This document shows positions 1-64,000 of a stretch of DNA of 64,000 nucleotides, piece by piece (position 1 is the stretch's first letter; the number at the start of each line of letters is the position of its first letter). Location of the stretch: positions 9,283-73,282 of the forward strand of contig JBDHHZ010000001.1 in NCBI GenBank assembly GCA_039589115.1, given 5' to 3'. Both the position numbers and the translations under genes were made by a program. The DNA is from Gemmatimonadota bacterium (GTDB lineage: Bacteria; Gemmatimonadota; Gemmatimonadetes; Palauibacterales; KS3-K002). The notes below the pieces were generated by a model, which was not told where the DNA came from, did not search any database, and was given only the letters and a program-made list of their open reading frames with translations.

Positions 1-1025
1 TCGGCGACCTTCTCGTAGAAATCAGCCAGGTCACGGTTCGCACTCAAGACCTCCGCGTCATAGGACGGCAAACCGTACTCATCCATCAGGCGTTGCAGCT
101 TCTGCCGGGGTAACTCCGGGAGAGGGTCGGCCAGCCGGGCAACCGTCGCTTGGTCCAGTTCCAACGTCGGGATGTCCGGCTCGGGGAAGTACCTGTAATC
201 GTGCACCTCTTCCTTCCCGCGCATCGGACGCGCTTCGCCGCGTGCCGGATCCCAGAGCATCGTCTGATGCTCGATCGTGCCGCCCGATACCAGGATGGCA
301 ATGTGCCGGGCCGCCTCGTAGTCCAGCGCTTTCTCGAGCTGGCTGAACGAGTTCATGTTCTTGACTTCGGTCTTGGTCAGCAGTTGCTCGCTGCCGGTGG
401 GACGGACCGAGACGTTCGCATCCACGCGCAAGCTGCCTTCTTCCATGTTGCAGTCGCTCACCTCCAGGTACTCGAGCGTCCGCTTCAGTCTGACCAGGAA
501 GCCGCGCGCCTCAGAGGGCGAGCGAAGGCTGGGCTCGGTGACGATCTCGACGAGTGGTACGCCCGCCCGGTTGAGGTCGACGGCCGTCTGTCTCGGGAAT
601 CGGTCGTGCAGCGACTTACCGGAGTCCTCCTCGACGTGCAGCCGGCGGATCTCCACCCGCCCCTCTTCCCCGCCCGATTCGCTCGGCACATCCAACCGGC
701 CGCCACTGGCCAGCGGCTGATCGTACTGGGTGATCTGGTAGCCCTTGGGCAGATCGGGATAGAAGTAGTTCTTCCGCGCGAACACCGTCCGCTGATGGAG
801 CTCACAGTTGAGGGCACGCGCGGCGAGCACGGCGAACTCGATGGCCTGACGGTTGACCGTCGGCAAAGCGCCCGGCAAGCCCAGACAGACGGGGCAGACA
901 TGCGTGTTGGGCGGCGCCCCGAACTCGACCCGGCAGCCGCAGAACATCTTGCTGGCCGTCTTCAGCTGGACGTGTATCTCGAGACCGATCACGGTCTCGT
1001 AACCGGGGGTCCGCGGCGCGGGCAC
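1..1025 (-). CDS. gatB: Asp-tRNA(Asn)/Glu-tRNA(Gln) amidotransferase subunit B, N-terminal part; gene runs off the window start
   Basis: My minus-strand translation from a GTG at 1025..1023 reads VPAPRTPGYETVIGLEIHVQLKTASKMFCGCRVEFGAPPNTHVCPVCLG..., the classic GatB N-terminus, continuing open to position 1. The gatB GTG directly abuts the gatA TAG stop. Confidence 0.85.
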   Translation of the reverse strand, partial: MPAPRTPGYETVIGLEIHVQLKTASKMFCGCRVEFGAPPNTHVCPVCLGLPGALPTVNRQAIEFAVLAARALNCELHQRTVFARKNYFYPDLPKGYQITQYDQPLASGGRLDVPSESGGEEGRVEIRRLHVEEDSGKSLHDRFPRQTAVDLNRAGVPLVEIVTEPSLRSPSEARGFLVRLKRTLEYLEVSDCNMEEGSLRVDANVSVRPTGSEQLLTKTEVKNMNSFSQLEKALDYEAARHIAILVSGGTIEHQTMLWDPARGEARPMRGKEEVHDYRYFPEPDIPTLELDQATVARLADPLPELPRQKLQRLMDEYGLPSYDAEVLSANRDLADFYEKVA

Positions 1026-2474
1026 CTAGGCGCTCCCTTCCTGGAGCGCGTGTGCTGCGCGCAGCATCGACGGCTCGTCGAAATGGCCGGCCAGGAACTG
1101 GCCGCCCACCGGCAGGCCATCCACCGCCCCGATCGGGACGGAGACGGCCGGCAGGCGTGCCAAGTTCGCCGTCACCGTGAACACATCGGATAGATACATC
1201 TGGACCGGGTCGTCCACCCGCTCGCCGAGTCGGAAAGCCGTGCAGGGCGAGGTCGGAGTGAAGACCACATCGACGCCCTCGGAGAAGACTCGCTCGAAGT
1301 CCTGCGCGATCAGCCGGCGGACTCTCTGGCCCGTGCCGTAGTAGGCGTCATAGTAGCCGGCGGACAGCCCGTACGTACCCAGCACGATCCGCCGCTTTAC
1401 CTCGCGGCCGAACCCGGAGCCGCGCGTCTCGCGGTACACCGCCACAGTGCTCTCGGCGTCGGATGACCGCCGTCCGTACCTCACACCGTCGTAGCGCGCC
1501 AGGTTGCTGGAGGCCTCGGCGTTGGCGATCAGGTAGTAGGCCGGCACCGCGTAGGGCGTGTGGGGGAGCGAGATCTCCCTGATTTCTGCGCCCAGCTTCT
1601 CCAGCCGCTCGATCGCAGACCGGCACGCAGCCGCCACCCGCGCATCGAGGTCGTCGGGGAAGTACTCGCGCGGCACGCCGACCACCAGGCCCTCGAGCCC
1701 CGAGTCGAGGCCTGCGGCGAAATCCGGCACAGGGATATCGGTCGAGGTGGAGTCGAAGCGATCGACTCCGGCGATGACGTTCAGAGCCGCGGCCGCGTCC
1801 CGGACCGTGCGCCCGATGGTGCCGACCTGGTCCAAGCTCGACCCGAAGGCCACCAACCCGTAGCGGCTGACCCGGCCGTACGTGGGCTTGATCCCGACGA
1901 CGCCACAGAAGGAGGCCGGCTGTCTGACGGAGCCGCCGGTGTCGGAGCCCAGGGCCAGCGGCACGAGCCCGGCCGCTACAGCGGCAGCCGATCCACCGGA
2001 GCTACCGCCGGGCACGCATTCCCGGTGCAGCGGGTTTCGCGTTGGACCGAAGCCGCTGTTCTCCGTCGACGAGCCCATAGCGAACTCATCGAGATTCGTC
2101 TTCCCGACGATCAGCGCGCCCGCCGCCCGCAGCTTGCGGATCGCCGTCGCCTCGTACGGCGACACGTGTCCCTCGAGGATCCTCGAACCGCACGTCGTGG
2201 GCAGAGTATGCGTGCAGATGTTGTCCTTGACCGCGACGGGGATACCGTGGAGAGGACCAATTTCATCGCCCTCATCGAGCGCGCGGTCGAGGGCCGCCGC
2301 CAACTCGAACAGCTCCTCTCCACCAACCGAGAGGAACGCATGCAGCGGGGGATCCTGCGCGTCCGAATCGGCGATCGCCTCGACGGTCGCACGCAGAAGA
2401 TCAACGACGCTCAGGCGCCGCGATCTCAGCTCCTCTCGAAGCTCGCTTACCGTAAAGTCCGCAGATCCTGCCAT
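1026..2474 (-). CDS. gatA: glutamyl-tRNA(Gln) amidotransferase subunit A, amidase family
   Basis: 482-aa ORF with the amidase signature GGSSGGSAAAVAAG, between gatC and gatB. Confidence 0.93.
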   Translation of the reverse strand: MAGSADFTVSELREELRSRRLSVVDLLRATVEAIADSDAQDPPLHAFLSVGGEELFELAAALDRALDEGDEIGPLHGIPVAVKDNICTHTLPTTCGSRILEGHVSPYEATAIRKLRAAGALIVGKTNLDEFAMGSSTENSGFGPTRNPLHRECVPGGSSGGSAAAVAAGLVPLALGSDTGGSVRQPASFCGVVGIKPTYGRVSRYGLVAFGSSLDQVGTIGRTVRDAAAALNVIAGVDRFDSTSTDIPVPDFAAGLDSGLEGLVVGVPREYFPDDLDARVAAACRSAIERLEKLGAEIREISLPHTPYAVPAYYLIANAEASSNLARYDGVRYGRRSSDAESTVAVYRETRGSGFGREVKRRIVLGTYGLSAGYYDAYYGTGQRVRRLIAQDFERVFSEGVDVVFTPTSPCTAFRLGERVDDPVQMYLSDVFTVTANLARLPAVSVPIGAVDGLPVGGQFLAGHFDEPSMLRAAHALQEGSA

Positions 2475-2495
2475 CTCCGGCTTCGCTCCCTCCCC

Positions 2496-2813
2496 CTACC
2501 CTCCGTCGCCACCCAAGTCTTCGGCGTCCAGCGCCGGCAGACGCGGCAAAACGAAGTAACCCTCGCGCCAGGCCGGCGCCATCCGATCTAGCGGCTCGGT
2601 CAGTGGATCCTGATCGACACCGTCCTCCCGGGTCGGTGCTGCGTGGTCCAGCGCGCCGGCGGGCTCGGCACTCTCCACATCGACGCGGCGGATCGCCTCG
2701 AAGAACCCTAGGATCGACTGGCAGTCCCGCGTCAGGCCATCCAGCTCGTCCTCGTCAAGCCTGAGCCTGGCCAGTTCGGCGACTTTCTCGACGTCGGAAC
2801 GGTCGATCCCCAT
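2496..2813 (-). CDS. gatC: Asp/Glu-tRNA amidotransferase subunit C
   Basis: 105-aa ORF with GatC-like N-terminus (DVEKVAELARLRLDEDEL), immediately upstream of gatA. Confidence 0.85.
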   Translation of the reverse strand: MGIDRSDVEKVAELARLRLDEDELDGLTRDCQSILGFFEAIRRVDVESAEPAGALDHAAPTREDGVDQDPLTEPLDRMAPAWREGYFVLPRLPALDAEDLGGDGG

Positions 2814-2819
2814 GTCTCG

Positions 2820-5024
2820 CTACTCCTCGAGCTCGAGGTTGGCGTATCGCACCACGACTTTCTTCCTGCCGACCTCGTTGAATTCGATGGTCGCCTTCAG
2901 CTCCCAACCGTGGCCGTCCAGGCCAACGACCGTACCGGCGCCGAAGCGTGGGTGCCGAACGCGACTACCTTCGGCGAGCCCGTCCAGCGGGACGGTCTCT
3001 TGCGACGCCGAATAGTCGTAGGTCAGCTCCCCGTGCCCGCTCTCGCGCTCCACCCGCAGCGGCCAGTCCGTCCAGTCCGCGGCCGTCCGGCGGCTCGATA
3101 CTCTCTCCACGTAGCGGTCCGTCTCGCGCGTTTCCAGCAGCTCCCGCGGTATGGGTCGCAGGAAGCTGGACGGGACGGAAGTCATCCAGTCGCCGGCGCG
3201 ACGGCGGCGCTTGGCGTACGTCATGTAGAGCTTCATCTGGGCTCTAGTGATGCCTACGTAGAACAGCCGGCGCTCCTCCTCGAGCTCCTCGAGGCTGTCG
3301 TGTGAGCGCGAGAGTGGAAACAGGCCCTCCTCCAGGCCCGATATGAGGACGACAGGGAACTCGAGCCCCTTGGCGTTGTGCAGCGTCATCAAGGTCACCG
3401 CATCGGCTTCGGGATCGAGGTTGTCGACATCGGCAACGAGCGAGACCTTCTGGAGAAACATATCGAGTTCCGTAATCTCGCCGATGTCCTCGAGATCCTC
3501 CGCCTCCAGCATCAGCTTCGCATCGAATTCGGAGGCTGCCGCCACCAGCTCCTCCACGTTCGCCGCCCGGTCGATCCCCTCATAGCCTTCCTCGCGGAGA
3601 CTATCCAGCAGCTTGAGCTCGACGATCAGCTCGCCGAGCAGCTGGTGCACGCTCACGTGCGAGGCGAGCGCGCGGTAGCGATCAATCATCTGGGCGAACG
3701 ATTCGAGCGCCGCGGCTCCCGCCGGCCGCATACCGCCGATGGCCCGGGCCGTGCGGGCGGCCTCGAACGGCGTGACCCCCGCCTCACGCGCCCTGGTGAG
3801 CAGCATCGTCAGTGTGGTATCTCCGATGCCCCGGCGCGGATAGTTGACGACTCTGAGAAGCGATCCCGTGTCCTTCGGGTTCGAGATGAGCTTCAGGTAG
3901 GCCAGGACGTCCTTGATCTCACGTCTCTCGTAGAACCGCACGCCCCCGATGATCCTGTATGGCAGGTCTGCATCTCGGAAGGCTTCCTCCAGCGAGCGGC
4001 TCTGCGCGTTGGTCCGGTAGAGGACGACGAAGCTGCGATGGACTAGCTCCGATCCGTTCGCCAGCTGGGCGATAATTTCGCCGGCGATCCATTCCGCTTC
4101 GTCGATCTCGTCCGCCGCCTTGATCATCGTGATGGTCGGACCGCCCTCTCTCTCGGTGAAGAGCGTCTTCCCTTTCCGGTTGATGTTCTCCTCGATGACC
4201 TTGTTCGCAGCCTGCAGGATGACCTGTGTGGAGCGGTAGTTGCGCTGCAAACGAATCGTACGCGCGGCAGGAAAGTCCCGCTCGAACTCCAGGATGTTGC
4301 GGATATCGGCTCCTCGCCAACCGTAGATCGACTGGTCGTCATCGCCGACCACGCACAGATTGCCGTGCTCCCGTGCCAGCAGCTCGATGAACCTGTACTG
4401 GGCATGGTTCGTGTCCTGGTACTCGTCTACCAGAATGAACTTGAAGCGGCGGCGGAATCGCTCGAGCACGTCGGGTTCGGACTCGAACAGCTCGACAGGC
4501 TTCATCAGGAGGTCGTCGAAGTCGAAGGCGTTGGCCTCATGCAGGCGCTTCTGATATGTGGGGTAGACATCGGCCACCGTGCGAGCGAAGGGATCGAGCG
4601 CTGTCTCGGCGAAGGTCTGCGGCGACACGAGCTGGTTCTTCGCAGCCGAGATCGCGCCCTGCACCGCCTGCGGTCTCCAGCGCTTCGGCACCTTGAGGTC
4701 CTCCATCACACGCTTGATGCCGCGCAGGCTGTCATCGGCATCGAGGATGGAGAAGCCTGGGCTGAAGCCCAGCCGGGTGGCGTTGCGCCGGAGGATCCTC
4801 GCACCCATCGAGTGGAACGTGCCGATCCACATGCCGGACGGCTCGGACCCGAGCAGGCCGTGCACACGGTTCCGCATCTCCTCCGCCGCCTTGTTCGTGA
4901 AGGTGACGGCCATGATGAGGTTGGGGTCGACTCCGTGCGGGCCCTCGAAATACTCCACAGCCCGTCGCTGATCGGGGTTAAGCGACTCGAGATACGCCCC
5001 GGTCTTCAGGTCACCCGACGGCAC
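2820..5024 (-). CDS. uvrD: UvrD/PcrA/Rep-family ATP-dependent DNA helicase
   Basis: 734-aa ORF with helicase motifs AVTFTNKAAEEM and VDEYQDTN and a UvrD-like C-terminal domain. Confidence 0.9.
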   Translation of the reverse strand: MPSGDLKTGAYLESLNPDQRRAVEYFEGPHGVDPNLIMAVTFTNKAAEEMRNRVHGLLGSEPSGMWIGTFHSMGARILRRNATRLGFSPGFSILDADDSLRGIKRVMEDLKVPKRWRPQAVQGAISAAKNQLVSPQTFAETALDPFARTVADVYPTYQKRLHEANAFDFDDLLMKPVELFESEPDVLERFRRRFKFILVDEYQDTNHAQYRFIELLAREHGNLCVVGDDDQSIYGWRGADIRNILEFERDFPAARTIRLQRNYRSTQVILQAANKVIEENINRKGKTLFTEREGGPTITMIKAADEIDEAEWIAGEIIAQLANGSELVHRSFVVLYRTNAQSRSLEEAFRDADLPYRIIGGVRFYERREIKDVLAYLKLISNPKDTGSLLRVVNYPRRGIGDTTLTMLLTRAREAGVTPFEAARTARAIGGMRPAGAAALESFAQMIDRYRALASHVSVHQLLGELIVELKLLDSLREEGYEGIDRAANVEELVAAASEFDAKLMLEAEDLEDIGEITELDMFLQKVSLVADVDNLDPEADAVTLMTLHNAKGLEFPVVLISGLEEGLFPLSRSHDSLEELEEERRLFYVGITRAQMKLYMTYAKRRRRAGDWMTSVPSSFLRPIPRELLETRETDRYVERVSSRRTAADWTDWPLRVERESGHGELTYDYSASQETVPLDGLAEGSRVRHPRFGAGTVVGLDGHGWELKATIEFNEVGRKKVVVRYANLELEE

Positions 5025-5027
5025 GCG

Positions 5028-6137
5028 TCAATCCACTCGCTCCGGCAACATCACCGGTAGTTCGACTATGAACTCGGCACCGACTCGTCGCTTGCCGAGC
5101 GTGACCGACCCGCGGTGCGTACTGACTATGATCCGGCGCGTCAGCGTCAGGCCGACGCCCCAGCCGCCTTCCTTACTCGAGATGCCCGGCTCGAAGATCC
5201 GCTTCCTCAGCTCGGGCGTGACGCCCGGCCCGTCGTCCACAAAGCGGATCGTGACACGGCGACCATCCTCTGCGAGCGCAGTGTTCACTCCGATGCGGCC
5301 CCCGAGACCGGCCAATACGTCCACCGCGTTCTTGATGATGTTCTCGAATGCCCACTCGAGGAGCACCGGATTGCCAGCAACCGGCGGAAGGTTGGGGGCC
5401 ACCTGCACGTACAGCTCGATGGAGCGATCCAGACGGGGCAGCCGGCTGGCGAAGTAGCCTTCGAGACGCTGCAACACGTCGCCGACGTCCACCGTCTGCA
5501 AGCGCGGGCGTCGCCCGATCAATTCGAAGCGCTGCGAGACCTTGTTCAGCCGCTCGACGTCGACATCGACCTCACCCGCAATCCTCTCATCGGATGCGAC
5601 TCCGGCTCGCTCGCTCGCCGGCATCCTCATGATCTCGACCCAACCCGCCAACGAGCTGAGCGGCGTACCGAGCTGGTGGGCAGTCTCCCGCGCCATCGTG
5701 GCCCAAACCCTCTCCTGCTCCGCTCGAACCGTCGAGCGGAAGATCCAGGTGCCTGTGAGAACGATGACGATGAGTGTCGCCGCCTGAGCCCAGGCCACCC
5801 AGCGCAGCCGCTCGACAACGGCCGGCATCCCGAAGTGGATCTCGAAGCCGATCCCCTCCTCGACTATCGGCTCGTTCCGCCGGTCGAGATCCGCCGCGTA
5901 CTGCAGCACCCTCCGTTTGCCCTCGGGAGTCGTCAGCTGCAGCATGTCGAACAAGACCTCGACGCTGCTCTCCTGGGCGGGATCGCTCAAGCCCTGGAAA
6001 ACCCGGGCGTACATACGCGACAAGGCCGCCGCGTCGACGTTGACGGCGTTGACCAGCTGCTGTGTGTTGATCAGATACCAGGCGAGAACGGCCCCGAACA
6101 GCAGCGAGAGGCCCACGGCCCAAATACGAGCTCTCAC
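5028..6137 (-). CDS. sensor histidine kinase (HisKA plus HATPase_c), no adjacent response regulator
   Basis: N-terminal transmembrane segments, then an H-box region (ETAHQLGTPLSSL) and ATPase G-boxes (DDGPGV, GGWGVGL). Overlaps the serS stop by 4 nt. Confidence 0.8.
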   Translation of the reverse strand: MRARIWAVGLSLLFGAVLAWYLINTQQLVNAVNVDAAALSRMYARVFQGLSDPAQESSVEVLFDMLQLTTPEGKRRVLQYAADLDRRNEPIVEEGIGFEIHFGMPAVVERLRWVAWAQAATLIVIVLTGTWIFRSTVRAEQERVWATMARETAHQLGTPLSSLAGWVEIMRMPASERAGVASDERIAGEVDVDVERLNKVSQRFELIGRRPRLQTVDVGDVLQRLEGYFASRLPRLDRSIELYVQVAPNLPPVAGNPVLLEWAFENIIKNAVDVLAGLGGRIGVNTALAEDGRRVTIRFVDDGPGVTPELRKRIFEPGISSKEGGWGVGLTLTRRIIVSTHRGSVTLGKRRVGAEFIVELPVMLPERVD

Positions 6138-7414
6138 ACCCGCTCGATCCTCGTGCAGCCCATGTACGGGTGCAGCACCTCAGGGAGCTCCACGCTCCCA
6201 TCCTCCCGCTGATAGTTCTCGAGGATGGCGATCATCGTTCGCGGCAACGCGAGTCCCGAGCCATTGAGCGTGTGAACGAACTCCGGCTTCCCACGAGGCT
6301 CGCGCCGAAAGCGTATGTCGGCGCGCCGCGCCTGGTAGTCGGTGCAGTTCGAGCACGAGGAAACTTCAAGCCAACGCTCGACGCCCGGCGACCATACCTC
6401 CAGATCATAGGTCATCGAACTCGACTGCGCCATGTCGCCGGCCGCGAGTAGTACGACCCGGTAGGTGAGGCCCAAGCGCTGCAGGATCTTCTCGGCATGA
6501 CCGGTGAGCTCCTCGAGCGCCGCCTCCGAGTCCTCGGGGCGCTCCAGTCGTACGAGCTCCACCTTGTCGAACTGGTGGATCCGCAGAATGCCCCGCGTGT
6601 CACGACCGGCGGCGCCGGCCTCGCGCCGGAAACAGGCGGTGTACGCGACGAAATGGCGCGGCAGGCTGTCAGGGGCCAGCACCTCTCCGCCGTGCAGGTT
6701 CGTGAGTGGAACCTCGGCGGTGGGTATCAACCAGAGATCATCTGTCTCTACGTGGTAGGCATCATCGGCCAGCTTCGGCAGCTGGCCCGTTCCCCGCATC
6801 GTCTCGCTCCGCACGATATACGGGGGCTGCACCTCGGTGTGACCGTGCTCCCGGACATGGACGTCGAGCATGAAGTTGATCAGGGCACGCTGCAGGCGGG
6901 CGCCCAAGCCCACGTAGACTGGGAACCCGGAACCGGACAGCTTGGCGCCGCGCTCCAGATCGAGGATGCCGAGCTCGGCGCCGAGATCCCAGTGCGGCCG
7001 CCGCCAGTCCACCGCATCAAGAGGCTCGCCCCACGAACGGACCTCCAGGTTCGCCGACTCGTCGCCGGCGGGTACGTGGGGCTGTGGTGTGTTCGGTATC
7101 TCGAGCAGCAGCTGCTCGATCCGTCCTTCGCTAGCGGCCAACTCCGCGTCGTGGCTGGAGATTCGCTCCGCAACCTCCCGCATGTCGCGGATCAGGTCCG
7201 AAGCGTCTTCGCCCGCCTTCTTCCGATCGGCTATCTCCTTCGACGCCTCGTTGCGGCGCGCCTTGAGCTCCTCGACCGTTTGGATGATCCGGCGCCGCTC
7301 TTCGTCCAGCCGCACGACCTCGCCGAGCGATCCCGTCAAGTCAGGGTCGGCTCGCTTGGCAAGCTGCTCCCCGACCGCATCGGTCTCGAACCGGATTCGC
7401 TTGAGGTCGAGCAT
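6134..7414 (-). CDS. serS: seryl-tRNA synthetase
   Basis: 426-aa ORF with an N-terminal coiled-coil arm and class-II aaRS core motifs (e.g. FRREAGAAGRDTRGILRIHQFDKVE). Confidence 0.93.
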   Translation of the reverse strand: MLDLKRIRFETDAVGEQLAKRADPDLTGSLGEVVRLDEERRRIIQTVEELKARRNEASKEIADRKKAGEDASDLIRDMREVAERISSHDAELAASEGRIEQLLLEIPNTPQPHVPAGDESANLEVRSWGEPLDAVDWRRPHWDLGAELGILDLERGAKLSGSGFPVYVGLGARLQRALINFMLDVHVREHGHTEVQPPYIVRSETMRGTGQLPKLADDAYHVETDDLWLIPTAEVPLTNLHGGEVLAPDSLPRHFVAYTACFRREAGAAGRDTRGILRIHQFDKVELVRLERPEDSEAALEELTGHAEKILQRLGLTYRVVLLAAGDMAQSSSMTYDLEVWSPGVERWLEVSSCSNCTDYQARRADIRFRREPRGKPEFVHTLNGSGLALPRTMIAILENYQREDGSVELPEVLHPYMGCTRIERV

Positions 7415-7428
7415 AGCCTACCGAGCCG

Positions 7429-8016
7429 CTACGTCCCGTCCCCGGTAGCAACGGTGGTGTCGTCGCAGTTGGGATTCCAGAGGAAGCGGAAGCTAATGCG
7501 CATCGGGTCCCCGCCGACGGAGTCGACGACCATCTTCAGGAAGATGTGGCAGGGCAGCGATAGCGAGGGATTGGGTCGACTGCGGATCGCGTAGGTGGCA
7601 CCCGGGTTCACCGGCACGGGCTCCTCGTACTCATAGAACTCCGAATCCCCCGGAAGCAGCGTGATGTTCTCGAAGTCGCCCTGCATCTCCAGTATCCCGG
7701 CGGAAGGCGCCAACGTCTCGAAAAAGCCGCGCGGCAGAAAGAAGGGCTCCCCTTCGATAGCCGCGAAGGCTATGTCCCAGTTCTCGCTCTGATCGACGCG
7801 TACGGTGCGTGGCAGGTTGAGCCCCTGGGCCGCTACGACATCGAAAGCGCTCGAGCGGTCGATGGGGCCGGCGATCAGGTCGTACAGCGTGGCGTCGAAC
7901 GGTACTTCCGGGGGTGGGTAGGAAGTATCTAGGCTGTCGCCACACGAGAGCAGCGCACCCAACGTGAGCAGAAGGGCGACTGTCATACGGGCCGGAGGAC
8001 GCTTGATATTCACCAT
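7429..8016 (-). CDS. hypothetical lipoprotein
   Basis: Internal start (ATG at 8016) gives MVNIKRPPARMTVALLLTLGALLSCG, a signal peptide with a lipobox cysteine. The upstream part of the long ORF is arginine-rich and not protein-like. Confidence 0.5.
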   Translation of the reverse strand: MVNIKRPPARMTVALLLTLGALLSCGDSLDTSYPPPEVPFDATLYDLIAGPIDRSSAFDVVAAQGLNLPRTVRVDQSENWDIAFAAIEGEPFFLPRGFFETLAPSAGILEMQGDFENITLLPGDSEFYEYEEPVPVNPGATYAIRSRPNPSLSLPCHIFLKMVVDSVGGDPMRISFRFLWNPNCDDTTVATGDGT

Positions 8017-8145
8017 GATTGACGGGCCAAGCTTACCCGGGCCGAGCGTGGCTGTCAAGCCGCGAACCCTAGAGAACGCTTGACTTTGTGGGCTCGCGCG
8101 GGTAGCTTGCCCGCACCCCCCGTCCGACCAGACCGTAGGAGCCGA

Positions 8146-8499
8146 ATGCCAACACTCAAGGATCTTCTCGGTCGTCTCTCGAATCGCTCTGAGGTTGAAG
8201 CCGTCTTCATCGTCGGCCAGGACGGGCTCTTGATCGACAGGGTCGGGCCTGCGGAGAGCGATGCGGATGCCGTCGCCGCCATGGCGCCGAATATTCTGCA
8301 CAGCGCTCGCGAGCTCGGTTCGGCCGCCCGTCACGACGGACTCGTCACCGCCGTGGTCGAGTACACCGACGGCGTGGCGATCATCACCGATGTATCGCCC
8401 GACATGATCCTCGTGACCTTCGTCAAGGCGGGAGTGCCGTTCGGCGGACTGCTGTACGAGCTGCGGCACAACCGCGAGCAGATCGCCAAGCTCGTCTGA
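8146..8499 (+). CDS. Roadblock/LC7 (MglB-like) domain protein, orphan copy
   Basis: ATG at 8146 preceded by an AGGAG Shine-Dalgarno. The ~118-aa product has the Roadblock/LC7 fold pattern (AVFIVGQDGLLIDRVG ... VAIITDVSPDMILVTFVKAG). Confidence 0.65.
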   Translation: MPTLKDLLGRLSNRSEVEAVFIVGQDGLLIDRVGPAESDADAVAAMAPNILHSARELGSAARHDGLVTAVVEYTDGVAIITDVSPDMILVTFVKAGVPFGGLLYELRHNREQIAKLV

Positions 8500-8531
8500 G
8501 CCAAACCATCAGAAGACGCGACAGGTCTGGC

Positions 8532-9599
8532 GTGAGCGAGGACGCCGGTTTCGAACGCTGGGTCGTTCTGCTGGCAGGCGGAATCGGATCGAGGTTCTGG
8601 CCCGCTAGCACACCGTCCCGACCAAAGCAATTCCTGCCGCTGGCGGGTGCACGGCCGCTGATCCAGGAGACGGTGGATCGCGCTCGTGCTCTGGCTGCCG
8701 ACGCTCACGTGCTCATCGTCGCCGGCGAGCACCTTCATCCTCACCTCGAGCGTCATCTCGCCGACCTCGATCCCTCGCAATTGCTTCTGGAACCGCAGGC
8801 CAAGGGCACGGCGCCCGCGCTCGCCTGGGCGGCCCAGGAGATCTTAGAGCGTGCCGAACGGCCCGAGCGGGTCGTGATGGTCTCGCTGCACTCCGACCAT
8901 GTGATCCGCCCGCTCGAGACATTCGTCTCGACGTTGGAGAAGGCGGTGGACGCCGCCGGGAACCTGGACCGGTTGCTGACGATAGGCATAAAGCCGACCC
9001 GGCCGGAGACCGGTTACGGCTACATCGAGGTGGGCGACCCGTTATCTCAGGGTGTGTCCGAGGTGCGTCGCTTCGTCGAGAAGCCGGACCGGGAGACTGC
9101 AGAGGGCTACCTGGCGAAGGGCGGCTTCGTCTGGAACTCGGGGATGTTCGTGTGGCGCCCGCAGGTGCTTCTGGCCGAGCTCGCCGCACACGCGCCCGAG
9201 CTGGCCGGCGATCTCGAGCTTCTGAGCGACGGACGGGTGGGCGAGTTTTTTGGCAACGTGCCTACACTGAGCATCGATCATGGTCTGATGGAGCGCAGTC
9301 CGAACATCGCGGTAGTGGACGCGGAGTTCGACTGGGACGACGTGGGCGCCTGGGTGGCGCTGATGAGAGTGAGAGATCTCGATGCCGACGGTAACCTGCT
9401 GGTTGGCGACGCTCACGCGGTGGACTGTCGAGACAGCCTGGTTTGGGCGGAGGACGGCCCCATCGTGGCCTTCGGCTTCTCCGACGTGGTGGTGGTACGC
9501 GCCTCGGGCATCACTTTCGTAGCTCCGCGCGACCGCGCCGTCGACCTCAAGAAGCTTCTCGCGACCCTTCCGGATCACCTCAGGGACGGGTCGACCTGA
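8532..9599 (+). CDS. manC: mannose-1-phosphate guanylyltransferase (nucleotidyltransferase plus cupin-like C-terminus)
   Basis: N-terminal LAGGIGSRFWP nucleotidyltransferase motif; overall similarity to GDP-mannose pyrophosphorylases. Confidence 0.8.
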   Translation: MSEDAGFERWVVLLAGGIGSRFWPASTPSRPKQFLPLAGARPLIQETVDRARALAADAHVLIVAGEHLHPHLERHLADLDPSQLLLEPQAKGTAPALAWAAQEILERAERPERVVMVSLHSDHVIRPLETFVSTLEKAVDAAGNLDRLLTIGIKPTRPETGYGYIEVGDPLSQGVSEVRRFVEKPDRETAEGYLAKGGFVWNSGMFVWRPQVLLAELAAHAPELAGDLELLSDGRVGEFFGNVPTLSIDHGLMERSPNIAVVDAEFDWDDVGAWVALMRVRDLDADGNLLVGDAHAVDCRDSLVWAEDGPIVAFGFSDVVVVRASGITFVAPRDRAVDLKKLLATLPDHLRDGST

Positions 9600-9601
9600 T
9601 C

Positions 9602-10816
9602 GTGCCTCACACCGGACTGATCCTCTTCGACGATCTGCAGGCCCGGCGCTGGGAACCCTTCGCCCTCACACGACCGGCGGGGGAGCTGATCTTTGGTGCG
9701 ATGAAGCTGGTAGAGCGGGCGGAGCGGGCCCTGGGGCTCGAGTGTATCGGATACCTGACCTCGGAACACCTGGCAGATTTCCACGAGACCGGAACACCCG
9801 AAGTGCTGGGTCTCGGTGACCTGCCGGAAGACAGGGACCTCCTCTTCTGGTGCTCGCGCGCCGTCGTCGATGCCGGAGAGCAGCTGGCCGTGCCTGCCGG
9901 CGCGGGCGTCTACGTCATCGACAGCCAACCCGTGGGACTCCTGGTCCCCGCGGGCCAGCGGCCCGAATCCGGATTCCTAGACGGCCTGGAGGTCACGGCG
10001 CGGCCGGAGGCCGAGCTTGCCGTCGAAGGTCGCCTCCTGGAATGGGTGTGGGACCTGTTGCTCGAGACACCCGACCAGCTTGGACGCGACCTGGCCAGCG
10101 TGGCGGGAAGGCGCGGGCAGCGAACGCGCAGGGGCGTCTTCGTCGAAGGACGGCACCGGTTGATCCTGGGGAGCGGGGTGCGGATCGAGCCTGGAATCGT
10201 CTTCGATACGCGAGCCGGGCCGATCCTACTGGGCGACGAGGTCGAGGTCCGCGCCGGCACCCGGCTGGAGGGACCCGCTGTGGTGGGCACCCGGTCGCGT
10301 CTGCTGGGCGGCTCGTTCGAACGGATCAGCGCCGGGCCGCGCTCGTACCTGCACGGCGAGATGGCTGACAGCGTGGTTCTGGGATACACCAACAAAGCTC
10401 ACGACGGCTACCTCGGCCATTCATATCTCGGCAAGTGGGTCAACCTGGGCGCGTTGACGACGAACAGCGACCTGAAGAACAACTATCGCCCAGTTCGCGT
10501 GTGGACGCCGGGGGGCGTGCTGGACAGCGAGAGAACGAAGCTAGGGTGCTTCTTCGGCGACCATGTGAAGACCGGGATCGGCATGATGCTCGGCACTGGC
10601 ACGGTGGTGGGCTCCGGCGCTAACCTATACGGGAGCGCCATGCCCCCTCGCTATGTAGAACCGTTCAGTTGGGGAGAGGGCGAAGCGCTCGGTGAGTATC
10701 GCCTGGCCGAGTTCCTGGATACTGCAGATCGAGTCATGGCCAGGCGCGGCGTTGAACTGGGCGAGCGCGGGCGGCGCTACCTGGAAAGTTGCTGGCGCAA
10801 AGGGCGGGGTGGATGA
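9602..10816 (+). CDS. putative sugar nucleotidyltransferase-like protein with a left-handed beta-helix (hexapeptide) domain
   Basis: GTG at 9602 directly after the manC stop. C-terminal hexapeptide-repeat character (GDHVKTGIGMMLGTGTVVGSGANL). Confidence 0.55.
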   Translation: MPHTGLILFDDLQARRWEPFALTRPAGELIFGAMKLVERAERALGLECIGYLTSEHLADFHETGTPEVLGLGDLPEDRDLLFWCSRAVVDAGEQLAVPAGAGVYVIDSQPVGLLVPAGQRPESGFLDGLEVTARPEAELAVEGRLLEWVWDLLLETPDQLGRDLASVAGRRGQRTRRGVFVEGRHRLILGSGVRIEPGIVFDTRAGPILLGDEVEVRAGTRLEGPAVVGTRSRLLGGSFERISAGPRSYLHGEMADSVVLGYTNKAHDGYLGHSYLGKWVNLGALTTNSDLKNNYRPVRVWTPGGVLDSERTKLGCFFGDHVKTGIGMMLGTGTVVGSGANLYGSAMPPRYVEPFSWGEGEALGEYRLAEFLDTADRVMARRGVELGERGRRYLESCWRKGRGG

Positions 10817-11640
10817 CCTTCAGGGTACACGTACTGGGCAGCGGCAGTCGCGGCAACTCAACACTTCTCGAGACATCCGAAACACGAATCATAGTCGACG
10901 CCGGCTTTAGCGGCCGGCAGATTGAGCGTCGCCTCGATTCCGTCGACGTGACCCCGGATAGCATCTCGGCCCTCTTCATCACCCACGAGCATCGCGATCA
11001 CACCCAGGGGATGGGCGTCTTCGCCCGCCGCTGGAACGTTCCCATCTACATCGCCCGCGCCACGGCGACTTCTTGCTCCGCTCTGCTGAAAGGCACAGAG
11101 GATGTCCGCTTCTATCGCGCCGGCGAGCCGGTCGACCTGGAGGATCTGCGAGTCGAGCCGTTCTTGACCTGTCATGACGCTATCGACCCGGTGGCCGTGA
11201 CCGTGCGCCAAAGGTCCAGCGGCCTCAAGGTGGGGATCGCCACCGACCTGGGAACGCCGACGGTCTCGGTGCGCCACGCACTCAGGCGCTGCGATCTGCT
11301 CGTCTTGGAGGCCAATCACGACGAGATCATGCTCCGCACCGGCCCCTACCCATGGTCGCTGAAGAGCCGCATCGCCGGACGGCACGGCCACCTGTCCAAC
11401 CGAGCGGCGGCACAGCTCAGCGTCGAGCTCCACCACCCGGCGCTGGCTGGTGTGGTTCTCGCCCACCTGAGCCAGGAATGCAACGAGCCCGACCTGGCAG
11501 CCGATGTAGTGGGTGAAGCTCTGGGAAAGAAAGGCTACGCCGCGCTTCTCCGCGTCGCGCCCCAGGACGAACCTCTGGCAGGACTCGATGTGACCGCCCT
11601 CGCCGCGGCCGTCGCATCACCGCAGCTCGGACTGTTCTAG
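10813..11640 (+). CDS. MBL-fold metallo-hydrolase (YycJ/WalJ-like)
   Basis: HEHRDH metal-binding motif and VLGSGSRGNS N-terminus. The ATG overlaps the preceding stop (ATGA). Confidence 0.75.
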   Translation: MTFRVHVLGSGSRGNSTLLETSETRIIVDAGFSGRQIERRLDSVDVTPDSISALFITHEHRDHTQGMGVFARRWNVPIYIARATATSCSALLKGTEDVRFYRAGEPVDLEDLRVEPFLTCHDAIDPVAVTVRQRSSGLKVGIATDLGTPTVSVRHALRRCDLLVLEANHDEIMLRTGPYPWSLKSRIAGRHGHLSNRAAAQLSVELHHPALAGVVLAHLSQECNEPDLAADVVGEALGKKGYAALLRVAPQDEPLAGLDVTALAAAVASPQLGLF

Positions 11641-11649
11641 GCGTCGATT

Positions 11650-12735
11650 CTAGTTACCCGTCGCCCGCAGAACGTCGCTCGCCAGCGCCCAGACCATCAA
11701 TGCCATGATCAGCAGGAAGCCGACCTGGCTCGCCCGGGCGCGCGCCTGCAGCGACAGCGACCGCCCACGCACCGCCTCTATGCCCAGGAACACCAGGTGC
11801 CCGCCGTCGAGGATCGGGATCGGCAGCAGGTTCAGCACCGCGAGGTTGACGCTGAGGAAGGCCATCAGCCTGAACAGGGACGCGAGACCGGCACGCGCTG
11901 CCTGTCCCGATAGCTGGCCGATCAGGATCGGGCCACCGATATCCCGCGCCGATGCCCCGCCGGTCACCAGCTGGCCTATGAACTGCAAGATCAGCCCCGA
12001 CAGGGCGACGGTCTCTCGCGTTCCAGCGACGAGCGAGCCACCCAGCCCCAATGCATGGGGGGCGTTGTCCCGATCGTGGACCACGCCGACCCGACCGAGT
12101 AAGAGCGTGTCGCCGCGCACCGAGTCGACGACAGTCACGCCCTCGACCCTCGTCTCCAGGTCAAGCTCCCGACCACCCCGCTCGACGCGAAGAGTCACGC
12201 TCTCGTCGGGCCGCTGGCTCACATAGCCGGCGAACTCGATCCATTGCTCGATCGGCTGGCCGTCCAACGCGAGGACCATGTCGCCGGGCAGCACGCCGGC
12301 CTCCGCGGCGGGCATCCCCTCGGTCACCTCGCCGATCAGCGGAGCCCAGGAGTAGTGGTGGGCGAGCCCCGAGTAGGCGAAAATCGCGAACACGAAGTTC
12401 ATGAAGACGCCGGCCGAGATAACCACCGCACGGACCGGCACGGACTTCGAGTCGAAGCGACGTTCCGGCGGGACCTCGAGGTCCGACTTACCGCCTTCCA
12501 GTTGCTCTAGCGCTTCATCCTCACCCATGCCAGCCATCTTCACGTAGCCACCGATGGGCAGTGCGGAGAGGACGTAGTCCGTCTCGCCTTTCTTGAAGCC
12601 CCAGACCCTCGGTCCGAGACCGATGGAGAAGCGTGGAACGGCGATACCGGCGAGCTTCGCTGTTACGAAGTGCCCCAACTCGTGAACGACGATGAGGACA
12701 CCCAAGACGAGTATGAACGCAATGATCGAGACCAT
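11650..12735 (-). CDS. rseP: RIP zinc metalloprotease RseP (site-2 protease) with PDZ domain
   Basis: HELGH zinc motif in the first transmembrane helix, central PDZ-like region, C-terminal LDGG motif. Confidence 0.9.
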   Translation of the reverse strand: MVSIIAFILVLGVLIVVHELGHFVTAKLAGIAVPRFSIGLGPRVWGFKKGETDYVLSALPIGGYVKMAGMGEDEALEQLEGGKSDLEVPPERRFDSKSVPVRAVVISAGVFMNFVFAIFAYSGLAHHYSWAPLIGEVTEGMPAAEAGVLPGDMVLALDGQPIEQWIEFAGYVSQRPDESVTLRVERGGRELDLETRVEGVTVVDSVRGDTLLLGRVGVVHDRDNAPHALGLGGSLVAGTRETVALSGLILQFIGQLVTGGASARDIGGPILIGQLSGQAARAGLASLFRLMAFLSVNLAVLNLLPIPILDGGHLVFLGIEAVRGRSLSLQARARASQVGFLLIMALMVWALASDVLRATGN

Positions 12736-13908
12736 CTATGCCAACCGAGGTGTTTTGTTCGATCCCTCGTCGATTCTGGATCGCGCCGCTTCGCGCGCCC
12801 AACTATCGACACGATGGACGACGTCCAGCGCCGTCACTTCCTCTACCGAATGCGCGCCCAGGACCTCTCCGATGACCTCCGGTATCGCTGTGAACCGAAG
12901 TCGCTCGGCGAGGAACGCGGCAACGGCTTCCTCGCTGGCCGCATTGAATACGGCCGGCGCCGTGCCGCCGCGCAGCCCCGACTCGCGTCCCAGCTCGAAT
13001 GCCGGGAAGCGCCCGGCGGGCACCGCTTCGAAAGTAAGCGTACCTACCTCCGCTAAATCAAGGGACCGCGATTCGGTGACCAGCCGCTCGGGATAGCTCA
13101 GCGCGTGGAGCACCGGGGTCGCCATCGTCGGGTAGCCCAGCTGGGCTAGCACGGAGCCGTCCTGAAACTCCACCAGCGAGTGGACGATCGACTGTGGGTG
13201 GATGACGACCGAGACCTGCTCGTATGACAGCCCGAACAGGAAGTGCGCCTCCACAACCTCGAGCGCCTTGTTCACCAGGGTGGCCGAATCGATCGTGATC
13301 TTCGCTCCCATGTTCCAGGTCGGGTGGCGAAGCGCTTCGCCCGGCGTCACTCCTACCAGGTCTAACGGATCGCGATCCCTAAAAGGTCCCCCGGAGGCCG
13401 TCAGTACGATGCGGCGCACGGTGGCCGGATCAGCGCCCTCCAGGCACTGGAACACCGCGCTGTGCTCGCTGTCCACCGGAATCAACTCGCCGCCGTTCTC
13501 CTCCAACGCCCGCATGACCAGTGGGCCGCCGACCACCAGCGACTCCTTGTTGGCCAGCGCCAGTCGCTTGCCCGCCTCGAGCGCCGTCAGAGTGGGCTCG
13601 AGTCCCGCCGCCCCCACTAGCGCGTTGACCACGATCTCGACATCGGGGTGGCAGGCCGCCTCCAGCACAGCATCCCAACCGCTCTTCACCCTCGCCCCGC
13701 CGGCGCCGGCTGCAGTGTCGAGCGAGCCATCGGCGAGCACGGCCAGATCCGGCCGATGCCGGTCCATCTGCTCGAGCAGCGCCTCGGCGTTCCTGTGTGC
13801 CGTCAGAGCCACGACTCGGAAACGATCGGGATGGGCGGCGATCACATCCAGCGTCGTCTGACCGATCGATCCCGTCGAGCCCAGAACCGCTACGCCCCGC
13901 GCGCTCAT
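12736..13908 (-). CDS. dxr: 1-deoxy-D-xylulose-5-phosphate reductoisomerase
   Basis: MSARGVAVLGSTGSIGQTTLDV N-terminus from an internal ATG at 13908, which overlaps the cdsA stop (ATGA). The longer ORF start is an implausible arginine-rich extension. Confidence 0.9.
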   Translation of the reverse strand: MSARGVAVLGSTGSIGQTTLDVIAAHPDRFRVVALTAHRNAEALLEQMDRHRPDLAVLADGSLDTAAGAGGARVKSGWDAVLEAACHPDVEIVVNALVGAAGLEPTLTALEAGKRLALANKESLVVGGPLVMRALEENGGELIPVDSEHSAVFQCLEGADPATVRRIVLTASGGPFRDRDPLDLVGVTPGEALRHPTWNMGAKITIDSATLVNKALEVVEAHFLFGLSYEQVSVVIHPQSIVHSLVEFQDGSVLAQLGYPTMATPVLHALSYPERLVTESRSLDLAEVGTLTFEAVPAGRFPAFELGRESGLRGGTAPAVFNAASEEAVAAFLAERLRFTAIPEVIGEVLGAHSVEEVTALDVVHRVDSWAREAARSRIDEGSNKTPRLA

Positions 13909-14753
13909 CGGATACCGACCACGCTCAGGTAGACATAGGCGACCGGGAAGACGAAGAGCAACGAGTCGAGCCTGTCGAGGACGCCACCGTGACCCGGTAT
14001 CAGGTCGGAGCTGTCCTTCACCTCGCACTCACGCTTGAACCGAGATTCGAACAGGTCGCCCACCTGCCCCGCCACGGCGACGAGCACCGCGAAGCCCAGC
14101 ACTTCGAGGAGGCTCATCGTCCACGGCACCAGCGAGCGGGTGAGCTCTAGGTAGAGCACGGCGCCCGCAGCCGTCGCCAGAACCCCGCCGATCGCACCTT
14201 CCCACGTCTTCTTCGGGCTGATGACCGGCGCGAACTTATGCCGGCCGATCGCCTTCCCGGTGAAGTAGGCGGCCGTATCACCCAGCCAGGTGATGGCTAC
14301 CGGCAGAAAGACGACCGCAGTAGCAGCGAGGTGTGAAGCATCTTCCATCTCGCTCAGCCAAACGGCGAACGCGAGCATCAGCCCCGTGTACAGCGCACCG
14401 AACACGGTCGTGATGACGGCAGCGCCGGGACGCGACTCCGCCGGCCAGCGGATCGACAGCGTCGCAGCCACGACGAGCGTCACGACGACAGCCACGCTGA
14501 CGAAGTCCGCGACGGCTACGCCCTCAGCCAGCAGCACATAAAACGCCGCCAGCACGCCGGCGACTCGCGGGGCGGCCGGCACACCGTGATCGCGGTACAT
14601 GCGGCAGAACTCCCAGGCCGCCAGCGCCGCCAGGACGGCAAGGAACCCGGCCAGCCAGTAGCCGCCCAGATAGACGAGGCCTACCGCGACCGGGATGCCG
14701 ATCAGCGCCACGCCCACGCGCTTCGCGAGCTCGCCGCCGGAACGCGCCGTCAC
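13905..14753 (-). CDS. cdsA: phosphatidate cytidylyltransferase
   Basis: Multi-transmembrane protein with the CdsA C-terminal signature (SxFKRxxxxKDSSxLIPGHGGVLDRLDS). Confidence 0.88.
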   Translation of the reverse strand: MTARSGGELAKRVGVALIGIPVAVGLVYLGGYWLAGFLAVLAALAAWEFCRMYRDHGVPAAPRVAGVLAAFYVLLAEGVAVADFVSVAVVVTLVVAATLSIRWPAESRPGAAVITTVFGALYTGLMLAFAVWLSEMEDASHLAATAVVFLPVAITWLGDTAAYFTGKAIGRHKFAPVISPKKTWEGAIGGVLATAAGAVLYLELTRSLVPWTMSLLEVLGFAVLVAVAGQVGDLFESRFKRECEVKDSSDLIPGHGGVLDRLDSLLFVFPVAYVYLSVVGIR

Positions 14754-15493
14754 TTGGCTACCTTGCCGAACCTGCGCTCTCGCTTCTGATAATCGAGAAC
14801 GGCCTCGAATAGATGCTCGCGAGTGAAATCCGGCCAGAGAACCGGGGTCGTGTACAGCTCGGTGTAGGCGAGCTGCCAGAGCAGGAAGTTGGAGATGCGA
14901 TACTCACCCGAGGTGCGAATCATCAAGTCGGGATCGGGCCAGCGAGATGTATAGAGCTCAGCAGCGAATGCCGATTCGTCTATCTCCTCCGGCTGCAGCT
15001 CGCCGGCTGTGACGCGCCCTACCAGACGGCGCGCCGCCTGCACGATCTCGTTCCGGCTACCGTAGCTGATGGCGAGCACGAGCTGCAGGTTCGCGCCGCC
15101 ACGCGTGGTGTCGATAATCGCGTCGATGGCCTTGCGCTCCGGCGCATCGAGACGCTCGATATCGCCAATCGCGTGGACCTCGACGCCGTTCTCGACCAGG
15201 TCCTTCACCTCGGATTTGGCGTAGCGCTGCAGCAGCGACATCAGGAAGGCGATCTCGCGCTTCGGTCGCAGCCAGTTCTCTTGGGAGAAGGCGTAGAGAG
15301 TGATGACGTCGATGCCGGCCTCGATTGCGCCCTCCACTACATCGCGGACCGACTTCATGCCCGCCCGGTGGCCTTCGCTGCGCCGCAGACTACGCTCGTC
15401 GGCCCAGCGCCCGTTGCCGTCCATGATGATGGCGACGTGGGCCGGCACCCGGCTTGGACTCTCCTTGATTTGTTGGAGACGATCAGAAGGCAT
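14750..15493 (-). CDS. uppS: isoprenyl transferase / undecaprenyl-diphosphate synthase
   Basis: HVAIIMDGNGRWA and YAFSQENWLRPKREI motifs; ATG at 15493 verified. Confidence 0.9.
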   Translation of the reverse strand: MPSDRLQQIKESPSRVPAHVAIIMDGNGRWADERSLRRSEGHRAGMKSVRDVVEGAIEAGIDVITLYAFSQENWLRPKREIAFLMSLLQRYAKSEVKDLVENGVEVHAIGDIERLDAPERKAIDAIIDTTRGGANLQLVLAISYGSRNEIVQAARRLVGRVTAGELQPEEIDESAFAAELYTSRWPDPDLMIRTSGEYRISNFLLWQLAYTELYTTPVLWPDFTREHLFEAVLDYQKRERRFGKVAK

Positions 15494-15552
15494 TATTAGA
15501 CGCGCGCGCGGCAGGGCTGGCGGTTGCGCCCCGACCACTCTGGCTTCCTGGC

Positions 15553-16104
15553 TCAGACCTCGAGTACTTCTTCTTCCTTGGCCTTCAGAAGGGCGTCGAG
15601 TTTCTCGACGTACTCGTCGGTCAGTTTTTGTACTTCATCGAGCATTCGATGTCCATCGTCCTCGGAGATCTCATGCTCCTTCATCTTGGCCTTGACATCC
15701 TCGTTCGCTACTCGGCGAGCTGTGCGCAACGAGACCCGCCCTTCCTCAGCCATCTTGTGGAGCACCTTTACTAGCTCCTGGCGCCGCTCTTCGTTCAGCT
15801 GCGGGATGGGAACGTGGATGACGCTCCCGTCATTGGAGGGGTTGAGACCCAGGTCGGAACTCTGGATCGCCTTCTCGATCGCGCCCATCAAGTTCTTGTC
15901 CCACGGCTGTACTACCAGCAGGCGCGGCTCCGGCGCGCTGATCGTTGCCAGCTGCTCCAGCGGCATGTGCGTCTCGTACGCCTCGACCCTCACGTGTTCG
16001 AGCAGTGCTGGCGATGCCTTGCCGGTGCGAACGGAGGCAAACTCGCGCCGAACCGCGTCCAGGGCCTTCTCCATCCGGGTCTTGGTCTCTTTCGCTACTG
16101 GCAT
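15553..16104 (-). CDS. frr: ribosome recycling factor
   Basis: 183-aa ORF with a canonical RRF sequence. Confidence 0.93.
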   Translation of the reverse strand: MPVAKETKTRMEKALDAVRREFASVRTGKASPALLEHVRVEAYETHMPLEQLATISAPEPRLLVVQPWDKNLMGAIEKAIQSSDLGLNPSNDGSVIHVPIPQLNEERRQELVKVLHKMAEEGRVSLRTARRVANEDVKAKMKEHEISEDDGHRMLDEVQKLTDEYVEKLDALLKAKEEEVLEV

Positions 16105-16838
16105 CAGCTCACCTCCCCGGAAATCAGTGTGCCGACCCGGTCGCCGCTCACCGCCGCAAGCACGGCGCCCGGTCGCTCGATGTTCAGCACGACTACAGGT
16201 AGGTCGTTGTCCTTGCAGAGCGAGATCGCCGTGGCGTCCATCACGCCAAGTTCTCTCGTCATGACTTCCAAGAACGATATCTCGGTTATCAACTCGGCGG
16301 TCGGCTCGGCCATCGGATCGGCCGAGTAGACGCCCTCGACCTTGGTGGCCTTCACGATCAGCTCGGCCTCCATCTCGATCGCCCGCAGCACGGCGGCCGT
16401 ATCCGTGGAAAAGTACGGATTGCCGGTCCCGCCTGCAAAGAGCACGACCCGGCCCTTCTCCAGGTGTCGCAGCGCGCGTCGGCGGATGTACGGCTCTGCC
16501 AGCTCCTCCATACGGATCGCCGTCATCACACGGTTCTCGATGCCCTTCTTCTCCAGCATGTCCTGGACCGCCAGCGCGTTGATCACAGTCGCCAGCATGC
16601 CCATATAGTCGGCCGAGACCCTGTCCATCCCGCCTTCCGCTGCCGCCGCGCCGCGCACGATGTTCCCACCGCCAACGACCAGGCCCAGAGCGACTCCGGC
16701 TTCGTGGACCGCCTTGATCTCTTCGGTGAGGCCGTCGATCGCCGGGAGGGAGATGCCGAAGCCCTCGCTGCCCGCCAGCGATTCGCCGGACAGCTTCAAC
16801 AGGACTCGCTTATATTGCGGCTTCGAGCTCTTTGCCAC
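16104..16838 (-). CDS. pyrH: UMP kinase
   Basis: KRVLLKLSGESL and GGGNIVRG motifs. Confidence 0.93.
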   Translation of the reverse strand: MAKSSKPQYKRVLLKLSGESLAGSEGFGISLPAIDGLTEEIKAVHEAGVALGLVVGGGNIVRGAAAAEGGMDRVSADYMGMLATVINALAVQDMLEKKGIENRVMTAIRMEELAEPYIRRRALRHLEKGRVVLFAGGTGNPYFSTDTAAVLRAIEMEAELIVKATKVEGVYSADPMAEPTAELITEISFLEVMTRELGVMDATAISLCKDNDLPVVVLNIERPGAVLAAVSGDRVGTLISGEVS

Positions 16839-17435
16839 CTACTCGCCAACCTTGAAACGGACGATTCGGCCGACGGCGATCTTCTCGCCGAGCTGCGACT
16901 GCGTTTCCATTATCCGGTCGGCCACCGTTACCTCGGTGTCCTTGACGTACTTCTGCTCCAGCAGTGTGCGCTCCTCGAAGAACTTGCGCAACTTGCCGTC
17001 GACGATCTTGTCGGCGATATGCTCGGGCTTCCCTGTCTCTTTCACCTGGGCGAGGAAGATCGCACGCTCTCGCTCGACCACGTCCTCGGGTACGTCCTCG
17101 CGCGCCACGGCGATCGGATCGCTCGCCGCCACGTGCATGGCGAGGTCACGAGCCAGCTCCAGGAACTGGTCGGTCCGAGCCACGAAATCGGTCTCGCAGT
17201 TGAGCTCCACGAGAACACCGACCTTGCGGGAATGGTGTATGTACGACTCGACTACGCCTTCCCTAGCATCTTTGCCGACGCGCTTATCCGCCGCCGCCGC
17301 ACCCTTCTTGCGCAGGTAATCGACCGCCGCGTCCATATCGCCGCTGGTCTCCTGAAGTGCGCGCTTGCAGTCCATCATGCCAGCGCCGGTGCGCTCTCTG
17401 AGTTCTTTGACGTCTCCTGCCTTTATCTCGCTCAT
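16839..17435 (-). CDS. tsf: translation elongation factor Ts
   Basis: MSEIKAGDVKELRERTGAGMMDCKRAL N-terminus; ATG at 17435 verified. Confidence 0.9.
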   Translation of the reverse strand: MSEIKAGDVKELRERTGAGMMDCKRALQETSGDMDAAVDYLRKKGAAAADKRVGKDAREGVVESYIHHSRKVGVLVELNCETDFVARTDQFLELARDLAMHVAASDPIAVAREDVPEDVVERERAIFLAQVKETGKPEHIADKIVDGKLRKFFEERTLLEQKYVKDTEVTVADRIMETQSQLGEKIAVGRIVRFKVGE

Positions 17436-17494
17436 TCTCTGGCCAGTTCCATTCGTTTTTGCAAAAAGGGCCACCGAAGTGGCCCTGCCAGCGA

Positions 17495-18445
17495 TTACCC
17501 TTCGCTGGTATCTTCGCCGGCATCCTCCACAGTCTCCGGCGGCCCTCCTTCGTTCTCCTCGGCCGGGCCCTCTACCTCACCGCCTTCGGCGCCTTCGGCC
17601 TCGCCGGGCGGGCGGTGCGCCGCGAGAACCTCGGGTCGCGGCCGCCTCTTCTTTCGCGACTTCCGGCCACCCGAGTCACGCTCACCGACCGACACTGCGG
17701 CGTCGCTCGAGTAGGTGAAGACCTCTTCCTCTTCCTCGGCGACGGCGCGGCGCAGCTCCTCCGGCACCTCGGCCATCGCGCTCTGGACCGTGTCGGCGAT
17801 CTCGCCGGTGATCAGCGAGACGGAGCGGATCGCATCGTCGTTGCCAGCGATCGCGATCGTCAGAAGGTCGGGATCGGCGTTCGTATCGGCGATCGCTATG
17901 ACCGGAACGCCCAGCTTGTTCGCCTCGGCCACCGCGATGCCCTCCTTACGAGAATCCACGATGAAGAGACAGCCCGGCGTCCGCGTCATGTTCTTGATGC
18001 CCGACAGATAGCGGTCGAGTTTCTCCCGCTCCCGCTCCAACAGCAGCCGCTCCTTCTTGGTATAGAACTCGAACGCACCCTCTTCCACGCCGCGCTCGAG
18101 CTCTTTGAGCCGGCGGATGTTCTTCTTGATCGTCTGGAAGTTGGTGAGCATGCCGCCCAGCCAGCGCTCGGTGACGTAGAAGGCTCCGCAGCGCTCGGCC
18201 TCGGCCCGGACGATCCCACTCAGTTGCGTCTTGGTGCAGACGAAGAGCACGTTTTCGCCGCGGTGGATGACCTCTCGAACCAGGTCCTTAGCACGCTGCA
18301 GCTCGCGGAGTGTCTTCCTGAGGTCGATGATGTAGATGCCGCCGCGCTCCGCGAAAATGTAGTGGCGCATCTTCGGATTCCACCGGCGCGTCTGATGTCC
18401 GAAGTGGACTCCGGCTTGGAGAAGTTCTTCGATTGCTACTGCCAT
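17495..18445 (-). CDS. rpsB: 30S ribosomal protein S2 with a ~90-aa acidic C-terminal extension
   Basis: MAVAIEELLQAGVHFGHQTRRWNPKM from an ATG at 18445. The C-terminus is Glu/Gly/Ala-rich. Confidence 0.92.
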   Translation of the reverse strand: MAVAIEELLQAGVHFGHQTRRWNPKMRHYIFAERGGIYIIDLRKTLRELQRAKDLVREVIHRGENVLFVCTKTQLSGIVRAEAERCGAFYVTERWLGGMLTNFQTIKKNIRRLKELERGVEEGAFEFYTKKERLLLEREREKLDRYLSGIKNMTRTPGCLFIVDSRKEGIAVAEANKLGVPVIAIADTNADPDLLTIAIAGNDDAIRSVSLITGEIADTVQSAMAEVPEELRRAVAEEEEEVFTYSSDAAVSVGERDSGGRKSRKKRRPRPEVLAAHRPPGEAEGAEGGEVEGPAEENEGGPPETVEDAGEDTSEG

Positions 18446-18476
18446 ATGCTCTTCACCCCAGAGGCTATCGCATCGC

Positions 18477-18884
18477 TTAACGCTTGCTGAACTGGAACCG
18501 CTTCCGCGCCTTCGGCTGACCGTACTTCTTGCGCTCAACTTTTCGGGGGTCGCGGGTCAGCAGACCCTCGCGACGCAACACCGACCGCCGGTCCTCGTCC
18601 TCGACCAGCAGTGCGCGCGCGATGCCGAGCTGGATGGCACCCGCCTGGCCCGTCAAGCCGCCGCCCCTCACGTTGACCATGACATCGTACTCACCGACGC
18701 TCTCTATCGCCTGGAAAGGCTTCTCGATGAGCGTCTGATACGCGCTGCGCGGGAAGTAGTCGGCGAGCGAGCGCCCGTTGATATGCCACTCCCCTTTGCC
18801 CCGCTTGAGGTAGACGCGGGCGACGGAACTCTTCCGACGACCCACCGCGTGTACCCGACCGTCATCTAGCTTCTTACCGATCAT
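18477..18884 (-). CDS. rpsI: 30S ribosomal protein S9
   Basis: Canonical S9 sequence ending ...ARKRFQFSKR. Confidence 0.95.
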   Translation of the reverse strand: MIGKKLDDGRVHAVGRRKSSVARVYLKRGKGEWHINGRSLADYFPRSAYQTLIEKPFQAIESVGEYDVMVNVRGGGLTGQAGAIQLGIARALLVEDEDRRSVLRREGLLTRDPRKVERKKYGQPKARKRFQFSKR

Positions 18885-18917
18885 CGTCCTTGACTAATTA
18901 AGAGTAGGTTCTCGTCG

Positions 18918-19352
18918 TTAGCTTCTGACCTTGAGTGGCAAGGTGGCCATGCCATCGTGCGGATGCTCCGGCCCCGGGTAGACGCGCAGCTTCTTCAGCA
19001 TCAGTCGTCCCAGGGTGGTCTTGGGCAGCATACCCTGGACGGCTCGCCGGATCACGAACTCGGGGCGCCGCTCCATCATCCGCTTGAACGGCACGTGCTT
19101 GGCTCCGCCCATATGGCCGCTGTGCCGGAAGTAGGTCTTCTGGTCCGCCTTCTTCCCCGTCAGCCGCACGCGGGCCGCGTTGACGACGATCACGCCGTCC
19201 CCGCAATCGACGTGAGGAGTGTAGATCGCCTTGTGCTTGCCCCGGAGGACCTTCGCCACCTCGGCGGCCATCCGGCCCAGCACGACCCCGTCGGCGTCGA
19301 CCAGGTACCAGCGCCGCTCGACCTCCTCCGGCTTGGCAACCGGGGTCTTCAT
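18918..19352 (-). CDS. rplM: 50S ribosomal protein L13
   Basis: [20 protein letters not shown] from an ATG at 19352. Confidence 0.93.
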
Positions 19353-19456
19353 CGATTTCGTCAGCAGTTCCGCCATATCGTCGTCAGATTAGCACCGGTT
19401 CCGCGTCCGGTGCGGATTTCCGTAGCGGGGTTCGCCGCTTTTTAGGACAGCGTGGA

Positions 19457-19485
19457 ACGATATTCGGGAAGTGCAGCTATGTCAA
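19457..19485 (-). promoter_or_regulatory. candidate sigma-70 promoter for the rplM-rpsI-rpsB operon
   Basis: On the minus strand: TTGACA (19485..19480), a 17-nt spacer, then TATCGT (19462..19457), about 100 nt upstream of rplM. Confidence 0.35.
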
Positions 19486-19513
19486 GGAAGATCAGGCCTC
19501 TGGGAGCCCGGGG

Positions 19514-20449
19514 TCAGCCCAGGAAGCTCTCTAGCGAGCGGGCCCGGGAGACATGCCTGAGGCGGGCCAGCGCGCGCTCCTTGATCTGGCGGACGCGCTC
19601 CCGGGTGACCCCCAGCTGCTGGCCGATCTCCTCCAGGGTCAGGGACTCCTCGCCATCCAACCCGTAGTAGAGGCGCAGGATCCTGGCCTCCCTGGGCTTG
19701 AGGGTCTGGAGCGCCGCCTCGACGTTGATCTTGAGCGCCTTTTCGAAGGCCTCCTGCTCGGGCCCCGGCCGGACGTCGTCGGGCAGGTAGTCGAGCAGCT
19801 TGTTGTCCTCGCCGGGGACGAGAGGCGCATCGAGGGACAGGTGGGCCATGGCGATGGACATGGTTTTGTAGAGTTCGTCCGGGTTGACCTCCAGCCCCTC
19901 GGCCAGTTCGCCCACCGTCGGCTCTCGCCCCAATTCCTGGACGAGGGCGCTCGATCGCTTGCCGATCCGGTGCAGCTCGCCCGCCCGGTTGAGCGGCACG
20001 CGCACGATCCGCGACTGCTCCGCCAGCGCCTGCAGGATCGCCTGGCGAATCCACCAGACGGCGTAGCTGATGAACTTGACGCCGCGTGTCTCGTCGAACT
20101 TCTCCGCGGCGCGTATCAATCCCAGGTTGCCCTCGTTGATCAGGTCGGCGAGCGCAACGCCCTGGTTCTGGTATTTCTTGGCGATCGAAACGACGAAACG
20201 CAGGTTGGAGTTGACCAGCTTCTCCAGCGCCACCCTGTCGCCGCGGCGGATCTTGCGGGCGAGCACGCCTTCCTCATCGCGATCGATGAGCGAGTAGGCG
20301 CTGATCTCCCTCAGATACTGGTCGAGAGAGCCCGGCGGCGTGGCGGCGCGATGGGTCGGCTCGAACGCCGGCGAGAATCGAGCTCGCTCGTCGCGCCGAT
20401 CTTCCGAGTTGCCGCCTTCAGGTTTGTGCTGTTGCCCTTCTCGACTCAA
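19514..20449 (-). CDS. RNA polymerase sigma factor, sigma-70 (RpoD/SigA-like) family
   Basis: Region 2 (NLRFVVSIAKKY, YAVWWIRQAI), region 3 and region 4 (EEIGQQLGVTRERVRQIKERAL). At 311 aa it lacks a long region 1.1. Confidence 0.85.
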   Translation of the reverse strand: MSREGQQHKPEGGNSEDRRDERARFSPAFEPTHRAATPPGSLDQYLREISAYSLIDRDEEGVLARKIRRGDRVALEKLVNSNLRFVVSIAKKYQNQGVALADLINEGNLGLIRAAEKFDETRGVKFISYAVWWIRQAILQALAEQSRIVRVPLNRAGELHRIGKRSSALVQELGREPTVGELAEGLEVNPDELYKTMSIAMAHLSLDAPLVPGEDNKLLDYLPDDVRPGPEQEAFEKALKINVEAALQTLKPREARILRLYYGLDGEESLTLEEIGQQLGVTRERVRQIKERALARLRHVSRARSLESFLG

Positions 20450-20478
20450 TCGCGCAACTCCGCTGCCGGTCTAGGACT

Positions 20479-20829
20479 CAGCCAAAGACAAGCCAAGGGA
20501 TGATTGTACAACGGTCGGGTCTTACGGACCAGGTTACCAAGCCTCGATGAACAAAGCCCCAATGGCGGGAGTCTCGCGAGTTATCGCGATCGTCGCCCAA
20601 GACGTAGCAACTATCTTCCGGGACGACTATGGGACCTCAATTGTCACGTGTCGGCCGATAAGTCGTGGCATCGACTTCCGGCGCCAGGTACGCCCGCTGA
20701 CACTTGAACTGCGCGTCGTAGTAATCCCGGCCCGGGAATATGTTCTGCACGTACGCCTCTTCGTGGCGCACATCATTCACATACAACTTACCGCCCCGCA
20801 TCGCAACTCGGGGGCGGCTCCGATCGGAT
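20479..20829 (-). pseudogene. degenerate tandem copy of the lepB 3' half, interrupted by an in-frame TGA
   Basis: Directly after the lepB stop, the minus strand encodes ...MRGGKLYVNDVRHEEAYVQNIFPGRDYYDAQF..PEVDATTYRPTRDN*GPIVVPEDSCYVLGDDRDNSRDSRHWGFV. This parallels lepB MRHGELYLNGERQTESYVQ...YRPTRDDWGPILVPVDSYFVMGDNRDNSQDSRYWGFV with TGG replaced by TGA. There is no N-terminal catalytic part. Confidence 0.6.
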
Positions 20830-21603
20830 CTAGCGTACGAGGTTACCTACCCGGCCCCATCGCACTTCGGTAAGCCAGGGAAGCGGCCGGAGCTTGCTGC
20901 GATCGAACGAGTAGTAGATGAAAAGGGGTCGACCTTTGATCAGGCCCCGGTCGACGAAGCCCCAGTATCGCGAATCCTGCGAGTTATCCCGGTTGTCGCC
21001 CATCACGAAGTAGCTGTCCACCGGCACGAGGATGGGGCCCCAATCGTCACGCGTTGGACGATAAGTGTCCTCATTCACCTCCGGCGCCAGGTGCTTCCGC
21101 TGCCACTCGAACTGCGGATCGTAGTAGTCGCCGGCCGGCTGCGTGTGCTGAACGTAGCTCTCCGTCTGGCGCTCACCGTTCAAATACAGCTCGCCGTGGC
21201 GCATGCTGACCCGGTCACCGGGCAGGCCGACGACCCGCTTCACGTAGTTCTTCGATGGGTCGATCGGGTATTGGAACACGACCACATCGGCCCGTTCCGG
21301 GCTATCGAAGGCGGGGAGTCGGATAGCGGTGAACGGCACCTGAGCGCCGTAGACAGCCTTGTTGACCAACAGAAAATCCCCGACCAGCAGGGTCCTCTCC
21401 ATCGAACCGGTGGGGATCTTGAAAGCCTCTACGGCAAAAGTCCGAATGACGAGGAACAGCAGGATCGCTACCGATATCGACTTGACCCACTCCCAGAGCC
21501 AGCGGCCCGTGCTCGCGGGCTCGGACCGGCGCTTCCCTTCCTCCGGCTGCTGTTCCTTCGCACCCTGTGGTTTCTTCGCGTGGTCTCGCTTCTTCGCCAT
21601 CAC
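20830..21603 (-). CDS. lepB: signal peptidase I
   Basis: Transmembrane anchor, catalytic serine box (KIPTGSMERTL), lysine region (VKRVVGLPGDRV) and the GDNRDNSQDSRYWG box. Confidence 0.9.
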   Translation of the reverse strand: MMAKKRDHAKKPQGAKEQQPEEGKRRSEPASTGRWLWEWVKSISVAILLFLVIRTFAVEAFKIPTGSMERTLLVGDFLLVNKAVYGAQVPFTAIRLPAFDSPERADVVVFQYPIDPSKNYVKRVVGLPGDRVSMRHGELYLNGERQTESYVQHTQPAGDYYDPQFEWQRKHLAPEVNEDTYRPTRDDWGPILVPVDSYFVMGDNRDNSQDSRYWGFVDRGLIKGRPLFIYYSFDRSKLRPLPWLTEVRWGRVGNLVR

Positions 21604-21770
21604 TTACCTTCCCGATCGCCGTGCCCGGCCCGCAACGAGACGGGTCCGTCAGCGCTTCTGTCTATCTACAACTAAAGACGCGCCAGGGTCCCCGAAAGAT
21701 TCGCCGGGTCCCGGCGGCGCGTTTCACCAATCGTTGAAGTTAGCATACCGAGGCGCGACATCAAATGGGG

Positions 21771-22430
21771 CTACCGTTCATCCCCGGCGGCGCTGCGCAG
21801 GAATACCTCATCGCCACGCACACCTACGTCTGTCACGAACCGAGGCAACTCGAACGGCACTGCGTTTGTCGGCAGGTCGCCAGCGGGTCCGCCTCTCAGT
21901 TGCTCCAGCAACTCATCGCGCATGGCATCGGGCAAAGGCAACGCGCCGACCTGGACATCGTCAACGTAGTAAACGCCCGCGCCCGGTCGCAGACCGTCCA
22001 GCCGTCCCCTGACCGTCACTTTGGCTGTGTCGCCGAGCAGCGAGGCCCAGGGGCCCAGGCCCTCGATGCCCGGCAAACCCTTGACGGCCACCCGGCCATC
22101 GAGCTGGAGTCTATCCTCCTCGATCGTCGCCGCCACGCCGGAGATGTACTCTGGGAAGAAACCTCTCAATCCATGCTCGATCCAGCTATTCAGCTCATCG
22201 GCATCGAACGTGGCCTCCTCGATCTCGCCTTGACCCAGTGCGACGACCTTTTCCTCGGCGCGCCTGGCGAGCTCGGGGCCGGGGCTCGCGGCCGCCTCGA
22301 CGACCGGCTCCTCGCGGGCGCCGAACTTACGCGCGTAGTCGGCGATGTCTTCCCGGGCGAACCAGCCGACCACGAGCCCGGCCACCAGCAACGTCCCGCA
22401 ACCGACCGCCTTCAAACACCCACGCATCAT
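21771..22430 (-). CDS. hypothetical membrane-anchored protein
   Basis: 219-aa ORF with one N-terminal transmembrane helix and no recognisable domain; co-oriented between thpR and lepB. Confidence 0.45.
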   Translation of the reverse strand: MMRGCLKAVGCGTLLVAGLVVGWFAREDIADYARKFGAREEPVVEAAASPGPELARRAEEKVVALGQGEIEEATFDADELNSWIEHGLRGFFPEYISGVAATIEEDRLQLDGRVAVKGLPGIEGLGPWASLLGDTAKVTVRGRLDGLRPGAGVYYVDDVQVGALPLPDAMRDELLEQLRGGPAGDLPTNAVPFELPRFVTDVGVRGDEVFLRSAAGDER

Positions 22431-22443
22431 GCTCAGTTCTCTC

Positions 22444-23004
22444 TCAAGTGTTCAGCTCGAAGCTGTGAAGAACATCGTAAAGCGCGCCACTCGGCATCAG
22501 CCTGCTCCTCATGATGTCGACGGCACGGATCTGATAACAGTCAGCGTAGGACGTCCCGTTCACCAGCTCGTCGAAGCCCCGGAACTCGCCGGGCGACGCA
22601 CGCTTCTGCGCCCGGCCCACCGTAAGATGCGGGCGGAACGGCCGATCCTCGCGCGAGAAGCCAACCGACTCGGCCGCCGCCTCCACCGCCTCCTGCAGGG
22701 CGCGGAGCGGTGAGCCGAGCTCGATCCCGACCCAGACCACGCTCGGCCGGCGCAGTGACGGGAAAGCACCGAACCCGCCGACTTTCATCTCGAACGCAGC
22801 GCTTCCGGCCACCGCCTCACCCACTGCGGCCGCCAACTCGGGAACGATCTCTTCACCTAGCTCGCCCAGGAATTTCAGGGTGAGGTGTACGTTCTCCGGT
22901 GGCAGCCAACGGACCGGAAACGCCGCCTCGCGCAGCGGTCGGGCCGCCGCCGCCAGCCGCGCCCGCTCCTCTTGCGTCAAATTGAGCGCCACGAAGACTC
23001 GCAT
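22444..23004 (-). CDS. thpR: RNA 2',3'-cyclic phosphodiesterase (2H family, LigT/ThpR)
   Basis: Two HxTxK-type motifs: HLTLKF and HLTVGR. Confidence 0.8.
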   Translation of the reverse strand: MRVFVALNLTQEERARLAAAARPLREAAFPVRWLPPENVHLTLKFLGELGEEIVPELAAAVGEAVAGSAAFEMKVGGFGAFPSLRRPSVVWVGIELGSPLRALQEAVEAAAESVGFSREDRPFRPHLTVGRAQKRASPGEFRGFDELVNGTSYADCYQIRAVDIMRSRLMPSGALYDVLHSFELNT

Positions 23005-23007
23005 CGA

Positions 23008-24066
23008 CTACTGTAGCTCCACGGTCACGAAACGGAAGCCCGCCGCCCGGCAGCCGTCGATGACAACGGTCCGCAGCTCCGCGAGGAGCGGAGCGAACGA
23101 GTCATGCCCGGGCCGAATCACGGCGACCTCGCCTTCGCTGCCAGCGGCCTCGACCGTGACTCGAATCCCCGTAGCGGCCAGCCGGCGCTCCGCTTCGGCG
23201 CTTCCGGTGCCGTCTCCGCTCGCGCTCGGGGAATCACCCGCCGAATGCGCCTCGTTCAGCGCGCCGCGCCGGTATCCCTCGAGGTCGAGACAGGCACGTT
23301 CGAACCCCGCTTCTCTCAGGGCTCGAACCGTCTCATCCCTCAGAGACCGCGACGCCAAAACCCCCAGGCCATCGCCGGCGATCTCGAGACGCGCCAGGTC
23401 GCCGTGATGCCGCACCCGCAGATCGTGCCATGGATGCAGCCCGCGGATACGGGACTCCGCAACCTCGATCTGGCTCAGCCGGCGCGGCGTGACCTGAATG
23501 CCGTAGCGAATGCGGCTGGCAAGGCAGGGTGAGGCCGGGATCTCCCAAGTCGGCAGGCCGGCACGCCGGGACAGCGACCGGATCTCTTCTTTGGTCAGGC
23601 CTACCTCCTGAAGCGGCGAGCGAACGCCCAGTTCCCGGGCAGCGATCAAGCCGGGGCGGTGGTCGTCCAGATCGTCGGCGTTGGAACCATCGAGGACAAC
23701 TGCGAAGCCGCGTTCCTCCGCAAGCGCGACGAGCCGACCGTAAAGCTCCGCCTTACAGAAATAGCAGCGGTCCTTCGGGTTGGCAGCGTAGTTCGGATCC
23801 TCCAACTCGTACGTCTCTATCTCGAGATGCGGCAGCCCGATCGATTCCGCGACCTTTACCGCCATCTCCTGCTGGACAGCCGGGTAGGCGGGCGAGCGGC
23901 CGGTCACCGCCAGAACGCCATCCGCACCCAGAGCGTCGAGCGCCACCATCGCCAGGTAAGCCGAGTCGACTCCGCCGCTGTAGCCGATGATGGCGGAGCC
24001 GCAGGCGCGCAGGGTCTCGCGTAACTCCTGCTCTTTGCGTTCCAGTTCGCTTTTCGCGTGACCCAT
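23008..24066 (-). CDS. PP-loop ATPase, LarE-like sulfur transferase family (COG1606)
   Basis: SGGVDSAYLA PP-loop plus a CYFCK motif. I moved the start to the ATG at 24066 (MGHAKSELE); the longer N-terminus is translated from a repeat element. Confidence 0.65.
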   Translation of the reverse strand: MGHAKSELERKEQELRETLRACGSAIIGYSGGVDSAYLAMVALDALGADGVLAVTGRSPAYPAVQQEMAVKVAESIGLPHLEIETYELEDPNYAANPKDRCYFCKAELYGRLVALAEERGFAVVLDGSNADDLDDHRPGLIAARELGVRSPLQEVGLTKEEIRSLSRRAGLPTWEIPASPCLASRIRYGIQVTPRRLSQIEVAESRIRGLHPWHDLRVRHHGDLARLEIAGDGLGVLASRSLRDETVRALREAGFERACLDLEGYRRGALNEAHSAGDSPSASGDGTGSAEAERRLAATGIRVTVEAAGSEGEVAVIRPGHDSFAPLLAELRTVVIDGCRAAGFRFVTVELQ

Positions 24067-24072
24067 TTCGAC

Positions 24073-24157
24073 CAGTATGCGGTGTGCGGTATGCAGTGTG
24101 CGGTGACCAGCTGACCGGTTGTCAGTTACCTCATACTGCATACGGCAGACCGCATGC
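24073..24157. repeat. imperfect palindrome built from tandem heptamers (GTRTGCR)n / (YGCAYAC)n, copy A
   Basis: CAGTATGCGGTGTGCGGTATGCAGTGTGCGGTGACC ... TCATACTGCATACGGCAGACCGCATGC, intergenic. Confidence 0.8.
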
Positions 24158-24283
24158 CGATGTCAAGCTGAGTTGCGGTTCCGAAGGAGCCCCACCTCAC
24201 GTCGTCGTCTCGTCATCGCCCGCGCCCGCGTCCGCGACTACAATTGGAATCGCGGGCGATGACGCGACGATGACGCCGACGAG

Positions 24284-24357
24284 TACCGCGTGCGGTATGC
24301 GGTGACAGATGGCCAGTTGTCAGCTACCGCATACTGCATACTGCAAACCGCACACCG
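24284..24357. repeat. heptamer palindrome, copy B
   Basis: TACCGCGTGCGGTATGCGGTGACAG ... CAGCTACCGCATACTGCATACTGCAAACCGCACACCG, ending 3 nt before the comM stop. Confidence 0.8.
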
Positions 24358-24360
24358 TTG

Positions 24361-25890
24361 TCACGGACTCCGATCCAGTCCGCGGTACTGAATGGCTTCC
24401 GCCATATGGGCCGATCGGATGATCTCGCACCCCTCGAGGTCGGCGATGGTGCGGGCGATCTTGAGCACTCGGTGGAATGAGCGAGCCGACAAGTTGAAGC
24501 GGCCCATAGCGGCTCGCAGGAGTGACATTCCGGTATCGTCAGCGCGGCAGAACATGCGGACCTCACGCGCTCCCATCTGGCCGTTCGCATACAGATGCAC
24601 CCGGTCCTTGAAGCGGGCCAGCTGAGTCCGTCTGGCCCCCTGCACACGTTCCGACACGGCCATCGAGCCCTCCGCCTCCACGGTGTCCAGCAGGTCGGGA
24701 CAGGAGACCGGGGGCACCTCTATGTGCAGGTCGATGCGGTCGAGCAGCGGCCCTGAGATTCTGGCTCGATAGCGGCGGATGAGCGTGGGCGTACATCGGC
24801 ACTTCCTGCGACCGTCGCCTAGGTGCCCGCAAGGGCACGGGTTCATCGCCGCCGCGAGCACGAAGCTGGCCGGATAGGAGAGCGAGCGCGCCGCCCGTCC
24901 GATCGTCACCTGGCCGTCCTCCAGCGGCTGGCGGAGCACCTCGAGCACGTTACGGCGGAACTCGGTCAGCTCATCCAGGAAGAGCACGCCACGGTGGGCC
25001 AGCGACGCCTCGCCGGGTCTCGGAACGGCGCCGCCTCCTACCAGTCCCGCATCGCTGATCGTGTGGTGCGGCGCGCGGAAGGGCCGCTCGGTGATCAGCC
25101 CACGTTCTGGCGGCAGCTGCCCAGCCACCGAGTGTACGCGGGTCACCTCGATGGCCTCTTCGATGCTGAGCTGCGGCAATATCGTCGGGAAGCGACGGGC
25201 GAGCATGGTTTTGCCGCCGCCGGGAGGGCCAATCATCAGAATGTTATGGCCGCCTGCCGCCGCGATCTCCAGGGCGCGCTTGGCGTGCTCCTGTCCCCGC
25301 ACATCGCTCAGGTCGACGCTCGAGCCGGGCCGCCGCCGCAGCAACGCGCCGCGGTCGAACCGCAGGCCGGCTAACTCAGATTCACCCCGCAGGAAGCTGG
25401 TCACCTCGGCCAACGACGATGCGCCACGCGCATCGAGTCCCTCGACGACGGAGGCTTCCGCCAGGTTGGCCGTGGGAACGATGAAGCCATGAAGCCCGGC
25501 GCGCCGCACCGCCTGCGCCATCGACAGAGCGCCACGGATCGGCCGCAGCGCGCCGTCCAGCCCCAATTCACCCGCCATCGCATAGCGTTCCAGCGGGTCG
25601 ACCGAGAGCTGAGAGGTGGCAGCCAACAGGCCGCACGCGATGGGCAGATCGAAGTGGCTGCCCTCTTTCTTGATGTCCGCCGGCGCCAGGTTGATCGTGA
25701 TCTTCCTGGGCGGGACCTCGAACCCCGAGTTCTGGACCGCCGACAGGACCCGCTCTTTGCCCTCTTTGACCGCGCTCTGCGCCAGCCCCACCGTCGCCAT
25801 CGCCGGCAACCCGGCCGAGGCGTCCACCTCGACTACGACGATATAGGCGTCGATACCCAGTATTCCCGCCGTCCGACAGCATGCCAGCAT
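24361..25890 (-). CDS. comM: YifB/ComM-family Mg-chelatase-like AAA+ ATPase
   Basis: ATG at 25890 (MLACCRTAGILGIDAYIVVVEVD), Walker A (GPPGGGKTMLARR) and a C-terminal Mg-chelatase ChlI-like region. The 67-aa N-terminal extension of the long ORF is translated from a palindromic repeat. Confidence 0.85.
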   Translation of the reverse strand: MLACCRTAGILGIDAYIVVVEVDASAGLPAMATVGLAQSAVKEGKERVLSAVQNSGFEVPPRKITINLAPADIKKEGSHFDLPIACGLLAATSQLSVDPLERYAMAGELGLDGALRPIRGALSMAQAVRRAGLHGFIVPTANLAEASVVEGLDARGASSLAEVTSFLRGESELAGLRFDRGALLRRRPGSSVDLSDVRGQEHAKRALEIAAAGGHNILMIGPPGGGKTMLARRFPTILPQLSIEEAIEVTRVHSVAGQLPPERGLITERPFRAPHHTISDAGLVGGGAVPRPGEASLAHRGVLFLDELTEFRRNVLEVLRQPLEDGQVTIGRAARSLSYPASFVLAAAMNPCPCGHLGDGRRKCRCTPTLIRRYRARISGPLLDRIDLHIEVPPVSCPDLLDTVEAEGSMAVSERVQGARRTQLARFKDRVHLYANGQMGAREVRMFCRADDTGMSLLRAAMGRFNLSARSFHRVLKIARTIADLEGCEIIRSAHMAEAIQYRGLDRSP

Positions 25891-25971
25891 GTCCCTGACC
25901 TCCCGCAGGCAACCGACCGGACTGTCGCGGGTCGGGATCAACGGAGAATCAACAACGCTTCGCGGAGTTGG

Positions 25972-26148
25972 GGAGCTAGCAGGGAGGTAGGGAGCGCTAA
26001 TTGAGTGAGGGAGCAACTCAGCAAGGGAGACTGCGAGTTTGGAGGTGACGGACCTCCAATGTATCACCTCGCACCTCGAAGTCTCCCTCACTCCTCTGCT
26101 CCCTCACTCTACTAACGCTCCCTACCTCCCATGCTCCCCTCCGCACCG
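25972..26148. repeat. ~177-bp G-rich imperfect inverted repeat (GGGAGGTAGGGAGCG... arms) in the divergent comM/creatininase intergenic region
   Basis: Left arm GGGGAGCTAGCAGGGAGGTAGGGAGCGCTAATTGAGTGAGGGAGCAACTCAGCAAGGGAGACTGCGAG pairs with the reverse complement of the right arm ...CTCGAAGTCTCCCTCACTCCTCTGCTCCCTCACTCTACTAACGCTCCCTACCTCCCATGCTCCCCTCC. Centre is GGAGGTGACGGACCTCC. Confidence 0.8.
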
Positions 26149-26226
26149 GCCTTGACGCCGACCCTGTGGTCGCACAACGTCCCGGAGCCCCAATCACCGG
26201 AACCTCAGACGGGAGACTTCGACCGG

Positions 26227-26970
26227 GTGGCTGGTTCGACCAGACCCAAGACGCCGCGTCCGCTGCTGCTGGCGGACATGTCGTGGCCAGAGGTCGCAGA
26301 GCATCTGGAGCGGGACCGCCGGCTGATCATCCCCATCGGGACCTGCGAGCAGCACGGCCGACACCTCCCGCTCGGGACCGATTCCCTGCTCGCCGAACGG
26401 CTCGCCAACGACCTGTCGGAGGAGTTCGGCGTGCTCGTCGCCCCTACCCTGGCCTACGGCGTGAACGTCGACACCGAGCAGGCCTACGCCGGCACCGCCT
26501 CGCTGAGGCGGAAGACGCTGCACCGGGCGCTGAACGACCTGCTGGCCGCCTGGGAGGGCCACGGGTTCGAGGAGTTCATCCTGATCACGGCACACTTCCA
26601 CGACCCGCACCTCGACGCGGTAACCACCGTGGTGACGGAGCATGCCCGGGCACGAGTCGTCGACCTGCAGAGCGTGCGAATCGGGGAGTTCCTCGAAAAG
26701 CAGCTCCAGCCGGAGCACGCCGGCGAGGCCGAGACCTCGGTGATGTTGTACCTGTACCCGGACCTGGTTCGCGTCGACGACATCGAGGACTACCCGCTCG
26801 ACCCGAAACAGCTGCGGCGTTACCTTCGAGGCCGAATGCCACGTCCACCAGAAGGCTGCAAAGGTGCGATTGGACACCCATCGGCGGCCACTGCCGAGAA
26901 AGGTGAGAAGATCTACAAGTATGTCCTCGAGAAGATCAGGACGAAGATCTTTGATGAGCCCGAGGATTAG
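26227..26970 (+). CDS. creatininase-family amidohydrolase
   Basis: The LADMSWPEVAEHL...IIPIGTCEQHGRHLPLGTD motifs match the creatinine amidohydrolase family. Start is uncertain: a GTG at 26227 or an ATG at 26278. The ORF-track start at 26131 lies inside the palindrome. Confidence 0.7.
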   Translation: MAGSTRPKTPRPLLLADMSWPEVAEHLERDRRLIIPIGTCEQHGRHLPLGTDSLLAERLANDLSEEFGVLVAPTLAYGVNVDTEQAYAGTASLRRKTLHRALNDLLAAWEGHGFEEFILITAHFHDPHLDAVTTVVTEHARARVVDLQSVRIGEFLEKQLQPEHAGEAETSVMLYLYPDLVRVDDIEDYPLDPKQLRRYLRGRMPRPPEGCKGAIGHPSAATAEKGEKIYKYVLEKIRTKIFDEPED

Positions 26971-26977
26971 CCGGACG

Positions 26978-27676
26978 ATGTTAGCCTTCGTCGCCGGCGT
27001 TGCTTTGTCGCTCACGCTCGCCGCCGCGCCGCCGGCGAGCCCCGAGCTTCTCGACAACGGCACCTTCACGCTCTACATCAACGGAGCGCGGATCGGGGAG
27101 GAGCGCTTCCTCATCCGCAGGGAGCGCGCCGGTTCCGCAGGCGCGGTGTACCGGGCGGGCGCGGAGCTCAACCTGAAGCTGGACGGGCGAACGATGCGGG
27201 TCAGCGTTGGATTGGAAGCGCTGGGTCCGCAGTGTCGCCCGGTACGATATGCGGCGCAGATCAACGGCTCGGAGGCGACGACCATCGTCGGCATGCTGAT
27301 CCGCGACCGGATCAGGCTGGACATCAGATCTCCCCGCGGAGATGAGATGAAGGAGTTCCTGGTACGAGGTAAGCTGGCGGTCTTCGACAGGTACATAGCG
27401 CACCAGTACTTCTTCGCGTCGATGCTATTGGGGAACGAGGTCACGACCGAGGCCAGCGTTCTCGTACCACAGGACGGAAACCAAGAAGCCGTCACCATCG
27501 TAGATCGAGGTGAGGAGCCCGTGACCGTCGGTCAAGCCGAGCTCCAACTGCGCCACATAGAAATCGCAATGCAAGACGGTAGTACCCATCACGTATGGAT
27601 GGATGGTGTCAGGGTGATGAAGGTGGAAATCCCCGGGGTGCAGTTCCTCGCCATCCGTTCGGACACCGCAGACTAG
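26978..27676 (+). CDS. hypothetical secreted protein
   Basis: ATG at 26978 gives MLAFVAGVALSLTLAAAPPASP, a signal peptide; no recognisable domain. Confidence 0.5.
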   Translation: MLAFVAGVALSLTLAAAPPASPELLDNGTFTLYINGARIGEERFLIRRERAGSAGAVYRAGAELNLKLDGRTMRVSVGLEALGPQCRPVRYAAQINGSEATTIVGMLIRDRIRLDIRSPRGDEMKEFLVRGKLAVFDRYIAHQYFFASMLLGNEVTTEASVLVPQDGNQEAVTIVDRGEEPVTVGQAELQLRHIEIAMQDGSTHHVWMDGVRVMKVEIPGVQFLAIRSDTAD

Positions 27677-27701
27677 CCCGCAAAGCCAAGGGGGGAACCG
27701 C

Positions 27702-28421
27702 ATGAACGTAGAAGCTGGACCTGCCGAGAGCGTAAGTGCCGTTGGATCGACACCCAATCTGATTCAGCGAGTCATTCTGGTGTTCACATCGCCCGGCAAG
27801 CTGGGCGAAGCTATGCGCACCGCTTCACCCTGGTTCTGGACGCTGGCGATCGTTGCGATCATCAGTGCGATTCTGTTGATACTCGTCCCAGCCGATGTCT
27901 TCCGACAGACAATGGAAGCGCAGGCGGCGGGGCGCCAGCAGGCTCAGGGTCAGCCGGACCCCGAGACCATGCTGATGATCGCGCGCTACGGTGGCGCCGC
28001 GGCGGCGCTACTGGTGACCTTCATCGGTGCTTTCGTGGCCGCCGGAGCCCTCTACCTGGCCTTCAACGTCATGTTCGGACAGGACACGACATACAGGCAG
28101 CATCTGAGCGCCTACGCGCACGTCGCCTGGATTAGCTTGCTCGGCTTCATCGTCGTTCTGCCCATCTGGATTTCGAAGGGAGACATGACGACCCAGCTCG
28201 GCTTTGGGCTGCTGCTCGCCGACGCGCCCAGTTCGTTCGTCGGCCACCTGATGAACAGCATCAAGCTCTTCGGCCTCTGGGGCTCCGTCGCGCTCGGCGC
28301 CGTAGAAGCCGGCCTCTCAGGTGGCCGCATAACTCTGGGCAAGGGCATCGGAGTCGTCCTGGGGCTGTACTTCGTCTTGGCGCTGTTCTCGGCGGCCTTT
28401 CCGACACTGTTCGGCGGCTGA
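27702..28421 (+). CDS. Yip1-domain membrane protein
   Basis: Five predicted transmembrane helices after a soluble N-terminus, the Yip1-family layout. Confidence 0.55.
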   Translation: MNVEAGPAESVSAVGSTPNLIQRVILVFTSPGKLGEAMRTASPWFWTLAIVAIISAILLILVPADVFRQTMEAQAAGRQQAQGQPDPETMLMIARYGGAAAALLVTFIGAFVAAGALYLAFNVMFGQDTTYRQHLSAYAHVAWISLLGFIVVLPIWISKGDMTTQLGFGLLLADAPSSFVGHLMNSIKLFGLWGSVALGAVEAGLSGGRITLGKGIGVVLGLYFVLALFSAAFPTLFGG

Positions 28422-28456
28422 CGCCGTCCGCGCCTGGCAGTCTTAGCCACCCGATG

Positions 28457-28497
28457 AACAGCTGCCGGAGCAGCGGCTCCGGCAGCTGTTTCTTTCC
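28457..28497 (+). terminator. rho-independent terminator downstream of the Yip1 gene
   Basis: Perfect stem AACAGCTGCCGGAGC / GCTCCGGCAGCTGTT around an AGC loop, followed by TCTTTCC. Confidence 0.75.
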
Positions 28498-28770
28498 GCC
28501 GGCAGCCGCCGGAGGCTAGGCCGCAGGGGGTGGCCGTCGGCCTGCCAAATCGGCGAAACTCTTGACCTGAGCGCTCCGTACGGCTAAGCAAAGCGCTGCA
28601 GCCAGTTACTGCCGGCCCGGGATCTAGGGAGAGAACGCCGGCGCACGCCTGCGGCAGCGCCCCGACCGGTTTGGAGGTGCGATCGTGCCGCCCTCAGCGT
28701 TATGACGAATAAAGCTGTTTACTGTTGTGTATTCACTAATCGGAACCCACTCGCTAACTGGAGTTCGGTC

Positions 28771-30294
28771 ATGAAGTGGAGAGCGGTCCCCAGCGCGCTT
28801 CTCGCGTTGCTGTTCATCAGTGTAGGCACCGTAGACGCTCAGGTCGCGACCCTCACACTGGAGGAGGCGATCGAGCTGGCCAGGGCAAACAACCCCTTGT
28901 TCCTGCAGACCCTGAACGATGTGACCCCGGCCGAGTGGGGCGTGCGGGCAGCCAACGCCAACCTGTTCACGCCCAACGCCGATCTCTCGTTCGCCACGTC
29001 CTGGCAGGACGCCGGTCAGCAGCGGTTCGGTGGTTTCACGTCCGCCCAGCCCTCGGTGTTGATCTCTAACTACTCGTTCAGTTTGACCTACGCGTTGAAC
29101 GGCACGACGATCTTCCAGCCGGGTCAGCGGAGGGCGCAGCGAGACGCCGTCGAACGAAGAGTCGATAACGCCGAGCTTCAGCTCCGCAGTCAGGTGACCG
29201 CTGCCTATCTCGAGGTCCTCAGGCTGGAGGCCCGGGCGGTGCAGGCGGAGCGAGAGCTGAATCGTTCGGAGGAGCATCTGCGGCTCGCCGAGGCGCGCGA
29301 ACAAGTGGGTGCCGGGACGCGCCTGGAGTCGATGCAGGCGGATGTAGCTCGCGGCCAGGCCGAGGTCGCGATGATCGTGGCCCAGAACGCGGCCCGGGTA
29401 TCGAAGCTCCGGCTGATCCAGGCGTTAGGCGTCCAGATGCCGCAGGGGCAGATCGAGTTGGTGAGCGAGTTCGAGATTTTCGAGCCGCAACTGGATATCG
29501 AGAACTGGCTCTCGGAGGCCCTGGTGGCTCACCCGACTCTGGTGGCGGCGCGGGCCGAGCGTGCTGCGGCCAACTCGACCGTGAAGGTAGCGAAGGCGTC
29601 CTACTTCCCGACCCTCGCACTTCGAGCAAGCTGGAGCGGCTTCACGCGAGAGGAAACCGATCCGACCTTCACGATCAACAATTCGATAAACAACGCCCAA
29701 AACAACTCGACGGCGGTGGTCGGGCTCTGCAATACCTTCAACGAGCTCTACACGCGCAGCGGAGACGGCAGCGTGCCGCCCGAGTTCGGCGATTGTCAGC
29801 AGTTCGTGTTCACGCCTGAGGACTCCGCCTCCATCGATCAATCGATCAGGCGGAGCAACGCCGTCTTCCCGTTCGACTTCGCCAACGAGCCGGTCACCCT
29901 GAGCGCCTTCTTCTCTCTGCCGCTCTGGAGCGGCTTCGATCGCCAGGTACAGGTCGAGCAGGCGATCACGCTTCGCAACGACCTCGACTACGCGGTCAGG
30001 GGCCTGGAGCTGCAGATCCACGCCGACGTCACAGAGGCGGTCCACAATCTGGAGACTGCGCATCGGACGGTGCAGCTGCAGGAGGAGAACACGGCGCGGG
30101 CTCGCGAGGAGATGCGCCTGGCGCAGGAACGCTATCAATTGGGCGCCGGCACTTTTCTCGAGCTGCTGGATTCACAGACGCTAACAGCCCAAGCGGAAGT
30201 AGATCAGATCGAGGCGGTCTTCGGATTCCACCAGTCGCTGGCCGCCCTCGAGGCCGCGGTTGGCCGTCCGCTTCAGCTTTCCGGAGGGAACTAG
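28771..30294 (+). CDS. TolC-family outer-membrane efflux protein
   Basis: ATG at 28771 (MKWRAVPSALLALLFISVGTVDAQ signal peptide) and two TolC-like repeat halves. Confidence 0.8.
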   Translation: MKWRAVPSALLALLFISVGTVDAQVATLTLEEAIELARANNPLFLQTLNDVTPAEWGVRAANANLFTPNADLSFATSWQDAGQQRFGGFTSAQPSVLISNYSFSLTYALNGTTIFQPGQRRAQRDAVERRVDNAELQLRSQVTAAYLEVLRLEARAVQAERELNRSEEHLRLAEAREQVGAGTRLESMQADVARGQAEVAMIVAQNAARVSKLRLIQALGVQMPQGQIELVSEFEIFEPQLDIENWLSEALVAHPTLVAARAERAAANSTVKVAKASYFPTLALRASWSGFTREETDPTFTINNSINNAQNNSTAVVGLCNTFNELYTRSGDGSVPPEFGDCQQFVFTPEDSASIDQSIRRSNAVFPFDFANEPVTLSAFFSLPLWSGFDRQVQVEQAITLRNDLDYAVRGLELQIHADVTEAVHNLETAHRTVQLQEENTARAREEMRLAQERYQLGAGTFLELLDSQTLTAQAEVDQIEAVFGFHQSLAALEAAVGRPLQLSGGN

Positions 30295-30325
30295 GCCGAG
30301 AGATGATCGGCCGGGAGCTATAGAC

Positions 30326-31633
30326 GTGAATAGGAAGAAGTTATTCATCGGCGTCGGAGTCGCCATTGTGGTTATCGTGTTCATGACGATGGCTCTGCGA
30401 CAGGGCCGCCGGGGAGGGATCGACGTTCGCACCGAGGAGGTGCAGCGCCGCGACCTGGTTTCGGTGGTGACGGCCAGCGGGCGCATCCGACCGCACCGCA
30501 GGGTGGAGATCCAGGCCGACGTTTCGGGCCGGATCGTCGATCTGCGTATACTCGAAGGCCAGGACGTCGCCTCAGGCGACACCCTGCTGATCATCGATCA
30601 GGCCACTTACCAGGCCGCTGTGCAGCGGTCCCAGGCCGCGCTCAGCTCCTCCCAGGCCTCGGCGACACAGGCCCGGGCCAACCGGGACCAGGCGGAACAC
30701 ATGCTGACGCGCACGCGGCGCATCCTGGAGCAGAACTCCGAGCTCATCTCGGAGCAGGAGCTCGAGGCCGCCGAGACGAACTACGATGTGCAGGAAGCGC
30801 TGTACCAGGCGTCCGAGTACATGGTGGAGCAGGCACGGGCCAACGTGCGCGAGGCGATCGACCGGCTGGCCAAGACCGTGATCATCGCCCCGCTCAACGG
30901 CCGGGTGACGCGCCTGAACGTCGAGCAAGGCGAAACGGCGATCATCGGTACGATGAACAACCCGGGCACGGTGCTGCTGACCGTTGCCGATCTATCAGAG
31001 ATGGAAGCGGTCGTCGAGGTCGACGAGACCGACGTCCCGCTGATCGAGCTGGGCGACAGCGCCAGCATCGAGATCGATGCCTTCCCCGACGAGACGTTCG
31101 TCGGTCAAGTCACCGAGATCGGCCACAGCTCGATCCAGGGTGGAGCGCTGGGCTTCAGTGGAACCACCTCCGACCAGTCGGTCGATTTCGAGGTCGTAAT
31201 CCGGATCACGGTGCCGCCTGAGGGTCTACGGACCGACCTCTCCTGCACATCCGATATCGTCGCGGAAGCGCGGGACAGCGTGCTCAGCATCCCGATCATC
31301 GCCCTGGCGCTTCGCACGCCGGTGGCGGAGGAAGAGGAGGAACCGTCCGGCGACACGAGCTCCGAGGAGATCGAGCTGGTCGAGGAGGGTGATGAAGCCG
31401 AGCCCGTGGAGACCGAAGGCGTTTTCGTCGTCGGAGAGGACAACACGGTGACCTTCCGGCCGGTGACGGTGGGCGTCGCGGGACGCGAGCATTTCGAGGT
31501 GCTGGAAGGGCTGGAGGAAGGCGACCTGATCGTCTCCGGCAGTTACCAGGCCATCCGCCAGCTTCAACACGGTGACCTGGTGAAGCCGACTGGCGACGGA
31601 AGCAACCGCACAGAAGGGAACGGGACGACATAA
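30326..31633 (+). CDS. efflux transporter periplasmic adaptor subunit (HlyD/MacA family)
   Basis: GTG at 30326, a transmembrane anchor, coiled-coil region, and barrel-sandwich/beta-barrel domains. Confidence 0.8.
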
Positions 31634-32349
31634 TGATGCCGCCAGACAACGCCGTCATCCTGACGGCTAACTTGACGAAAGACTACGAGCTGGGCGCCGA
31701 GACCGTACACGCTCTGGCCGGAGTCGACATGCAGATCAACAAGAACGAGCTGGTCGCCATCATGGGGCCGTCGGGCTCCGGCAAATCTACGTTGCTAAAC
31801 CTGATCGGCTGCCTGGACACACCGTCGGCCGGCCAGTACTGGCTGAGCGGACAAGAGGTCTCGCAGCTCGACGACAACGAGCTGGCCCGGATCCGCAACC
31901 GCGAGATCGGCTTCGTCTTCCAGACGTTCAACCTGCTGCCGCGGACGACTGCGCTGCACAACGTCGAGCTACCGCTGATCTACGCCGGCATGCCGGCCAA
32001 GCAGCGACACGAGCAGGCGAAGAACGCGCTGGAGGCCGTCGGCCTGGCCGACCGGATGACACACCATCCGAACGAGCTGTCGGGCGGTGAGCGCCAGCGG
32101 GTCGCCATGGCCCGGGCACTGGTCAACGAGCCGTCTCTGGTGCTGGCCGATGAGCCGACGGGGAACCTCGACTCCTCGACCTCGAAGGAGATCATGGACG
32201 TCCTGGTCGGCCTGTACGAGCGCGGCGAGACGATCCTGCTGGTAACGCACGAGCGAGACATCGCCGCCTACGCGGAGCGACTGATCACACTGCGAGACGG
32301 GAAGATCGAATCAGACGAGCTCCACACAATCGGCGCTGCGGTACCTTGA
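31633..32349 (+). CDS. ABC transporter ATP-binding protein (MacB/LolD family)
   Basis: Walker [10 protein letters not shown], signature [15 protein letters not shown], Walker [13 protein letters not shown]. Confidence 0.9.
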
Positions 32350-33590
32350 ACGTATTCGACTCTATCCGGATTGCCTTGCAGACGGTCTGGGCCCAGAAGC
32401 TCAAGTCGTTCTTCACAATTCTGGGCGTGATCGTCGGCGTGACCTTCCTGATCTCGGTGTTCGCCGTGGTCGAAGGTATGAATCGCTATATGGAGGACGA
32501 CTTCGCCGGCTCGATCTTCGGCATCAACACGATCACGATCGAACGGATATGGTCGGGACGCGGCGGCCGTCAGGACGCCGAGACGCGCCGTGCGCAATCG
32601 CGCAACCCCGACGTCACGGAGGCCGACGCCGAGGCCCTGCGCGAGCAGATCCCCGACATCTGGTACATGGCCTACTACGACGACCGCTTCATGCCGGAGG
32701 TGCGGGCCGAGCAGCGCAGACGCAAGAACGTCCGGCTGATCGGCGTGACCGACCAGTACCTGGCCTTGCAGGGCTGGGACATCGTCGACGGCCGAGGCAT
32801 CACGCGTATCGACGACATGCGGGCGATCAGGGTCGTCGTGATCGGCGACGCGATCGCGGAGAAACTGTTCCCGGATGAATCGGCGGTCGGCCGCGACATC
32901 CGGCTGGGGCCGTTCCGCTATCAGGTCATCGGCGTACTGAAGCGCCAGGGCGGCTTTATCGGCATCATCCGCGACGCATCTGTCGTCGTCCCGTGGGGCG
33001 CCTACCAGGCCGACTTCTCGCGACGCCGCAACGCGCTCGAGGGCATCCAGATCAAGTTCCAGACGAGCGCGGCGATGGAGGTCGGCGAGGCGACGGCCGA
33101 GGAGCTGATGCGGGCGCGGCATCAGTTGCGCCCCGGCGAGGAGAACGACTTCGACATCGAGACGGCGAGTGAGATCCTCGACGTCTGGAAGGGCATCAAG
33201 AATGTGCTGATGTGGGCCGGACCGGGTCTGGCGTCTATCGCGCTGGTCGTTGGCGGCATCGTCATCATGAATATCATGCTGATGTCGGTGCTGGAACGCA
33301 CTCGCGAGATCGGCGTACGCAAGGCGCTCGGGGCGCGGCGCGTCGACATCGTCAGACAGTTTCTCGCCGAGTCGGCGACGCTCTCGACGGTCGGCGCTGG
33401 CGCCGGCCTGATGCTCGGCGCCGGCCTGGCCAAGCTGGTCGTGATGATGACCCCGCTGCCGGCCTCGATCCCCACCTGGGCGCCGGTGGCCGGCGTCGCA
33501 CTGGGGATGGGCGTGGGAATCGTCTTCGGGGTGTACCCTGCCATCCGCGCGTCGCGACTCGATCCGATCGATGCGTTGAGGTACGAGTGA
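32346..33590 (+). CDS. ABC transporter permease (FtsX/MacB-type), first of two
   Basis: MacB-type periplasmic domain between TM1 and TM2, and a C-terminal FtsX-like four-transmembrane region. Confidence 0.8.
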
Positions 33591-33603
33591 CGGAGAGCTA
33601 ACG

Positions 33604-34866
33604 ATGACCATCAAGCCACTGCGGGAAGGCGTCAGAATAGCGCTACAGGCTCTCAGGCAGAGCAAGCTGCGCTCCGGGCTGACCATACTGGGGGTCGCCA
33701 TCGGTGTCCTGGTCGTCGTCGCCATAGCCGCTGTGATCCAGGGCATCAACCAGAGCTTCGATGTACTCGTCGAGGCCTCGGGGGCGAACACGTTCTATGT
33801 CACTCGAGCCTACGGCGTAGAGATGTCGACGGGCCTCGAAGAGGAAGACCCGACCTGGCGGCGACGTCCTCCCGTACCGGCTCGTTTCGCTCGCTCGCTC
33901 GATGCCCTCTCCACGGTGGCGAACTCGTTCGCGTCTGCGGACCTATCGTGGCTGAACGTTCAGCTGAAGGCCGGGGGTAACGAGACGGGGGCGAGCATCC
34001 TGGCGGTGCCGTCCGACTACATGCAGACCGACGCCGGCGATATCATCGCCGGCCGCTTCTACACGAAGCTGGAGGAGGACGCCGGCCGGCCGGTCGCCGT
34101 CATCGACAGCTCGGCCGCCCACGACCTGTTCGCGCCACAGAGCGCCGTCGGCCAGACGTTCCGGATCGGCAATCAGAGCTTCACGGTGGTCGGCATCTAC
34201 AAGCATCCGCCCAACCTGTTCGCGGCGTTGGGTGACAGCCGGGTGTTCGTGCCATTCAACACGGGCCAGAAGTACTTGATGAAGGATATCCGCTGGATCT
34301 CCTTCGATGAACTGGTCTGGATTACGATAGTGGCCAAGCCGGTGGTCAACATATCCCGCGCCATCGACCAGGTCACCGGCCGCATGCGTGCGCTTCGCGG
34401 GCTGGGCCCCGGCGATGAGAACAACTTCGATATCGTGACCCAGGAATCGATGATGGAGGTATGGAACCAGCTGACAGCGGCGCTGTTCGCCGCGATGTTC
34501 GCGCTCTCCAGCGTCGGCCTGATGGTGGGTGGTATCGGAGTGATCGCGGTCATGGTGGTGTCGGTAACTGAGCGCACCCGCGAGATCGGGATCCGCAAAG
34601 CAATGGGCGCTACGCGGCGCGATATCCTCTGGCAGTTCCTCGTCGAGGCGGTCACGCTCACCACGATCGGCGGCGTCACCGGCCTCGGCATCGGCGGCCT
34701 CATCGCCTGGCTCGTCAACAGCTTCACTCCGATGCCGGCCGTCATCCCGCTCTGGTCGATCATCCTCGCCATCGCGGCGGCGGCGCTCACTGGCATCGTC
34801 TTCGGACTCTTCCCGGCGGTGCGGGCCTCGCGCCTCGACCCGGTAGCCTCCCTGCGCTACGAGTAG
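33604..34866 (+). CDS. ABC transporter permease (FtsX/MacB-type), second of two
   Basis: Paralogous to the previous permease; ends ...RASRLDPVASLRYE. Confidence 0.8.
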   Translation: MTIKPLREGVRIALQALRQSKLRSGLTILGVAIGVLVVVAIAAVIQGINQSFDVLVEASGANTFYVTRAYGVEMSTGLEEEDPTWRRRPPVPARFARSLDALSTVANSFASADLSWLNVQLKAGGNETGASILAVPSDYMQTDAGDIIAGRFYTKLEEDAGRPVAVIDSSAAHDLFAPQSAVGQTFRIGNQSFTVVGIYKHPPNLFAALGDSRVFVPFNTGQKYLMKDIRWISFDELVWITIVAKPVVNISRAIDQVTGRMRALRGLGPGDENNFDIVTQESMMEVWNQLTAALFAAMFALSSVGLMVGGIGVIAVMVVSVTERTREIGIRKAMGATRRDILWQFLVEAVTLTTIGGVTGLGIGGLIAWLVNSFTPMPAVIPLWSIILAIAAAALTGIVFGLFPAVRASRLDPVASLRYE

Positions 34867-34867
34867 C

Positions 34868-34939
34868 TGCTCCCCATCTCCATCTCCATCTTCATCTCGT
34901 TTTGGATGCAGATGGAGATGGAAGATAGGGATGGAGAGC
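34868..34939. repeat. hairpin from tandem hexamers (CCATCT)n / (AGATGG)n just after the permease stop
   Basis: CTCCCCATCTCCATCTCCATCTTCATCTC gttttggatg CAGATGGAGATGGAAGATAGGGATGGAGAG. Confidence 0.75.
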
Positions 34940-34990
34940 GGATACTTGGACGGGTTGCGGTCCTCAGCAGCCTTGCATTCCTTGTAACCT

Positions 34991-35704
34991 ATGATCGACT
35001 TGCTGGCCATCGCGCCACATCCCGACGACGCCGAACTGCTCTGCGGTGGCACCCTGATCCGGGCCGCCGACGCGGGCCACAGAACCGGCGTTCTGGACCT
35101 GACGGCCGGCGAGGCCGGTTCGCGAGGGACGCCCGAGGAACGCGCGGCCGAGTCGGAGCGCGCAGCCGAGATAATGGGCCTCGCCGACCGCAAGAACCTG
35201 GGCCTGCCCGACGCGCGGATCGCGAACGACGAAGAGAGCCGTGTGCGGCTGATCGAGGCGATCCGTGAGCTGCGCCCGCGCGTCGTGATCCTGCCCTACT
35301 TCGAGGGACGCCACCCCGACCACCGGGTCGGAGCGGAGCTCGGCTACGACGCCTGCTACCTGGCCGGGCTGAAGAACTTCCCCGCCGGCGGCGAGCCTCA
35401 CCGGCCGGCGAAAGTCCTCTATGCCCTCGCCTATCGCGAGCACGCGCTTAAGCCGACGTTCGTTGTCGACACGAGCGAAGCGTTCGAGCGCAAGCTCGAG
35501 GCGGTCCGCTGCTACGGGTCGCAGTTCGACGGCGTTAAGGCGCTGGGCGAGCTCTTCCCCGCCGATGTGCCACTCTACGACCTGGTCCGCATCCAGGACG
35601 CGCATTACGGCTCGCTGATCCGCGCCGCCTACGGCGAGCCGTTCTATACGCGTGAGACAATGATGATAGACGATGTGGTCGGGCTGTCTGTGAGTACGTT
35701 CTAG
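34991..35704 (+). CDS. bshB: LmbE/PIG-L-family deacetylase, bacillithiol biosynthesis BshB1-like
   Basis: N-terminal AIAPHPDDAELLCGGTL (PIG-L motif) plus a HPDH motif. Confidence 0.75.
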   Translation: MIDLLAIAPHPDDAELLCGGTLIRAADAGHRTGVLDLTAGEAGSRGTPEERAAESERAAEIMGLADRKNLGLPDARIANDEESRVRLIEAIRELRPRVVILPYFEGRHPDHRVGAELGYDACYLAGLKNFPAGGEPHRPAKVLYALAYREHALKPTFVVDTSEAFERKLEAVRCYGSQFDGVKALGELFPADVPLYDLVRIQDAHYGSLIRAAYGEPFYTRETMMIDDVVGLSVSTF

Positions 35705-35705
35705 A

Positions 35706-35800
35706 AGAGAGTTGGGGAACCGCGGAACGGCCGCAGTTTGTTGGGAATTCTCGAAGGCGATTCGGTGATTCGGTGATTCGGGGGGCCGGGGAAGTTTAGA
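35706..35800. repeat. ~100-bp intergenic repeat, copy 1 (GAGTTGGGGAAC...GGGAATTCTCGAAGGCGATTCGGTGATTCGGTGATTCGGGGGG)
   Basis: Shares about 30 identical nt plus a flanking tandem 8-mer (TTCGGTGA/TTCGGGGG) with the reverse complement of 50193..50276. Confidence 0.75.
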
Positions 35801-35971
35801 GGTCTCGGAGGAGCCGTTGCGATGGCAGGCTCCTCTTACCGCGACGGCGAGGGCGCGGAAGGGGCTACGAGCGGACATTTGGGGCGCGGCGGCGGCGCAG
35901 CCGCCGTGCCTGCAATCGAGCCGCGCGACATGGAGCGAGAGCCCCTTCCGTGCCCGAGCGGTAGACGCGAC

Positions 35972-37129
35972 ATGAAGCGACAAATCTACCTCGACTATTC
36001 GGCGACCACGCCGCTGCACCCTCAGGTGCGAACCGCGATGGCGGCGAGCCTGGACGAGGTCTTCGGCAACCCATCCAGCATCCATTCCTTCGGTCGTGAC
36101 GCGCGCGTGGCGGTCGAAGATGCCCGGCGCCGCCTACTCGACGCGCTGGGCGCAAAACGAGGCCAACTGATCTTCACCGGCTCGGGCAGCGAAGCCGACT
36201 GTTTGGCCGTGCTTGGCTTCGCCTGGAGGCGGCCGGGCGGTTGCGTGGTGCGATCCAGCATCGAGCACAAAGCCGTCGTCAAGGCGACCAAAGCCCTGGA
36301 GGCCGACGGCTACGACGTACGCGTCGCGCCCGTCGACGGCCACGGTGTCGTCGACCTGAAGGCGCTGGCCGAACTGCTGCCGGAAGATGGCCGGCCGACG
36401 CTGGTCTCGGTGATGTGGGCGAACAACGAGACCGGTGTGGTTCAGCCGGTGCGCGAGCTGGCCGACCTGTGCCGCGAGCGCGACGCGACGTTTCACTCCG
36501 ACGCGGTCCAGGCGTTCGGCAAACTGCCCCTCGATGTCGATGCCGCAGGAGTCGATCTCCTGGCGCTGTCCGCCCACAAGCTGGGAGGCCCGAAAGGCAT
36601 CGGCGCGCTGCTCATCCGCGGCGACATCGAGCTGCAGCCGCTCGTCCACGGCGGCGGCCAGGAGAGCGGCCTGCGCGCGGGAACCGAGAACGTGGCGGGG
36701 ATCGTCGGCTTCGCCGAGGCGGGTGCCGTCTCGACGGCGGAGCTCGATTCAGAGAGCGTGAGATTGGGCGGGCTGCGGGACCGGCTGCAGGCCGGACTGC
36801 TCGAGGCGCACCCGGAGATCGTCGTTAACGGCGGAGACGCGCCGCGCCTGCCCAACGTCCTCAACATCTCGATACCGGACATCGACATCGAGGGCGTCCT
36901 CACCTCCCTCGACCTGGAGGGGATCAGCGTATCCTCCGGCTCCGCCTGCACTACAGGCAGCGTCGAGCCCTCACAAGTCGCCGTGGCCATGGGGCTGAAG
37001 GGTGACCTCGCGCAGAATACGATACGTCTCAGCCTGGGTTGGGGAACTCAGGCGGAGGACATCGAGTACGTCATCCAGATGTTCCCGAAAGTCGTGGGTC
37101 GCGTGCGCGAGTTCGCCGGCGGAAGCTGA
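35972..37129 (+). CDS. cysteine desulfurase (NifS/IscS family)
   Basis: ATG at 35972 (MKRQIYLDYSATTPLHP), the SAHKLGGPKGIGAL PLP-lysine region, and an active-site Cys in SSGSACTTGS. Confidence 0.9.
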   Translation: MKRQIYLDYSATTPLHPQVRTAMAASLDEVFGNPSSIHSFGRDARVAVEDARRRLLDALGAKRGQLIFTGSGSEADCLAVLGFAWRRPGGCVVRSSIEHKAVVKATKALEADGYDVRVAPVDGHGVVDLKALAELLPEDGRPTLVSVMWANNETGVVQPVRELADLCRERDATFHSDAVQAFGKLPLDVDAAGVDLLALSAHKLGGPKGIGALLIRGDIELQPLVHGGGQESGLRAGTENVAGIVGFAEAGAVSTAELDSESVRLGGLRDRLQAGLLEAHPEIVVNGGDAPRLPNVLNISIPDIDIEGVLTSLDLEGISVSSGSACTTGSVEPSQVAVAMGLKGDLAQNTIRLSLGWGTQAEDIEYVIQMFPKVVGRVREFAGGS

Positions 37130-37162
37130 ACCAGGCCGCTGTCGCAAAGAGATCTTTCCAAG

Positions 37163-38251
37163 GTGCAGAACACTAACGCAGACCGTCCCCGCATACTGGT
37201 CGCCATGAGCGGCGGCGTCGACTCATCGCTGGCCGCGGCCCTGCTCGTCGAGCGGGGCTACGAGGCGATCGGCGCCACGATCAAGACCTTCTGCTACGCC
37301 GAAGTACCGGGCTCGTCCAAGACCTGCTGCGGGCTGGAGGGCATCGCCGACGCCCGCGCCGTGGCGCAGCGGCTGGGCATCCCGCACTACGTGTACGACC
37401 TCGAGGAAGAGTTCACCCACGACGTGATCGACGACTTCGTCGCCGAGTACGCGCACGGCCGCACGCCCAACCCCTGCGTGATGTGCAACTCGTACACCAA
37501 GTTCCGTGACCTGCTGCGCCGGGCGCGCATGTTGGGCTGCGAGCGCATCGCCACCGGCCACTACGCCCGCTGCGTACGCTCCGGCGACACGACTCAGCTC
37601 CTCAGGGCGGCCGACCTCTCAAAGGACCAGACGTACTTCCTCTGGGGGATCGATCGCGAGGTGCTGGACCGGCTGGAGCTGCCGGTCGGCGACCTGACCA
37701 AGGCGGAGGTCCGCGCCCGGGCCCGGGAGCTGGGCCTGGAGACGGCCGACAAGCCGGAGAGCTTCGACATCTGCTTCGTACCCGACGGCGACTATGCCAG
37801 CTTCCTGGCTACGCGCCTGGACGACGATCACGCCGCCTTCCAGCCCGGGCCCATCGTCACCATAGACGGCGAAAAGATCGGCGAGCACGACGGCTATTGC
37901 CGCTTCACCGTCGGCCAGCGCAAGGGACTGCCCGGCGGTTTCGCGGAGCCGATGCATGTGGTGAGGATCGAGCCCGCCACACGGACGGTGGTCATCGGGC
38001 CGGCCAGCGCGCTGGAATCGCTGGAGGTCACGGTCACCGACCTCAACTGGCTCGGCGCTCCGCCGCGACCCGGCGATGAGATAGGCGTCCAGATCCGCCA
38101 CCGCGGAAGCGAAGTCGCCGGCCGAGTCGTCGAGCTGACCGACGAGTACGCCCGCGTCGAGCTCTTCGAGTCACACCGCGCGGTGATGCCGGGTCAGTCG
38201 GCGGCGGTTTATGATGGCGAGGTTCTTCTGGGAGGCGGGAGGATTCGGTGA
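37163..38251 (+). CDS. mnmA: tRNA 2-thiouridine(34) synthase
   Basis: GTG start; PP-loop SGGVDSS and catalytic cysteines. A cysteine desulfurase immediately upstream fits the pathway. Confidence 0.92.
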
Positions 38252-38323
38252 GCGGTGTGCAGTATGCGGTATGCAGTGTGCGGTGACGGCTACCGCACAC
38301 TGCACACTGCAAACTGCATACTC
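38252..38323. repeat. heptamer palindrome, copy C, between convergent mnmA and dnaJ; possible bidirectional terminator hairpin
   Basis: GCGGTGTGCAGTATGCGGTATGCAGTGTGCGGTGAC ggct ACCGCACACTGCACACTGCAAACTGCATACTC. Confidence 0.8.
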
Positions 38324-38352
38324 TTCACAATTCAAACTTCAGATTACGAAGT

Positions 38353-39438
38353 TCAGTACTTAATGCCTTCCTTGTCCGCCAACTCCTTGATCAGCTTCTG
38401 CGACTTGTCGTCGAGTTTATCCGGCACGACGATCTTCACTTCTACGTACTGATCGCCGATCCGCCCGTCCTTCTCGACACCCATCTTGGGGAGGCGGAAC
38501 TTGGTGCCGCTGCTGGTGCTGGGCGGCACGCGCAGCACGACGCGCTTTCCGTCCACCGTACGGACGCGGAGCTTGGAGCCGAGGGTCGCCTGCGCGATGT
38601 TGATGGGAACCGTGCAGTAGATGTCGAGGCCGCGGCGACGGAAGAAGCGATCCTTCTTGATCTCGAACTTGATGATCAGGTCGCCCGGCGCGCCGCCGCC
38701 CGGCCCGCGCTCGCCCATCCCGGACATACGGACCCGCGAGCCGTTCTCGACGCCGGCCGGCACACGCAGGTTGACGCGCCGCTGGCTGGACACCTGTCCG
38801 TTGCCCCTGCAGCTAGGGCACGGATCGGTGGCGATCTCACCGCGGCCGTAGCAGGCCGGGCAAGGCCGGTTGATGGCGAAGTCGCCCTGCCCCAGGCTCC
38901 TGTGCCCGGTACCGTTGCACTCGGGACAGCGAGTCGTGGACGTCCCGGTTCGCGCGCCGCTGCCGTCGCACGTGGCACACTCCTCGATGACCGGCACGTT
39001 GACCGTGATATGACCGCCGCGGGCGGCCGTCCTGAAGTCGACCTCGACGGTGTGGTCGACGTCCCGGCCGCGCTGCGCTGTCTTCTGCTTGCGACCGCGC
39101 CCGAAGTCCAAGATCGAGCTGAATATGTCGCCGATGCCGCCCAGGTCGTCGAACGAGAAGCCGCGCCGGCTTTCGTCACCACCGGGCGCCGCGACGAAGT
39201 CGTCGAACGGCGTGAAGCGGCGCATGCGGTCGTACTGCTGGCGTTTCTCCGGATCGGAGAGCACAGCGTTCGCCTCGGACACTTCCTTGAAGCGTTCCGA
39301 CGCACTCGGGTTGTCGGGGTTGGCGTCGGGGTGATACTGCTTGGCCAGCTTGCGATACGCCTTCTTGATCGCCTTGGCGTCCGCATCCTCCGAGACCCCG
39401 AGGGTGTGGTAGTAGTCCTTGGTCGTTGGGCGTGCCAT
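38353..39438 (-). CDS. dnaJ: molecular chaperone DnaJ
   Basis: J-domain with HPD, a Gly-rich linker, and four CxxCxGxG zinc-finger repeats. Confidence 0.95.
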   Translation of the reverse strand: MARPTTKDYYHTLGVSEDADAKAIKKAYRKLAKQYHPDANPDNPSASERFKEVSEANAVLSDPEKRQQYDRMRRFTPFDDFVAAPGGDESRRGFSFDDLGGIGDIFSSILDFGRGRKQKTAQRGRDVDHTVEVDFRTAARGGHITVNVPVIEECATCDGSGARTGTSTTRCPECNGTGHRSLGQGDFAINRPCPACYGRGEIATDPCPSCRGNGQVSSQRRVNLRVPAGVENGSRVRMSGMGERGPGGGAPGDLIIKFEIKKDRFFRRRGLDIYCTVPINIAQATLGSKLRVRTVDGKRVVLRVPPSTSSGTKFRLPKMGVEKDGRIGDQYVEVKIVVPDKLDDKSQKLIKELADKEGIKY

Positions 39439-39441
39439 TCC

Positions 39442-40101
39442 TCAGGATCCGTCTTCGGCTTCACCCGGACCGCCGCCCTCCGCCTCGGGCCGGTACATCT
39501 TCACCTGCACGAGCGACGGCCTCAGCAACTTGTCCTTGAACATGTAGCCCTTCGCTAACTCCTGCGCGACGATCTCGTCTTCCTCGGGGATCGCCGTGGG
39601 CACGGTCACCATCGCGTCGTGCAACTCCGGGTTGAACCTCTGGCCCACCGCCTCGATCGGCTTCAGGCCGGACTGCTCCAGCGCGCGCCGCAGCTTCATC
39701 TCCACGAGATGGACGCCCTCCAGGATCGCGGCTGCATCATGGTCGGTGGAACCCAGCTCGCAGACCCGGGCCAGATCGTCCAGCGACTCGAGAAGCTGCT
39801 TCAGCAGACCCGCCTGGGCCAGATGCTCCTGCTGCGCCCGCTCGCGGATCGTCCGCTTGCGGAAATTGTCGAATTCCGCGACCAGCCTCAGGTGGCGGTC
39901 CTCGAGCTCCGTCAGCTCAGAGGTCAGCGCGTCGATCACCTGCTCAGGAGTCAGCTCGTCGGCCTCGGCAGCTTCCACAGCCTCTGGCTCGCCCGCCCCG
40001 GCGGCCTCGAGCGCGGCATCGGCCTCGGGCTCACTCACCTCCGTAGGCTCCTGCTCGCGGATCTCCTCTTTCTTCTTCTTCGTCTTCTTTTTTGAAGGCA
40101 T
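39442..40101 (-). CDS. grpE: nucleotide exchange factor GrpE
   Basis: RLVAEFDNFRKRTIRE motif; 4-nt gap to dnaJ. Confidence 0.9.
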   Translation of the reverse strand: MPSKKKTKKKKEEIREQEPTEVSEPEADAALEAAGAGEPEAVEAAEADELTPEQVIDALTSELTELEDRHLRLVAEFDNFRKRTIRERAQQEHLAQAGLLKQLLESLDDLARVCELGSTDHDAAAILEGVHLVEMKLRRALEQSGLKPIEAVGQRFNPELHDAMVTVPTAIPEEDEIVAQELAKGYMFKDKLLRPSLVQVKMYRPEAEGGGPGEAEDGS

Positions 40102-40194
40102 CGTTCGCTTGCTCTATCGGTTCGTCAGGATTCCCTTCTGAGAGTCATCGCTTTGGCTCGAGCCGTCAAGCCCTCCCAATGACGCGGCTCGCGC

Positions 40195-41079
40195 CTACCC
40201 AGCCGACTCGCCGGCGTTGCTCTGTGCGTGCGTATATCCCGAGATATGCCGCTCGATCCACCCGAGCAGGTCGGCGACCACGCTGGAGCGCGTCGCTTCG
40301 TTCAAGACCTCGTGGTAGAGACCTGGATAGGTCTTGACCCGAATACCGGCCGAGCCAGTGAGCGAGCGCGAGAATCGCTGCATCAGGTCGGGCCGTACCA
40401 GCTTGTCGGCGCTGGGGATCAACATCAGCATCGGTAGCCGCAGTCGGTCCGCTTTCTGGAACGCGATACCCATCTCGCGCTGCAGTTCACCATAGAGTCG
40501 CGGCGTGACCCGGTCGTGGACGAGCGCGTCACGCTTGTAGGCTTCAATCACCTGCGCATCGTGGCTCAAGTACTGTGGATCCAGACCGGAGCTCATCGGC
40601 AGCGCCGGAATGGTGTAGTAGAGCGCCCGCGCTAGCTGCTCCTTCCACTGCGGCACGTCAACGGCGATGCCGAGCAACGGCGCGGAGAATACGGCGCCGC
40701 GCGCCGGGATGCCGCCATACTCCTGAAGGTAGCGGATCAGAATCAGGCCGCCCAGCGAGTGCCCGAGGAAGATAAGCGGCACTTCGGTCCCGACGGCGCC
40801 AACAACGCGCCGGCGGAACTTCTCCAGGTCGTGGATGTAGCGGACGAAACGGCGCACGTGTCCCTTTCGCCCATCCGAGCGCCCGTGCCCGCGATGATCG
40901 AGGGCATAGGTGCTCAATCCGGCCCTGGCGAAATCCTGGGCTAGATCTTTGTAGCGCCCCGAATGCTCGCCAAGTCCGTGGCAGACGATGACGACAGCGC
41001 GCGGCGTCGGCACTTCCCAGCAGCGGTAATGAAGCCGGATGTCGCCGGCGCCCTTGAAATAAGAGTGCCCCCCTCTCAT
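40195..41079 (-). CDS. alpha/beta hydrolase (lysophospholipase / monoacylglycerol lipase-like)
   Basis: HG oxyanion motif (VCHGLGEHSGRY) and GHSLGG nucleophile elbow. Confidence 0.75.
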   Translation of the reverse strand: MRGGHSYFKGAGDIRLHYRCWEVPTPRAVVIVCHGLGEHSGRYKDLAQDFARAGLSTYALDHRGHGRSDGRKGHVRRFVRYIHDLEKFRRRVVGAVGTEVPLIFLGHSLGGLILIRYLQEYGGIPARGAVFSAPLLGIAVDVPQWKEQLARALYYTIPALPMSSGLDPQYLSHDAQVIEAYKRDALVHDRVTPRLYGELQREMGIAFQKADRLRLPMLMLIPSADKLVRPDLMQRFSRSLTGSAGIRVKTYPGLYHEVLNEATRSSVVADLLGWIERHISGYTHAQSNAGESAG

Positions 41080-42341
41080 CGCAGCTCCTCCAACACGGTT
41101 CGGCGCAGCAGATCGAGGCCGCCCTGGGCCGCCCGCATGCGCACCATATCGCGCGTACCCGGGTAATGCCGCAGCGCGGTCACGGTCGACGCACCCAGAC
41201 GCACCGCCAGCCAGACGGTGCCCACCGGCTTCTCGTCCGTTCCGCCCGTTGGCCCCGCGATTCCCGTCACGGCGATCACCGCGTCGGCGCCGGACCGCCG
41301 GCAGGCACCCTCGGCCATCTCCCTCACGGTCTCCTCCGAGACGGCCCCGTGCCGCGCCAGGGTATCCTCCGAGACGCCCAGCAGCTCGACCTTCGCCTTG
41401 TCATCGTAGACGACCATGCCGCCCCAGAGGTAGTCGGATGCGCCAGCCGGCTCGGTGAGCCTGCCGGCGATGAGGCCCGCCGTACAGCTCTCGGCGACGG
41501 CTACTGTAAGCCCCCGTTCCCTAAGCAGCACGCCGACGGCCTCCGCCAACTCGATCTCCTCCTCGGCGTAGATATGGGAGCCCAATATCCGGCGCACCCG
41601 GTCGACCGCTTCATCCAGGGCACCGCTGGTCTCATCCTCGTTCTCTCCCCACGCCGTCAAACGGATATCGTTGCAGTCCACTTCCGGCAAGAAGGCGACA
41701 TCGACGGCCAGGTCGGCGAGCCTGTCGCCAACCCGCTCGGCGATGGCGGACTCGGCGATACCCGCCGTCCGTACGATTCGTCTGAACGGGCGACGCGCCC
41801 CGCTGCCGACCCGCCGGCCCAGGTAGGGTGCGACAGAGTCACGCAGGATGTTCTCCATCTCGTGAGGCGGCCCCGGCAGCAGAACGCAGATCCCCAGCCG
41901 GTCGTCTTCGACGGCCAGACCGGGCGCCGTGCCACGGGGGTTGGGGAAGACCTCGGCCCCGGCGGGCACCTCCACCTGCTTCCGATTGGACTCGGGGATC
42001 GCCCGCCCGCGACGCGCCCAACGCGCTTCCAGAGCCTGCCAGAGGTCCTTGCGGAACTCGACTCCCCGGCCGAACACTCCCGCCACAGCCTCCATGGTGA
42101 CATCGTCCTGCGTCGGCCCCAGGCCTCCAGTAGTGATCGCGGCACCCGCCCGCTGCAGCGCCGTCTCGACGGCCGCGGCGATCGCCTCCGGGACATCGCC
42201 CACGGTGGTCTTTCGCGTCACGCGCAGGCCCAACGGTTCCAGCGTACGGGCGATGACGGCCGCGTTCAAGTCGATTGTAGCCCCGCTGAGAAGCTCGTCG
42301 CCGATCGCGACGATCTCTATCTCGGTGAGCTCCCGCTTCAT
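41076..42341 (-). CDS. cinA: CinA-family protein (MoCF-binding domain plus C-terminal nicotinamide-nucleotide amidase domain)
   Basis: ATG at 42341 (MKRELTEIEIVAIGDELLSGATID) overlaps the pgsA stop (ATGA); C-terminal CinA domain present. Confidence 0.85.
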   Translation of the reverse strand: MKRELTEIEIVAIGDELLSGATIDLNAAVIARTLEPLGLRVTRKTTVGDVPEAIAAAVETALQRAGAAITTGGLGPTQDDVTMEAVAGVFGRGVEFRKDLWQALEARWARRGRAIPESNRKQVEVPAGAEVFPNPRGTAPGLAVEDDRLGICVLLPGPPHEMENILRDSVAPYLGRRVGSGARRPFRRIVRTAGIAESAIAERVGDRLADLAVDVAFLPEVDCNDIRLTAWGENEDETSGALDEAVDRVRRILGSHIYAEEEIELAEAVGVLLRERGLTVAVAESCTAGLIAGRLTEPAGASDYLWGGMVVYDDKAKVELLGVSEDTLARHGAVSEETVREMAEGACRRSGADAVIAVTGIAGPTGGTDEKPVGTVWLAVRLGASTVTALRHYPGTRDMVRMRAAQGGLDLLRRTVLEELR

Positions 42342-42979
42342 GACGAGCCGATACTTCTGACCAGCGCCCGGTATCTCCAGAGGTAGACGGCAAGCGAGTA
42401 AGCCGTCAGCAGCACCGCGATCGTCAGCGTGATCGCCACGTAGAGGCCGTGGAAGACCTGCCAGAAGGACCAGAACGGGGTATCCCAGCCCCGTTCCAGC
42501 GCTTGCCCGCGTACCGCCAGCCAAACGATCTCGCCGCCCATGAACATATTCTGGAAGACCGCCTTGTACTTGCCTTCCACCCCCGCGGCGATCACGACTC
42601 CCCTCCGCTTGGCGAACCAGCGGAAGATCGTGATCGCCAGCTCGCGGCCCAAAACCACGATCAGCACCCAGAGCGGCAGGACGCCCCAGTACGGCACCAC
42701 CGGGACATCGAGGCCCAGTTCGCGGATCGAGACGATGTAGAAGGGGACGAACGTGCTGACGACGAGCAGCTTGTCGGCTATCGGGTCGGCCAGCTTGCCG
42801 AAATCGGTGATCTGGCCCCGGCGGCGCGCCAGATAGCCGTCCCAGATATCGGATATCGCGGCGGCGAGGAAGATGATGAAGGCGACGACGAGCTGTGTGA
42901 GCCCACCGTGCAGGATCAGCAAGAAGACCACGGGCGCCGCTAAGACGCGCGCGACCGTAATACCATTGGGTAGGTTCAC
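42338..42979 (-). CDS. pgsA: CDP-diacylglycerol--glycerol-3-phosphate 3-phosphatidyltransferase
   Basis: CDP-alcohol phosphotransferase motif DxxDGxxARxxxxxxxFGxxxDxxxD (SDIWDGYLARRRGQITDFGKLADPIADK). Confidence 0.88.
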   Translation of the reverse strand: MNLPNGITVARVLAAPVVFLLILHGGLTQLVVAFIIFLAAAISDIWDGYLARRRGQITDFGKLADPIADKLLVVSTFVPFYIVSIRELGLDVPVVPYWGVLPLWVLIVVLGRELAITIFRWFAKRRGVVIAAGVEGKYKAVFQNMFMGGEIVWLAVRGQALERGWDTPFWSFWQVFHGLYVAITLTIAVLLTAYSLAVYLWRYRALVRSIGSS

Positions 42980-42995
42980 GGGAAGGGCTCCCCGA

Positions 42996-43574
42996 TCAGC
43001 CGAGCGACTTGATCACCAGCTTGGCGACGGCCTTGAGAGTATCGAACACACCTACGCCCTTGGTCGCCACTCCTTCGTAGGATGGTACGCGGTCGGGATT
43101 GAGATGTCGATCCAGCTCTTCAACCGACGACACGTTGGGCAGATCGCGCTTGTTGTACTGGATCACGAACGGTATCTGCCGTAGGTCGTAGCCGTACTCG
43201 GCCAGGTTCTCGTACAGGTTGTGCATCGCCTCGATGTTCGCATCCAGACGCTCCACTTGACTGTCGGCGACGAAGACAACGCCGTCGACACCCTTCAGAA
43301 TCAGCTTGCGGCTTGCGTTGTAATAGACCTGCCCCGGAACCGTGTAAAGGTGGAAGCGGGTCTTGAACCCTCGAATCGTCCCCAGATCTACCGGCAAGAA
43401 ATCGAAGAACAGGGTGCGCTCCGTCTCCGTGGCCAAGCTGATCAGCTTGCCTCGCGTGTTCGGCGCGACCTTGTTGTATATGTACTCCAGGTTCGTCGTC
43501 TTACCGCCGAGCCCGGGCCCATAATACACGATCTTGCAGTTGATCTCCCGGGAGGCATAGTTGATCATCGACAT
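42996..43574 (-). CDS. mglA: Ras-like small GTPase MglA
   Basis: 192-aa protein near-collinear with Myxococcus MglA ([35 protein letters not shown]...FDFLP...[12 protein letters not shown]...[11 protein letters not shown]). Confidence 0.9.
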
Positions 43575-43586
43575 GGTCGAGATCCT

Positions 43587-44087
43587 CTATTCCCGGAATA
43601 GTCGGTCAATTTCATCCTCCGCTTCATCCACGAAGCCCCGCTCCAATGCCGGGGACTCTTCCTCTTCCGCCCGCCCGAACACTTCCTCGAACGCCCTGTT
43701 CAAACCTACAACAGCGTCCTTGATCTTGATCCGCACCAGTCCCAGCGTCGTCTGCTGGTTGAACAGCACGACCAGGATCAGCCGCTTACCGATGTCGGCG
43801 AGATACATCGACTCGGTGCGGCCCTGGTGGAAAAGCGAGTTGAATTCCTCCTCACCGATCAGTGAAGCCAGTTGATCGTTGGCTGAGAAGTCGGCGGCCG
43901 TCAGGCTGGCGAAGGCAGCCGAATCGAAATTGGGCTGCTCTCCTACCGTGGTGACCAGCTGACCCGTCCGGTCAACGAGCAGCGCGCAGCGCGCGTTCGA
44001 CTCGTAGAGGAGATTGTTGAGGATCTCCTCGATTCGCTGCGAGTCGCTAGGCCCGAAAGACCAGCTCGGAGCTCCGCCAGGCGTCAT
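43587..44087 (-). CDS. mglB: MglB, Roadblock/LC7-family partner (GAP) of MglA
   Basis: Roadblock core (VDRTGQLVTTVGEQ...SLTAADFSANDQLASLIGEEEF...LVVLFNQQTTLGLVRIKIKDA) plus an acidic C-terminal tail, as in M. xanthus MglB. Directly upstream of mglA. Confidence 0.85.
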   Translation of the reverse strand: MTPGGAPSWSFGPSDSQRIEEILNNLLYESNARCALLVDRTGQLVTTVGEQPNFDSAAFASLTAADFSANDQLASLIGEEEFNSLFHQGRTESMYLADIGKRLILVVLFNQQTTLGLVRIKIKDAVVGLNRAFEEVFGRAEEEESPALERGFVDEAEDEIDRLFRE

Positions 44088-44434
44088 CCGTCCGCTCGTC
44101 CGTTCCCGTTGGTGCCACCCGCTTCCTCCGAGCCGGTGGTCAAAGTGCGCTCGATGCGGTCGAGGATCGACGTCGCACGCTTGCGCAACATCGGTTCCGT
44201 CTCCCAGCTCAAGAAGTCACGCAGCAGGTGGACGTTCTCGATGTCCGGGTGCTTCCCGATGTAAGTCAACGCGGCGAGGCGACGCAGCGGTCTGGGGCTG
44301 AACAGATCGCGTCGATGACGGTGGACCTGATCACGGACCAGCAGGACGCCCAGTGCGCTGACCGCCACCACCCCGGCGGCGGTGAGACCCAGAGTCCGTA
44401 GCAGTCTGTTCGTGGCGATCGCCCCCTTCTTCAT
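44084..44434 (-). CDS. hypothetical small protein with an N-terminal transmembrane helix, co-oriented with mglBA
   Basis: 116-aa ORF whose stop overlaps the mglB start by 4 nt; no recognisable domain. Confidence 0.45.
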   Translation of the reverse strand: MKKGAIATNRLLRTLGLTAAGVVAVSALGVLLVRDQVHRHRRDLFSPRPLRRLAALTYIGKHPDIENVHLLRDFLSWETEPMLRKRATSILDRIERTLTTGSEEAGGTNGNGRADG

Positions 44435-44445
44435 GTTGTCTCCAC

Positions 44446-45030
44446 TTACATGCCCCGGCGACCGGCCAAAGCCTGTGCGATGGTCACGTCGTCGGCATAC
44501 TCGAGATCGCCGCCCACCGGCAGCCCACGCGCCAAGCGCGTCACGCTGACCCCGCGCGGCGCCAGGACCTTGTGCAGATAGGTGGCGGTAGCCTCCCCCT
44601 CCACGCTGGGGTTCGTCGCTACGATCACCTCGCGGATCTCGCCGTTCAGCCGGGCGATGAGCGAGTCCACGGTCAATTCCTCGGGCCCGATGCCGTCGAG
44701 TGGAGAGAGGCAGCCTCCCAGCACGTGGTAGAGCCCCCTATAACCGCCCGAGGCATCGATTGCCGTGATATCCGAAGCCTCCTCGACTACGCAGATCTGC
44801 GTCCGATCCCGGCTCCCGTTAGTGCAGTACTCGCACGGATCGGACTCGCTCAGGTTGTTGCAGACCGTGCAGTGCCTCACTCGCTCGGCCACCGCTTCGA
44901 TGGCCAGCGCTAATCGGCACGCCTCCTCCGGCGGGTTTTTCAGCAAAAAATGGGTGAGCCGATAGGCGGTCTTGCGACCGATGCCAGGGAGGCGCGTGAA
45001 CTCTCTGGCCAGATCGTCGATGACCGACAT
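44446..45030 (-). CDS. recR: recombination protein RecR
   Basis: HhH motif (LPGIGRKTAYRL), C4 zinc finger (CTVCNNLSESDPCEYC), Toprim domain. Confidence 0.95.
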   Translation of the reverse strand: MSVIDDLAREFTRLPGIGRKTAYRLTHFLLKNPPEEACRLALAIEAVAERVRHCTVCNNLSESDPCEYCTNGSRDRTQICVVEEASDITAIDASGGYRGLYHVLGGCLSPLDGIGPEELTVDSLIARLNGEIREVIVATNPSVEGEATATYLHKVLAPRGVSVTRLARGLPVGGDLEYADDVTIAQALAGRRGM

Positions 45031-45039
45031 GCCTGGGCC

Positions 45040-45369
45040 CTACGAGCCCCCGAAGAGGTTGCCCAAGTTGAACGGGGCCAGCCCGCCCGCCATCCGACCG
45101 ATCTCCTCTTCATAAAGCTGGCGAGCGCGAGCCTGAGCATCGGACACGGCCGCCTGCACGAGGTCCTCAAGCATCTCGACGTCCGAGGCGTTCACTACTG
45201 ACGGATCGATCTTGATCTCTCGAATCCGGCCCTGGCCGTCCGCCACCACCGTGACCAAACCGCCCCCGCTGCTGGCCGTTACCGTCTTTGAAGCCAGTTG
45301 CGTCTGTATCTCGGTCAGGCGTGCCTGACCTTGTTGGACCAGCTGGAACAGCTGGTGGATATTGTTCAT
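45040..45369 (-). CDS. ybaB: YbaB/EbfC nucleoid-associated DNA-binding protein
   Basis: 109-aa YbaB-family sequence in the conserved dnaX-ybaB-recR arrangement. Confidence 0.85.
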   Translation of the reverse strand: MNNIHQLFQLVQQGQARLTEIQTQLASKTVTASSGGGLVTVVADGQGRIREIKIDPSVVNASDVEMLEDLVQAAVSDAQARARQLYEEEIGRMAGGLAPFNLGNLFGGS

Positions 45370-45468
45370 CCTGGCTCACTCCCGCTCACCCAACATCACC
45401 GCTCAAAGTTTACGCATAGCCGAAAAGCACGCAAGGCCACACGTTTGCGGCACTGCCGCCCTCCCGCT

Positions 45469-47151
45469 TCAGTCGATGAACTCCAGATCCAACTTGTCGA
45501 CCAGCTGCTTCAGCCCCTCATCACCGCCCATCAGCCGGTCCAGCTTCTGCCGCTTGGCTGTCTCCTGGCTTACCCTCGGCGGAAGCGGCTCCTGCCCACC
45601 TTCGCCCCCCACGCGTATGGGACGCCCCAAGCGCTGCGAAAGTTCCTCCTCGATGCGGCGCCGCGTCACAGTGTTCTGCAGCACTTCCGCCGCCGGCGTA
45701 CCCTCCGCCGCGGAGATCCGCAGTTCCCCGCTCGGGTCCAACCCGACGATCTGAGCCGCCCTGAGCGCGATCCCCTGCCCCGGTCGCAGCACCTTGCCCG
45801 CGGCAATCATCTCCTGCCAAGCGGCCTGGGCGGCCTCCAGCGGACCGCCCCCCGCGCCCCCCGCGCCTCGAGGCTCTTCCGGGACGCCGCCGGAGGGCTC
45901 GCGCTTCTCGCGCCGGGAGCTCGGTTCCGGGGCCGGTCGGCTCGGCGCGCTGGAGACCTCGCGGACCTTCGCCGTCGGCCCCGGATTCCCCGACGCCGAT
46001 GATCCTCCGCGCATCGCGGCGATCAACTCCTCCAACTCGACGGTCCGATCGAGCATGGCGAACTTGAGCAGCGTGACCTCGATGAGGATCCGCTGCTGCT
46101 CGCTCTTGCGGAACCGGCCGTCGGTATCCAACTCCGCCAGCGCCGAGAGCATACGCAGCAGGTCGCCGGGAGCGAATCGCCGGGCGATCTCCACGTATCG
46201 CTCGGAGAGACCTTCGGGCACGAAGCTCAGCGCGTCGGCATCCTCCAGGCGGATGCGCAGCAGCAGGCGGAGCGTATCGCCGAGTCCCTTGTAGAACTCC
46301 TCGAGGTCGTAGCCGCCATCGATGAGCCGCTGCACGAAGCCGAAGACGTCGCCGGCGCGTCCTTCGTGAAGGATCTCGAACAGATCGAAGTAGAGCTCTT
46401 CCTCGACCAGTCCGAGCACCTGGCGCACATCCTCGGCGGCTATGCGATCGCCGCTGAAGGCGAGTACCTGGTCGAGCGCCGACAGCGCATCGCGCAACGC
46501 GCCGTCCGCCTTGCGCGCGATGGGGATCAGCGCCGCCTCTTCCGCATCGACGTTCTCGGCCCGCAGCACCTCGACCAGCCGCTCGCGGATCTGTTCCAAC
46601 GAGATGCGATGGAAATCGAATCGCTGGCAGCGCGAGAGGATCGGCGGCGCCGACTGGAAGATCTTGCCGGGCTCGGTCGTTGCCAGCACGAAGATCACGC
46701 GGGGCGGCGGCTCCTCGAGGATCTTGAGGAACGCGTTCCACGCCTCACGCGTGAGCATGTGGGCCTCATCGATGATGTAGACCTTATAGCGCGATTCCTC
46801 GGAGGGCGCGTACATCGCGCGCTCACGCAGATCGCGGGCATCGTCCACACCACGGTTCGATGCGGCATCGATCTCGACCACGTCCAACGACGTGCGGCCG
46901 GACCAGATCCGCTCGCAGCTATCGCAGCTACCGCACGGCTCGCCGTCCTGCCGGTTCTCGCAATTCAGCGCCATCGCCAGGACCCGGGCGGCCGTCGTCT
47001 TGCCTATACCGCGAGGCCCGCAGAATAGGTAGGCGTGGGCCACCCTGCCTCGCTCCACGCCGGTCCGCAGCGTGACGGAGACGTGATCCTGGCCTACGAT
47101 CTCCGCGAAGTTGCGTGGACGATAGAGACGTGCGAGTGCCGGTCGATGCAT
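45469..47151 (-). CDS. dnaX: DNA polymerase III subunit gamma/tau
   Basis: AAA+ Walker A GPRGIGKTTAARVLAMALNC, zinc module CGSCDSC, DEAH box; Pro/Ala-rich linker and C-terminal tau domain. Confidence 0.93.
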   Translation of the reverse strand: MHRPALARLYRPRNFAEIVGQDHVSVTLRTGVERGRVAHAYLFCGPRGIGKTTAARVLAMALNCENRQDGEPCGSCDSCERIWSGRTSLDVVEIDAASNRGVDDARDLRERAMYAPSEESRYKVYIIDEAHMLTREAWNAFLKILEEPPPRVIFVLATTEPGKIFQSAPPILSRCQRFDFHRISLEQIRERLVEVLRAENVDAEEAALIPIARKADGALRDALSALDQVLAFSGDRIAAEDVRQVLGLVEEELYFDLFEILHEGRAGDVFGFVQRLIDGGYDLEEFYKGLGDTLRLLLRIRLEDADALSFVPEGLSERYVEIARRFAPGDLLRMLSALAELDTDGRFRKSEQQRILIEVTLLKFAMLDRTVELEELIAAMRGGSSASGNPGPTAKVREVSSAPSRPAPEPSSRREKREPSGGVPEEPRGAGGAGGGPLEAAQAAWQEMIAAGKVLRPGQGIALRAAQIVGLDPSGELRISAAEGTPAAEVLQNTVTRRRIEEELSQRLGRPIRVGGEGGQEPLPPRVSQETAKRQKLDRLMGGDEGLKQLVDKLDLEFID

Positions 47152-47288
47152 ATTCGTCGAATAAAAGGGGTTAGCCGTTCCGCGCAGGAGTGAGCCCTCT
47201 TCCCGCCCACCTCACCAGCGCCGCCACCTGACGGGCCTGTTTGGAAGAATCTACTCCGCCGCCCGCACGGCGCAACGACTCCCCTGAC

Positions 47289-48451
47289 CTAGCGATCTCC
47301 ACCGAGCACCCGCAGCCGGTACGAGCCTACATCGCTCGCTCTCAGCGAGCTGGCGATGATGCGGTAGGTCCCGTCCTCCGTCAGGGTGACCACGATGCGA
47401 GAGTCGAGGTCGCCGGCGCCATCATCATCGGTCATCGGCTCTGCGATCCCGGGGCCGACGAAGTACAGGTAGCAATCGAAGTCGTCGGACATGAGATCGA
47501 TGGTATACCTCTCTCCGGCCCGGCCTTGCAGGGCCCACGCCTGCCCGCGCCGCCCGTCGACGATCAGCGGATCGTCCAGGCTGAGCCGGCGTTCCATCGT
47601 GCCGCCCACCTCGGCCGTACGCCCGTCGGTGGGCAACGTGTTCAGGTCCAGCGGCTCCTCCACCTTCAGCGTGTAGGATCCGGTGACACCACCGCTCGTC
47701 TGGCTCGCCACCACCAGGTAGGTCGCGTTCTGGGGGAAGGTCACCGTGAGCTGTGAGTTCAGGTCGCCAGCCCCGTCGTCGTCGGTCAGCACATCGCCGA
47801 GCCCGGGGCCGGTGATGTAGAGGTAGGCATCGAAAGCGTCCGACTCCAACGTTATCGTCGCCGACTCGCCGGCCCGCGCCTCCAACGTCCACGCCTCCGC
47901 CTTCCGACCCTCACCGACCGTAGGGCTCTCGGCGGTCAGCGTGCCCGACTCCACGTCACCCAACTTGAGCCTTCTCCGACCGTCCGTGGGTAGCGCCGTG
48001 AGCACCGCCGGGTTCAACGCGCCGCAAGCGTAACCGGCCGTCGGCCCCGGCATGTCCGATGCGCGTAGGATGTACGTGCCGATCGACTCCGACACGGAAC
48101 TGGCAACGACGCGGAAGGTGCCGTTCTCCAGGAAGGTGAAGGTGATGCGGGCGTGGCAGGCGCCGCCCCCATCGTCATCGGACAGCGTCTGCCCCAGCCC
48201 CGGTCCGACCACGTAGAGGAAGGCGTCGAAGTCCTCCGAGATCAGGTCGATGGTCACCGACTCGCCCCGCGCGCTTCCGCGCCAACGGTCAGCTGGCCCT
48301 CCACTTCCATCAGCTCGAAGATGGAGCCGCTTTCCTGTGCTTCCGCGGGACGCGCTGCCGCCGACAGGACGGCGCAGAGAGCTACGGAGAAGATCGAGAG
48401 AAGGCGGATTGGGCTGAGCACAATAATCACCTCGATGAGAGTTCGGTGCAT
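47289..48451 (-). CDS. secreted protein with three tandem ~100-aa PPC-like beta-domain repeats; apparent +1 frameshift near 48262..48275
   Basis: Signal peptide MHRTLIEVIIVLSPIRLLSIFSVALCAVLSAAARPAEA is encoded in frame A (48451..48254). The three repeats (TIDL[IM]S[ED]DFD[AC][FY]LY..GPG...DDDG[GA]GD...) are in frame B (to 47289). Dropping one C in GCGCGCGGGGCGAG joins them as ...GQLTVGAEARGESVTIDLISEDFD..., which matches repeat 2. Confidence 0.6.
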
Positions 48452-48528
48452 CCACCTGAGAGGCTCCGCGCGGACGCGGTTCGAATCTAACTATTCGGCA
48501 GGTTGGGATCGACACGCAAGTAGGACAT

Positions 48529-48615
48529 CAGTATGCGGTGTGCGGTGTGCGGTAGGATGAGAGTCGCACCCGCCACTCGCGGCTCTGATCACCGCATACT
48601 GCATACTGCACACTG
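48529..48615. repeat. heptamer palindrome, copy D
   Basis: CAGTATGCGGTGTGCGGTGTGCGGT ... ACCGCATACTGCATACTGCACACTG, with an internal mini-palindrome in the loop; intergenic. Confidence 0.8.
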
Positions 48616-48626
48616 AGTACCGGCCC

Positions 48627-48995
48627 TCACTCCCCGAGCCGCCATGCGTTAGGCACGTGCTCGATGACCGGCTCCGCGCCCTTTCGGAATACTACGCCCA
48701 CCGCGTCGAAGCGAGGCTGAAGCCCCGGCTCGCCGTGGCGCTGCAACCAGTGCTGTGCGACGCGCTCGATCTCGCGTCGCTTCAGCGCGGTGATCGCCTC
48801 CAGGGGGTGACCGTAGCCCGAGCCCGCCCGCGCCTTCACCTCGACGAAGGCCACGAGGTCGCCGCGGCGGACGATGATGTCCACCTCGCGCCGGCCGAAC
48901 CGGTAGTTCCGCTCGATGACCTTGTAGCCGTGTTCTTCGAGGTAGCGAGCGGCTAGCCGCTCGCCGAGAATCCCGAGGTCGCGGGGCGCGCCCAC
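48627..48995 (-). CDS. yraN: YraN-family (UPF0102) predicted endonuclease
   Basis: GExLAxxYLxxxGY...RxGEVDIIxR...VEVK motifs. Confidence 0.8.
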   Translation of the reverse strand: MGAPRDLGILGERLAARYLEEHGYKVIERNYRFGRREVDIIVRRGDLVAFVEVKARAGSGYGHPLEAITALKRREIERVAQHWLQRHGEPGLQPRFDAVGVVFRKGAEPVIEHVPNAWRLGE

Positions 48996-48999
48996 CGGG

Positions 49000-50031
<1,032 letters not shown>

Positions 50032-50065
50032 AGCGCTATCAACTAAACCTCAAGTTCTGGTAATG

Positions 50066-50185
50066 ATGGGAGGTAGGAGCGCTAGTAGATCCCGGGGATC
50101 AACAGATCAGAGGATCAATCGATTCACGAGGTGATCCGGATGAGCCGTCAAATCCTACCTCGCAGTCTCCCTCGCTCAATTGCCA
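50066..50185. repeat. degenerate copy of the G-rich palindrome family seen at 25972..26148
   Basis: GGGAGGTAGGAGCGCTAGTAGA ... CCTACCTCGCAGTCTCCCTCGCTCAATTG; compare GGGAGGTAGGGAGCGCTAATTGAGTGAGGGAG...GGGAGACTGCGAG. Confidence 0.6.
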
Positions 50186-50192
50186 AGACCTC

Positions 50193-50276
50193 TGCACTTC
50201 CCCGAACCCCCGAACCCCCGAATCACCGAATCGCCTTCGAGAATTCCCAGCCAACTCCCCCGTCCCCAACTCCTAG
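50193..50276. repeat. ~100-bp intergenic repeat, copy 2, inverted relative to 35706..35800
   Basis: CCCCGAACCCCCGAACCCCCGAATCACCGAATCGCCTTCGAGAATTCCCAGCCAACTCCCCCGTCCCCAACTC is the reverse complement of GAGTTGGGGA...GGGAATTCTCGAAGGCGATTCGGTGATTCGGGGG. Confidence 0.75.
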
Positions 50277-50277
50277 T

Positions 50278-51036
50278 TCAGACTTCCAACTTGAGCCCGT
50301 CGTGGGCCAGGATAATCTCACCATTGTAACCGGCGCGGCGGATCAGTCCAGCCACGTCCATTCCCCGGAGCTGTGGGTAGACGTGCGTCACGGCGAGTCG
50401 TGGCACCTCGGCGGCGACCGCCAGGCGCGCCAGCCGCGCCGGCGACAGGTGGTTGTCCCCCACCAGCTCCTCAGGCAGCGAGCACTCGGCCAGCAAAAGA
50501 TCGACGCCGTTGAAGAACCCGGCCAGCTCCTCCGAGGGTCCCGTATCGCCGGTATAGCCCAGTGAGGCTCCAGCCGCCTCGAAGCGCAGGGCCAGGCTCT
50601 CTTCGGTGTGCGGCGTGCTGGCCACCCGCACGCTGGTGCCGCCCATCTCCTGCGGTCTATCCGGGGCCATCTCTCGGACGGTCACCTCGAAGCCGGGCTC
50701 GGTCAGCCAGGCACCCAGCGCGGCGGCCCAGGCGTCGAACAGCCGACGAGTCCCCTGCGGCCCCCAAACCGTCAGCGGAGCGGTCCGCGGGATCTCCAGA
50801 CCGTGTCTGATCGCGAAGATGAGCGACGGTATCTCGCCGATATGGTCGGTGTGGAAGTGGGAGATGACGAGGTGGTCGATCTCTCCCCACGGGAGGCCGG
50901 CCCGCGCCAGGCCCTGTAGCGCCCCGGCCCCGCAGTCAACGAGGAGGTGGGCGTCTCCCTGCTCGAGCCAATGGCAGGCCGATGCGCGATCCGGGTCGGG
51001 CACCACCGTGCCCGTCCCAACGGTGACGAGCCGCAT
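50278..51036 (-). CDS. MBL-fold metallo-hydrolase (RNase Z / beta-lactamase-like)
   Basis: HFHTDH motif. Confidence 0.75.
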   Translation of the reverse strand: MRLVTVGTGTVVPDPDRASACHWLEQGDAHLLVDCGAGALQGLARAGLPWGEIDHLVISHFHTDHIGEIPSLIFAIRHGLEIPRTAPLTVWGPQGTRRLFDAWAAALGAWLTEPGFEVTVREMAPDRPQEMGGTSVRVASTPHTEESLALRFEAAGASLGYTGDTGPSEELAGFFNGVDLLLAECSLPEELVGDNHLSPARLARLAVAAEVPRLAVTHVYPQLRGMDVAGLIRRAGYNGEIILAHDGLKLEV

Positions 51037-51042
51037 CGCCGG

Positions 51043-54524
<3,482 letters not shown>

Positions 54525-54528
<4 letters not shown>

Positions 54529-55427
54529 TTCAGCTGCAGTCCCACCCTTTCCACAAGTTCGACATCAAGTCCGGCACGCGCGATGTGCTCCTGAAGCGGG
54601 CTCGCGTCTTCCGGCTTCTCGTAGCCGCCGGCGTACACACGATAGGCGATGCTGTCGGCTTGGCCGACGGCCGGCACCATGTAGGCCGGCACGCCCCGGC
54701 CGAACAGCGTCTCGAGCACCACCCGGGCGTCTTCCGAGCTGGAATACGTGCCGAAGCTGAAGGCCAATCGTACCGGCCTCACGTCCCAACTCCTCACCGT
54801 GTCCTTGATCTCCTCGCGAACCAGCTGAGCCATGAGCGCCTCGGCCTGTTCCCGCCCCGGCAGCATGCCGGCAAAGACGCGGTAATAGACGACGCCTCGC
54901 ACCACCGTCGGCGCAACGTAGAACGGCAAGTCGGCCCGGGTCCACTCTCGCTGGCGCGCCACAGCGTCGTCCATCGAACTGAAGGACGCAATAGCCACCG
55001 AATATGGCAGGCTCACCTCGCTGAGGCGAGGCCCCGGCGCCGCCGGCTCGTCCAGCGGACCATTCGTTGGCTGGTCCACCGGTTCGTTCGCGGTCGGAGT
55101 CTCCGCGGGGACGGCCACGGTTTCCGCGGCCGCCTCCAGCGACGTGGGATCCTCGGAAATCTGTCGGCTGCCCACCGTCCGCCACAAGACGAAGACGAGG
55201 GCGGCAGCAGCCGCCACGCCTGCCACGGGAATCACGCGCCGGCGTCTGCGCGGCCGGAACAGAGGCCCCGGAGGGGTCGTGGGCCCATCGGAGAAAGCCC
55301 CCAGCGGCGCCCGATCCGGCGTAGGAGGCGTTCGCATGGGGGCGTCGTCGGGGGTTACGGATCCAGCCGCCGGACTTGGACTCTCCTCCACTCTCGGCCC
55401 CGGGTCGCTGATCGGCCTCTTGACCAT
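54525..55427 (-). CDS. SPOR-domain protein: transmembrane anchor plus Pro-rich linker plus two SPOR repeats
   Basis: C-terminal SPOR-like repeats (YSVAIASFSSMDDAVARQ...; AYRVYAGGYEKPEDA...). The stop overlaps the smc start. The start is uncertain (candidate ATGs at 55427 and 55337); the first ~50 aa of the long ORF are arginine-rich and not protein-like. Confidence 0.55.
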
Positions 55428-56020
55428 GCCCGGTATCGGCTGCGTGTCGTCGGATGACGCGTACCACGGCAGTTCCACCGATCCGGGCTGCGGGCCTCGG
55501 CGGGCAACTCGACCTCGAGCCCTGCCGCGTTCAGCACGATGCAGGACTCGAAGCCCGGGATCGGGCCCGCCTCCAGCCAATCCTGCGCCGACACACAGGG
55601 CAAGAGACGCGCGTCGTTGTCGGGAAGTCTGGCGGCGATCTTCTTCCAGCGCGGGTGCTGATAGAGGACGTTGATCGGAGGCGACGAGCTGCCCACCGCC
55701 AGGAAGTAGAAGGTCTCCGAGTCGGGTTTGCGCGCCACGGCGGAGAAGGCGGCATCGCGGTACAGAACATCGACGATGCCCGGGCCTTCATCGATCCCCA
55801 GGGCAGCAGCGAGAGCGGATGGGGCTCTCATCTGCAGGTCGGCCAGCACTACTTTCGGATGTTGCTTTGCCAGCTTGCGGACGATCTCGATCGCGGTGCT
55901 AACCGCCCAGCGCCGCTGGCGCGGCGTCTCCGCCGCTAGCACGAGCGTCGCGGCATGCGGCCATAGTGCGTCAGTCCTCGGCGCCGAAGTATCCACGTTC
56001 ACCACCTCCCAATTTCCCAA
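55355..56020 (-). CDS. hypothetical protein with a ParA/MinD-like fold but a degenerate Walker A; the C-terminal ~45 aa look out-of-frame
   Basis: ATLVLAAETPRQRRWAVSTAIEIVRKLAKQHPKVVLADLQMRAPSALAAALGID parallels ParA KIIAVANQKGGVGKTT..NLAAALAQRGKRVLLVDLDPQGN..GLGID, but the KGGxGK[ST] motif is missing. The C-terminal tail is arginine-rich and overlaps the next ORF. Confidence 0.4.
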   Translation of the reverse strand: MGNWEVVNVDTSAPRTDALWPHAATLVLAAETPRQRRWAVSTAIEIVRKLAKQHPKVVLADLQMRAPSALAAALGIDEGPGIVDVLYRDAAFSAVARKPDSETFYFLAVGSSSPPINVLYQHPRWKKIAARLPDNDARLLPCVSAQDWLEAGPIPGFESCIVLNAAGLEVELPAEARSPDRWNCRGTRHPTTRSRYRAWSRGRSATRGREWRRVQVRRLDP

Positions 56021-56056
56021 ACGGCGTACCGCTTCCTGTCCCGTCCTGACGCCTCG

Positions 56057-57607
56057 TCAGGCTCCGCCGGGCCCCTCTCCCTCTTCTCCTGGCGATTCCG
56101 CAGCTGCACTATCCTCGACCTCGGACTCGGCGATGGAGAGGATCCACGGCTTGTAGCCGTATCGGGCGCTCAGCGAACGCGCCGATTCCTCACCCCGCAC
56201 GCGGTCCGGATACGGGCCGACCATGGCCCGGAACCAGGTGACGCCCATCACGTCGACGTGCCGGTCCACGGTCCCAGGATAGCCTACGCTGCGCAGCCAC
56301 CTCACCAGGTTGTCTACACCGGCCCGCTCACGCGCCGCTAGCACCACTGCGTAGTAGCCCGGTTGCGCACTAGTATCGGCCTCGGCCGACCCGAGGTCCT
56401 CGTCCGCTTCCCGCGACGCGCCGGATGCCGCCGACCCCTCCTCCGAACGATGGACCGAGCGCTGGGCCAGCTCGAGACGCGGCCGTGGCGGCTGCCACTC
56501 CACCGCCAGCCACAGCCGCCGATCCTCCGCCTCGACCCGCGAGACCTCGACTAGCCGGGACACGTCGTAGAGGACCAGATCCCCACCGTCAGCGACTATC
56601 AGCCGGCCGCCCGGCAGGGCGGCTGGCAGGTTGTCGCTCCACCCCGCATCGATGACACCCATGATCGAGTCCACACCGACGCCCAGAACGACGACTCGAT
56701 CCTCGCCATCCAACCGCGCCAGCAGGTAGGCCCCGCTCAGGCTGAAGCGCAGCGACGTTGCTACGCCCGGCAGCGCTACGCTGCGCACTCGCTCACCCCT
56801 GAGACGGTCGAACACATGCAGGCTATCACCCACCGCGACATAGATCCGGTGTCCCGACGGCGTGACCGCAACCGACCGGCCGGGCTCGGGCAACGGGAGA
56901 TCCTCCGCGTCCTCGAGGCCGGGCAAAGTGAGGCCGTGAAGAGCCAGGTCGGCCTCGTCGCCCGACAGATAGTACAGCCGCTCGCCCCATGCCGTTATCG
57001 CCAGGTCTCGTACGCCGCCGACGTCCCGTCGGCCGAGGGGCTCTTCCCGCGGCGGCTCCAGGACCAGCAGTTCGCTCCCGGAACCTGCGTCGACGACTGC
57101 GACGACGCGTCCGTCATCGGCCGCAACAAGTCGCATCAGGCGGCCACCGAGCTCGAAGTGCCAGGGCTCGGCCTCGGCCACCAGCTCTACCGCTCCCTCA
57201 CCTGCGCCGACCACCAGCCCGCTGGCATCCTCCAGAGCGACAGCGATATCCGTCGTCTCGTAGTCCTCGAAGCTCAGGAGGTGGCCTGTCGCATAGTCAT
57301 AACGCCCGATCCGCGAGTCGCTGAACTGCAGCCATACCGCATCCTCTCCCCGCCAGGCCTGCGAGATGCTCTCCAGGTCGGGTGGCGCCCAGGTCGGCGA
57401 CTCCAGCGTCTCGGCACTCCGATAGGCCAGCGGCCCACCGCTCGGCGGGAACCCGAGCAGGCCCCAGCCCTCGGCGCTTCCCAGCCAGGCGTAGCCCTCC
57501 AGCAACACTACCGGGCCGCGTTCCGACTCCTGGGAGCCGCAGGACGCCATCGCCGGCAGTGTACAGGCCAGTCCGATGAGGAATGCCGTGCGTTTCGACA
57601 GATGCAA
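56057..57607 (-). CDS. lipoprotein with a repetitive (beta-propeller-like) middle and a C-terminal SPOR domain
   Basis: TTG start; signal peptide and lipobox (LACTLPAMASCGS); C-terminal SPOR-like segment YYAVVLAARERAGVDNLVRWLRSVGYPGTVDRHVDVMGVTWFRAMVGPY. Confidence 0.6.
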   Translation of the reverse strand: MHLSKRTAFLIGLACTLPAMASCGSQESERGPVVLLEGYAWLGSAEGWGLLGFPPSGGPLAYRSAETLESPTWAPPDLESISQAWRGEDAVWLQFSDSRIGRYDYATGHLLSFEDYETTDIAVALEDASGLVVGAGEGAVELVAEAEPWHFELGGRLMRLVAADDGRVVAVVDAGSGSELLVLEPPREEPLGRRDVGGVRDLAITAWGERLYYLSGDEADLALHGLTLPGLEDAEDLPLPEPGRSVAVTPSGHRIYVAVGDSLHVFDRLRGERVRSVALPGVATSLRFSLSGAYLLARLDGEDRVVVLGVGVDSIMGVIDAGWSDNLPAALPGGRLIVADGGDLVLYDVSRLVEVSRVEAEDRRLWLAVEWQPPRPRLELAQRSVHRSEEGSAASGASREADEDLGSAEADTSAQPGYYAVVLAARERAGVDNLVRWLRSVGYPGTVDRHVDVMGVTWFRAMVGPYPDRVRGEESARSLSARYGYKPWILSIAESEVEDSAAAESPGEEGEGPGGA

Positions 57608-57675
57608 CTTAGACCGGTATCCGCTGTCTACGGATCGTGATCGGGAGGCTGGAGTGCCGTGGCATAGTGAAAAAT

Positions 57676-57790
57676 GGCGGTACTGTGGCGGTCTGGCAAG
57701 GCTGTCGGTGGCCAGTGGCCGGTGGCCGGTGGCCAGTTGGCTATTCGGGATTACCGGCTACCGGCCACCCGGCTACCGGCTACCAGCTGC
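57676..57790. repeat. intergenic palindrome from tandem heptamers (GGTGGCC / GCCRGTG)n and (TACCGGC)n
   Basis: GGTGGCCAGTGGCCGGTGGCCGGTGGCCAGTTGGC tattcgggat TACCGGCTACCGGCCACCCGGCTACCGGCTACCAGC. The arms are complementary only if G-T(U) wobble pairs are allowed on the plus strand. Confidence 0.75.
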
Positions 57791-57793
57791 CCG

Positions 57794-60700
57794 TCAGAAC
57801 GTCGGCCCAAAGGACACCGACCAGATGCCGCGCTTCTTGCCGGGGCGATCGAGGGGCAAGGTCCAGTCGAAGCGGAACACGTTGTAGAAGATGTTGATCC
57901 TGAGGCCCGCCCCGAACGCTGACAGCGGCGCCCGCACGTCGACTGGATCGACGCCGGGCGGTCGCGACCAGATCAGCTGGTCGAACGAGTTGAACGCCAC
58001 GCCGATGTCGTAGAAGAGAACTCCGTGTATGGGCGGCAGGCCCAGCGGCACGAATCCGAAGTCCAGGTAATTGAAGATGGGGAAGCGGAACTCGCCGCTG
58101 GCGAATGCGATGCTGCTGCCGATCAACTGGTCACGCACAGGGCAGAGCGTCGTGACCAGCTCGGCCACTTCGGCCACCGATTGGGCACACTCGGCGGCTG
58201 TGAACGAGCCCCCGTCGTAGCCTCTGAGGTAGTAGGGGCCGCCCCAATAGAGGCGGAACTGGTGCTCGCCCGGTCCCGACCGTGAATAGCTTGTCAGGCG
58301 TGTGGCGAAGGTGAACTGCCCGCCGAAGTTGAAGTAGTTTCGGAAATCGACGGTGATGTCGTTGATCTCGACGTCCCCGAAGTAGCGCCCGATCCCTACC
58401 CGGTAGCGACGGCCCGAAATGGGACCCGTGAATCCGTACAGCGAGTTGTCGAAGACTATCGCGACCGACGGACCTGCAAACACCAGATTCTCCAGCCGCA
58501 GCGTCGTGCGGTCGCTCGTACCCACCTCTCGTGTCGCGATCCTGTCCACGATGCTGTCCCGGCTGATGTAGACGCCGACAGCGGACAGCTCGATTCGTTG
58601 GAACTCGTTGAACGGGTAATGAATGTCCGTGCTCAGCGTCCTGTAGACGTCACGAATGAACCTGTCCTCGTAGAACAGTTGGTCCGTTGCGTCTAGCGAT
58701 GGGATTGTCCCCCGGAAACGGTAGAGTGGGAACTGCTGGTAGGCCATCGATACGTTGGCGCGCTCACGCATGTACGCATACTGGGTCAGGATGTAGGCAT
58801 CTTCGAACGACCCTGCGATCTGGCCCCAGAGCAACAGGTTGTGATCACCGAGGATGTCCGACATCAGGATATAGGACCCACCGTAGACGCCGCTGCCGAA
58901 GTGGCTACCTACCTGCGCACCTATTACAGGCTGGCCGATGACATCCGGCGTGAGCTTCAACTCGTAGTCGCGTTTCTCGAACTGAGCGGTATCGGGCAGC
59001 CCGCGCTGGGCGTCGGCCAGCAGCTCCGCCACCGTCAGTTCGCGCCGCGTTACGACTTCCTCGGCCGCCGGCTTCGCCGCCGACGGACGGAAGCCGCCGT
59101 CGATCCTGTAGTAAGACTGACTGCGTGCACCTGAGGCCAGGTACTGCGGCTTCTGACCTTCGCCGTCAGACACGATCTCGCTACCGTCCTCACCGTCCTC
59201 GACTTCGGCCTCAACCACCAAGACGGGCTCGGGTGGCATCTCTACGGGCCAGGCCACGGCCCGCGGGTCATCGATCACATAGATGTTGTAGCCGGCCCCC
59301 TCGAAGTAAGTGAGGGCGAGACGGTCGGCCTGGGTGGCCCACGAGATTGCCGGGCTGAGCGGCACGATCCCGGTTACCCCCGACAGGAAGTCGGTCACCT
59401 GATAGAGCCGATCCTCCGGTAGCGAATAAATGAAGACGTTGTTGACGCCGCTGCGATCGGAGACGAAGGCGATCGCGTCGCCATCCGGGGACCAGGCCGG
59501 ATTGATGTTCTTGCTCTCTCCCTGGTAGGGCAGGATCTCCACATCGCGCCGGCCCACGTTGTAGAGGGCGATACGGAAATTGCCGAAGACCAGCTCCTCG
59601 AAATCGGTGTCCGCCCCGCGATCGGTGGCCAACGCGATGTAGCGGCCGTCCGGCGACCAGGCGGGATGGAGGTCGGCATACTTGTCGTTCGTCAGCTGTT
59701 GCAGGCGACCGCCGTCCACATCGATGACGTACAGATCGCTTAAGCCGCCTTTCAGTCCGGTGAAGGCAATGCGCATCCCGTCCGGCGAGAAGGTCGGGTT
59801 CTGGATGCCGTCGAGCTCGACGACGACCTTGCGGGCGACCCGGCGCTTCGCGACCTCATAGACGTAGAGCGCGTCGCGGCCGCCAACCTGCGCCACGAAA
59901 GTCAGGTAGCGGCCGTCGTTGGACCAGGCGGCAGACGAATTGATGAAGCGCAACGACTTGAAGTCGGGCGAGCGCGCGGCCTCGATCAGCCGCGTTATGA
60001 CCTTTCCGTCTTCCGCCGACGCCAGCCAGAGGTCGAAGAACGAGTACAGCCGGTTCCCTCGATCGGAGAGGTAGACGATCTGCCGGCCGTCCGGCGCCAG
60101 CGCCGGCGCCAGGTAGGAGGCGAACTCACCTGTCCCCGGCCTGAACGAGTGACGCGTAAGCCTGCTGCCCGTCTCATCGGCGCCGGCGAACCTGGCGACT
60201 TCCGGCAGGTAAGCCGTCCGTACCGTCTCGATCCAGTCGTCGGACAGCTCCTGAACGGTCACACCCAGCGTGATCTGTACCGCGCCCTCGAGTCCGAGTC
60301 GCATCGCCCGCTGCAGCAGCAGACCGATCTTCTGGTCGCCGTATTTGGCGCCTATGAACGACCAGAGCGACTGCCCGAACCGGTAAGACAAGTAGTCGTT
60401 GTAAAGCGACATCTCCTCTATGGTCCGCAGATAGCCCGACAGCACGGCATCGCGTAGCCACGCATGCGTGTGCGTGTCGAGCCTACCGATGGCCAGGTAC
60501 TCGGCCATCCCCTCCACGAACCAGAGCGGCGGAACGTACTCGAGCGGGTTGAGCTGGCCCGTCAGGCCACGCGCGATGACGTCGTACTGAAAGGCGTGCA
60601 CCAACTCGTGCGTCAGTACGTGCTCGAAGTCGGCGTAGGAACCTGTGAACGGCAGGATGACCCGGCGCTTCGCGAACTCCGTGACGCCGCCCGTCCCCTC

Positions 60701-61054
60701 GGAGATGAAGCCCTGGAGTGCGTTCGTCTGCTGGAACTCGCTGTGTGAGGCGTAGAGGATGATCGGCTTCCGGTCATCGAACTCGTGTCCGAGGATGCGA
60801 CTCAGCCGGTTGTAGGAGCGCTCGGCCATCCGCGCGGCATCGAGCGCAGCTTCACGCTCACTCGTGTAGTAGTAGATGTCGAAGTGGGCCGTGCGCAGGA
60901 TTTGGAAATCGAAGACCTGGTGCTGAAGCTTGTTGCGGCCGAACTGAGCCTGCAGCGGCTCGGCGGTCGCGACCGGCAGCAGGACGAGGAACCACGCTAG
61001 CCGCCATGCCAATCTGAGCGGCGGGACAGCGAAGCTCTTCGCACGCTGCATCAT
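57794..61054 (-). CDS. large outer-membrane protein: signal peptide, HExxH metallopeptidase-like domain, TolB/PD40 beta-propeller repeats, Omp85-like C-terminus ending in Phe
   Basis: Signal peptide ...LLPVATAEPLQAQ; HELVHAFQYD zinc-metallopeptidase-like motif; PD40 repeats (SPDGRYIALATDRGAD, WSPDGDAIAFVSDRSGVNNVFIYSL, LAPDGRQIVYLSDRGNRLY); C-terminus ...FYNVFRFDWTLPLDRPGKKRGIWSVSFGPTF. Confidence 0.75.
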   Translation of the reverse strand: MMQRAKSFAVPPLRLAWRLAWFLVLLPVATAEPLQAQFGRNKLQHQVFDFQILRTAHFDIYYYTSEREAALDAARMAERSYNRLSRILGHEFDDRKPIILYASHSEFQQTNALQGFISEGTGGVTEFAKRRVILPFTGSYADFEHVLTHELVHAFQYDVIARGLTGQLNPLEYVPPLWFVEGMAEYLAIGRLDTHTHAWLRDAVLSGYLRTIEEMSLYNDYLSYRFGQSLWSFIGAKYGDQKIGLLLQRAMRLGLEGAVQITLGVTVQELSDDWIETVRTAYLPEVARFAGADETGSRLTRHSFRPGTGEFASYLAPALAPDGRQIVYLSDRGNRLYSFFDLWLASAEDGKVITRLIEAARSPDFKSLRFINSSAAWSNDGRYLTFVAQVGGRDALYVYEVAKRRVARKVVVELDGIQNPTFSPDGMRIAFTGLKGGLSDLYVIDVDGGRLQQLTNDKYADLHPAWSPDGRYIALATDRGADTDFEELVFGNFRIALYNVGRRDVEILPYQGESKNINPAWSPDGDAIAFVSDRSGVNNVFIYSLPEDRLYQVTDFLSGVTGIVPLSPAISWATQADRLALTYFEGAGYNIYVIDDPRAVAWPVEMPPEPVLVVEAEVEDGEDGSEIVSDGEGQKPQYLASGARSQSYYRIDGGFRPSAAKPAAEEVVTRRELTVAELLADAQRGLPDTAQFEKRDYELKLTPDVIGQPVIGAQVGSHFGSGVYGGSYILMSDILGDHNLLLWGQIAGSFEDAYILTQYAYMRERANVSMAYQQFPLYRFRGTIPSLDATDQLFYEDRFIRDVYRTLSTDIHYPFNEFQRIELSAVGVYISRDSIVDRIATREVGTSDRTTLRLENLVFAGPSVAIVFDNSLYGFTGPISGRRYRVGIGRYFGDVEINDITVDFRNYFNFGGQFTFATRLTSYSRSGPGEHQFRLYWGGPYYLRGYDGGSFTAAECAQSVAEVAELVTTLCPVRDQLIGSSIAFASGEFRFPIFNYLDFGFVPLGLPPIHGVLFYDIGVAFNSFDQLIWSRPPGVDPVDVRAPLSAFGAGLRINIFYNVFRFDWTLPLDRPGKKRGIWSVSFGPTF

Positions 61055-61452
61055 GTCGGTTCGGGCTCCTCGATGAGCATCGTCGGCGCGTCGCCCCAGA
61101 GCCGCTCCAGTTGGTAGAACTCGCGCACGACGGGGTGAAATACGTGCAAGACGAGGTCGATGTAATCTACCAGTACCCAGCGGGCGGCTCGCTCACCCTC
61201 CACACCAGACGAACGTACACCATCGCGGGCCAATCCTTCCACCACGTGTTCGGCCACGGCGCGGACATGCACTTCGGAGTCGCCGGAGGCTATGAGGAAG
61301 AAATCGGTTGCGTCGGATATCCCGCGCAGGTCGAGAACGACTAGCTCGCGCGCGTTGCGCTCCTGGCAGAGCTCTACGGCGCGCTGGACCGTCGGTGGGA
61401 GATCGGCCGGGCGCGGCACGGCACCGGAGAACGCGAACTCGGGTTTGGACAT
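61051..61452 (-). CDS. rsfS: ribosome silencing factor RsfS (Iojap-like)
   Basis: ATG at 61452 (MSKPEFAFSGAV...); core VVLDLRGISDATDFFLIASGDS...LVDYIDLVLHVFHPVVREFYQLERLW. Confidence 0.85.
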   Translation of the reverse strand: MSKPEFAFSGAVPRPADLPPTVQRAVELCQERNARELVVLDLRGISDATDFFLIASGDSEVHVRAVAEHVVEGLARDGVRSSGVEGERAARWVLVDYIDLVLHVFHPVVREFYQLERLWGDAPTMLIEEPEPT

Positions 61453-61504
61453 ATACGGCCTTAGCGAGCTCCTCACAAGCTGAACATGTTGCTCTTTCAA
61501 CACT

Positions 61505-61655
61505 CAATATCCGACACTCAGCAACCACTGATCAAATAGATCCTCAAGGGTCAAGGGCCAAGGAACAATGACCGATGATCACAGCCAATGATCATTGGTC
61601 ATCGGACATCGGACCTTGTCACTTGGGCTTTTCCTTGGCAACTGGTTATCGAGTG
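61505..61655. promoter_or_regulatory. AT-richer intergenic region with nested inverted repeats (operator-like), upstream of rsfS
   Basis: Perfect 15-bp inverted repeat CAATATCCGACACTC (61505..61519) / GAGTGTCGGATATTG (61641..61655). Inside: CCGATGATCA ... CCAATGATCATTGG ... TGGTCATCGG. GC is well below the window average. Confidence 0.5.
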
Positions 61656-61688
61656 TCGGATATTGATTACTGGTTCTGTCCTCTCATG

Positions 61689-63494
61689 TCACTGGGCCTG
61701 GTAGAACACCCCCCAGGCTCCAGGGCCCAGGTGTGCCGCGATGACGTTGGCGGCCGGACGGACGAGCACCTCGTCCGCGTCGAACTCGCGGCCCACGATG
61801 CCGGCCAGCTCCTCGGCCATACCTTCGCAACCCACGTGCGCCACCGCCATCCTCAAGCGCCCGGGCTCCGCTGGCAGACTCTGCCGCACCAGCTCGATGA
61901 CCTTGGGGACGAGCGCCTCACTGCCGCGCACATGGCCTGCCGGCACGAGGAAACCCTCCTCGTCCAGGCTCAGCACCGGCTTCAGATCGAGCAAGCCTCC
62001 CAGAAAGGCCTTGGCTTTGCCGACCCGTCCCGAGCGCTGCAAGTGCGTCAGCGTGTCTACCGTGATGAACAGGCCGGACCGCGGTCGGAGACGCTCGAGC
62101 TCTCCGACGATCTCCTCTATCCCACAGCCCTCTTCTGCAAGCTCGGCGGCCCGCAGCACCTGAAACCCGAGCCCGAGCGACGCGGCTCGCGAGTCGAAGA
62201 CGCGGACCACGGCGCCCTCGAAGCGGGAAGCGGCGGCCTGCGCCTGTCCCAGCGTCCCCGATAGGGCGCCCCCGACGAAGATCCCGAGGACATCACCGGC
62301 GTGCTCGGCGGCGCGCCTGTACCCTTCGATCAGCTGCGCCGGCGATGGTTGTGATGTCGTCGGCTGCGGGTGATCTGGATCGAGGAGCCGTTCGAGAAAC
62401 TCCTCGTGCGTGATGTCCACCTGATCCAAGAACGAGCGCTCGCCGAAAATCGCAGTGAGCGGCACGACCGTTATGTCGTGCTCGATGATGAGTTCCGGCG
62501 GGAGATCACATGTCGAATCGGTGACCACTGCCAGTTTACGTTTCGCCAAGCGGCGCCGGGTCTCGTGCTGAGCCCGCATGTCCTCCGCCTTCACGCATTC
62601 CACAGAGCAGCCCAACGCGGCCAACGCTCGCTCTACTTCCGCCGGCTGGTCGGTGTGTATGTGGATCTTCGCGACGGAGTGTGCGCGTGTGACGATCAGC
62701 GAGCCGCCCAGCTCCCTCACCGCCTCTTGCATGGCCCGCTGTTCGGGCGGGTCTCCGCGTACGATGAACTCCGAGCAGAAACGGAAGGCGCGGCCGCCGT
62801 CTTCCGGGAACGCCACCTCCGCCGCCACATCCCTCATCTCCAACGCGGCACCCGGAACCTGCTTCGGGCGGGTCGTGTCGCCGTCTATCAGCCCAACCAT
62901 CCCTTCGACGAAACACACGAAGCCCTTCGCGCCAGCGTCCACCACGTTCGCCTCGCGCAATACGGACAGCAGGTCGGGCGTGCGCTTCAGAGAGTCGCGC
63001 GCCGCCCCCAGCCAGCGCCGCGCCAACTCCTCGAGACCGTGTACGATGAGCGAGAAGCGTTCGACCTCTTCGGTGGCCTCTCTAACTACGGTGAGAATGG
63101 TGCCTTCGATAGGCTGATCGACGGCCTGGTAGAGGGAATTGGAGGCGCGGCGCATCGCGGTGGCCAGATCCTCCGGCCCGGCCCGGTCCCGGCCCTCGAG
63201 ACCTTCGGCGAAACCGAGGAAGTAGTGGGACAGCATCATGCCGGAGTTGCCGCGCGCACCCAGCACCCCGGCTTCGGCTATCCGCGAGGCCATCCCGGCC
63301 ACCGAACCGTCCTCGACTCCATCAACTGCGTCCGCGATCGCGCGCAGCGTCAAGGCGAGGTTGGTGCCGGTGTCGCCGTCAGGAACTGGGAAGACGTTGA
63401 TGCGATCGAGCTCGTCGCGGTGCTCGTAGACGCGCTCCGAGCCCGCCAGAAACAGGCGTTTGAGGCGCCGCCCGTCGCAGTACGCGATACCCAG
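61689..63494 (-). CDS. DAK2 (DhaL-like) domain fused to a DegV-like domain (FakA/YloV-like fatty-acid kinase family); the start codon is non-canonical or unresolved
   Basis: N-terminal DAK2 motifs (DELDRINVFPVPDGDTGTNLAL, GARGNSGMMLSHYF) and C-terminal DegV motifs (KLAVVTDSTCDLP, TSQPSP). The conserved DGDTGTN segment lies upstream of the first in-frame ATG/GTG/TTG (the TTG at 63353). The frame is open back to the rplI stop region. Confidence 0.65.
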   Translation of the reverse strand: MGIAYCDGRRLKRLFLAGSERVYEHRDELDRINVFPVPDGDTGTNLALTLRAIADAVDGVEDGSVAGMASRIAEAGVLGARGNSGMMLSHYFLGFAEGLEGRDRAGPEDLATAMRRASNSLYQAVDQPIEGTILTVVREATEEVERFSLIVHGLEELARRWLGAARDSLKRTPDLLSVLREANVVDAGAKGFVCFVEGMVGLIDGDTTRPKQVPGAALEMRDVAAEVAFPEDGGRAFRFCSEFIVRGDPPEQRAMQEAVRELGGSLIVTRAHSVAKIHIHTDQPAEVERALAALGCSVECVKAEDMRAQHETRRRLAKRKLAVVTDSTCDLPPELIIEHDITVVPLTAIFGERSFLDQVDITHEEFLERLLDPDHPQPTTSQPSPAQLIEGYRRAAEHAGDVLGIFVGGALSGTLGQAQAAASRFEGAVVRVFDSRAASLGLGFQVLRAAELAEEGCGIEEIVGELERLRPRSGLFITVDTLTHLQRSGRVGKAKAFLGGLLDLKPVLSLDEEGFLVPAGHVRGSEALVPKVIELVRQSLPAEPGRLRMAVAHVGCEGMAEELAGIVGREFDADEVLVRPAANVIAAHLGPGAWGVFYQAQ

Positions 63495-63496
63495 GC

Positions 63497-63961
63497 CTAC
63501 TCTCCCTCCTCCTTGATCACCCAGACCTTCACCGACGCCTCCACCTCCGGGTACAGCCTGATCGGAACGGCGTAGACGCCCAGAGCTTTGATCGGCTCGA
63601 CCAGCTGCACGTGCCGGGCCAGTACGTCGTGACCCTGCTCGCCGAGCTGCGCGGCGATGTCCCGCGGTCCCACCGAGCCGTACAACTTGCCCTCGTCAGC
63701 GGCCAGCATCGAGAAGGTGATCGATGCACCTTCCAGGCGCTCCGCTAGCGCCCGGGCGTCGCCCCGGTCCCGCTCTTCCGCCATCAGGGCGGCCGCACGC
63801 TCCTGGTCTAGCAGCCGGCGACTCTGATCCGTAGCCGGATAAGCGAGTCCGTGCGGCAGCAGATAGTTGCGGGCATAGCCCCGCTTCACGCTGACAACAT
63901 CGCCAACATCGCCGAGGTTGTCGACCTTTCTTCTCAGGATCACATCTTGACTCTTACCCAC
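63497..63961 (-). CDS. rplI: 50S ribosomal protein L9
   Basis: 154-aa L9 sequence (VILRRKVDNLGDVGDVVSVKRGYARNYLLPHGLA...); ends ...KVWVIKEEGE. Confidence 0.92.
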   Translation of the reverse strand: MGKSQDVILRRKVDNLGDVGDVVSVKRGYARNYLLPHGLAYPATDQSRRLLDQERAAALMAEERDRGDARALAERLEGASITFSMLAADEGKLYGSVGPRDIAAQLGEQGHDVLARHVQLVEPIKALGVYAVPIRLYPEVEASVKVWVIKEEGE

Positions 63962-64000
63962 TGTGCCACTCCAGATCTAGAATAGTCCTTCCGAATCGTC

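Follow-up and report, generated by a model that had tools for sequence, protein, structure and literature searches.

Palindromic arrays of tandem heptamers in intergenic spacers of a Gemmatimonadota lineage

Palindromic elements of the window

The window, that is, the whole 64 kb stretch of Gemmatimonadota DNA analysed here, carries four palindromes built from tandem copies of the heptamer GTRTGCR, and three or four further loci built from other units; all are intergenic (Table 1). The four GTRTGCR sites, with their palindromic architecture of heptamer arms, are present in the sequence exactly as described in an earlier note on this DNA. As that note also stated, two of them lie between comM (24361-25890, - strand) and a PP-loop/NAD-synthase-family, larE-like gene on the same strand, and one lies between the convergent mnmA and dnaJ genes. 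The start of the larE-like gene is supported by a JGI call of 352 aa in the assembly L225. The stop codon of mnmA falls inside the outermost, degenerate unit (GGTGAGC) of element 3.

Table 1. Palindromic elements in the window, with their neighbouring genes and predicted RNA folding energies
Feature	Position	Structure	Neighbouring genes	RNA fold (kcal/mol)
GTRTGCR element 1	24073..24157	(GTRTGCR)4 left arm, 23-29 nt centre of decayed units, inverse right arm	Ends 6 nt before the start codon (ATG, 24066) of the larE-like/NAD-synthase-family gene (-)	-58.3 (+), -44.8 (-)
Non-heptamer palindrome	24200..24275	25-nt arms, 92% complementarity	Between elements 1 and 2	
GTRTGCR element 2	24284..24357	Shorter GTRTGCR palindrome	Ends 3 nt past the comM stop codon (24361-24363, -)	-32.8/-36.3; z about -1.6
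Hexamer element	34870..34937	(CCATCT)4, loop, (AGATGG)n; period 6	Begins 3 nt past the stop of an FtsX-family permease gene (33604-34866, +); upstream of a PIG-L gene (34991, +)	-47.4/-45.0
GTRTGCR element 3	38252..38323	(GTRTGCR)5 palindrome, 7-nt loop	Fills the convergent spacer; mnmA stop codon 38249-38251, dnaJ stop codon 38353-38355 on the far side	-59.8 (+), -49.3 (-)
GTRTGCR element 4	48529..48615	(GTRTGCR)3 arms, 42-nt centre	Ends 12 nt past the stop of a UPF0102/YraN-family gene (48627-48995, -)	-64.2 (+), -45.3 (-)
GGCCRGT element	57706..57791	(GGCCRGT)5, loop, (ACYGGCY)5	Ends 2 nt past the stop of a 1086-aa PD40/peptidase gene (57794-61054, -)	-66.6/-59.3; z about -5.5
Mixed, weaker case	61543..61626	TCAAGGG x3 and CCGATGA/TCATCGG heptamers, nested hairpin	Between the stop of a 554-aa gene (61689, -) and the rsfS start (61503, -)	-42.2/-40.7; z about -4.4

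With up to one mismatch allowed, the heptamer dimer GTRTGCRGTRTGCR was matched 19 times in the window, every time within the four GTRTGCR sites, against a chance expectation of 0.17 and a maximum of 2 in 100 dinucleotide-preserving shuffles. Tandem Repeats Finder assigned a period of 7 and 2.9-5.7 copies to both arms of each element. An inverted-repeat search returned arms of 31-37 nt with 81-84% complementarity at 24077-24155 and 38248-38328; across the elements, the inverted arms measured 19-37 nt, with 81-94% complementarity. By direct reading, the centres of elements 1 and 2 agree at approximately 80% of positions in direct orientation. These two centres, and possibly that of element 3, belong together (GGTGAC...GTTGTCAG.YTACC); element 3 may be a deletion derivative, and the centre of element 4 is unrelated to those of the others. 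The same elements were found in independent metagenome assemblies (L001, L002 and L225) and are, therefore, not an assembly artefact.

The family of tandem-heptamer palindromes is thus real, but copies built from other units (the GGCCRGT, hexamer and mixed elements of Table 1) had been missed. The assignment of the mixed element to the class of tandem-unit hairpins is tentative. The right arm of the non-heptamer palindrome holds a tandem unit of 11-12 nt (CGATGACGCCGA).

Distribution, gene context and folding

The palindromic pattern also turned up elsewhere, in 97 stretches of metagenome and in genomes of Gemmatimonadota and other organisms; the absence of further copies, which according to the earlier note would weaken the claim of a dispersed family, does not apply. 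Related loci elsewhere can have unrelated centres. A period of 7 was the mode even among unrelated units (period 5, 1; period 6, 4; period 7, 18; period 8, 9; period 9, 2).

Among 43 classifiable, non-redundant period-7 hairpins from high-GC loci, none overlapped an ORF, the coding fraction being 0.85. Convergent, tandem and divergent gene pairs accounted for 14, 24 and 5 of them, respectively, versus 7.1, 29.1 and 6.8 expected from all gene pairs (p = 0.018); when gaps of at least 40 nt served as the baseline, the convergent enrichment was no longer significant (p = 0.11). In tandem contexts, the upstream stop codon lies at a median of about 5-10 nt and the downstream start 26-178 nt away. 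Each copy in the window is situated downstream of a gene end, and the gap between an element there and a stop codon is 2-12 nt, which places a G+C-rich stem-loop directly 3' of the gene, as in an intrinsic terminator. It is apparent that the elements are confined to intergenic spacers and lie directly next to the stop codon of the gene before them. At such gene 3' ends, the terminator or mRNA-stabilizer role suggested in the earlier note is plausible. These are not canonical intrinsic (Rho-independent) terminators: the stem-loop position fits, but direct reading of the elements revealed no U-tract after the hairpin, and none of them was reported by a terminator scan. Canonical U-tract terminators occurred at or below chance level in 40 kb of the window (6 versus 7.7 expected, and 4 versus 6.9 expected).

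As + strand RNA, elements 1, 3 and 4 fold with energies of -58 to -64 kcal/mol (z = -7.4 to -9.7); folding of element 2 is weak. Both strands of the elements can form a stem-loop, with a stem of about 19-35 bp, and no preference of folding energy for the sense strand was observed among elements in tandem contexts (13 sense versus 11 antisense). The two arms mirror each other more than would independent arrays of the same unit family: 1311 Watson-Crick pairs were counted, versus 1247 under permutation of the units (z = 7), and in 44 of 60 elements the actual order of units was the best possible one.

Variation, origin and possible function

Between population variants that are 99.6% identical overall, element 3 differs by one 7-nt unit and several substitutions. 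In the comparison with L001, 3 of 32 substitutions over 18.6 kb fell in the 72-nt element 3 (0.12 expected), and in that with L002, 3 of 35 fell in elements 3 and 4 (0.45 expected). The substitutions in element 3 reduce pairing and are not compensatory. The arrays vary, then, by single-unit steps and by substitutions that occur in excess at both R positions of the heptamer; no presence/absence polymorphism of a whole element was seen within the population variants compared. The hexamer palindrome of a sister species is also polymorphic by one unit (6 nt): its spacer measures 129 nt in L215 and L219-L221 but 123 nt in L214.

Larger differences separate this lineage from its relatives. The spacer between comM and the larE-like gene is 294 nt long here versus 81 nt, without arrays, in L230, and approximately 215 nt of hairpins at this spacer (including 24200-24275) are missing in the relative CP070722.1. 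In relatives at 75-80% protein identity, dnaJ and mnmA overlap and leave no spacer. The FtsX 3' site is occupied in relatives by a (SCCATC)n palindrome, by an ordinary hairpin or by nothing; CP070722.1 has an ordinary, perfect 14-bp hairpin at the exact position of this lineage's hexamer palindrome, which suggests that the position has a use for a hairpin. The sister species carries, at an orthologous site, a palindrome of a different unit. The called mnmA gene of that species runs into one arm of its array. In all, the same spacers of syntenic relatives exist in five states: no element, an ordinary hairpin, a hexamer palindrome, a heptamer palindrome of another unit, or a GTRTGCR palindrome. 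These comparisons show that the elements are recent gains in this Gemmatimonadota sub-lineage. Since relatives at 75-80% identity lack the elements at the corresponding sites, these hairpins can be dispensed with there.

In structure and evolution, the elements are very probably inverted arrays of tandem short units, mostly of 7 nt. The best overall reading, which we hold with moderate confidence, is that of tandem-repeat hairpins driven by slippage and acting as U-tract-less stem-loops at 3' ends. Units would be gained and lost by slipped-strand mispairing, and the symmetry of the arms would reflect either an origin by inverted duplication or template switching within the hairpin. Once transcribed, stem-loops at transcript 3' ends may serve as U-tract-less terminators or attenuators and/or as barriers to 3' exonucleases, and those at convergent gene pairs could work in both directions. 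Taken by itself, this RNA function, which is suggested by position and structure, is put forward tentatively, as somewhat short of probable. The absence of the elements from relatives, the missing U-tract, the non-compensatory substitutions and the lack of a sense-strand preference count against it, and for element 1, next to a start codon, a 5' role agrees with its position no less well than a 3' role. Slippage alone, moreover, accounts neither for the occurrence of GTRTGCR at four loci nor for the origin of spacers where the genes of relatives overlap.

Several of these observations would be expected if the elements were neutral or selfish structural DNA, either by-products of slippage and template switching or the products of some other copying process, that has no role for its host and persists near stop codons as the least harmful location. 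We consider this unlikely, but it deserves to be taken seriously: dispensability at orthologous sites, a high internal mutation rate with non-compensatory changes, folding irrespective of the sense strand and a context enrichment that is marginal against the stricter baseline all agree with it. So does the over-representation of heptameric repeats in many bacterial genomes, for which slippage of the polymerase has been held responsible (Mrazek 2007, as cited in PMC4692102). The elements are not scattered over the spacer, however, but lie very close to the upstream stop, and neutrality is also opposed by the ordinary hairpin of a relative at the same FtsX 3' position, by arm mirroring above the unit-permuted expectation and by a lineage-specific dominant unit common to several loci.

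A resemblance to REP/BIME or MITE sequences had been suggested in the earlier note. REP, BIME and REPIN sequences are, like the elements described here, short, abundant intergenic palindromes, mostly downstream of genes; they have been proposed to be terminators or mRNA stabilizers, and G-T pairing in their stems suggests a role as RNA (PMC3733652, PMC3116915). A REP is defined by a non-repetitive stem of 5-13 bp, an unpaired GTAG or CGTC tag and an association with RAYT genes (PMC3733652), none of which was found in the window. The arms consist of 19-37 nt of tandem units, and no consistent unpaired GTAG/CGTC tag was present at the outer ends of six elements examined. Target-site duplications of 5 nt or longer were not detected, the longest direct word common to both flanks being 3-4 nt; conserved loops were not seen among the elements, and Rfam 15 gave no match at or above the gathering score in the whole window. 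The window encodes no RAYT, as had been noted, nor any other transposase (approximately 40 proteins compared with Pfam, together with the JGI gene calls). Because transposase, tag, target duplication and Rfam match are all lacking in the window, the tested features of REPs and MITEs fail; membership in REP/BIME is rejected on stem and tag, and membership among MITEs on the target-site duplication.

It is improbable, too, that the elements belong to non-autonomous mobile DNA in a broader sense, as REP/REPIN- or MITE-like modules copied by a transposase whose gene lies in another part of the genome, e.g. a RAYT or other HUH enzyme acting on single-stranded hairpins. The presence of one unit family at four loci within 25 kb, gains of 70-215 nt at sites with a short spacer or overlapping genes in relatives, the related centres of elements 1, 2 and possibly 3, and the location downstream of genes that is typical of REPs (PMC3733652) would be accommodated by such copying. 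So would the JAABUQ01 contigs, from another high-GC metagenome lineage, in which at least 13 loci have common arms, a conserved loop (GGGGATnAATGCATTTCAC) and common termini (GGGAAGTA), as for dispersed copies. Apart from the missing tag, target duplication and transposase, however, the stems far exceed those of REPs and are made of tandem units, the centres of element 4 and related loci are unrelated, variation in the population proceeds by unit steps rather than presence/absence, a palindrome of a different unit occupies the same site in the sister species, and 0 copies were found on 2.9 million viral contigs.

Very unlikely is a role as double-stranded protein-binding arrays or phase-variable control, in which the heptamer would be the site of a regulator or nucleoid protein and unit number would tune the adjacent gene: comparable paired arrays of Geobacter metallireducens carry an annotation as putative binding sites of global regulators (PMC2700814), reporter expression responds to heptamer repeats located upstream of recF/recO in Nostoc (bioRxiv 10.1101/2022.06.06.494920), a gap of 6 nt separates element 1 from a start codon and unit number is polymorphic, but most copies lie past stop codons or between convergent genes, with no promoter to control, simple binding needs neither inverted arrangement nor arm mirroring, several different units occur in one genome, and no candidate binding protein was identified.

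Comparison with known heptamer-repeat systems

The Gemmatimonadota lineage offers a clean natural experiment on heptamer hairpins: the five spacer states of syntenic relatives, together with the single-unit differences between co-occurring strains, make it directly testable how such hairpins arise and turn over and whether they function at 3' ends. The arrays are also hypervariable markers for strain tracking in metagenomes, and they probably cause difficulties in assembly and gene calling, as the mnmA genes here and in the sister species illustrate.

The earlier note did not recognize the family, but such arrays have been described before: hairpin-forming ones of 7-bp repeats in cyanobacteria (PMC2670836), convergent pairs of heptamer arrays in Xanthomonas (PMC4692102) and paired arrays of hepta- or octanucleotides in Geobacter metallireducens (PMC2700814). 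The STRR arrays of filamentous cyanobacteria are, like the elements described here, intergenic, composed of tandem 7-bp units, able to form hairpins (e.g. in the hupS/hupL gap) and present at many loci per genome; a role in transcript stability or translational coupling has been suggested for them (PMC2670836). Their hosts are heterocystous cyanobacteria, whereas the present host is a member of the Gemmatimonadota with 65% GC and the unit GTRTGCR, and here, unlike in STRR, nearly all copies are inverted pairs at stop codons. By host and unit, the elements are not STRR in the strict sense. The STRR1-3 units of Mazel (1990) are reportedly CCCCAGT, TTGGTCA and CAACAGT, and would have a Y-R-G-T tetranucleotide in common with the GCRGT core seen here.

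In Xanthomonas, approximately 185 intergenic arrays of the heptamer GGGAATC occur per genome, and 70-75 convergent pairs form inverted repeats (Rehm et al. 2015, PMC4692102). As here, those arrays mostly occupy the same gene gaps in related species and vary widely in length and sequence (PMC4692102). The G-rich unit of Xanthomonas was investigated for its ability to form G-quadruplexes (PMC4692102), whereas GTRTGCR is not G4-prone; stop-codon position and gain or loss at orthologous sites were treated differently in that study than in this one. The arrays of Geobacter metallireducens, in families of 16-49 loci, each consist of four or five hepta- or octanucleotide repeats in tandem (Aklujkar et al. 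2009, PMC2700814) and mostly form pairs on opposite strands, like those described here; their units are MTYCTGA, GGACCGG and GTTGCTYN, and they were annotated as putative binding sites of global regulators or as regulatory RNAs (PMC2700814). The TAACTGA repeats of Beggiatoaceae, cyanobacteria and Bacteroidetes are known from about 170 intergenic loci, each with 2-6 tandem copies (MacGregor 2015, PMC4679880). They resemble the present family in being a lineage-specific heptamer with a patchy distribution across phyla and no evident mechanism of transfer (PMC4679880), and the CAGT core recurs in their reverse-complement rotation TATCAGT; unlike the present elements, they are almost all direct repeats (with one inverted case), mostly just upstream of start codons.

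One could speculate that the GTRTGCR family, RRTCAGT of the sister species, GGCCRGT of the window, TAACTGA (= TATCAGT) and STRR1-3 form a single cross-phylum class of heptamers, in which a Y-R-G-T core (often GCRGT) is constant while three positions are free, and that this class is installed and maintained by dedicated machinery, although we regard this as a long shot. Such machinery would write or recognize 7-nt repeats and place palindromic arrays just past genes; candidates would be a footprint effect of polymerase or primase, an HUH-type enzyme or a heptamer-binding protein. If true, this would account for lineage-specific bursts, for the recurrence of one unit at many loci and for the patchy distribution, which spans Gemmatimonadota, Bacteroidota, Verrucomicrobiota, Nitrospinota, Desulfobacterota and cyanobacteria.

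The elements described here are inverted pairs of heptameric simple-sequence repeats of the STRR and Xanthomonas type, with tandem 7-nt units, convergent complementary arrays, dispersed intergenic loci, and variation in unit number and sequence between close relatives. The heptamer repeat class was known already; to it are added the GTRTGCR hairpins of the Gemmatimonadota, which change unusually fast.

Architecture and gene context of the hairpins

The sequence of each of the four GTRTGCR palindromic sites (elements 1-4) was read, and the layout described in the earlier note was found at every one, with two to five GTRTGCR units in the left arm, then a centre, then a right arm of inverse units. 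The dimer pattern GTRTGCRGTRTGCR (<=1 mismatch) has 19 matches in the 64 kb, all of them inside these elements, compared with a mean of 0.17 and a maximum of 2 in shuffled sequence. Tandem Repeats Finder returned period 7 for every arm, and an inverted-repeat search gave arms of up to 37 nt with 81-84% complementarity. Since the elements also occur in independent assemblies, they are not assembly artefacts. Folding of each copy bore out the proposed hairpins for three of the four, at -58 to -64 kcal/mol as + strand RNA (z -7.4 to -9.7); element 2, unlike the others, is a weak RNA fold.

An unbiased scan for short-period arrays and hairpins revealed a further heptamer palindrome, a hexamer palindrome and a mixed, weaker and tentative example. 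The finding is confirmed, and it is somewhat wider than the four sites first described; because the same layout occurs with other units, it is the architecture, rather than any single sequence, that is to be explained. The nine strongest hairpins of the window include four whose arms have period 7 and one with arms of period 6. Of approximately 23 intergenic gaps measuring 45 nt or more, seven contain a tandem-unit hairpin, and one of these, from comM to the larE-like gene, holds two.

Features of the window, with their positions and relation to genes
Feature	Position	Strand	Unit or structure	Relation to genes
Element 1	24073-24157		GTRTGCR	Third hairpin after comM; ends 6 nt ahead of the next gene's start codon
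Element 2	24284-24357		GTRTGCR	Ends 3 nt past comM stop
Element 3	38252-38323		GTRTGCR	Occupies convergent mnmA/dnaJ spacer; mnmA stop within its outermost unit
Element 4	48529-48615		GTRTGCR	Ends 12 nt past stop of UPF0102 gene
Heptamer element	57706-57791		(GGCCRGT)5	Ends 2 nt past stop of 1086-aa peptidase gene
Hexamer element	34870-34937		(CCATCT)n	Begins 3 nt past stop of FtsX-family gene
Mixed element (tentative)	61543-61626		Mixed
64-nt element, first site	35741-35804	+	Octamer array	Upstream of class-V aminotransferase gene (start 35822, +)
64-nt element, second site	50186-50249	-	Octamer array	Upstream of DAHP synthase gene (start 50031, -)
GGGAG-rich palindrome	25982-26130		67-nt arms, 81% complementarity	Divergent comM/creatininase spacer
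GGGAG-rich palindrome	50068-50172			Upstream of DAHP synthase gene
Ordinary hairpin	28457-28490		Perfect, 15 bp
Substitution cluster	28479-28752		274 nt	Mostly intergenic, Yip1-domain gene to outer-membrane efflux gene
dnaX-like gene	45469-47151	-	CGCCCCCCG repeat at 45846-45916
PPC-domain gene (ORF)	47289-48515	-
Roadblock/LC7-domain gene	43587-44087	-		Adjoins Arf-like GTPase gene
Arf-like small GTPase gene	42996-43574	-

The units of one arm correspond in order to those of the other: 1311 Watson-Crick pairs were counted, versus 1247 with the unit order of one arm permuted (z = 7), and the true order was the best possible in 44 of 60 elements. Such mirroring is consistent with an origin by inverted duplication, with template switching in a hairpin or with selection for pairing, and does not distinguish among the three. 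Compared in direct orientation, elements 1 and 2 have centres that agree at about 80%, and the centres of the window elements, taken as 7-mers, look like decayed units. The idea that the arrays are extensions of an older core hairpin was rejected, as the self-complementarity of the inter-arm segments does not exceed that of shuffles (mean z = -0.25, p = 0.08-0.31).

The + strand RNA of the window elements folds better, G.U there being A.C on the - strand; the flanking genes lie mostly on the - strand, and the GC skew of the + strand is negative. A general strand asymmetry of folding was rejected, given that this bias was not seen when 24 tandem-context elements of other loci were folded (sense favoured in 13, antisense in 11) or in the overall G.U and A.C counts, which are equal (64 against 55).

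All of the window copies lie downstream of a gene end, with element 1 a partial exception. Position statistics were drawn from 97 metagenome stretches carrying the palindromic pattern, with genes called by a GC3 frame-plot caller that reproduces JGI calls. Those stretches with only ~1.7 units per arm are possibly chance matches to ordinary hairpins, and the statistics were therefore taken from a period-7 hairpin detector rather than from the raw match list. In the high-GC loci, 49 non-redundant period-7 hairpins were distributed as 14 convergent, 24 tandem, 5 divergent and 6 at a contig edge, with none inside an ORF. The gene pairs of the same loci comprise 69 convergent, 282 tandem and 66 divergent; the hairpin contexts differ from these at p = 0.018, and limiting the baseline to gaps of at least 40 nt raises p to 0.11. 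The absence of all 43 classifiable hairpins from ORFs, though 85% of the sequence is coding, is decisive for intergenic placement. In tandem contexts the upstream stop lies at a median of 5-10 nt, and the downstream start is 26-178 nt away.

Variation among close relatives

Two contigs representing population variants (L001 and L002) match the window at 99.6% identity. Within the 72 nt of element 3, L001 differs from the window by three substitutions, versus an expected number of 0.12, and L002 by two substitutions and exactly one 7-nt unit; the flanks are identical in all three. The changes fall mainly at R/Y positions, weaken pairing and are non-compensatory. The hexamer palindrome of the sister species (85% identity) is polymorphic for one 6-nt unit, and the one further variant available for comparison shows no difference in the comM spacer.

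Synteny with the relatives is strict, so that sites could be compared one by one.

Corresponding sites in the window and in related genomes
Site	Window	85% sister species	CP070722.1 (77-80%)	75% relative
dnaJ/mnmA	101 nt, (GTRTGCR)n	57 nt, other-unit heptamer palindrome (GGTAATC AGTGGTC AGTAATG / ACTGATC ACTGATC ACTTATG)	11-nt gene overlap	4-nt gene overlap
FtsX 3' end	(CCATCT)n palindrome	(SCCATC)n palindrome	Perfect 14-bp hairpin, ordinary type	31-nt spacer, empty
comM to larE-like	294 nt, three hairpins	Synteny lost downstream of comM (L227-L229, provisionally this species)	81 nt, no hairpin

This comparison, together with the absence of tandem-unit hairpins from approximately 69 kb of three related genomes, argues that the elements are recent, lineage-specific gains; the site-by-site differences also indicate fast turnover of the unit sequence at a given site. 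In the sister species (L214 6852-6897; also L215 and L219-L224) the mnmA stop codon lies within the right arm of the heptamer palindrome, and the array therefore codes for the final residues of the called 367-aa protein.

Other differences between the variants were observed. In the dnaX-like gene, L001 and L002 are both short of one 9-nt unit of the CGCCCCCCG repeat, and L001 has a further 25-nt deletion (45892-45916), which splits the call into 348 aa and 113 aa, compared with 498 aa for the L002 call; either the allele is defective or the truncation is natural and tau/gamma-like. L002 has 73 additional bases in the PPC-domain gene, at 48266. The predicted proteins of the window and L002 align (98%) only from residue 76/78 on, and so a frameshifting indel lies near the 5' end of the gene in one variant; this casts doubt on the start annotated in the window at 48515. 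The 274-nt cluster accounts for 13 of the 32 substitutions that separate L001 from the window, and may represent either a tract of recombination or a spacer that evolves fast; the ordinary 15-bp hairpin lies at 28457-28490.

The genomic region and its other repeats

Among named homologues, those nearest to DnaJ and ComM, at 75-80% identity, are from Gemmatimonadota and Gemmatimonadales MAGs, followed by Longimicrobiales at ~60%. The window is core chromosome (rpsB-tsf-pyrH-frr-uppS-cdsA-dxr-rseP, serS, pcrA/uvrD, gatCA, smc, dnaX-ybaB-recR, grpE-dnaJ, mnmA and a macAB-type efflux operon). The adjoining Roadblock/LC7-domain and Arf-like genes form an MglB/MglA-type pair that is kept in every Gemmatimonadota relative fetched.

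Two additional repeat families were noted. The 64-nt element, 91% identical between its sites, consists of TGGGAATTCTCGAAGGC, an octamer array (GATTCGGT / GGTTCGGG) and GGGGAAGT..AGAGGTCT, in that order; it lies upstream of the next gene in like orientation at both sites and is possibly a promoter or leader element common to the two genes. The third family comprises the two big GGGAG-rich palindromes, which have in common the end motifs GGGAGGTAGG(G)AGCGCTA and AGGGAGACTGCGAG.

Wider distribution and comparison with known classes

A scan of genome contigs with the plain triplet-heptamer pattern gave matches from many phyla among those listed, mostly unrelated direct arrays (e.g. Streptomyces). 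Palindromes with GCRGT-type units were found in Gemmatimonadota MAGs (L024, L051 and L086) and in Saprospirales/Saprospiraceae, Chthoniobacter, Balneolaceae, Nitrospinota, Desulfocapsa and Acidobacteriota genomes; other-unit palindromes occurred in the same genome set at Lewinellaceae (L042), Bacteroidales (L035) and Burkholderiales (L098) loci. A search of 2.9 million viral contigs for the palindromic pattern returned no copy. The units follow a drifting nnGC[AG]GT motif across metagenome contigs whose GC content spans 36-69%; with this motif left out, the metagenome loci hold tandem-unit hairpins of period 5 (one), 6 (four), 7 (18), 8 (nine) and 9 (two). A Y-R-G-T core is present in 8 of the 18 non-ascertained period-7 hairpins, versus ~20% expected, but this was counted post hoc over non-independent loci and is no more than a lead.

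A subfamily of (AGTAYGC)n palindromes, mostly on JAABUQ01 metagenome contigs (L143, L145, L148, L164, L165, L172, L173, L178, L182, L191, L194, L205 and L209), has a conserved loop, GGGGATnAATGCATTTCAC, in either orientation and termini GGGAAGTA...TACTTCCC, with as many as three copies on one 23.5-kb contig. At least 13 copies with the common loop and termini occur on the contigs of this one high-GC lineage. In contrast to those of the window, they resemble a single element that has genuinely dispersed.

No Rfam family matched anywhere in the window, and canonical terminators were not above chance there. Intrinsic terminators have U-tracts, whereas the window hairpins do not. Position and structure tentatively suggest, as the most economical functional reading, that the elements are 3'-end stem-loops lacking a U-tract. 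A serious alternative, albeit a somewhat unlikely one, is that the elements are neutral or selfish in origin. An origin from a mobile element seems improbable, even though one unit is common to four loci and the elements look like insertions relative to the sister genomes.

The likeness to REP/BIME or MITE sequences suggested in the earlier note did not survive the search for tags and target duplications. REP super-families have stems of 5-13 bp with an unpaired GTAG or CGTC tag, and RAYT genes for GTAG REPs (PMC3733652). Neither the short stem nor the tag is present in the window elements, and REP identity was rejected on these features, as was MITE identity on the hallmark target duplication, which was sought and not found. 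The reported absence of a RAYT-type transposase from the window holds for transposases of any kind.

Heptameric repeats are known from several groups: in cyanobacteria, the 7-bp STRR repeats give rise to intergenic hairpins (PMC2670836); the GGGAATC arrays of Xanthomonas, among them 70-75 convergent pairs per genome, differ in length from one close relative to the next (PMC4692102); heptanucleotide arrays occur in pairs in Geobacter metallireducens (PMC2700814); and TAACTGA repeats are patchily distributed across phyla (PMC4679880). All four are without established function. It is well supported that the window elements are slippage-prone tandem-repeat hairpins of this heptameric simple-sequence kind, with which they agree in all respects tested. 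They belong to a kind already known yet poorly understood, and they are of use chiefly as a tractable system in which to address a long-standing question.

Follow-up and report, generated by a model that had tools for sequence, protein, structure and literature searches.

The stretch of DNA analysed here, a 64,000-nucleotide window from a Gemmatimonadota bacterium, is occupied by housekeeping genes (gatA, uvrD, serS, dxr, uppS, ribosomal protein genes, rpoD, dnaJ/grpE, recR, dnaX and smc), and no transposase or integrase gene was found in it or in any examined locus of this population (~79 kb). JGI gene calls place the start of comM at 25890 on the minus strand and that of a creatininase-family gene at 26278 on the plus strand, and the 387-bp divergent spacer between them holds the palindrome that we call E1. 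Two longer open reading frames reach into this spacer: the one at 24361-26091 (minus strand) extends 201 nt beyond the comM start, and the one at 26131-26970 (plus strand) begins 147 nt ahead of the called creatininase start. Its closest neighbours in the species collection are MAGs of Gemmatimonadota and Longimicrobiales, and comM and the creatininase gene are divergent neighbours also in two Gemmatimonadota relatives, L002 (78% ComM identity) and L003 (70%).

Elsewhere in the window, a direct repeat of 264 nt at 71% identity (20538-20801 and 20941-21204, spaced 403 nt) lies in or near the signal-peptidase and small-ORF region. ARAGORN predicts a tRNA-Gly(GCC) at 17806-17899, which at 94 nt is unusually long for tRNA-Gly, and Rfam at gathering thresholds lists no tRNA at that position.

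The palindrome between comM and the creatininase gene

E1 is a full foldback element of 183 nt (25962-26144), a member of a GGGAG-type palindromic repeat family, recognised by its inverted repeat, its fold, its match to a family profile and an empty site in relatives. The arms lie at 25982-26048 and 26064-26130 (67 nt, 81% complementary, 15-nt gap), and the outer pairing GCGGAG...CTCCGC widens the element to its full extent; the palindrome reported in the preliminary description is thus real, and its start lies some 10 nt to the left of the 25972 given there. Folded as RNA, E1 reaches -117.8 kcal/mol on the plus strand (z -12.1) and -136.5 kcal/mol on the minus strand (z -13.2), with none of 200 shuffles equally stable, and as DNA it reaches -64.4 kcal/mol (z -11.3); across the 64 kb it is the most stable fold of all 200-nt segments. 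The element is not an assembly artefact, because its sequence is base-for-base identical in JGI contigs L096, L097 and L098, which come from three samples and independent assemblies.

The two halves of E1 differ in composition. The left arm (25962-26055) is 69% purine and 45% G on the plus strand, where each of the three frames is stopped within the outermost 41 nt, and the right arm (26056-26144) is 51% C on the same strand with almost no stop codons, so that read on the minus strand it becomes a G-rich 5' half; the frames that run through E1 are all interrupted by stops. Near the outer ends lie the terminal modules, GGGAGGTAGGGAGCGCTAATTGA on the left (25982-26004, plus strand), the best-conserved part of the family, and on the right (26108-26130, minus strand) its counterpart with reverse complement GGGAGGTAGGGAGCGTTAGTAGA, which the alignment supports and which shares with the left module an exact 15-mer. 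A mini-hairpin, TTGGAGGTGACGGACCTCCAA / TTGGAGGTgacggACCTCCAA (26038-26059), is seen in the sequence, in the tip structure and as an alignment gap, since it belongs to a ~19-nt segment specific to E1 and missing from the other full copies (columns 73-91). It had been taken as the centre of the palindrome; it is present, slightly to the left of the geometric centre (~26056). Within the arms GGGAG occurs five to six times at a spacing of 8-19 nt, with little periodicity (period 8 is best, at a self-match of 0.44). An arm folded singly acquires no significant structure (z +1.0, -2.3, -0.7 and -0.6; MFE -1.7 to -6.8 kcal/mol), and the left arm of E1 folded alone gives z -0.7.

Rfam at gathering thresholds returns no match in the whole window, and at permissive E-values it gives only sub-threshold eukaryotic miRNA-precursor hairpins on both strands, which leads us to reject membership in an Rfam family. 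No terminator-like site or U-tract was found in 25800-26350, and an intrinsic terminator is rejected on that ground and because E1 lies upstream of both flanking genes.

How E1 came to lie in the spacer becomes apparent when the filled site is compared with the empty one, for which we used an affine-gap pairwise aligner and inspection by eye. On the creatininase side, the block GGCGTCAAGGCC, which on the creatininase strand has the sequence CCTTGACGCC, with CAACGT 17 nt farther on, is found in the window, in L002 and in L003; in the window this promoter-like block occupies 26150-26180 on the plus strand (TTGACG 26152-26157, 17-nt spacer, CAACGT 26175-26180) and begins 6 nt past the end of E1. 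On the comM side the three genomes share the block GTTGATnTTCCGTTGA, and upstream of comM a conserved motif, GTTGATTCTCCGTTGATCCCG (25933-25953, minus strand), appears as GTTGATCTTCCGTTGATCCCG in L002 and as GTTGATATTCCGTTGA in L003. Between the conserved anchors GTCAAGGC and GTTGATnTTCCGTTGA lie 16 nt in L002 and 32 nt in L003, as against ~197 nt in the window, where the palindrome makes up the difference. Since the relatives lack the element and have their blocks 16-32 bp apart, the comparison shows E1 as a ~185-bp insertion into a ~12-16-bp spacer between back-to-back promoter-like blocks, both of which remain intact beside it; at the distance of these genomes (78% and 70% ComM identity) the exact boundaries of the insertion, and any tiny duplication, fall below the resolution of the comparison.

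We read the spacer blocks as putative promoters because a similar block precedes the gene of an M28 peptidase in three genomes: TTGCGC, a 16-nt spacer and TACGTT stand 11 nt after a second copy of the element, E2, and are conserved in L103 and L105. The conservation of such blocks on both sides of E1 in three genomes bears out the earlier placement of the palindrome in a divergent promoter region. A scan with a generic sigma-70 consensus found nothing, and the form TTG(A/C)CG-N16-17-(C/T)A(A/C)CGT, which precedes creatininase and M28 peptidase genes (window 26152-26180, L100 3614-3645, L103 ~3955-3985, L105 ~1963-1995), is possibly the sigma-70-type promoter of this lineage. The direct-repeat motif GTTGATnnTCCGTTGA upstream of comM is conserved in three Gemmatimonadota (window 25933-25953, minus strand; L002 9931-9951; L003 ~2045-2060) and could be an operator or a -35 region.

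The preliminary description had staked part of its case on conservation of the palindrome at the orthologous locus, and here it did not hold up: E1 is absent from the orthologous spacer in both Gemmatimonadota relatives compared, L002 and L003. This absence speaks for a recent insertion and against a conserved regulatory site, and E1 is most likely neutral at the comM/creatininase locus. Nothing suggests a conserved regulatory role for it there, because the relatives do without it and because it lies upstream of both promoter-like blocks. Its likely physical effect is to have moved the divergent promoters ~185 bp apart, with a predicted cruciform-capable sequence between them; actual extrusion of a cruciform is conceivable.

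A dispersed family of foldback elements

E1 had been described as one copy of a dispersed repeat, a claim that hung on the existence of further copies. These exist, and the claim survives. A scan of the JGI metagenome collection with a 23-nt terminal pattern matched a single contig, L082, which starts inside an element (the collection evidently lacks the source samples); the gene beside that element led through the protein P0001 to the 10-kb contig L100, which shares its sample of origin with the window's JGI contig but may not belong to the same genome. L100 carries three full copies, E2 (3473-3601), E3 (6795-6924) and E4 (7909-8040), located by an anti-diagonal best-segment palindrome scan and the family profile, together with a solo arm (9913-9987) found with the profile. 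The L082 copy comes from a different, related metagenome. The profile, built from the alignment A4 of the four full copies E1-E4 (mean identity 82%), recovers E1 itself at 25979-26133 (nhmmer, E 3e-42) and, in a search of 1.62 Mb of loci, matches only E1, the L100 copies, L082 and positions 50065-50183 of the window.

The last of these, on the minus strand, is a degenerate, truncated family member (copy 2; E 1.9e-9, with 39 nt at 82%), which aligns over its full length to the reverse complement of E1 and retains just one of the two terminal modules, together with an inner arm of A type and an arm that has diverged to a GATC-rich sequence. A degenerate second copy of the palindrome had been claimed at this place; the rearranged homologue is there, but it is not self-complementary (fold z +0.1 and -0.3). 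The left terminal module GGGAGGTAGGGAGCGCTAATTGA recurs in copy 2, in L082, in the L099 contig discussed below and in E2-E4.

No copy was found in the loci of other genomes (~1.6 Mb), including the syntenic L002, L003, L103, L104 and L105. Pseudo-peptides of E1 from both strands, compared with a database of 5.8 billion proteins, revealed no copies called as open reading frames; all ten matches of the 15-mer terminal motif in viral contigs are chance matches, with no similarity past the 15-mer; and a plasmid blastn gave no match to the element. With at least six loci or fragments in ~79 kb of this population, the family is shown to be multi-copy and, on these searches, appears restricted to this lineage; rough extrapolation from the ~79 kb would put the genome-wide copy number at tens to a few hundred.

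The copies have a common ancestry, because the terminal module is common to them, as are the asymmetric internal loops, which stand unpaired at the same columns in all four full copies. Family members measure ~130-185 bp and have, on either strand, a G-rich 5' half (~45% G) and a C-rich 3' half. At each end stands GGGAGGTAGGGAGCG(C/T)TA(A/G)T, the terminal module being exact on both arms of E1, with two to four octamers GGGAGNNN ahead of it, the number of which varies among copies. The hairpins of the copies fold as RNA with z from -7 to -19, and all four full copies fold better on the minus strand, by way of G·U pairs. A compensatory change is seen in only one of the 51 consensus pairs, 16 of the 51 fail to pair in one or more copies, and covariation scores unfavourably (term +2.69); with so few compensatory changes, the copies look like decaying descendants of one imperfect palindromic master and not like a selected RNA structure. 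No consistent target-site duplication is found at the four copies: the best direct repeats are of 2-3 nt, appear only with shifted boundaries and differ among the four.

All copies are intergenic or overlap just the last codons of a gene, and the distribution of stop codons within the element accounts for the way it meets its neighbours. In five of eight copy orientations (both orientations of E2 and E4, and the plus strand of E1) the G-rich 5' half has stops (TAG, TAA, TGA) in all three frames within ~20-41 nt, and in the other three orientations two frames are stopped; consequently upstream genes can end inside the element, as with the UbiA stop, which adjoins E2, and the 330-aa gene that stops 20 nt into E3. 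The C-rich 3' halves are nearly stop-free, so outward reading frames stay open. This explains the two spurious N-terminal extensions at comM and creatininase (201 nt and 147 nt), which the preliminary description had rightly attributed to the element, and likewise the over-long 279-aa and 272-aa NCBI 'creatininase' proteins P0128 and P0126. The contigs of two further cluster members, P0123 and P0127, hold C-terminal gene fragments only and add no spacer alleles. At the three other loci the element adjoins or overlaps the stop codon of the gene upstream and, in two of them, ends 12-13 nt before the next start, and two of the four full copies, E1 and E2, end 6-11 nt upstream of a conserved -35-like hexamer; such proximity to -35-like hexamers or start codons could hint at a function or at a target preference. 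The paralogues around some of these copies form tandem arrays of three to four genes (L100 5821-9084, L103 6115-10258, L105 8813-12144) whose products, 325-346 aa long, have a Cys-rich N-terminus (MxKTCIYCN...) and lack Pfam domains; such genes are widespread across Gemmatimonadota, with E<=1e-20 for 7999 of 8000 scored database candidates.

Closely related strains differ at the element sites. The L099 contig matches the window at 99.6% downstream of the element and shows no difference over the interval that runs from CCTTGACGCC up to the creatininase start; leftward of CCTTGACGCC it has the same terminal module, which is the sole part of E1 common to both alleles, followed by four octamers where the window has three and by a GATC-rich interior like that of copy 2. 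L099 is therefore a different subtype at the same site as E1, as represented by a single contig that starts inside the element. Both L099 and L082 begin at the centre of the palindrome, and assemblers typically break at hairpins. The L082 locus is that of E3 in L100, with the same junction between gene and element, and the element is inverted with respect to E3, because the gene-proximal arm in L082 is of the 'right-arm' type. We read these two variants as possible products of gene conversion through the shared termini and of flip recombination between the arms; re-insertion of an element at a preferred site is a possible alternative. Beyond the element, 73 bp in a PPC-domain gene and 43 bp at 55489 are present in JGI contigs but missing from the window, L097 and L099 lack 44 bp and 38 bp of intergenic DNA, respectively (indel sites 48266/48267, 55489, 57719-57725, 29013-29056 and 28495-28532), and SNPs cluster at 28616-28752 and 55712-55871.

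The window holds other repeats as well. A second, unrelated intergenic foldback family (24070-24165, 24290-24363, 38236-38331 and 48526-48622) has arms of tandem heptamers GTATGCG / GTGTGCG / GTATGCA; one of its members fills the gap between the convergent stops of mnmA and dnaJ, and two lie between comM and the next gene, where together with a third palindrome (24196-24275) they fold with z -6.5. Membership of E1 in this group is rejected in view of its weakly periodic arms (period 8, self-match 0.44). A third repeat family, built of CCGAAYC/CCCCGAA units, occurs at 35735-35808 and 50183-50256 (74 nt, 88% complementarity between the two loci), and the second of these abuts copy 2 and shows four SNPs in ~50 nt between strains, against a background of ~0.2%. 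At 61504-61666, between rsfS and dak2/degV, lies a GATCA-rich palindrome of 163 nt (78-nt arms at 72%, fold z -6.7) with one SNP between strains. Hairpins made of inverted tandem arrays of 6-8-mers recur between genes of Gemmatimonadota, Ignavibacteriota, Acidobacteriota and Smithellaceae, with a unit that differs per genome (L093 170-280, L002 1128-1179, L007 14308-14367, L016 11561-11631, L053 15380-15471, L068 826-934, L104 334-433, L105 10987-11088), and in L105 one occupies the site orthologous to that of E3. Paired heptamer arrays of this sort have been listed as putative global regulator sites in Geobacter metallireducens (PMC2700814).

Known repeats and competing explanations

Among described repeats, the ERIC/IRU sequences of enterobacteria are ~127-bp imperfect palindromes that are strictly intergenic, often intercistronic and non-coding, vary by internal indels and have no known transposase. 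The present family resembles them in size, in that the whole element is one imperfect palindrome, in its intergenic or intercistronic, non-coding character and in internal indels such as the ~19 extra nt at the centre of E1; it differs in its unrelated sequence and phylum, in its G/C-skewed arms with their usual three-frame stops, and in that no TA or other duplication is seen. With MITEs (Correia elements of Neisseria, RUP/BOX-type elements) it shares small size (130-183 bp, below the customary ~500 bp), lack of coding capacity, multiple copies, terminal inverted repeats (GGGAGGTAGGGAGCG) and a position near genes or promoters. The inverted repeat here spans the whole element, however, and not the termini alone, and we know of no related IS with the same ends; since no target-site duplication accompanies the copies, a MITE in the strict definition is rejected. 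The modular mosaic make-up recalls the BIMEs of E. coli, the RIMEs of rhizobia and the SNRs of Deinococcus, whose sequences are unlike: one terminal module occurs with an A-type GGGAG or a B-type GATC-rich interior (copy 2, L099), and an unrelated repeat family abuts copy 2 (50183-50256). REPINs are doublets of REP sequences that form hairpins and are mobilised by RAYT transposases (PMC3116915, PMC3337134). Like them, the elements described here are extragenic, form a long hairpin of two inverted halves, lack target-site duplications, occur also as solo halves and are lineage-specific and apparently vertically inherited. A REP is, however, itself a short palindrome, whereas single arms here fold no better than shuffles, for which reason a reading as REP is rejected; the halves measure 60-90 nt as against ~20-25 nt plus spacer, and no gene for a RAYT (an IS200/IS605-like Y1 transposase) was found in ~79 kb of this population.

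These comparisons have to be weighed against explanations in which the palindrome does something for the cell. That the hairpin is kept as a structure of benefit to the host, as an RNA stabiliser, terminator or attenuator, or as a DNA cruciform or supercoil sink that insulates the divergent promoters, seems rather unlikely to us. The folds are very stable, three copies adjoin stop codons and two of them lie between cistrons of the paralogue array, the genome CP070815 (L105) has a different palindrome at the same intercistronic position, and E1 and E2 end close (6-11 nt) upstream of -35-like hexamers; all of this would suit a structural role. Yet the variation breaks pairs and compensates at most one in 51, for every copy the more stable fold is that of the strand antisense to the neighbouring L100 genes, a terminator-like U-tract was not found, relatives that otherwise conserve the genes of these loci lack the element, and E1, being upstream of both promoter-like blocks, would probably be in neither mRNA. 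The position after stop codons, together with the conserved asymmetric bulges, the replacement of one element by another at an identical site in L099 and the inversion in L082, would also be expected if the palindromes were substrates of a site-specific recombination that recognises hairpins, be it of attC-like cassettes or of other folded single strands. Integron attC sites, too, are imperfect palindromes (~60-140 nt) that immediately follow a stop codon and conserve asymmetrically placed unpaired bases, the arms here hold GTTGAGT and ACTCAAC, which fit the core motifs GTTRRRY and RYYYAAC, and a toxin-antitoxin pair adjoins the solo arm. Even so, we judge this very improbable, since the order of core and inverse core is reversed (GTTRRRY 5', RYYYAAC 3'), the motifs are internal (~17-20 nt inside the ends) and such a degenerate 7-mer is by our estimate expected by chance in ~6% of arms. 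The neighbours (comM, ubiA and the M28 peptidase gene) are core housekeeping genes in conserved synteny, kept in relatives without the element, not cassettes, and no integrase occurs in any examined locus; attC as such is therefore rejected.

It is also highly doubtful that a DNA-binding protein, be it a regulator, a nucleoid protein or a transposase acting subterminally, recognises the GGGAG(N3) units as its sites and that the palindrome is a by-product of paired inverted arrays. The five to six GGGAG per arm at 8-19 nt and the two to four tandem octamers GGGAGNNN at the outer ends, variable in number between copies, could be so understood, and paired opposite-strand heptamer arrays have been taken as putative regulator sites in G. 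metallireducens (PMC2700814); the weak period of the arms (8, self-match 0.44), the want of a known candidate protein and of a functional theme common to the loci speak against it, and the idea overlaps with that of a mobile element, as the sites could bind a transposase. Least credible is a regulatory G-quadruplex in the promoter region, which had been raised for the GGGAG-rich strand. Support is marginal: the G-rich halves reach G4Hunter peaks of 1.56 and -1.72 and the L099 allele has a canonical G3N5G3N5G3N5G3, but E1 and E2 lack the canonical motif (four runs of at least three G, loops 1-7 nt) on either strand, which leads us to reject the reading for E1. Three G-runs are followed by a 16-nt loop, and the strand that carries a G-rich half also carries its C-rich complement, so that a hairpin or duplex (DNA fold -64 kcal/mol) should outcompete a quadruplex.

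Origin and meaning of the family

We consider it fairly probable, at about 60%, that E1 represents one copy of a foldback repeat that is non-autonomous, specific to its lineage and ERIC/REPIN/MITE-like in kind, a copy probably neutral where it stands. The family would have multiplied inside one Gemmatimonadota lineage and settled in intergenic 'safe' sites, presumably copied in trans by an enzyme encoded elsewhere; we infer this mobility solely from the distribution of copies and one empty site. As there is no target-site duplication, the mechanism is probably of a single-stranded hairpin or recombination type and not that of a DDE cut-and-paste transposase. After insertion the copies would decay and lose arms, may flip by recombination between their own arms, and may exchange interiors by gene conversion through the shared terminal modules. 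Where they are transcribed, as the intercistronic copies of L100 might be, hairpins of -72 to -112 kcal/mol could act as barriers to RNA degradation or as termination barriers by analogy with REP and ERIC.

A bolder idea, which we regard as improbable, is that a hitherto undescribed hairpin-targeting mobilisation or recombination system in Gemmatimonadota stands behind the family. Such a system would place foldbacks directly after stop codons or a few nt upstream of -35 elements, would swap whole elements at one site (A-type in the window, B-type in L099, with flanks 99.6% identical), would flip elements in place as between L082 and E3, and could fill the same intercistronic slots with unrelated foldbacks, of the GGGAG type here and of a GAATG-heptamer type in CP070815. 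If this were true, the slots shared across species would imply a conserved mechanism acting on fast-evolving substrates.

On the reading as a lineage-specific foldback repeat, the elements are best described as a new family of a known kind, the interspersed palindromic intergenic repeats. To our knowledge, work on repeats of the REP/REPIN, ERIC, Correia and BIME types has been confined almost entirely to Proteobacteria and a few Firmicutes; the present family is a clean example of an interspersed palindromic repeat from an uncultured Gemmatimonadota lineage. It is instructive in that the whole element folds back without target-site duplication, keeps its asymmetric loops and is replaced or inverted at fixed sites, and in that the usual three-frame stops on its inward-facing halves let it land on the ends of genes. 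The element also explains contig breaks at the palindrome centre (L099, L082) and over-extended N-termini in NCBI gene calls (P0128, P0126): annotators of such MAGs should mask the family.

Follow-up and report, generated by a model that had tools for sequence, protein, structure and literature searches.

The gene at positions 57794..61054 of the window, the 64,000-nucleotide stretch of Gemmatimonadota DNA analysed here, encodes a protein with a signal peptide, a gluzincin-type zinc-peptidase domain, a six-bladed TolB-type PD40 propeller, a flexible linker, and a C-terminal 16-strand barrel of the BamA/TamA type. This protein is a member of the known but uncharacterised WD40-Omp85 subfamily, and its N-terminal domain has all the parts of a gluzincin, apparently one with catalytic competence. 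We consider the chances about even that the protein works as an outer-membrane-anchored periplasmic zinc protease, gated by its propeller, in envelope-protein quality control.

Gene and domain organization

The open reading frame outlined in the initial annotation, which gave no strand, lies on the minus strand and runs uninterrupted from ATG to stop. Its start ATG overlaps the stop codon of the upstream rsfS gene (ACATGATG). The gene and its product are organized as follows, with all features on the minus strand:

57794..61054, minus: whole gene, WD40-Omp85 subfamily protein, 1086 aa plus stop, ATG start
61051..61503, minus: rsfS (ribosome silencing factor), upstream gene (Pfam RsfS, E 8e-29)
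56057..57607, minus: downstream gene, 516-aa protein with a C-terminal SPOR domain (Pfam SPOR, E 2e-5), a neighbour conserved within Gemmatimonadota
60947..61054, minus: Sec (SPase I) signal peptide, aa 1–36, from sequence and predicted helix 13–29
60905..60946, minus: invariant motif QFGRNKLQHQVFDF at the mature N-terminus (family consensus Q-Y-F-G-R-N-K-V-Q-Y-x-x-F-D-F)
60170..60904, minus: gluzincin-fold zinc-peptidase domain, aa 51–295
60596..60610, minus: HELVH, with predicted zinc ligands H149 and H153 and predicted general base E150
60500..60514, minus: EGMAE, with E181 as predicted third zinc ligand
59255..60169, minus: six-bladed PD40/TolB-type β-propeller, aa 296–600
59117..59254, minus: disordered linker rich in acidic residues, Pro, and Ala, aa 601–646 (46 aa)
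58928..59116, minus: small α/β module ahead of the barrel, aa 647–709, from predicted secondary structure
57797..58927, minus: 16-strand Omp85 β-barrel, aa 710–1086

An AlphaFold2 model of the full-length protein has a pLDDT of 83.5 and a pTM of 0.80. The gene has a GC3 of 0.83, on par with adjacent genes, and its codon GC3 is uniform. A neighbouring gene shows an apparent frameshift, so the assembly is not error-free.

Such a frameshift, together with the unusual length of the reading frame, could point to a chimera generated by misassembly or to read-through of separate peptidase, TolB-like, and Omp85 genes, an explanation to which we attach almost no probability. More than 100 full-length, colinear homologues of ~1080 aa (47–76% identity, 97–100% of the query length) come from assemblies made independently of one another, a 4.7-Mb complete genome among them, and all three parts are found in 89 of 91 long representatives. 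On these grounds, an assembly chimera was rejected; the even GC3 and the pTM of the whole-chain model argue against it as well.

The architecture matches the WD40-Omp85 subfamily

The initial annotation regarded this fusion as unusual and did not recognise the architecture as a named family, but Heinz and Lithgow catalogued it in 2014 as the WD40-Omp85, or 'WD40-like', group, among the ten subfamilies that they defined in Omp85/TpsB (PMC4104836). The protein displays every feature listed for this group, with PD40 repeats (PF07676) preceding the barrel (PF01103), a non-POTRA N-terminal region, and an aminopeptidase-like region ahead of the propeller, and the architecture is identical; the Gemmatimonadota clade adds a disordered linker of 32–123 aa. 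For the members, Table S3 of that study lists hits to TolB and to BamA/TamA as well as a 'best aminopeptidase hit', with M1 aminopeptidase and collagenase templates at ≥99% for Caldithrix, Rhodothermus, Sorangium, Anaeromyxobacter, Vibrio, and other members. The discussion there concerned the propeller only and did not assess catalytic residues. A later account restates the subfamily as having 'WD40 and peptidase domains' (PMC11358297), and such proteins were named 'OMP-TolB-like' in a 2025 study in Mol Biol Evol (PMC12204202).

Gemmatimonadota (searched as 'Gemmatimon') were not found in the text or supplementary files of PMC4104836 that were searched. Our literature searches for a characterised WD40-Omp85 member returned catalogue- or classification-level mentions only, and the TamL paper does not mention the subfamily. 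We also considered the 'Metallo' Omp85 subfamily of Heinz and Lithgow and rejected it because it is defined by PF00149, a different domain.

The N-terminal domain looks like a complete gluzincin

Residues 51–295 have a thermolysin-like catalytic fold, with the M9, M30, and M1 peptidases as closest folds; an AlphaFold2 model of the N-terminal domain alone has a pLDDT of 86.5. The link to peptidases emerged from a profile and a model of the domain alone, whereas full-length PDB searches gave none. Specifically, the HELVHAFQYD stretch (res. 149–158) singled out in the initial annotation begins with HELVH, which sits inside a predicted helix (res. 140–164), in the position of the HExxH motif on the active-site helix of gluzincins (clan MA(E)), and aligns with the HExxH of PDB entries 7wss and 4kx7. 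The predicted third zinc ligand, which the initial annotation proposed to look for, is E181, located 28 residues after H153 on helix 177–189 in the sequence W-F-x-E-G-M-A-E-Y. E181 is invariant and aligns with the zinc-binding Glu of the M1 sequence 'WLNEGFA' (4kx7) and with the equivalent Glu in 'WWSEGVAEY' of an M9 collagenase (7wss); E185 is nearly invariant, and Tyr224 is a candidate catalytic residue.

HELVH is kept unchanged by 88/88 Gemmatimonadota homologues and by 26/26 diverse sequences. H149, E150, H153, E181, and Y224 are likewise preserved without exception in these 88 homologues and in the 26 diverse sequences, down to 38% identity, and HE[LM]VH is present in all paralogues and distant members checked. 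The mean identity of the peptidase domain (68%) exceeds that of the propeller (59%) and the barrel (51%), as does its share of invariant columns (22% versus 9% and 12%, respectively). The Pfam Peptidase_MA_2 profile (PF13485) is matched over nearly its whole length (profile positions 18–199 of 201, E 1.8e-7) and scores 31.6 bits, just under its gathering cutoff of 32.4. Some homologues carry a precomputed PF13485 match. Membership in Peptidase M9 (collagenase, PF01752) was rejected at 17.3 bits against a cutoff of 26, leaving that family a relative by fold only. The initial reading of a metallopeptidase-like head is correct, and the fold gives no sign of being a non-catalytic one.

Signal peptide and invariant N-terminal motif

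The signal peptide recognised in the initial annotation (MMQRAKSF...LVLLPVATAEPLQA, followed by Q) contains the predicted helix (res. 13–29) and a predicted cleavage site between LQA and Q. It lacks a lipobox Cys and is unconserved across homologues (26% identity). The motif at the mature N-terminus is, by contrast, the most conserved segment of the protein: its F, G, and N are identical in 248/248 family members carrying the motif, in which it starts at a median residue of 28. In both the full-length and the N-terminal-domain AlphaFold2 models, the motif has low to medium pLDDT.

Propeller, linker, and pre-barrel module

The PD40/TolB repeats reported initially resolve into five Pfam PD40 stretches (E 3e-30) with a partial TolB match (E 1.5e-34), and TolB is the best PDB match by sequence and by fold. 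The linker that follows has a pLDDT <50 for residues 608–645, and in Gemmatimonadota homologues it retains 13% identity and varies in length from 32 to 123 aa. A long linker is largely absent in the wider family, where most members have ~37 residues between propeller and barrel. The small α/β module ahead of the barrel is not recognisable as POTRA; scanned alone, it returned no Pfam match at E ≤ 10, and POTRA (PF07244) was matched neither in the full-length Pfam scan nor for residues 645–739 at E ≤ 10.

The C-terminal barrel

AlphaFold2 predicts 16 strands for residues 710–1086, the strand number that the initial annotation had put forward for verification, and Pfam Omp85 (PF01103) matches with 37.9 bits against a cutoff of 24. 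This match went unreported in the full-length Pfam scan and was recovered by scanning the barrel alone. Loop 6 (res. 927–980) contains R944-G945-Y946 and an invariant pair, C956/C971, and strand 13 carries F1014-x-D1016-x-G1018, so that the BamA-type loop-6 (V)RG(Y/F) and strand-13 FxDxG motifs are both present, with R944-G945-Y946 and F1014/D1016/G1018 conserved. The chain ends in ...IWSVSFGPTF, with the terminal Phe already noted, and its last residues, G1083-P-T-F1086, form a G-x-x-aromatic signature. The C-terminus is indeed an Omp85-type barrel, which resembles BamA, Sam50, and TamA more than the translocators FhaC and CdiB. When the PDB was searched with the full-length protein by sequence and by profile, only TolB-type propellers and a marginal BamA match (E 0.016) were retrieved.

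The order of an enzyme, a linker, a small module, and a 16-strand Omp85-type barrel matches that of PlpD, which bears a patatin domain (PMC4104836), and raises the question of type Vd-like self-export, in which the barrel would translocate its own peptidase-propeller passenger to the cell surface, as PlpD does with its patatin domain, and so give rise to a protease, surface-bound or released, that would acquire nutrients or remodel the surface. The disordered Gemmatimonadota linker, rich in Ala, Pro, and Gly and 32–123 aa in length, would suit such a passenger, as would the secreted M9 and M30 proteases being the closest folds to the peptidase domain and a head without Cys in 59/88 homologues. 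We nevertheless judge self-export distinctly unlikely. Pfam scans detected no POTRA domain, the long linker is specific to one clade and gives way to ~37 residues in most members, and the barrel is nearer BamA, Sam50, and TamA than FhaC and CdiB; in addition, the gene belongs to the core set and keeps a fixed housekeeping synteny, unlike a patchy accessory gene. A 300-aa six-bladed propeller is not known as a type V passenger.

Distribution and gene neighbourhood

The N-terminal domain populates ~3,500 clusters at 50% identity. Among its 150 best hits, the three-part architecture is essentially its sole setting, and the carriers are Gemmatimonadota, Rhodothermales-type Bacteroidota, Calditrichia, Latescibacterota, Eisenbacteria, and Acidobacteriota. 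Within these best 150 representatives, 91 are ≥900 aa long, of which all 91 contain the propeller and 89 the barrel. Among these representatives, the peptidase-propeller-barrel fusion is essentially obligate.

Gene order in Gemmatimonadota is fixed down to ~38% identity as S6-S18-DUF2232-L9-(FakA/DegV)-RsfS-[gene]-SPOR-SMC, with one or two SPOR-domain genes and then smc downstream. It belongs to the core genes of this phylum, its neighbours do not change, and it has housekeeping character. Outside Gemmatimonadota, clustering the flanking ORFs of 22 loci revealed no neighbour common across clades, so synteny-based functional inference is valid only within the phylum. Neither tol-pal nor bam genes are adjacent to the target gene, which is flanked by rsfS, fakA/degV, and L9 on one side and by SPOR-domain genes and smc on the other.

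SPOR domains bind septal peptidoglycan, and TolB carries its TolA-binding box at the N-terminus, where the protein described here has its invariant, poorly ordered motif. These parallels, along with the BamA-type functional motifs kept in the barrel, could fit a non-proteolytic envelope scaffold, with the propeller and perhaps the peptidase-like domain serving as a binding platform. Such a scaffold might be a BamA-BamB-like fusion that supports outer-membrane protein (OMP) assembly or, in the manner of a TolB ancestor, an outer-membrane link to peptidoglycan, Pal, or the septum in division; OMP-TolB-like proteins have been proposed to be the ancestors of TolB and may take part in remodelling septal peptidoglycan (PMC12204202). 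We view a scaffold without proteolysis as unlikely. The zinc-binding and catalytic residues all stay the same from phylum to phylum, and no globular domain of the protein is as well conserved as the peptidase domain, which would not be expected of a mere binding module. Moreover, the protein scores far below the TolB equivalog cutoff, TolB's N-terminal α/β domain is missing, no tol-pal genes are adjacent, and the SPOR/SMC synteny is limited to one phylum.

A proposed role in envelope-protein quality control

In the model we favour, with about equal chances of being right or wrong, the barrel would be anchored in the outer membrane and hold the peptidase-propeller head in the periplasm. A periplasmic head is preferred because Omp85 chains enter the first barrel strand from the periplasm, and periplasmic N-terminal domains are the default Omp85 topology (PMC4104836; PMC11358297). 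The ~37 residues that connect propeller and barrel in most members point the same way, since they leave little chain to thread a barrel. Two observations weigh on the other side: PlpD has an N-terminal enzyme on an Omp85-type barrel that can be exported (PMC4104836), and the Cys-free head of 59 of 88 homologues is also typical of type V passengers. Of the two functions suggested in the initial annotation, a BamA/TamA-like assembly factor with an enzymatic head and a surface-exposed protease, the latter seems less likely because of this default periplasmic placement of Omp85 N-terminal domains.

Within the periplasm, the head would function as an active zinc endopeptidase, and the adjoining propeller may restrict or recruit substrates, as in the propeller-gated S9 family and tricorn. 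Its most likely job would be to process envelope proteins at the outer membrane or to control their quality there, making it a one-polypeptide analogue of BepA, the periplasmic Zn-protease that docks on BAM. BepA provides the precedent for a Zn-protease at an Omp85 machine (PMC8423444; PMC13478230). The Peptidase_MA_2 score just below the curated cutoff and a gene context that shows no protease-substrate or BAM link speak against this model.

A more elaborate version, which we regard as a long shot, would make the protein both a self-contained OMP quality-control machine and an extant relative of the TolB ancestor. The lateral gate of the barrel would capture stalled or misfolded β-barrel substrates and feed them to the protein's own propeller-gated zinc protease, uniting BAM and BepA in one polypeptide, and the N-terminal Q-Y-F-G-R-N-K-V-Q-Y motif would act as a TolA-box or TonB-box toward an inner-membrane force transducer, or as an autoinhibitory plug.

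Comparison with known systems

Omp85 proteins build the outer membrane, and two of them, BamA and TamA, have drawn intensive study and serve as antibiotic targets. The protein described here has an enzymatic head in place of the POTRA domains of BamA and TamA (five in proteobacterial BamA), and its similarity to solved BamA structures is marginal. Membership in BamA was rejected because POTRA is missing and the N-terminal region consists of peptidase and propeller. PlpD (type Vd; patatin-like Omp85 subfamily) likewise combines an N-terminal enzyme and an Omp85-type 16-strand barrel in one polypeptide, but it has a patatin lipase passenger and POTRA, whereas the present protein has a gluzincin and a propeller, with no patatin or POTRA match in Pfam scans.

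The 'OMP-TolB-like' or 'FhaC-TolB-like' proteins (PMC12204202) share the outer-membrane barrel and a six-bladed TolB-like propeller that is presumably periplasmic here too. In those proteins, a Rossmann-like domain sits beside the propeller instead of a gluzincin peptidase, and FhaC is more distant from the barrel described here than BamA, Sam50, and TamA are. OMP-TolB-like proteins are widespread, and automatic annotation often labels them TolB (PMC12204202). Our protein itself carries the JGI name 'Tol biopolymer transport system component'. Assignment to TolB (TIGR02800 equivalog) was rejected on a score of 119.6 bits against 343, confined to the propeller part, on the missing N-terminal domain, and on the lack of an adjacent tol-pal cluster; to annotate this protein as 'TolB' or as 'Tol biopolymer transport system component' is misleading.

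The peptidase domain shares 10–16% identity with M9 (collagenases), M30 (hyicolysin/lugdulysin), and M1 (aminopeptidase N, tricorn factor F3). With neither the activator and accessory domains of M9 nor the N-terminal β-domain and GAMEN motif of M1, with this low identity, and with the sub-cutoff M9 score, it counts as a separate gluzincin family. The propeller-gated peptidases of the S9 family and tricorn are serine enzymes, whereas this would be a metallo enzyme. The likeness to BepA, a periplasmic HExxH protease at an Omp85 machine in OMP quality control (PMC8423444; PMC13478230), is a functional analogy only: BepA belongs to the unrelated M48 family, is a separate soluble protein, and has TPR repeats instead of a propeller, and no homology was detected.

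To the published descriptions of the WD40-Omp85 subfamily, our analysis adds a seemingly complete and competent gluzincin with active-site residues invariant across phyla, a peptidase type that, among its best matches, is found essentially only fused to a propeller and a barrel, and a core gene in Gemmatimonadota with fixed neighbours that include SPOR-domain genes and smc. Should the head prove to be an active protease in the periplasm, the family would offer a second way of assisting outer-membrane quality control by proteolysis, here in fused form, and would also be relevant to the recently proposed descent of TolB from such barrel-propeller proteins (PMC12204202).

Gene identity and conserved neighborhood

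The WD40-Omp85 protein is encoded by an open reading frame whose third-position GC (0.83) equals that of the neighboring genes:

57794–61054, minus strand: open reading frame from ATG to stop, 1086 amino acids

More than 100 homologs of ~1080 residues align at 47–76% identity across 97–100% of the query length, and a complete 4.7-Mb Gemmatimonadota genome carries one full-length homolog. On these grounds, we rejected an assembly chimera, and an assembly artifact is exceedingly improbable. The ATG shares nucleotides with the TGA that terminates rsfS, the upstream ribosome silencing factor gene (ACATGATG, window 61051–61054), which suggests co-transcription and translational coupling of the two genes, whose adjacency is kept across Gemmatimonadota. 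In this phylum, the gene is a core gene and occupies a fixed block, S6-S18-DUF2232-L9-(FakA/DegV)-RsfS-(WD40-Omp85)-SPOR protein(s)-SMC, conserved to ~38% identity.

At window 61689–63353 (minus strand), a single 554-residue protein is encoded in which Dak2 and FakA-like middle domains are joined to a DegV (FakB-like) domain. The two fatty-acid kinase subunits, which Firmicutes make as two polypeptides, seem to be fused here, and the fusion is kept in L001, a homologous locus from another genome, and in many Gemmatimonadota loci. The second gene downstream (window 54525–56020, minus strand) appears frameshifted around 55484–55490. Its L001 ortholog is a single 490-residue reading frame (12924–14396) with a C-terminal SPOR domain; relative to this ortholog, residues 1–169 lie in frame −1 (55996–55490), residues 186–490 lie in frame −3 (55484–54528), and ~16 codons are missing. 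The break reflects an assembly error, an indel, or the decay of a pseudogene. Outside this region, the window is ordinary chromosome, with a TolC-like OEP and HlyD-type adaptor (28702–31633, plus strand) that probably serve efflux or type I export, and genes for UvrD, a GatA-like amidase, DnaX, Dxr, CinA, and a ComM/Mg-chelatase-like ATPase. A sample of ten large window ORFs yielded no gene for BamA, Tol-Pal, or BepA.

Domain organization

A full-length AlphaFold2 model, built on an 88-sequence alignment, is confident (pLDDT 83.5, pTM 0.80). The initial annotation had read the domains correctly, as a metallopeptidase-like domain, a propeller, and a barrel; the parts, in order, are:

Residues 1–36: Sec type I signal peptide, predicted cleavage between LQA and Q
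Residues 37–50 (window 60905–60946, minus strand): N-terminal motif QFGRNKLQHQVFDF
Residues 51–295: peptidase domain, mixed α/β plus helical
Residues 296–600: propeller with six blades
Residues 601–646 (window 59117–59254, minus strand): disordered, unconserved linker
Residues 647–709: β-β-α-β module
Residues 710–1086: barrel with 16 strands (AlphaFold2)

The signal peptide contains no Cys and therefore no lipobox. The Gln at +1 after the predicted cleavage site is consistent with the pyroglutamate ‘Q-rule’ of Bacteroidetes. The N-terminal motif, which starts at a median residue 28 in the family, immediately past the signal peptide, is more highly conserved than any other part of the protein. 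Its family consensus is Q-(Y)-F-G-R-N-K-V-Q-Y-x-x-F-D-F, with F, G, and N identical in 248/248 family members having the motif. AlphaFold2 models it with low to medium confidence. Possible roles are those of a TolA-box or TonB-box analog or of an active-site plug.

An intact predicted zinc site in the peptidase domain

The HELVHAFQYD string of the initial annotation lies at residues 149–158. In a profile built from 26 sequences, HELVH aligns with HEYVH of an M9 collagenase (PDB 7wss) and HELVH of human aminopeptidase A (M1, PDB 4kx7), and L-W-F-x-E-G-M-A-E-Y aligns with ‘VWWSEGVAEY’ (M9) and ‘LWLNEGFASF’ (M1). Because the Glu of ‘LWLNEGFASF’ is the third zinc ligand in M1 enzymes, the aligned, invariant E181 is the predicted third ligand here. 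It lies 28 residues after H153, the spacing seen in ColG (H527/E555). The Tyr of Y-R-F-G, which aligns with M9 Y-R-W-G, makes Y224 a candidate transition-state residue. The predicted zinc site is intact: H149, E150, H153, and E181, together with Y224, are invariant in 88/88 Gemmatimonadota homologs and likewise in a set of 26 diverse sequences whose identity falls as low as 38%. The match to Pfam Peptidase_MA_2 falls slightly below the cutoff (31.6 versus 32.4 bits); we rejected M9 membership since the protein scores under the Pfam M9 cutoff.

The peptidase domain is the best-conserved globular domain (mean identity 68%, 22% invariant columns), compared with the propeller (59%, 9%) and barrel (51%, 12%). 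This ranking supports catalysis, as does the lack of variation between phyla at every catalytic position. A scaffold that acts without proteolysis, in the manner of TolB or BamB, is in line with published suggestions and with the SPOR and SMC neighbors but is unlikely given such an invariant active site.

Propeller, linker, and barrel

Pfam PD40 matches the propeller in five stretches (E 3e-30). TolB identity was rejected because the equivalog score of 119.6 bits is far under the cutoff of 343 and both the TolB N-terminal domain and the tol-pal context are absent. The linker that follows measures 32–123 residues in Gemmatimonadota homologs and is Ala/Pro/Gly-rich. Most of the other family members have a propeller-to-barrel segment shorter by ~47 residues, which makes the long tether specific to the Gemmatimonadota clade. 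The β-β-α-β module ahead of the barrel had no Pfam or POTRA match in a Pfam scan.

The predicted 16 strands agree with the barrel proposed initially, and the quoted C-terminal string is present, the protein ending in ...IWSVSFGPTF. A long loop joins strands 11 and 12. It carries two invariant features: R944-G945-Y946, which corresponds to the Omp85 loop-6 VRGY/F motif, and the pair Cys956/Cys971. Strand 13 contains F1014-x-D1016-x-G1018, and the C-terminal end reads G1083-x-x-F1086. The isolated barrel matches Pfam Omp85 (PF01103; E 1.9e-9, 37.9 bits); with the full-length protein as query, hmmscan gave no hit to this family even at E ≤ 1. Likewise, P0001, the closest database entry (100% identity as shown), lacks a precomputed PF01103 match, and 75%-identical homologs have it. 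The barrel can thus go unseen in full-length Pfam scans.

The domain order, a Cys-free head (peptidase domain and propeller), and the long Gemmatimonadota linker would suit a PlpD-like mechanism that exports the head to the cell surface. We consider such export rather improbable, as the propeller-barrel connection is short in most of the family, POTRA domains are absent, the barrel resembles BamA and not TpsB, and the synteny is of a housekeeping type.

Distribution

A search with the N-terminal domain across 1.84 billion representatives returned 3,469 clusters at E ≤ 1e-3 and 798 at E ≤ 1e-30. Among the best 150 representatives, 91 have at least 900 residues, with the propeller in 91/91 and the barrel in 89/91; the shorter ones look like fragments. 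In this sense the fusion is obligate: these top matches place the peptidase type almost exclusively in the three-part architecture.

A one-genome-per-species scan confirmed at least 504 loci. Gemmatimonadota form the majority of the best 80, which also include Latescibacterota, Eisenbacteria, Rhodothermaceae/Salinivenus/Longimonas, Calditrichia, and Acidobacteriota. A distant clade (33–37% identity) has the same architecture and lacks the rsfS/SPOR/smc context; comparison of flanking genes revealed no common neighbor among its loci. Some belong to bins labeled Gemmatimonadaceae/Gemmatimonadota (L034, L037, L042, L046, L049, L057, L069, L074) and may represent a second paralog within the phylum or mis-binned contigs. 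Some Eisenbacteria-type loci, as well as one ‘Bacteroidota’ bin, have a further, shorter paralog of ~940 residues with the same peptidase-propeller-barrel order and an HE[ML]VH motif. Its position ~4 kb upstream of the principal copy indicates lineage-specific duplication:

L029, 824–3685: second paralog
L044, 894–3701: second paralog
L033, 841–3654: second paralog

Proposed function and relation to known systems

Although initially described as unnamed, the architecture is that of ‘WD40-Omp85’ (‘WD40-like’), one of ten subfamilies of the Omp85/TpsB superfamily, its defining mark being PF07676 repeats N-terminal to a PF01103 barrel (Heinz and Lithgow 2014, PMC4104836). The protein has every defining feature and is a new Gemmatimonadota member of this catalogued, functionally unexplored subfamily; literature searches turned up no member that had been studied experimentally. 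In Table S3 of that study, the ‘best aminopeptidase hit’ column gives M1 aminopeptidase and collagenase templates at ≥99% for WD40-Omp85 members (PMC4104836), and a 2024 summary mentions ‘divergent WD40 and peptidase domains’ (PMC11358297). A 2025 paper proposed ‘OMP-TolB-like’ proteins as TolB ancestors, with a possible ancestral role in septal peptidoglycan remodeling (PMC12204202). We rejected identity with BamA, because POTRA domains are missing, and with PlpD, because both patatin and POTRA domains are missing.

From the default Omp85 topology, the barrel would anchor the head at the outer membrane, facing the periplasm. There, the head may act as an active zinc endopeptidase, with the adjoining propeller filtering or recruiting substrates, as in S9 peptidases and tricorn. 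We give about even weight to an outer-membrane-anchored, propeller-filtered periplasmic zinc endopeptidase, whose likeliest role would be envelope-protein processing or quality control; functions outside the readings considered take up the remaining probability. Points that merit further study are head topology, substrates, what the invariant N-terminal motif does, and how the protein relates to TolB. The proposed endopeptidase finds a functional parallel in BepA, an M48 protease that docks on BAM (PMC8423444, PMC13478230), but the two proteins are unrelated.

Follow-up and report, generated by a model that had tools for sequence, protein, structure and literature searches.

The gene for a fused fatty-acid kinase (fak) in the Gemmatimonadota bacterium studied here is probably initiated at a CUG codon, in likely coupling to termination of the preceding ribosomal protein gene, and this start appears to have been selected to be weak. 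The window, i.e. the complete stretch of 64,000 nucleotides from contig JBDHHZ010000001.1 that we analyzed, carries fak at positions 61689..63494. The gene encodes 601 amino acids followed by a TGA stop (61691-61689), as is evident from its translation and from Pfam, NCBIfam and PDB matches; this and all other features treated below reside on the minus strand. The proposed initiation codon, an invariant CTG at 63492..63494, occupies a Met-equivalent position and is located 2 nt past the stop codon of rplI. The latter gene (63497..63961, GTG start, TAG stop at 63499-63497) encodes ribosomal protein L9 with the Pfam domains Ribosomal_L9_N and Ribosomal_L9_C. The next gene downstream of fak is rsfS for ribosome silencing factor (61051..61503, Pfam RsfS), which is separated from the fak stop by a spacer of ~185 nt in the window. 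The gene order rplI-fak-rsfS is conserved in the related clade loci introduced below and also in loci L021 and L022.

The first canonical start in the fak frame is TTG at 63351..63353, which specifies the internal residue Leu48. This had been pointed out in the first-pass annotation and agrees with the list of open reading frames and with a codon walk, just as translation confirms that this codon is preceded, in frame, by those for a conserved N-terminus, ...DELDRINVFPVPDGDTGTNLA. The open frame was correctly described as free of ATG, GTG and TTG, but it continues past the rplI stop, contrary to what had been stated: in the window it differs from the rplI frame by an offset of -1, is open across the rplI 3' end and extends to a TGA inside rplI (63698-63696), with ATG, GTG and TTG absent throughout (codon walk). 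By itself, a stretch of 47 codons devoid of canonical starts is unremarkable; the missing start gains its significance from homology and from its conservation across 34 loci. Nineteen other reading frames in the window have at least 13 open codons before their first canonical start, and for none of them was a Pfam match found that reaches upstream of that start; one lacks any Pfam match and EF-Ts starts at an ordinary ATG. Within the window, the missing canonical start is thus specific for fak. GC3 proved too noisy as a selector of real genes in this start-codon survey.

With residues counted from the CTG, the protein consists of a Dak2 (DhaL/FakA_N-like) nucleotide-binding domain (62895..63389, residues 36-200; PF02734, 125.4 bits versus a cut-off of 27), a FakA-like middle domain (FakA-like_M; 62559..62786, residues 237-312; PF21645, 53.8 bits) and a DegV (FakB-type fatty-acid-binding EDD) domain (61698..62537, residues 320-599; PF02645). 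The DegV part reaches 263.5 bits against a cut-off of 27, covers model positions 1-278 of 280 and also scores 275.3 bits with TIGR00762 (NCBIfam, cut-off 99.7), such that a full-length DegV domain above curated cut-offs is present. Matches in the PDB comprise Streptococcus FakA (7w7h_A, 1.6e-43), Thermus DegV (2dt8_A, 1.7e-48) and many further FakB/DegV structures; the TSQPSP motif is conserved in comparison with 2dt8, and the Dak2 domain matches FakA_N in 7rm7_A (3.8e-36). The domain borders from Pfam and NCBIfam, together with these structural matches, bear out the earlier reading of the protein as a Dak2-DegV fusion, an architecture that is already mentioned in the literature (Erni et al., 2006, as cited in bioRxiv 10.1101/2021.02.16.431466).

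The motif NVFPVPDGDTGTN contains N33 (63398-63396) as well as D39 and D41, which are part of DGDTGTN (63360..63380, codon walk), and is identical to that of 7w7h_A in an alignment. In Staphylococcus aureus FakA, Asn32, Asp38 and Asp40 bind Mg2+ and a D38A/D40A double mutant is inactive (PMC9136124). Judging from the shared motif, N33, D39 and D41 would correspond to N32, D38 and D40 of the S. aureus enzyme. All three residues are lost when TTG 63353 is taken as the start, and the N-terminus upstream of this codon is predicted to be essential, as it holds the Mg-binding residues needed for catalysis. In the middle domain, the Cys of RFCSEF and the H-x-H of KIHIHTD line up with YCTEIM and KVHVHTE of 7w7h_A. 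In summary of FakA traits, PF21645 and the alignment with 7w7h_A account for the equivalents of Cys240, His282 and His284, the N-terminal domain is Dak2/DhaL-like, and the Mg2+ ligands are present provided that translation begins upstream of TTG 63353. A FakA_C-type domain, on the other hand, was not matched by Pfam in the protein, the C-terminal half of which is DegV. The protein stays below the family cut-offs for FakA (NF038248, 177.9 versus 975 bits), YloV (TIGR03599, 281 versus 396, with only model positions 2-302 of 530 covered) and the FakB1 equivalog (159 versus 350 bits). We regard the product as a predicted single-chain fatty-acid kinase in which a Dak2 ATP/Mg module and a FakA middle domain are joined to a DegV/FakB domain replacing FakA_C.

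For comparison, we assembled 34 clade loci, consisting of the window and 33 public Gemmatimonadota loci from NCBI, JGI and Logan, among them four complete MAG chromosomes (CP070812, CP070722, CP070815 and CP070823). Group A comprises the 24 loci with CTG, which stem from marine-sediment bacteria and whose proteins share identities down to 52%, while the remaining 10 loci make up group B. In all 34 loci fak adjoins rplI directly and an N-terminal canonical start is absent. This refutes the alternative, raised in the first-pass annotation, that an unrecognized sequence error is responsible. Apart from the absent start codon itself, nothing speaks in favor of a sequencing or assembly error or of a pseudogene that has lost its start; the same feature recurs in 34 of 34 loci from independent projects and assemblers, complete chromosomes included, the 601-codon frame is intact, its three domains score well above cut-offs and the catalytic residues are conserved. 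The probability of this explanation is practically negligible, and we consider it ruled out by the 34 concordant loci.

Public gene calls place the true start internally, at TTG 63353 or ATG 63293, which would leave the upstream frame untranslated. These calls are presumably automated and limited to ATG, GTG and TTG. The public protein P0001, which is 100% identical to the window protein, has 534 residues (MASRIAEAG...) and begins at the ATG at 63291..63293, a truncated annotation. Among the public protein clusters of the clade, 70 of 71 are N-terminally truncated at varied internal codons, and 23 are devoid of DGDTG altogether. The internal starts chosen by annotation vary from genome to genome, which speaks against any one of them being genuine. 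In addition, the 47 upstream codons vary synonymously while the amino acids they encode are kept, even where four-fold sites are near saturation, they align with FakA and YloV models starting at model positions 2-4, and the Mg-binding catalytic residues lie within them. These patterns show protein-level constraint on the N-terminal codons, as far as can be read from sequence, and render an internal start very unlikely. P0009, P0024 and P0057, which start with M at Leu11, were dismissed as exceptions: the M in each case is encoded by an internal TTG for Leu, and all three have retained the CTG upstream.

An alignment of orthologous start regions places the CTG, present in 24 of 24 group-A loci, exactly at the position of the initiating ATG of sister lineages. 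Orthologues outside the clade with a recognizable anchor have a canonical start 32-37 codons before NVFP, nearly all at -32 or -33, the sole exception being the aberrant L144. Gemmatimonadota sisters begin with ATG in the pattern M-x-I-x-Y-x-D-G, Acidobacteriota with GTG or TTG. Among 70 distinct N-termini of the Acidobacteriota type, 36 start with GTG, 34 with TTG and none with ATG; weak starts are seemingly habitual in the fak family.

The CTG is conserved as a codon. Invariance was measured against other columns within the same alignment: of 125 degenerate, fully conserved amino-acid columns in 21 full-length group-A sequences, only column 1 has an invariant codon, CTG, while the commonest single codon reaches 0.62 at most in the other 13 invariant Leu columns. 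Median identity at four-fold sites is 0.39 in the 18 group-A sequences analyzed first. The codon preceding CTG is variable; one codon further upstream, 13 of the 24 group-A loci carry the rplI stop in frame, which closes the reading frame at this point. TTG, GTG and ATG are each one mutation away from CTG and yet occur at this position in none of the 24 loci; as CTG never turned into one of them despite protein identities down to 52%, the weakness of the start appears to be selected. Two loci deviate in detail: in L161 an additional in-frame GTG is found four codons upstream of CTG, and in L162 the CTG overlaps with the rplI TGA (CTGA) while GTC (Val) replaces the Ile codon at position 3.

The latter case bears on a second near-cognate candidate put forward in the first-pass annotation, the ATC for Ile3. 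The position given there for CTG (63494-63492) is correct, but that for ATC (63489-63487) has to be shifted to 63488-63486. It is conceivable that initiation takes place at this ATC, or at AUC/AUU in the relatives, possibly by ribosomes that scan past the rplI stop. Both codons are near-cognate and similar to CUG in activity in Escherichia coli (bioRxiv 10.1101/063800), ATC or ATT is present in 33 of the 34 clade loci, and the Ile codon is the one candidate common to groups A and B, the latter being without CTG. Against this stands GTC in L162, which excludes ATC as a universal start. Orthologues starting with ATG, GTG or TTG conserve the Ile just as well at an internal position, so that no special explanation for its conservation is required. 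Moreover, ATC and ATT replace each other synonymously while CTG does not vary, the Shine-Dalgarno spacing to the Ile codon amounts to 13-19 nt, and a start at Ile leaves the invariant CTG unexplained. We consider initiation at ATC unlikely. The earlier reading of non-canonical initiation is thus supported, with CTG preferred over ATC on account of its Met-equivalent site, its codon invariance, the GTC in L162 and the internal position of the Ile in ATG-starting orthologues.

The sequence preceding the CTG is well suited for ribosome binding. A Shine-Dalgarno-like run, AAGGAGGAGGGAGAG (63500..63514), is formed by the last five rplI codons and contains overlapping AGGAGG motifs at 63513-63508 and 63510-63505. 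Assuming a canonical anti-Shine-Dalgarno sequence, the duplex predicted in the window with CACCUCCUUA has -12.6 kcal/mol and ends ~10 nt before CTG. A Shine-Dalgarno sequence upstream of CTG and ATC had been recognized before, but the distance of 9-14 nt given for it does not hold: the run AAGGAGGAGGGAG (63514-63502) lies 7 nt from CTG and 13 nt from ATC. In 25 of 28 distinct clade junctions the predicted duplexes range from -9 to -12.6 kcal/mol, mostly from -11 to -12.6 (canonical anti-Shine-Dalgarno sequence assumed), and end 8-16 nt before the first codon; three loci have weak duplexes of -6 to -8 kcal/mol. The L9 C-terminal tail in question, ..VWVIKEEGE, is clade-specific and was not found in L021 and L022 when tails were compared. 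The gene unites the sequence traits of a CTG start: there is no canonical start before the indispensable N-terminus, conservation extends to the codon level and a Shine-Dalgarno sequence is found at functional spacing.

The spacer between rplI stop and CTG measures 2 nt in four loci, 3 nt in 13, 4 nt in six and -4 nt in one, which accounts for all 24 group-A loci, and all three relative frames of rplI and fak occur among them. This observation is decisive for yet another explanation, according to which a frameshift or stop read-through at the rplI end generates an L9-kinase fusion that has no need for a start codon. The fak frame in the window is indeed open across the rplI 3' end with an offset of -1. 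However, with spacers of 2, 3, 4 and -4 nt the relative frame varies between genomes (0, +1 or -1), so that no single recoding event could be conserved, neither a slippery motif nor a conserved downstream structure was found at the junction, and CTG invariance would be left unexplained. A fusion with L9 is extremely improbable and we reject it because the relative frame differs among genomes.

Stop and start codons that overlap or are closely spaced are kept across taxa, as is typical for coupled genes. The coupling of fak to rplI that had been proposed in the first-pass annotation is something we likewise infer, and the conserved spacing of -4 to +4 nt is consistent with it. Coupling via the unfolding of an inhibitory RNA structure lacks support, as no convincing conserved structure was detected at the junction (RNAalifold -4.86 kcal/mol with a covariation term of -0.46 and one compensatory pair). 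Shuffled versions of the window junction are predicted to form more stable structures than the actual sequence (z = +1.3). An Rfam search of 61000-64000 returned only a sub-threshold gntR-DTE hit within rplI (25 bits versus 63.6, E = 0.07), which we take as chance, and a scan for promoters and terminators gave no informative signal in the stretch from rplI to fak.

In the tree, group B branches from within group A; it has TCG or GCT in place of CTG. CTG is thus not strictly required for a working gene, and on the evidence of these sequences group B must use another codon, the candidates being an in-frame ATA that overlaps the rplI stop and ATC/ATT. The ATA arises because rplI ends with GAA-TAA or GAA-TAG in all 10 loci, while four group-A loci in the same frame have GAG-TAG/TAA, giving GTA. 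We lean slightly towards the view that in group B, not in the window, the start has moved to this ATA, resulting in (M)-x-S-G-I-A-Y.... Apart from the strict GAA in group B, such a move is suggested by the position of AGGAGG, 7 nt upstream of ATA versus 19 nt from ATC, by the finding that only 1 of 27 conserved Glu columns of group B has GAA throughout, and by the nesting of the group in group A. On the other hand, group B is shallow, with 34% of the conserved columns showing an invariant codon, it amounts in essence to a single evolutionary event, and ATC/ATT could still serve as the start.

Returning to the CUG start in the window, we envisage that translation begins at 63494-63492, presumably with fMet via initiator tRNA, and that the strong Shine-Dalgarno sequence embedded in the final rplI codons would direct initiation there. 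Ribosomes finishing L9 would most likely unmask the CUG site or reinitiate at it, i.e. the two genes would be translationally coupled. A weak start behind a highly translated ribosomal protein gene would set kinase synthesis to a small, fixed share of L9 output. The use of fMet, the mechanism of coupling and low expression as the selective reason are deduced from this arrangement. Reinitiation and independent, Shine-Dalgarno-driven initiation look alike at the sequence level and both would fit.

Individual elements of this arrangement have precedents. CTG starts are known for E. coli hda and yfjD (PMC3531124) and for the RepFIB plasmid rep gene, where the codon accompanies a good ribosome-binding site and is interpreted as a product of selection for low expression (PMC11983097); the latter gene is routinely mis-annotated at a downstream GTG, and a synonymous change of CTG to CTC kills its function (PMC11983097). 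CUG initiates at ~1-2% of AUG (bioRxiv 10.1101/063800). The fak gene resembles these cases in its rare CTG start, its good ribosome-binding site and its mis-annotation at a downstream canonical codon. It differs in that its CTG is kept across 24 loci with protein identities down to 52%, lies no more than 4 nt from the stop of a ribosomal protein gene the tail of which encodes the Shine-Dalgarno sequence, and is replaced in one subclade, probably by AUA. Unlike those starts, that of fak is proposed here from sequence comparison. With infC, encoding IF3, and pcnB, whose AUU starts are confirmed E. coli cases (bioRxiv 10.1101/063800), fak shares the status of a housekeeping gene whose non-canonical start is conserved, but the codon is CUG instead of AUU and the product is an enzyme of lipid metabolism rather than a translation factor. 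Termination-reinitiation is known to couple the translation of trpE-trpD, trpB-trpA, rplK-rplA and galT-galK (PMC12548453; PMC10666635), and for it to be efficient the stop and start codons must overlap or lie very close together (PMC10666635). The stop-to-start distance of -4 to +4 nt and the Shine-Dalgarno sequence inside the upstream gene are in line with such pairs; their restart codons are ATG, GTG or TTG, whereas that of fak would be CUG or AUA. The protein itself shares with the Staphylococcus and Streptococcus FakA plus FakB systems the N/D/D Mg ligands of Dak2, the Cys and H-x-H of the middle domain and a genuine DegV/FakB domain. In contrast to these two-component systems, the FakB-docking FakA_C is absent and FakB itself is present in cis, and the predicted kinase scores below the NCBIfam cut-offs for FakA, YloV and FakB1. 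In the library searched, no paper was found that connects rare start codons with Gemmatimonadota or with fatty-acid kinase.

CTG starts and Dak2-DegV fusions as such are already known, and fak is a new, well-supported case. An immediate consequence concerns a systematic annotation error: with the N-terminus cut short in 70 of 71 public gene calls and DGDTG missing from 23, function prediction, structure modelling or expression based on the public records will go wrong. Gene finders restricted to ATG, GTG and TTG would miss genes of this kind, and more cases are to be expected among genes whose conserved N-terminus begins before the first canonical start. The clade also offers an unusually clean comparative case, with a CUG start kept in 24 loci though a single mutation gives a canonical one, which argues that the weak start may be selected and not just tolerated. 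Its site just past a ribosomal protein stop makes it a natural system for non-canonical restart codons in termination-reinitiation.

More tentatively, expression of the kinase might strictly require ribosomes that come directly from termination on rplI and reinitiate 2-4 nt downstream at CUG (AUA in one subclade), with conversion to ATG, GTG or TTG selected against; we consider this possible but doubtful. If true, the supply of acyl-phosphate for membrane lipids would be hard-wired to L9 and ribosome synthesis as a small fixed fraction. IF3 discriminates against non-canonical starts, so that the condition of the translation apparatus can be reflected in expression from them, as in IF3 autoregulation. 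Under obligate reinitiation, fak might then respond to IF3 levels like infC, and its position between rplI and rsfS would be functional, not accidental.

In the window, rplI (63961..63497, minus strand; ribosomal protein L9) ends with the stop codon TAG 63499-63497 and, 2 nt further on, gives way to a long open frame on the same strand that runs to TGA 61691-61689. The first ATG, GTG or TTG in this frame, here termed fak, is TTG 63353. Translation from CTG 63494 yields a protein of 601 amino acids, in which N33, D39 and D41 sit within a conserved NVFPVPDGDTGTN motif (aligned to 7w7h_A). The same motif carries the Mg2+ ligands N32/D38/D40 of Staphylococcus aureus FakA, the D38A/D40A mutant of which is inactive (PMC9136124). 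All three residues are encoded upstream of TTG 63353, confirming the first-pass annotation that had found no canonical start codon ahead of the metal-binding motif. It had been right about a frame devoid of ATG, GTG and TTG but had let it begin at the rplI stop; the frame is open further back, to TGA 63698-63696, within rplI though in a different frame, and covers 114 codons without any canonical start. Among 19 other open reading frames in the window with long stretches lacking canonical starts, none has a Pfam match reaching beyond its first canonical start in the upstream direction, and the missing start is thus specific to fak within the window. A gntR-DTE Rfam match inside the rplI coding sequence (63753-63831, minus strand; 25.1 bits, below the cut-off of 63.6; E = 0.07) is taken as chance.

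Pfam detects Dak2 (residues 36-200), a FakA-like middle domain (237-312) and DegV (320-599), each far above cut-off. Alignments to the NCBIfam YloV and FakA models begin at residues 7-12 of the protein, which correspond to model positions 2-4, and so point to a protein N-terminus at or very close to the CTG. The suspected fusion of kinase and lipid-binding modules is borne out, as a true DegV/FakB domain makes up the C-terminal half (TIGR00762, 275 bits versus a cut-off of 99.7; Thermus DegV 2dt8, 1.7e-48). The Cys and H-x-H residues of the FakA middle domain are conserved. Since canonical FakA_C is absent and the equivalog cut-offs of FakA, YloV and FakB1 are not reached, domain content identifies the product as a putative single-chain Dak2-DegV fatty-acid kinase and not as a canonical FakA. 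Fusions of this kind have already been reported (Erni et al. 2006, as cited in bioRxiv 10.1101/2021.02.16.431466).

A genome scan, a metagenome scan and ten contig look-ups gave 33 further loci of one clade with the window, whose products share 52-71% identity with that of the window. All stem from Gemmatimonadota MAGs, including four complete chromosomes; several derive from Bohai Sea sediments (PMC11316326). In every one rplI lies directly upstream, and in none was a canonical start found at the fak N-terminus. This concordance, complete chromosomes included, refutes the sequence error that had been offered as an alternative. Upstream of the first canonical start, codons vary synonymously across the clade while the peptide ..GIAYCDGRRLKRLFLAGSE.. 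is conserved, which argues that this stretch is translated. Public databases miss it: 70 of 71 protein clusters in the clade are called from assorted internal codons, 23 of the 71 lack DGDTG entirely, and the call for P0001, a protein 100% identical to ours, begins at ATG 63293. Just one public gene call contains the true N-terminus, P0004 from locus L161; there, an extra in-frame GTG, which may itself serve as start, overlaps the rplI end four codons before the conserved CTG (L161:1489-1503, GTG AAT AAC GGC CTG).

Which codon, then, starts fak? Outside the clade, orthologues with a recognizable NVFP anchor have a canonical start 32-37 codons before it, in almost every case at -32 or -33. The sole exception is the aberrant L144, an Acidobacteriota-type metagenome locus whose anomalous N-terminal region (L144:1501-1620) lacks a canonical start where one would be expected, likely owing to a frameshift or assembly problem. 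Gemmatimonadota sisters start at ATG (M-K/Q/R-I-A-Y-L-D-G), and two Gemmatimonadales loci that also reside behind rplI start canonically, one with ATG 13 nt behind the stop, the other with GTG 2 nt behind it. At the equivalent position 24 clade loci (group A) carry CTG. Judged from amino-acid identities down to 0.52 and a median 4-fold-site identity of 0.39 (18 full-length sequences first analysed), group A is old. Nevertheless, of the 125 columns at which 21 full-length group-A sequences all share one degenerate amino acid, the CTG column alone also keeps a single codon; at the other 13 invariant leucine columns no single codon exceeds 62%, and CTG makes up 44% of leucine usage overall. The preceding codon varies, and in 13 loci the rplI stop closes the frame two codons upstream of CTG. 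The first-pass annotation had also considered ATC, correctly placed at 63488-63486. Because L162 has Val (GTC) where the other loci have Ile, ATC cannot be the start throughout the clade; orthologues starting at ATG likewise carry the Ile, there at an internal position. Overall, the interpretation made there is supported, and CTG 63494-63492 very probably is the initiation codon.

The remaining ten loci (group B; L001-L003, L005-L008, L082, L084, L085) branch as a subclade from within group A and carry TCG, or in one case GCT, where group A has CTG. Here, the match start lies ~9 nt downstream of the junction, and rplI ends with GAA-TAR in 10/10 loci; an in-frame ATA thereby overlaps the stop, preceded by AGGAGG at a distance of 7 nt. 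Where group A has this frame, its loci read GAG-TAG/TAA, giving GTA. An invariant GAA is rare at conserved Glu columns of group B (1/27), although the group is shallow and represents one evolutionary event. A switch from CUG to AUA is slightly favored; alternatively, AUC or AUU would serve as start instead of AUA.

Downstream of fak, a 163-nt imperfect palindrome (61504-61666) fills the spacer to the rsfS start. It has 78-nt arms (72% complementary), a 7-nt loop, termini AATATCCGACACTC plus an inverted copy and a low GC content of about 0.46-0.49, compared with a flanking GC of about 0.66. Only one copy occurs in the window; a MITE-like insertion and a large hairpin are possible explanations. 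Group B has no room for it, as the RsfS match starts at most ~15 nt from the fak stop. Beyond rsfS, a 1086-aa protein is encoded (57794-61054, minus strand); L161, L165, L168 and L170 have relatives with Peptidase_MA-like, PD40/Tricorn beta-propeller and Omp85-like regions at this position, L163 and L164 a SPOR-domain protein instead.

The rplI stop and the CTG are 2, 3, 4 or -4 nt apart in all 24 group-A loci. In L162, the most divergent clade member (52% identity), the CTG overlaps the TGA stop as CTGA (L162:1438-1441), a non-canonical version of the familiar 4-nt overlap ATGA. All three relative frames of rplI and fak occur, which excludes a conserved frameshift or read-through L9-Fak fusion and, together with the tight spacing, indicates selection for proximity. 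L9 ends in an acidic tail specific to the clade (..VWVIKEEGE and variants), and the DNA of these final rplI codons, AAGGAGGA..., is a strong Shine-Dalgarno match (window 63500-63520 and clade rplI 3' ends). Assuming a canonical anti-Shine-Dalgarno, 25 of 28 distinct junctions are predicted to form duplexes of -9 to -12.6 kcal/mol, most of them at -11 to -12.6. L9 of the Gemmatimonadales sisters L021 and L022 ends with ..VAAE or ..VVAE and lacks the acidic tail. The L9 tail appears to be shaped by the ribosome-binding site of the downstream gene. No conserved RNA structure was found across the rplI-fak junction. Termination-reinitiation is known to require that the two genes overlap or are separated by very few nucleotides (PMC10666635; reviewed in PMC12548453), and the simplest mechanism would be Shine-Dalgarno-assisted CUG initiation fed by ribosomes finishing rplI. 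CTG start and coupling taken together are probable, if a little less so than the start codon itself.

CTG starts are rare: a survey figure quoted in PMC11983097 counts, for model genomes, only 20 among about 85,000 annotated genes. Established cases are Escherichia coli hda and yfjD (PMC3531124) and RepFIB rep, whose expression is kept low by pairing CTG with a good ribosome-binding site and whose start is wrongly placed at a downstream GTG in database records (PMC11983097). fak is a further probable case of this established kind, distinguished by deep codon-level conservation of the CTG, its position at most 4 nt from a ribosomal-protein stop codon and the apparent later swap to AUA. As CUG has ~1-2% of AUG activity in E. 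coli (bioRxiv 10.1101/063800) and would be supplied by termination on rplI, fak output would be a small fixed fraction of L9 output. Weak start codons look habitual in this gene family: the Acidobacteriota/Thermoanaerobaculia orthologues (L023-L160), which share the Dak2-FakA_M-DegV fusion, use GTG 36 times, TTG 34 times and ATG never in 70 distinct N-terminal DNA sequences. Together with the finding that CTG has not changed to TTG, GTG or ATG in any of the 24 group-A loci, this avoidance of ATG suggests that low initiation efficiency may itself be under selection in the fak family.
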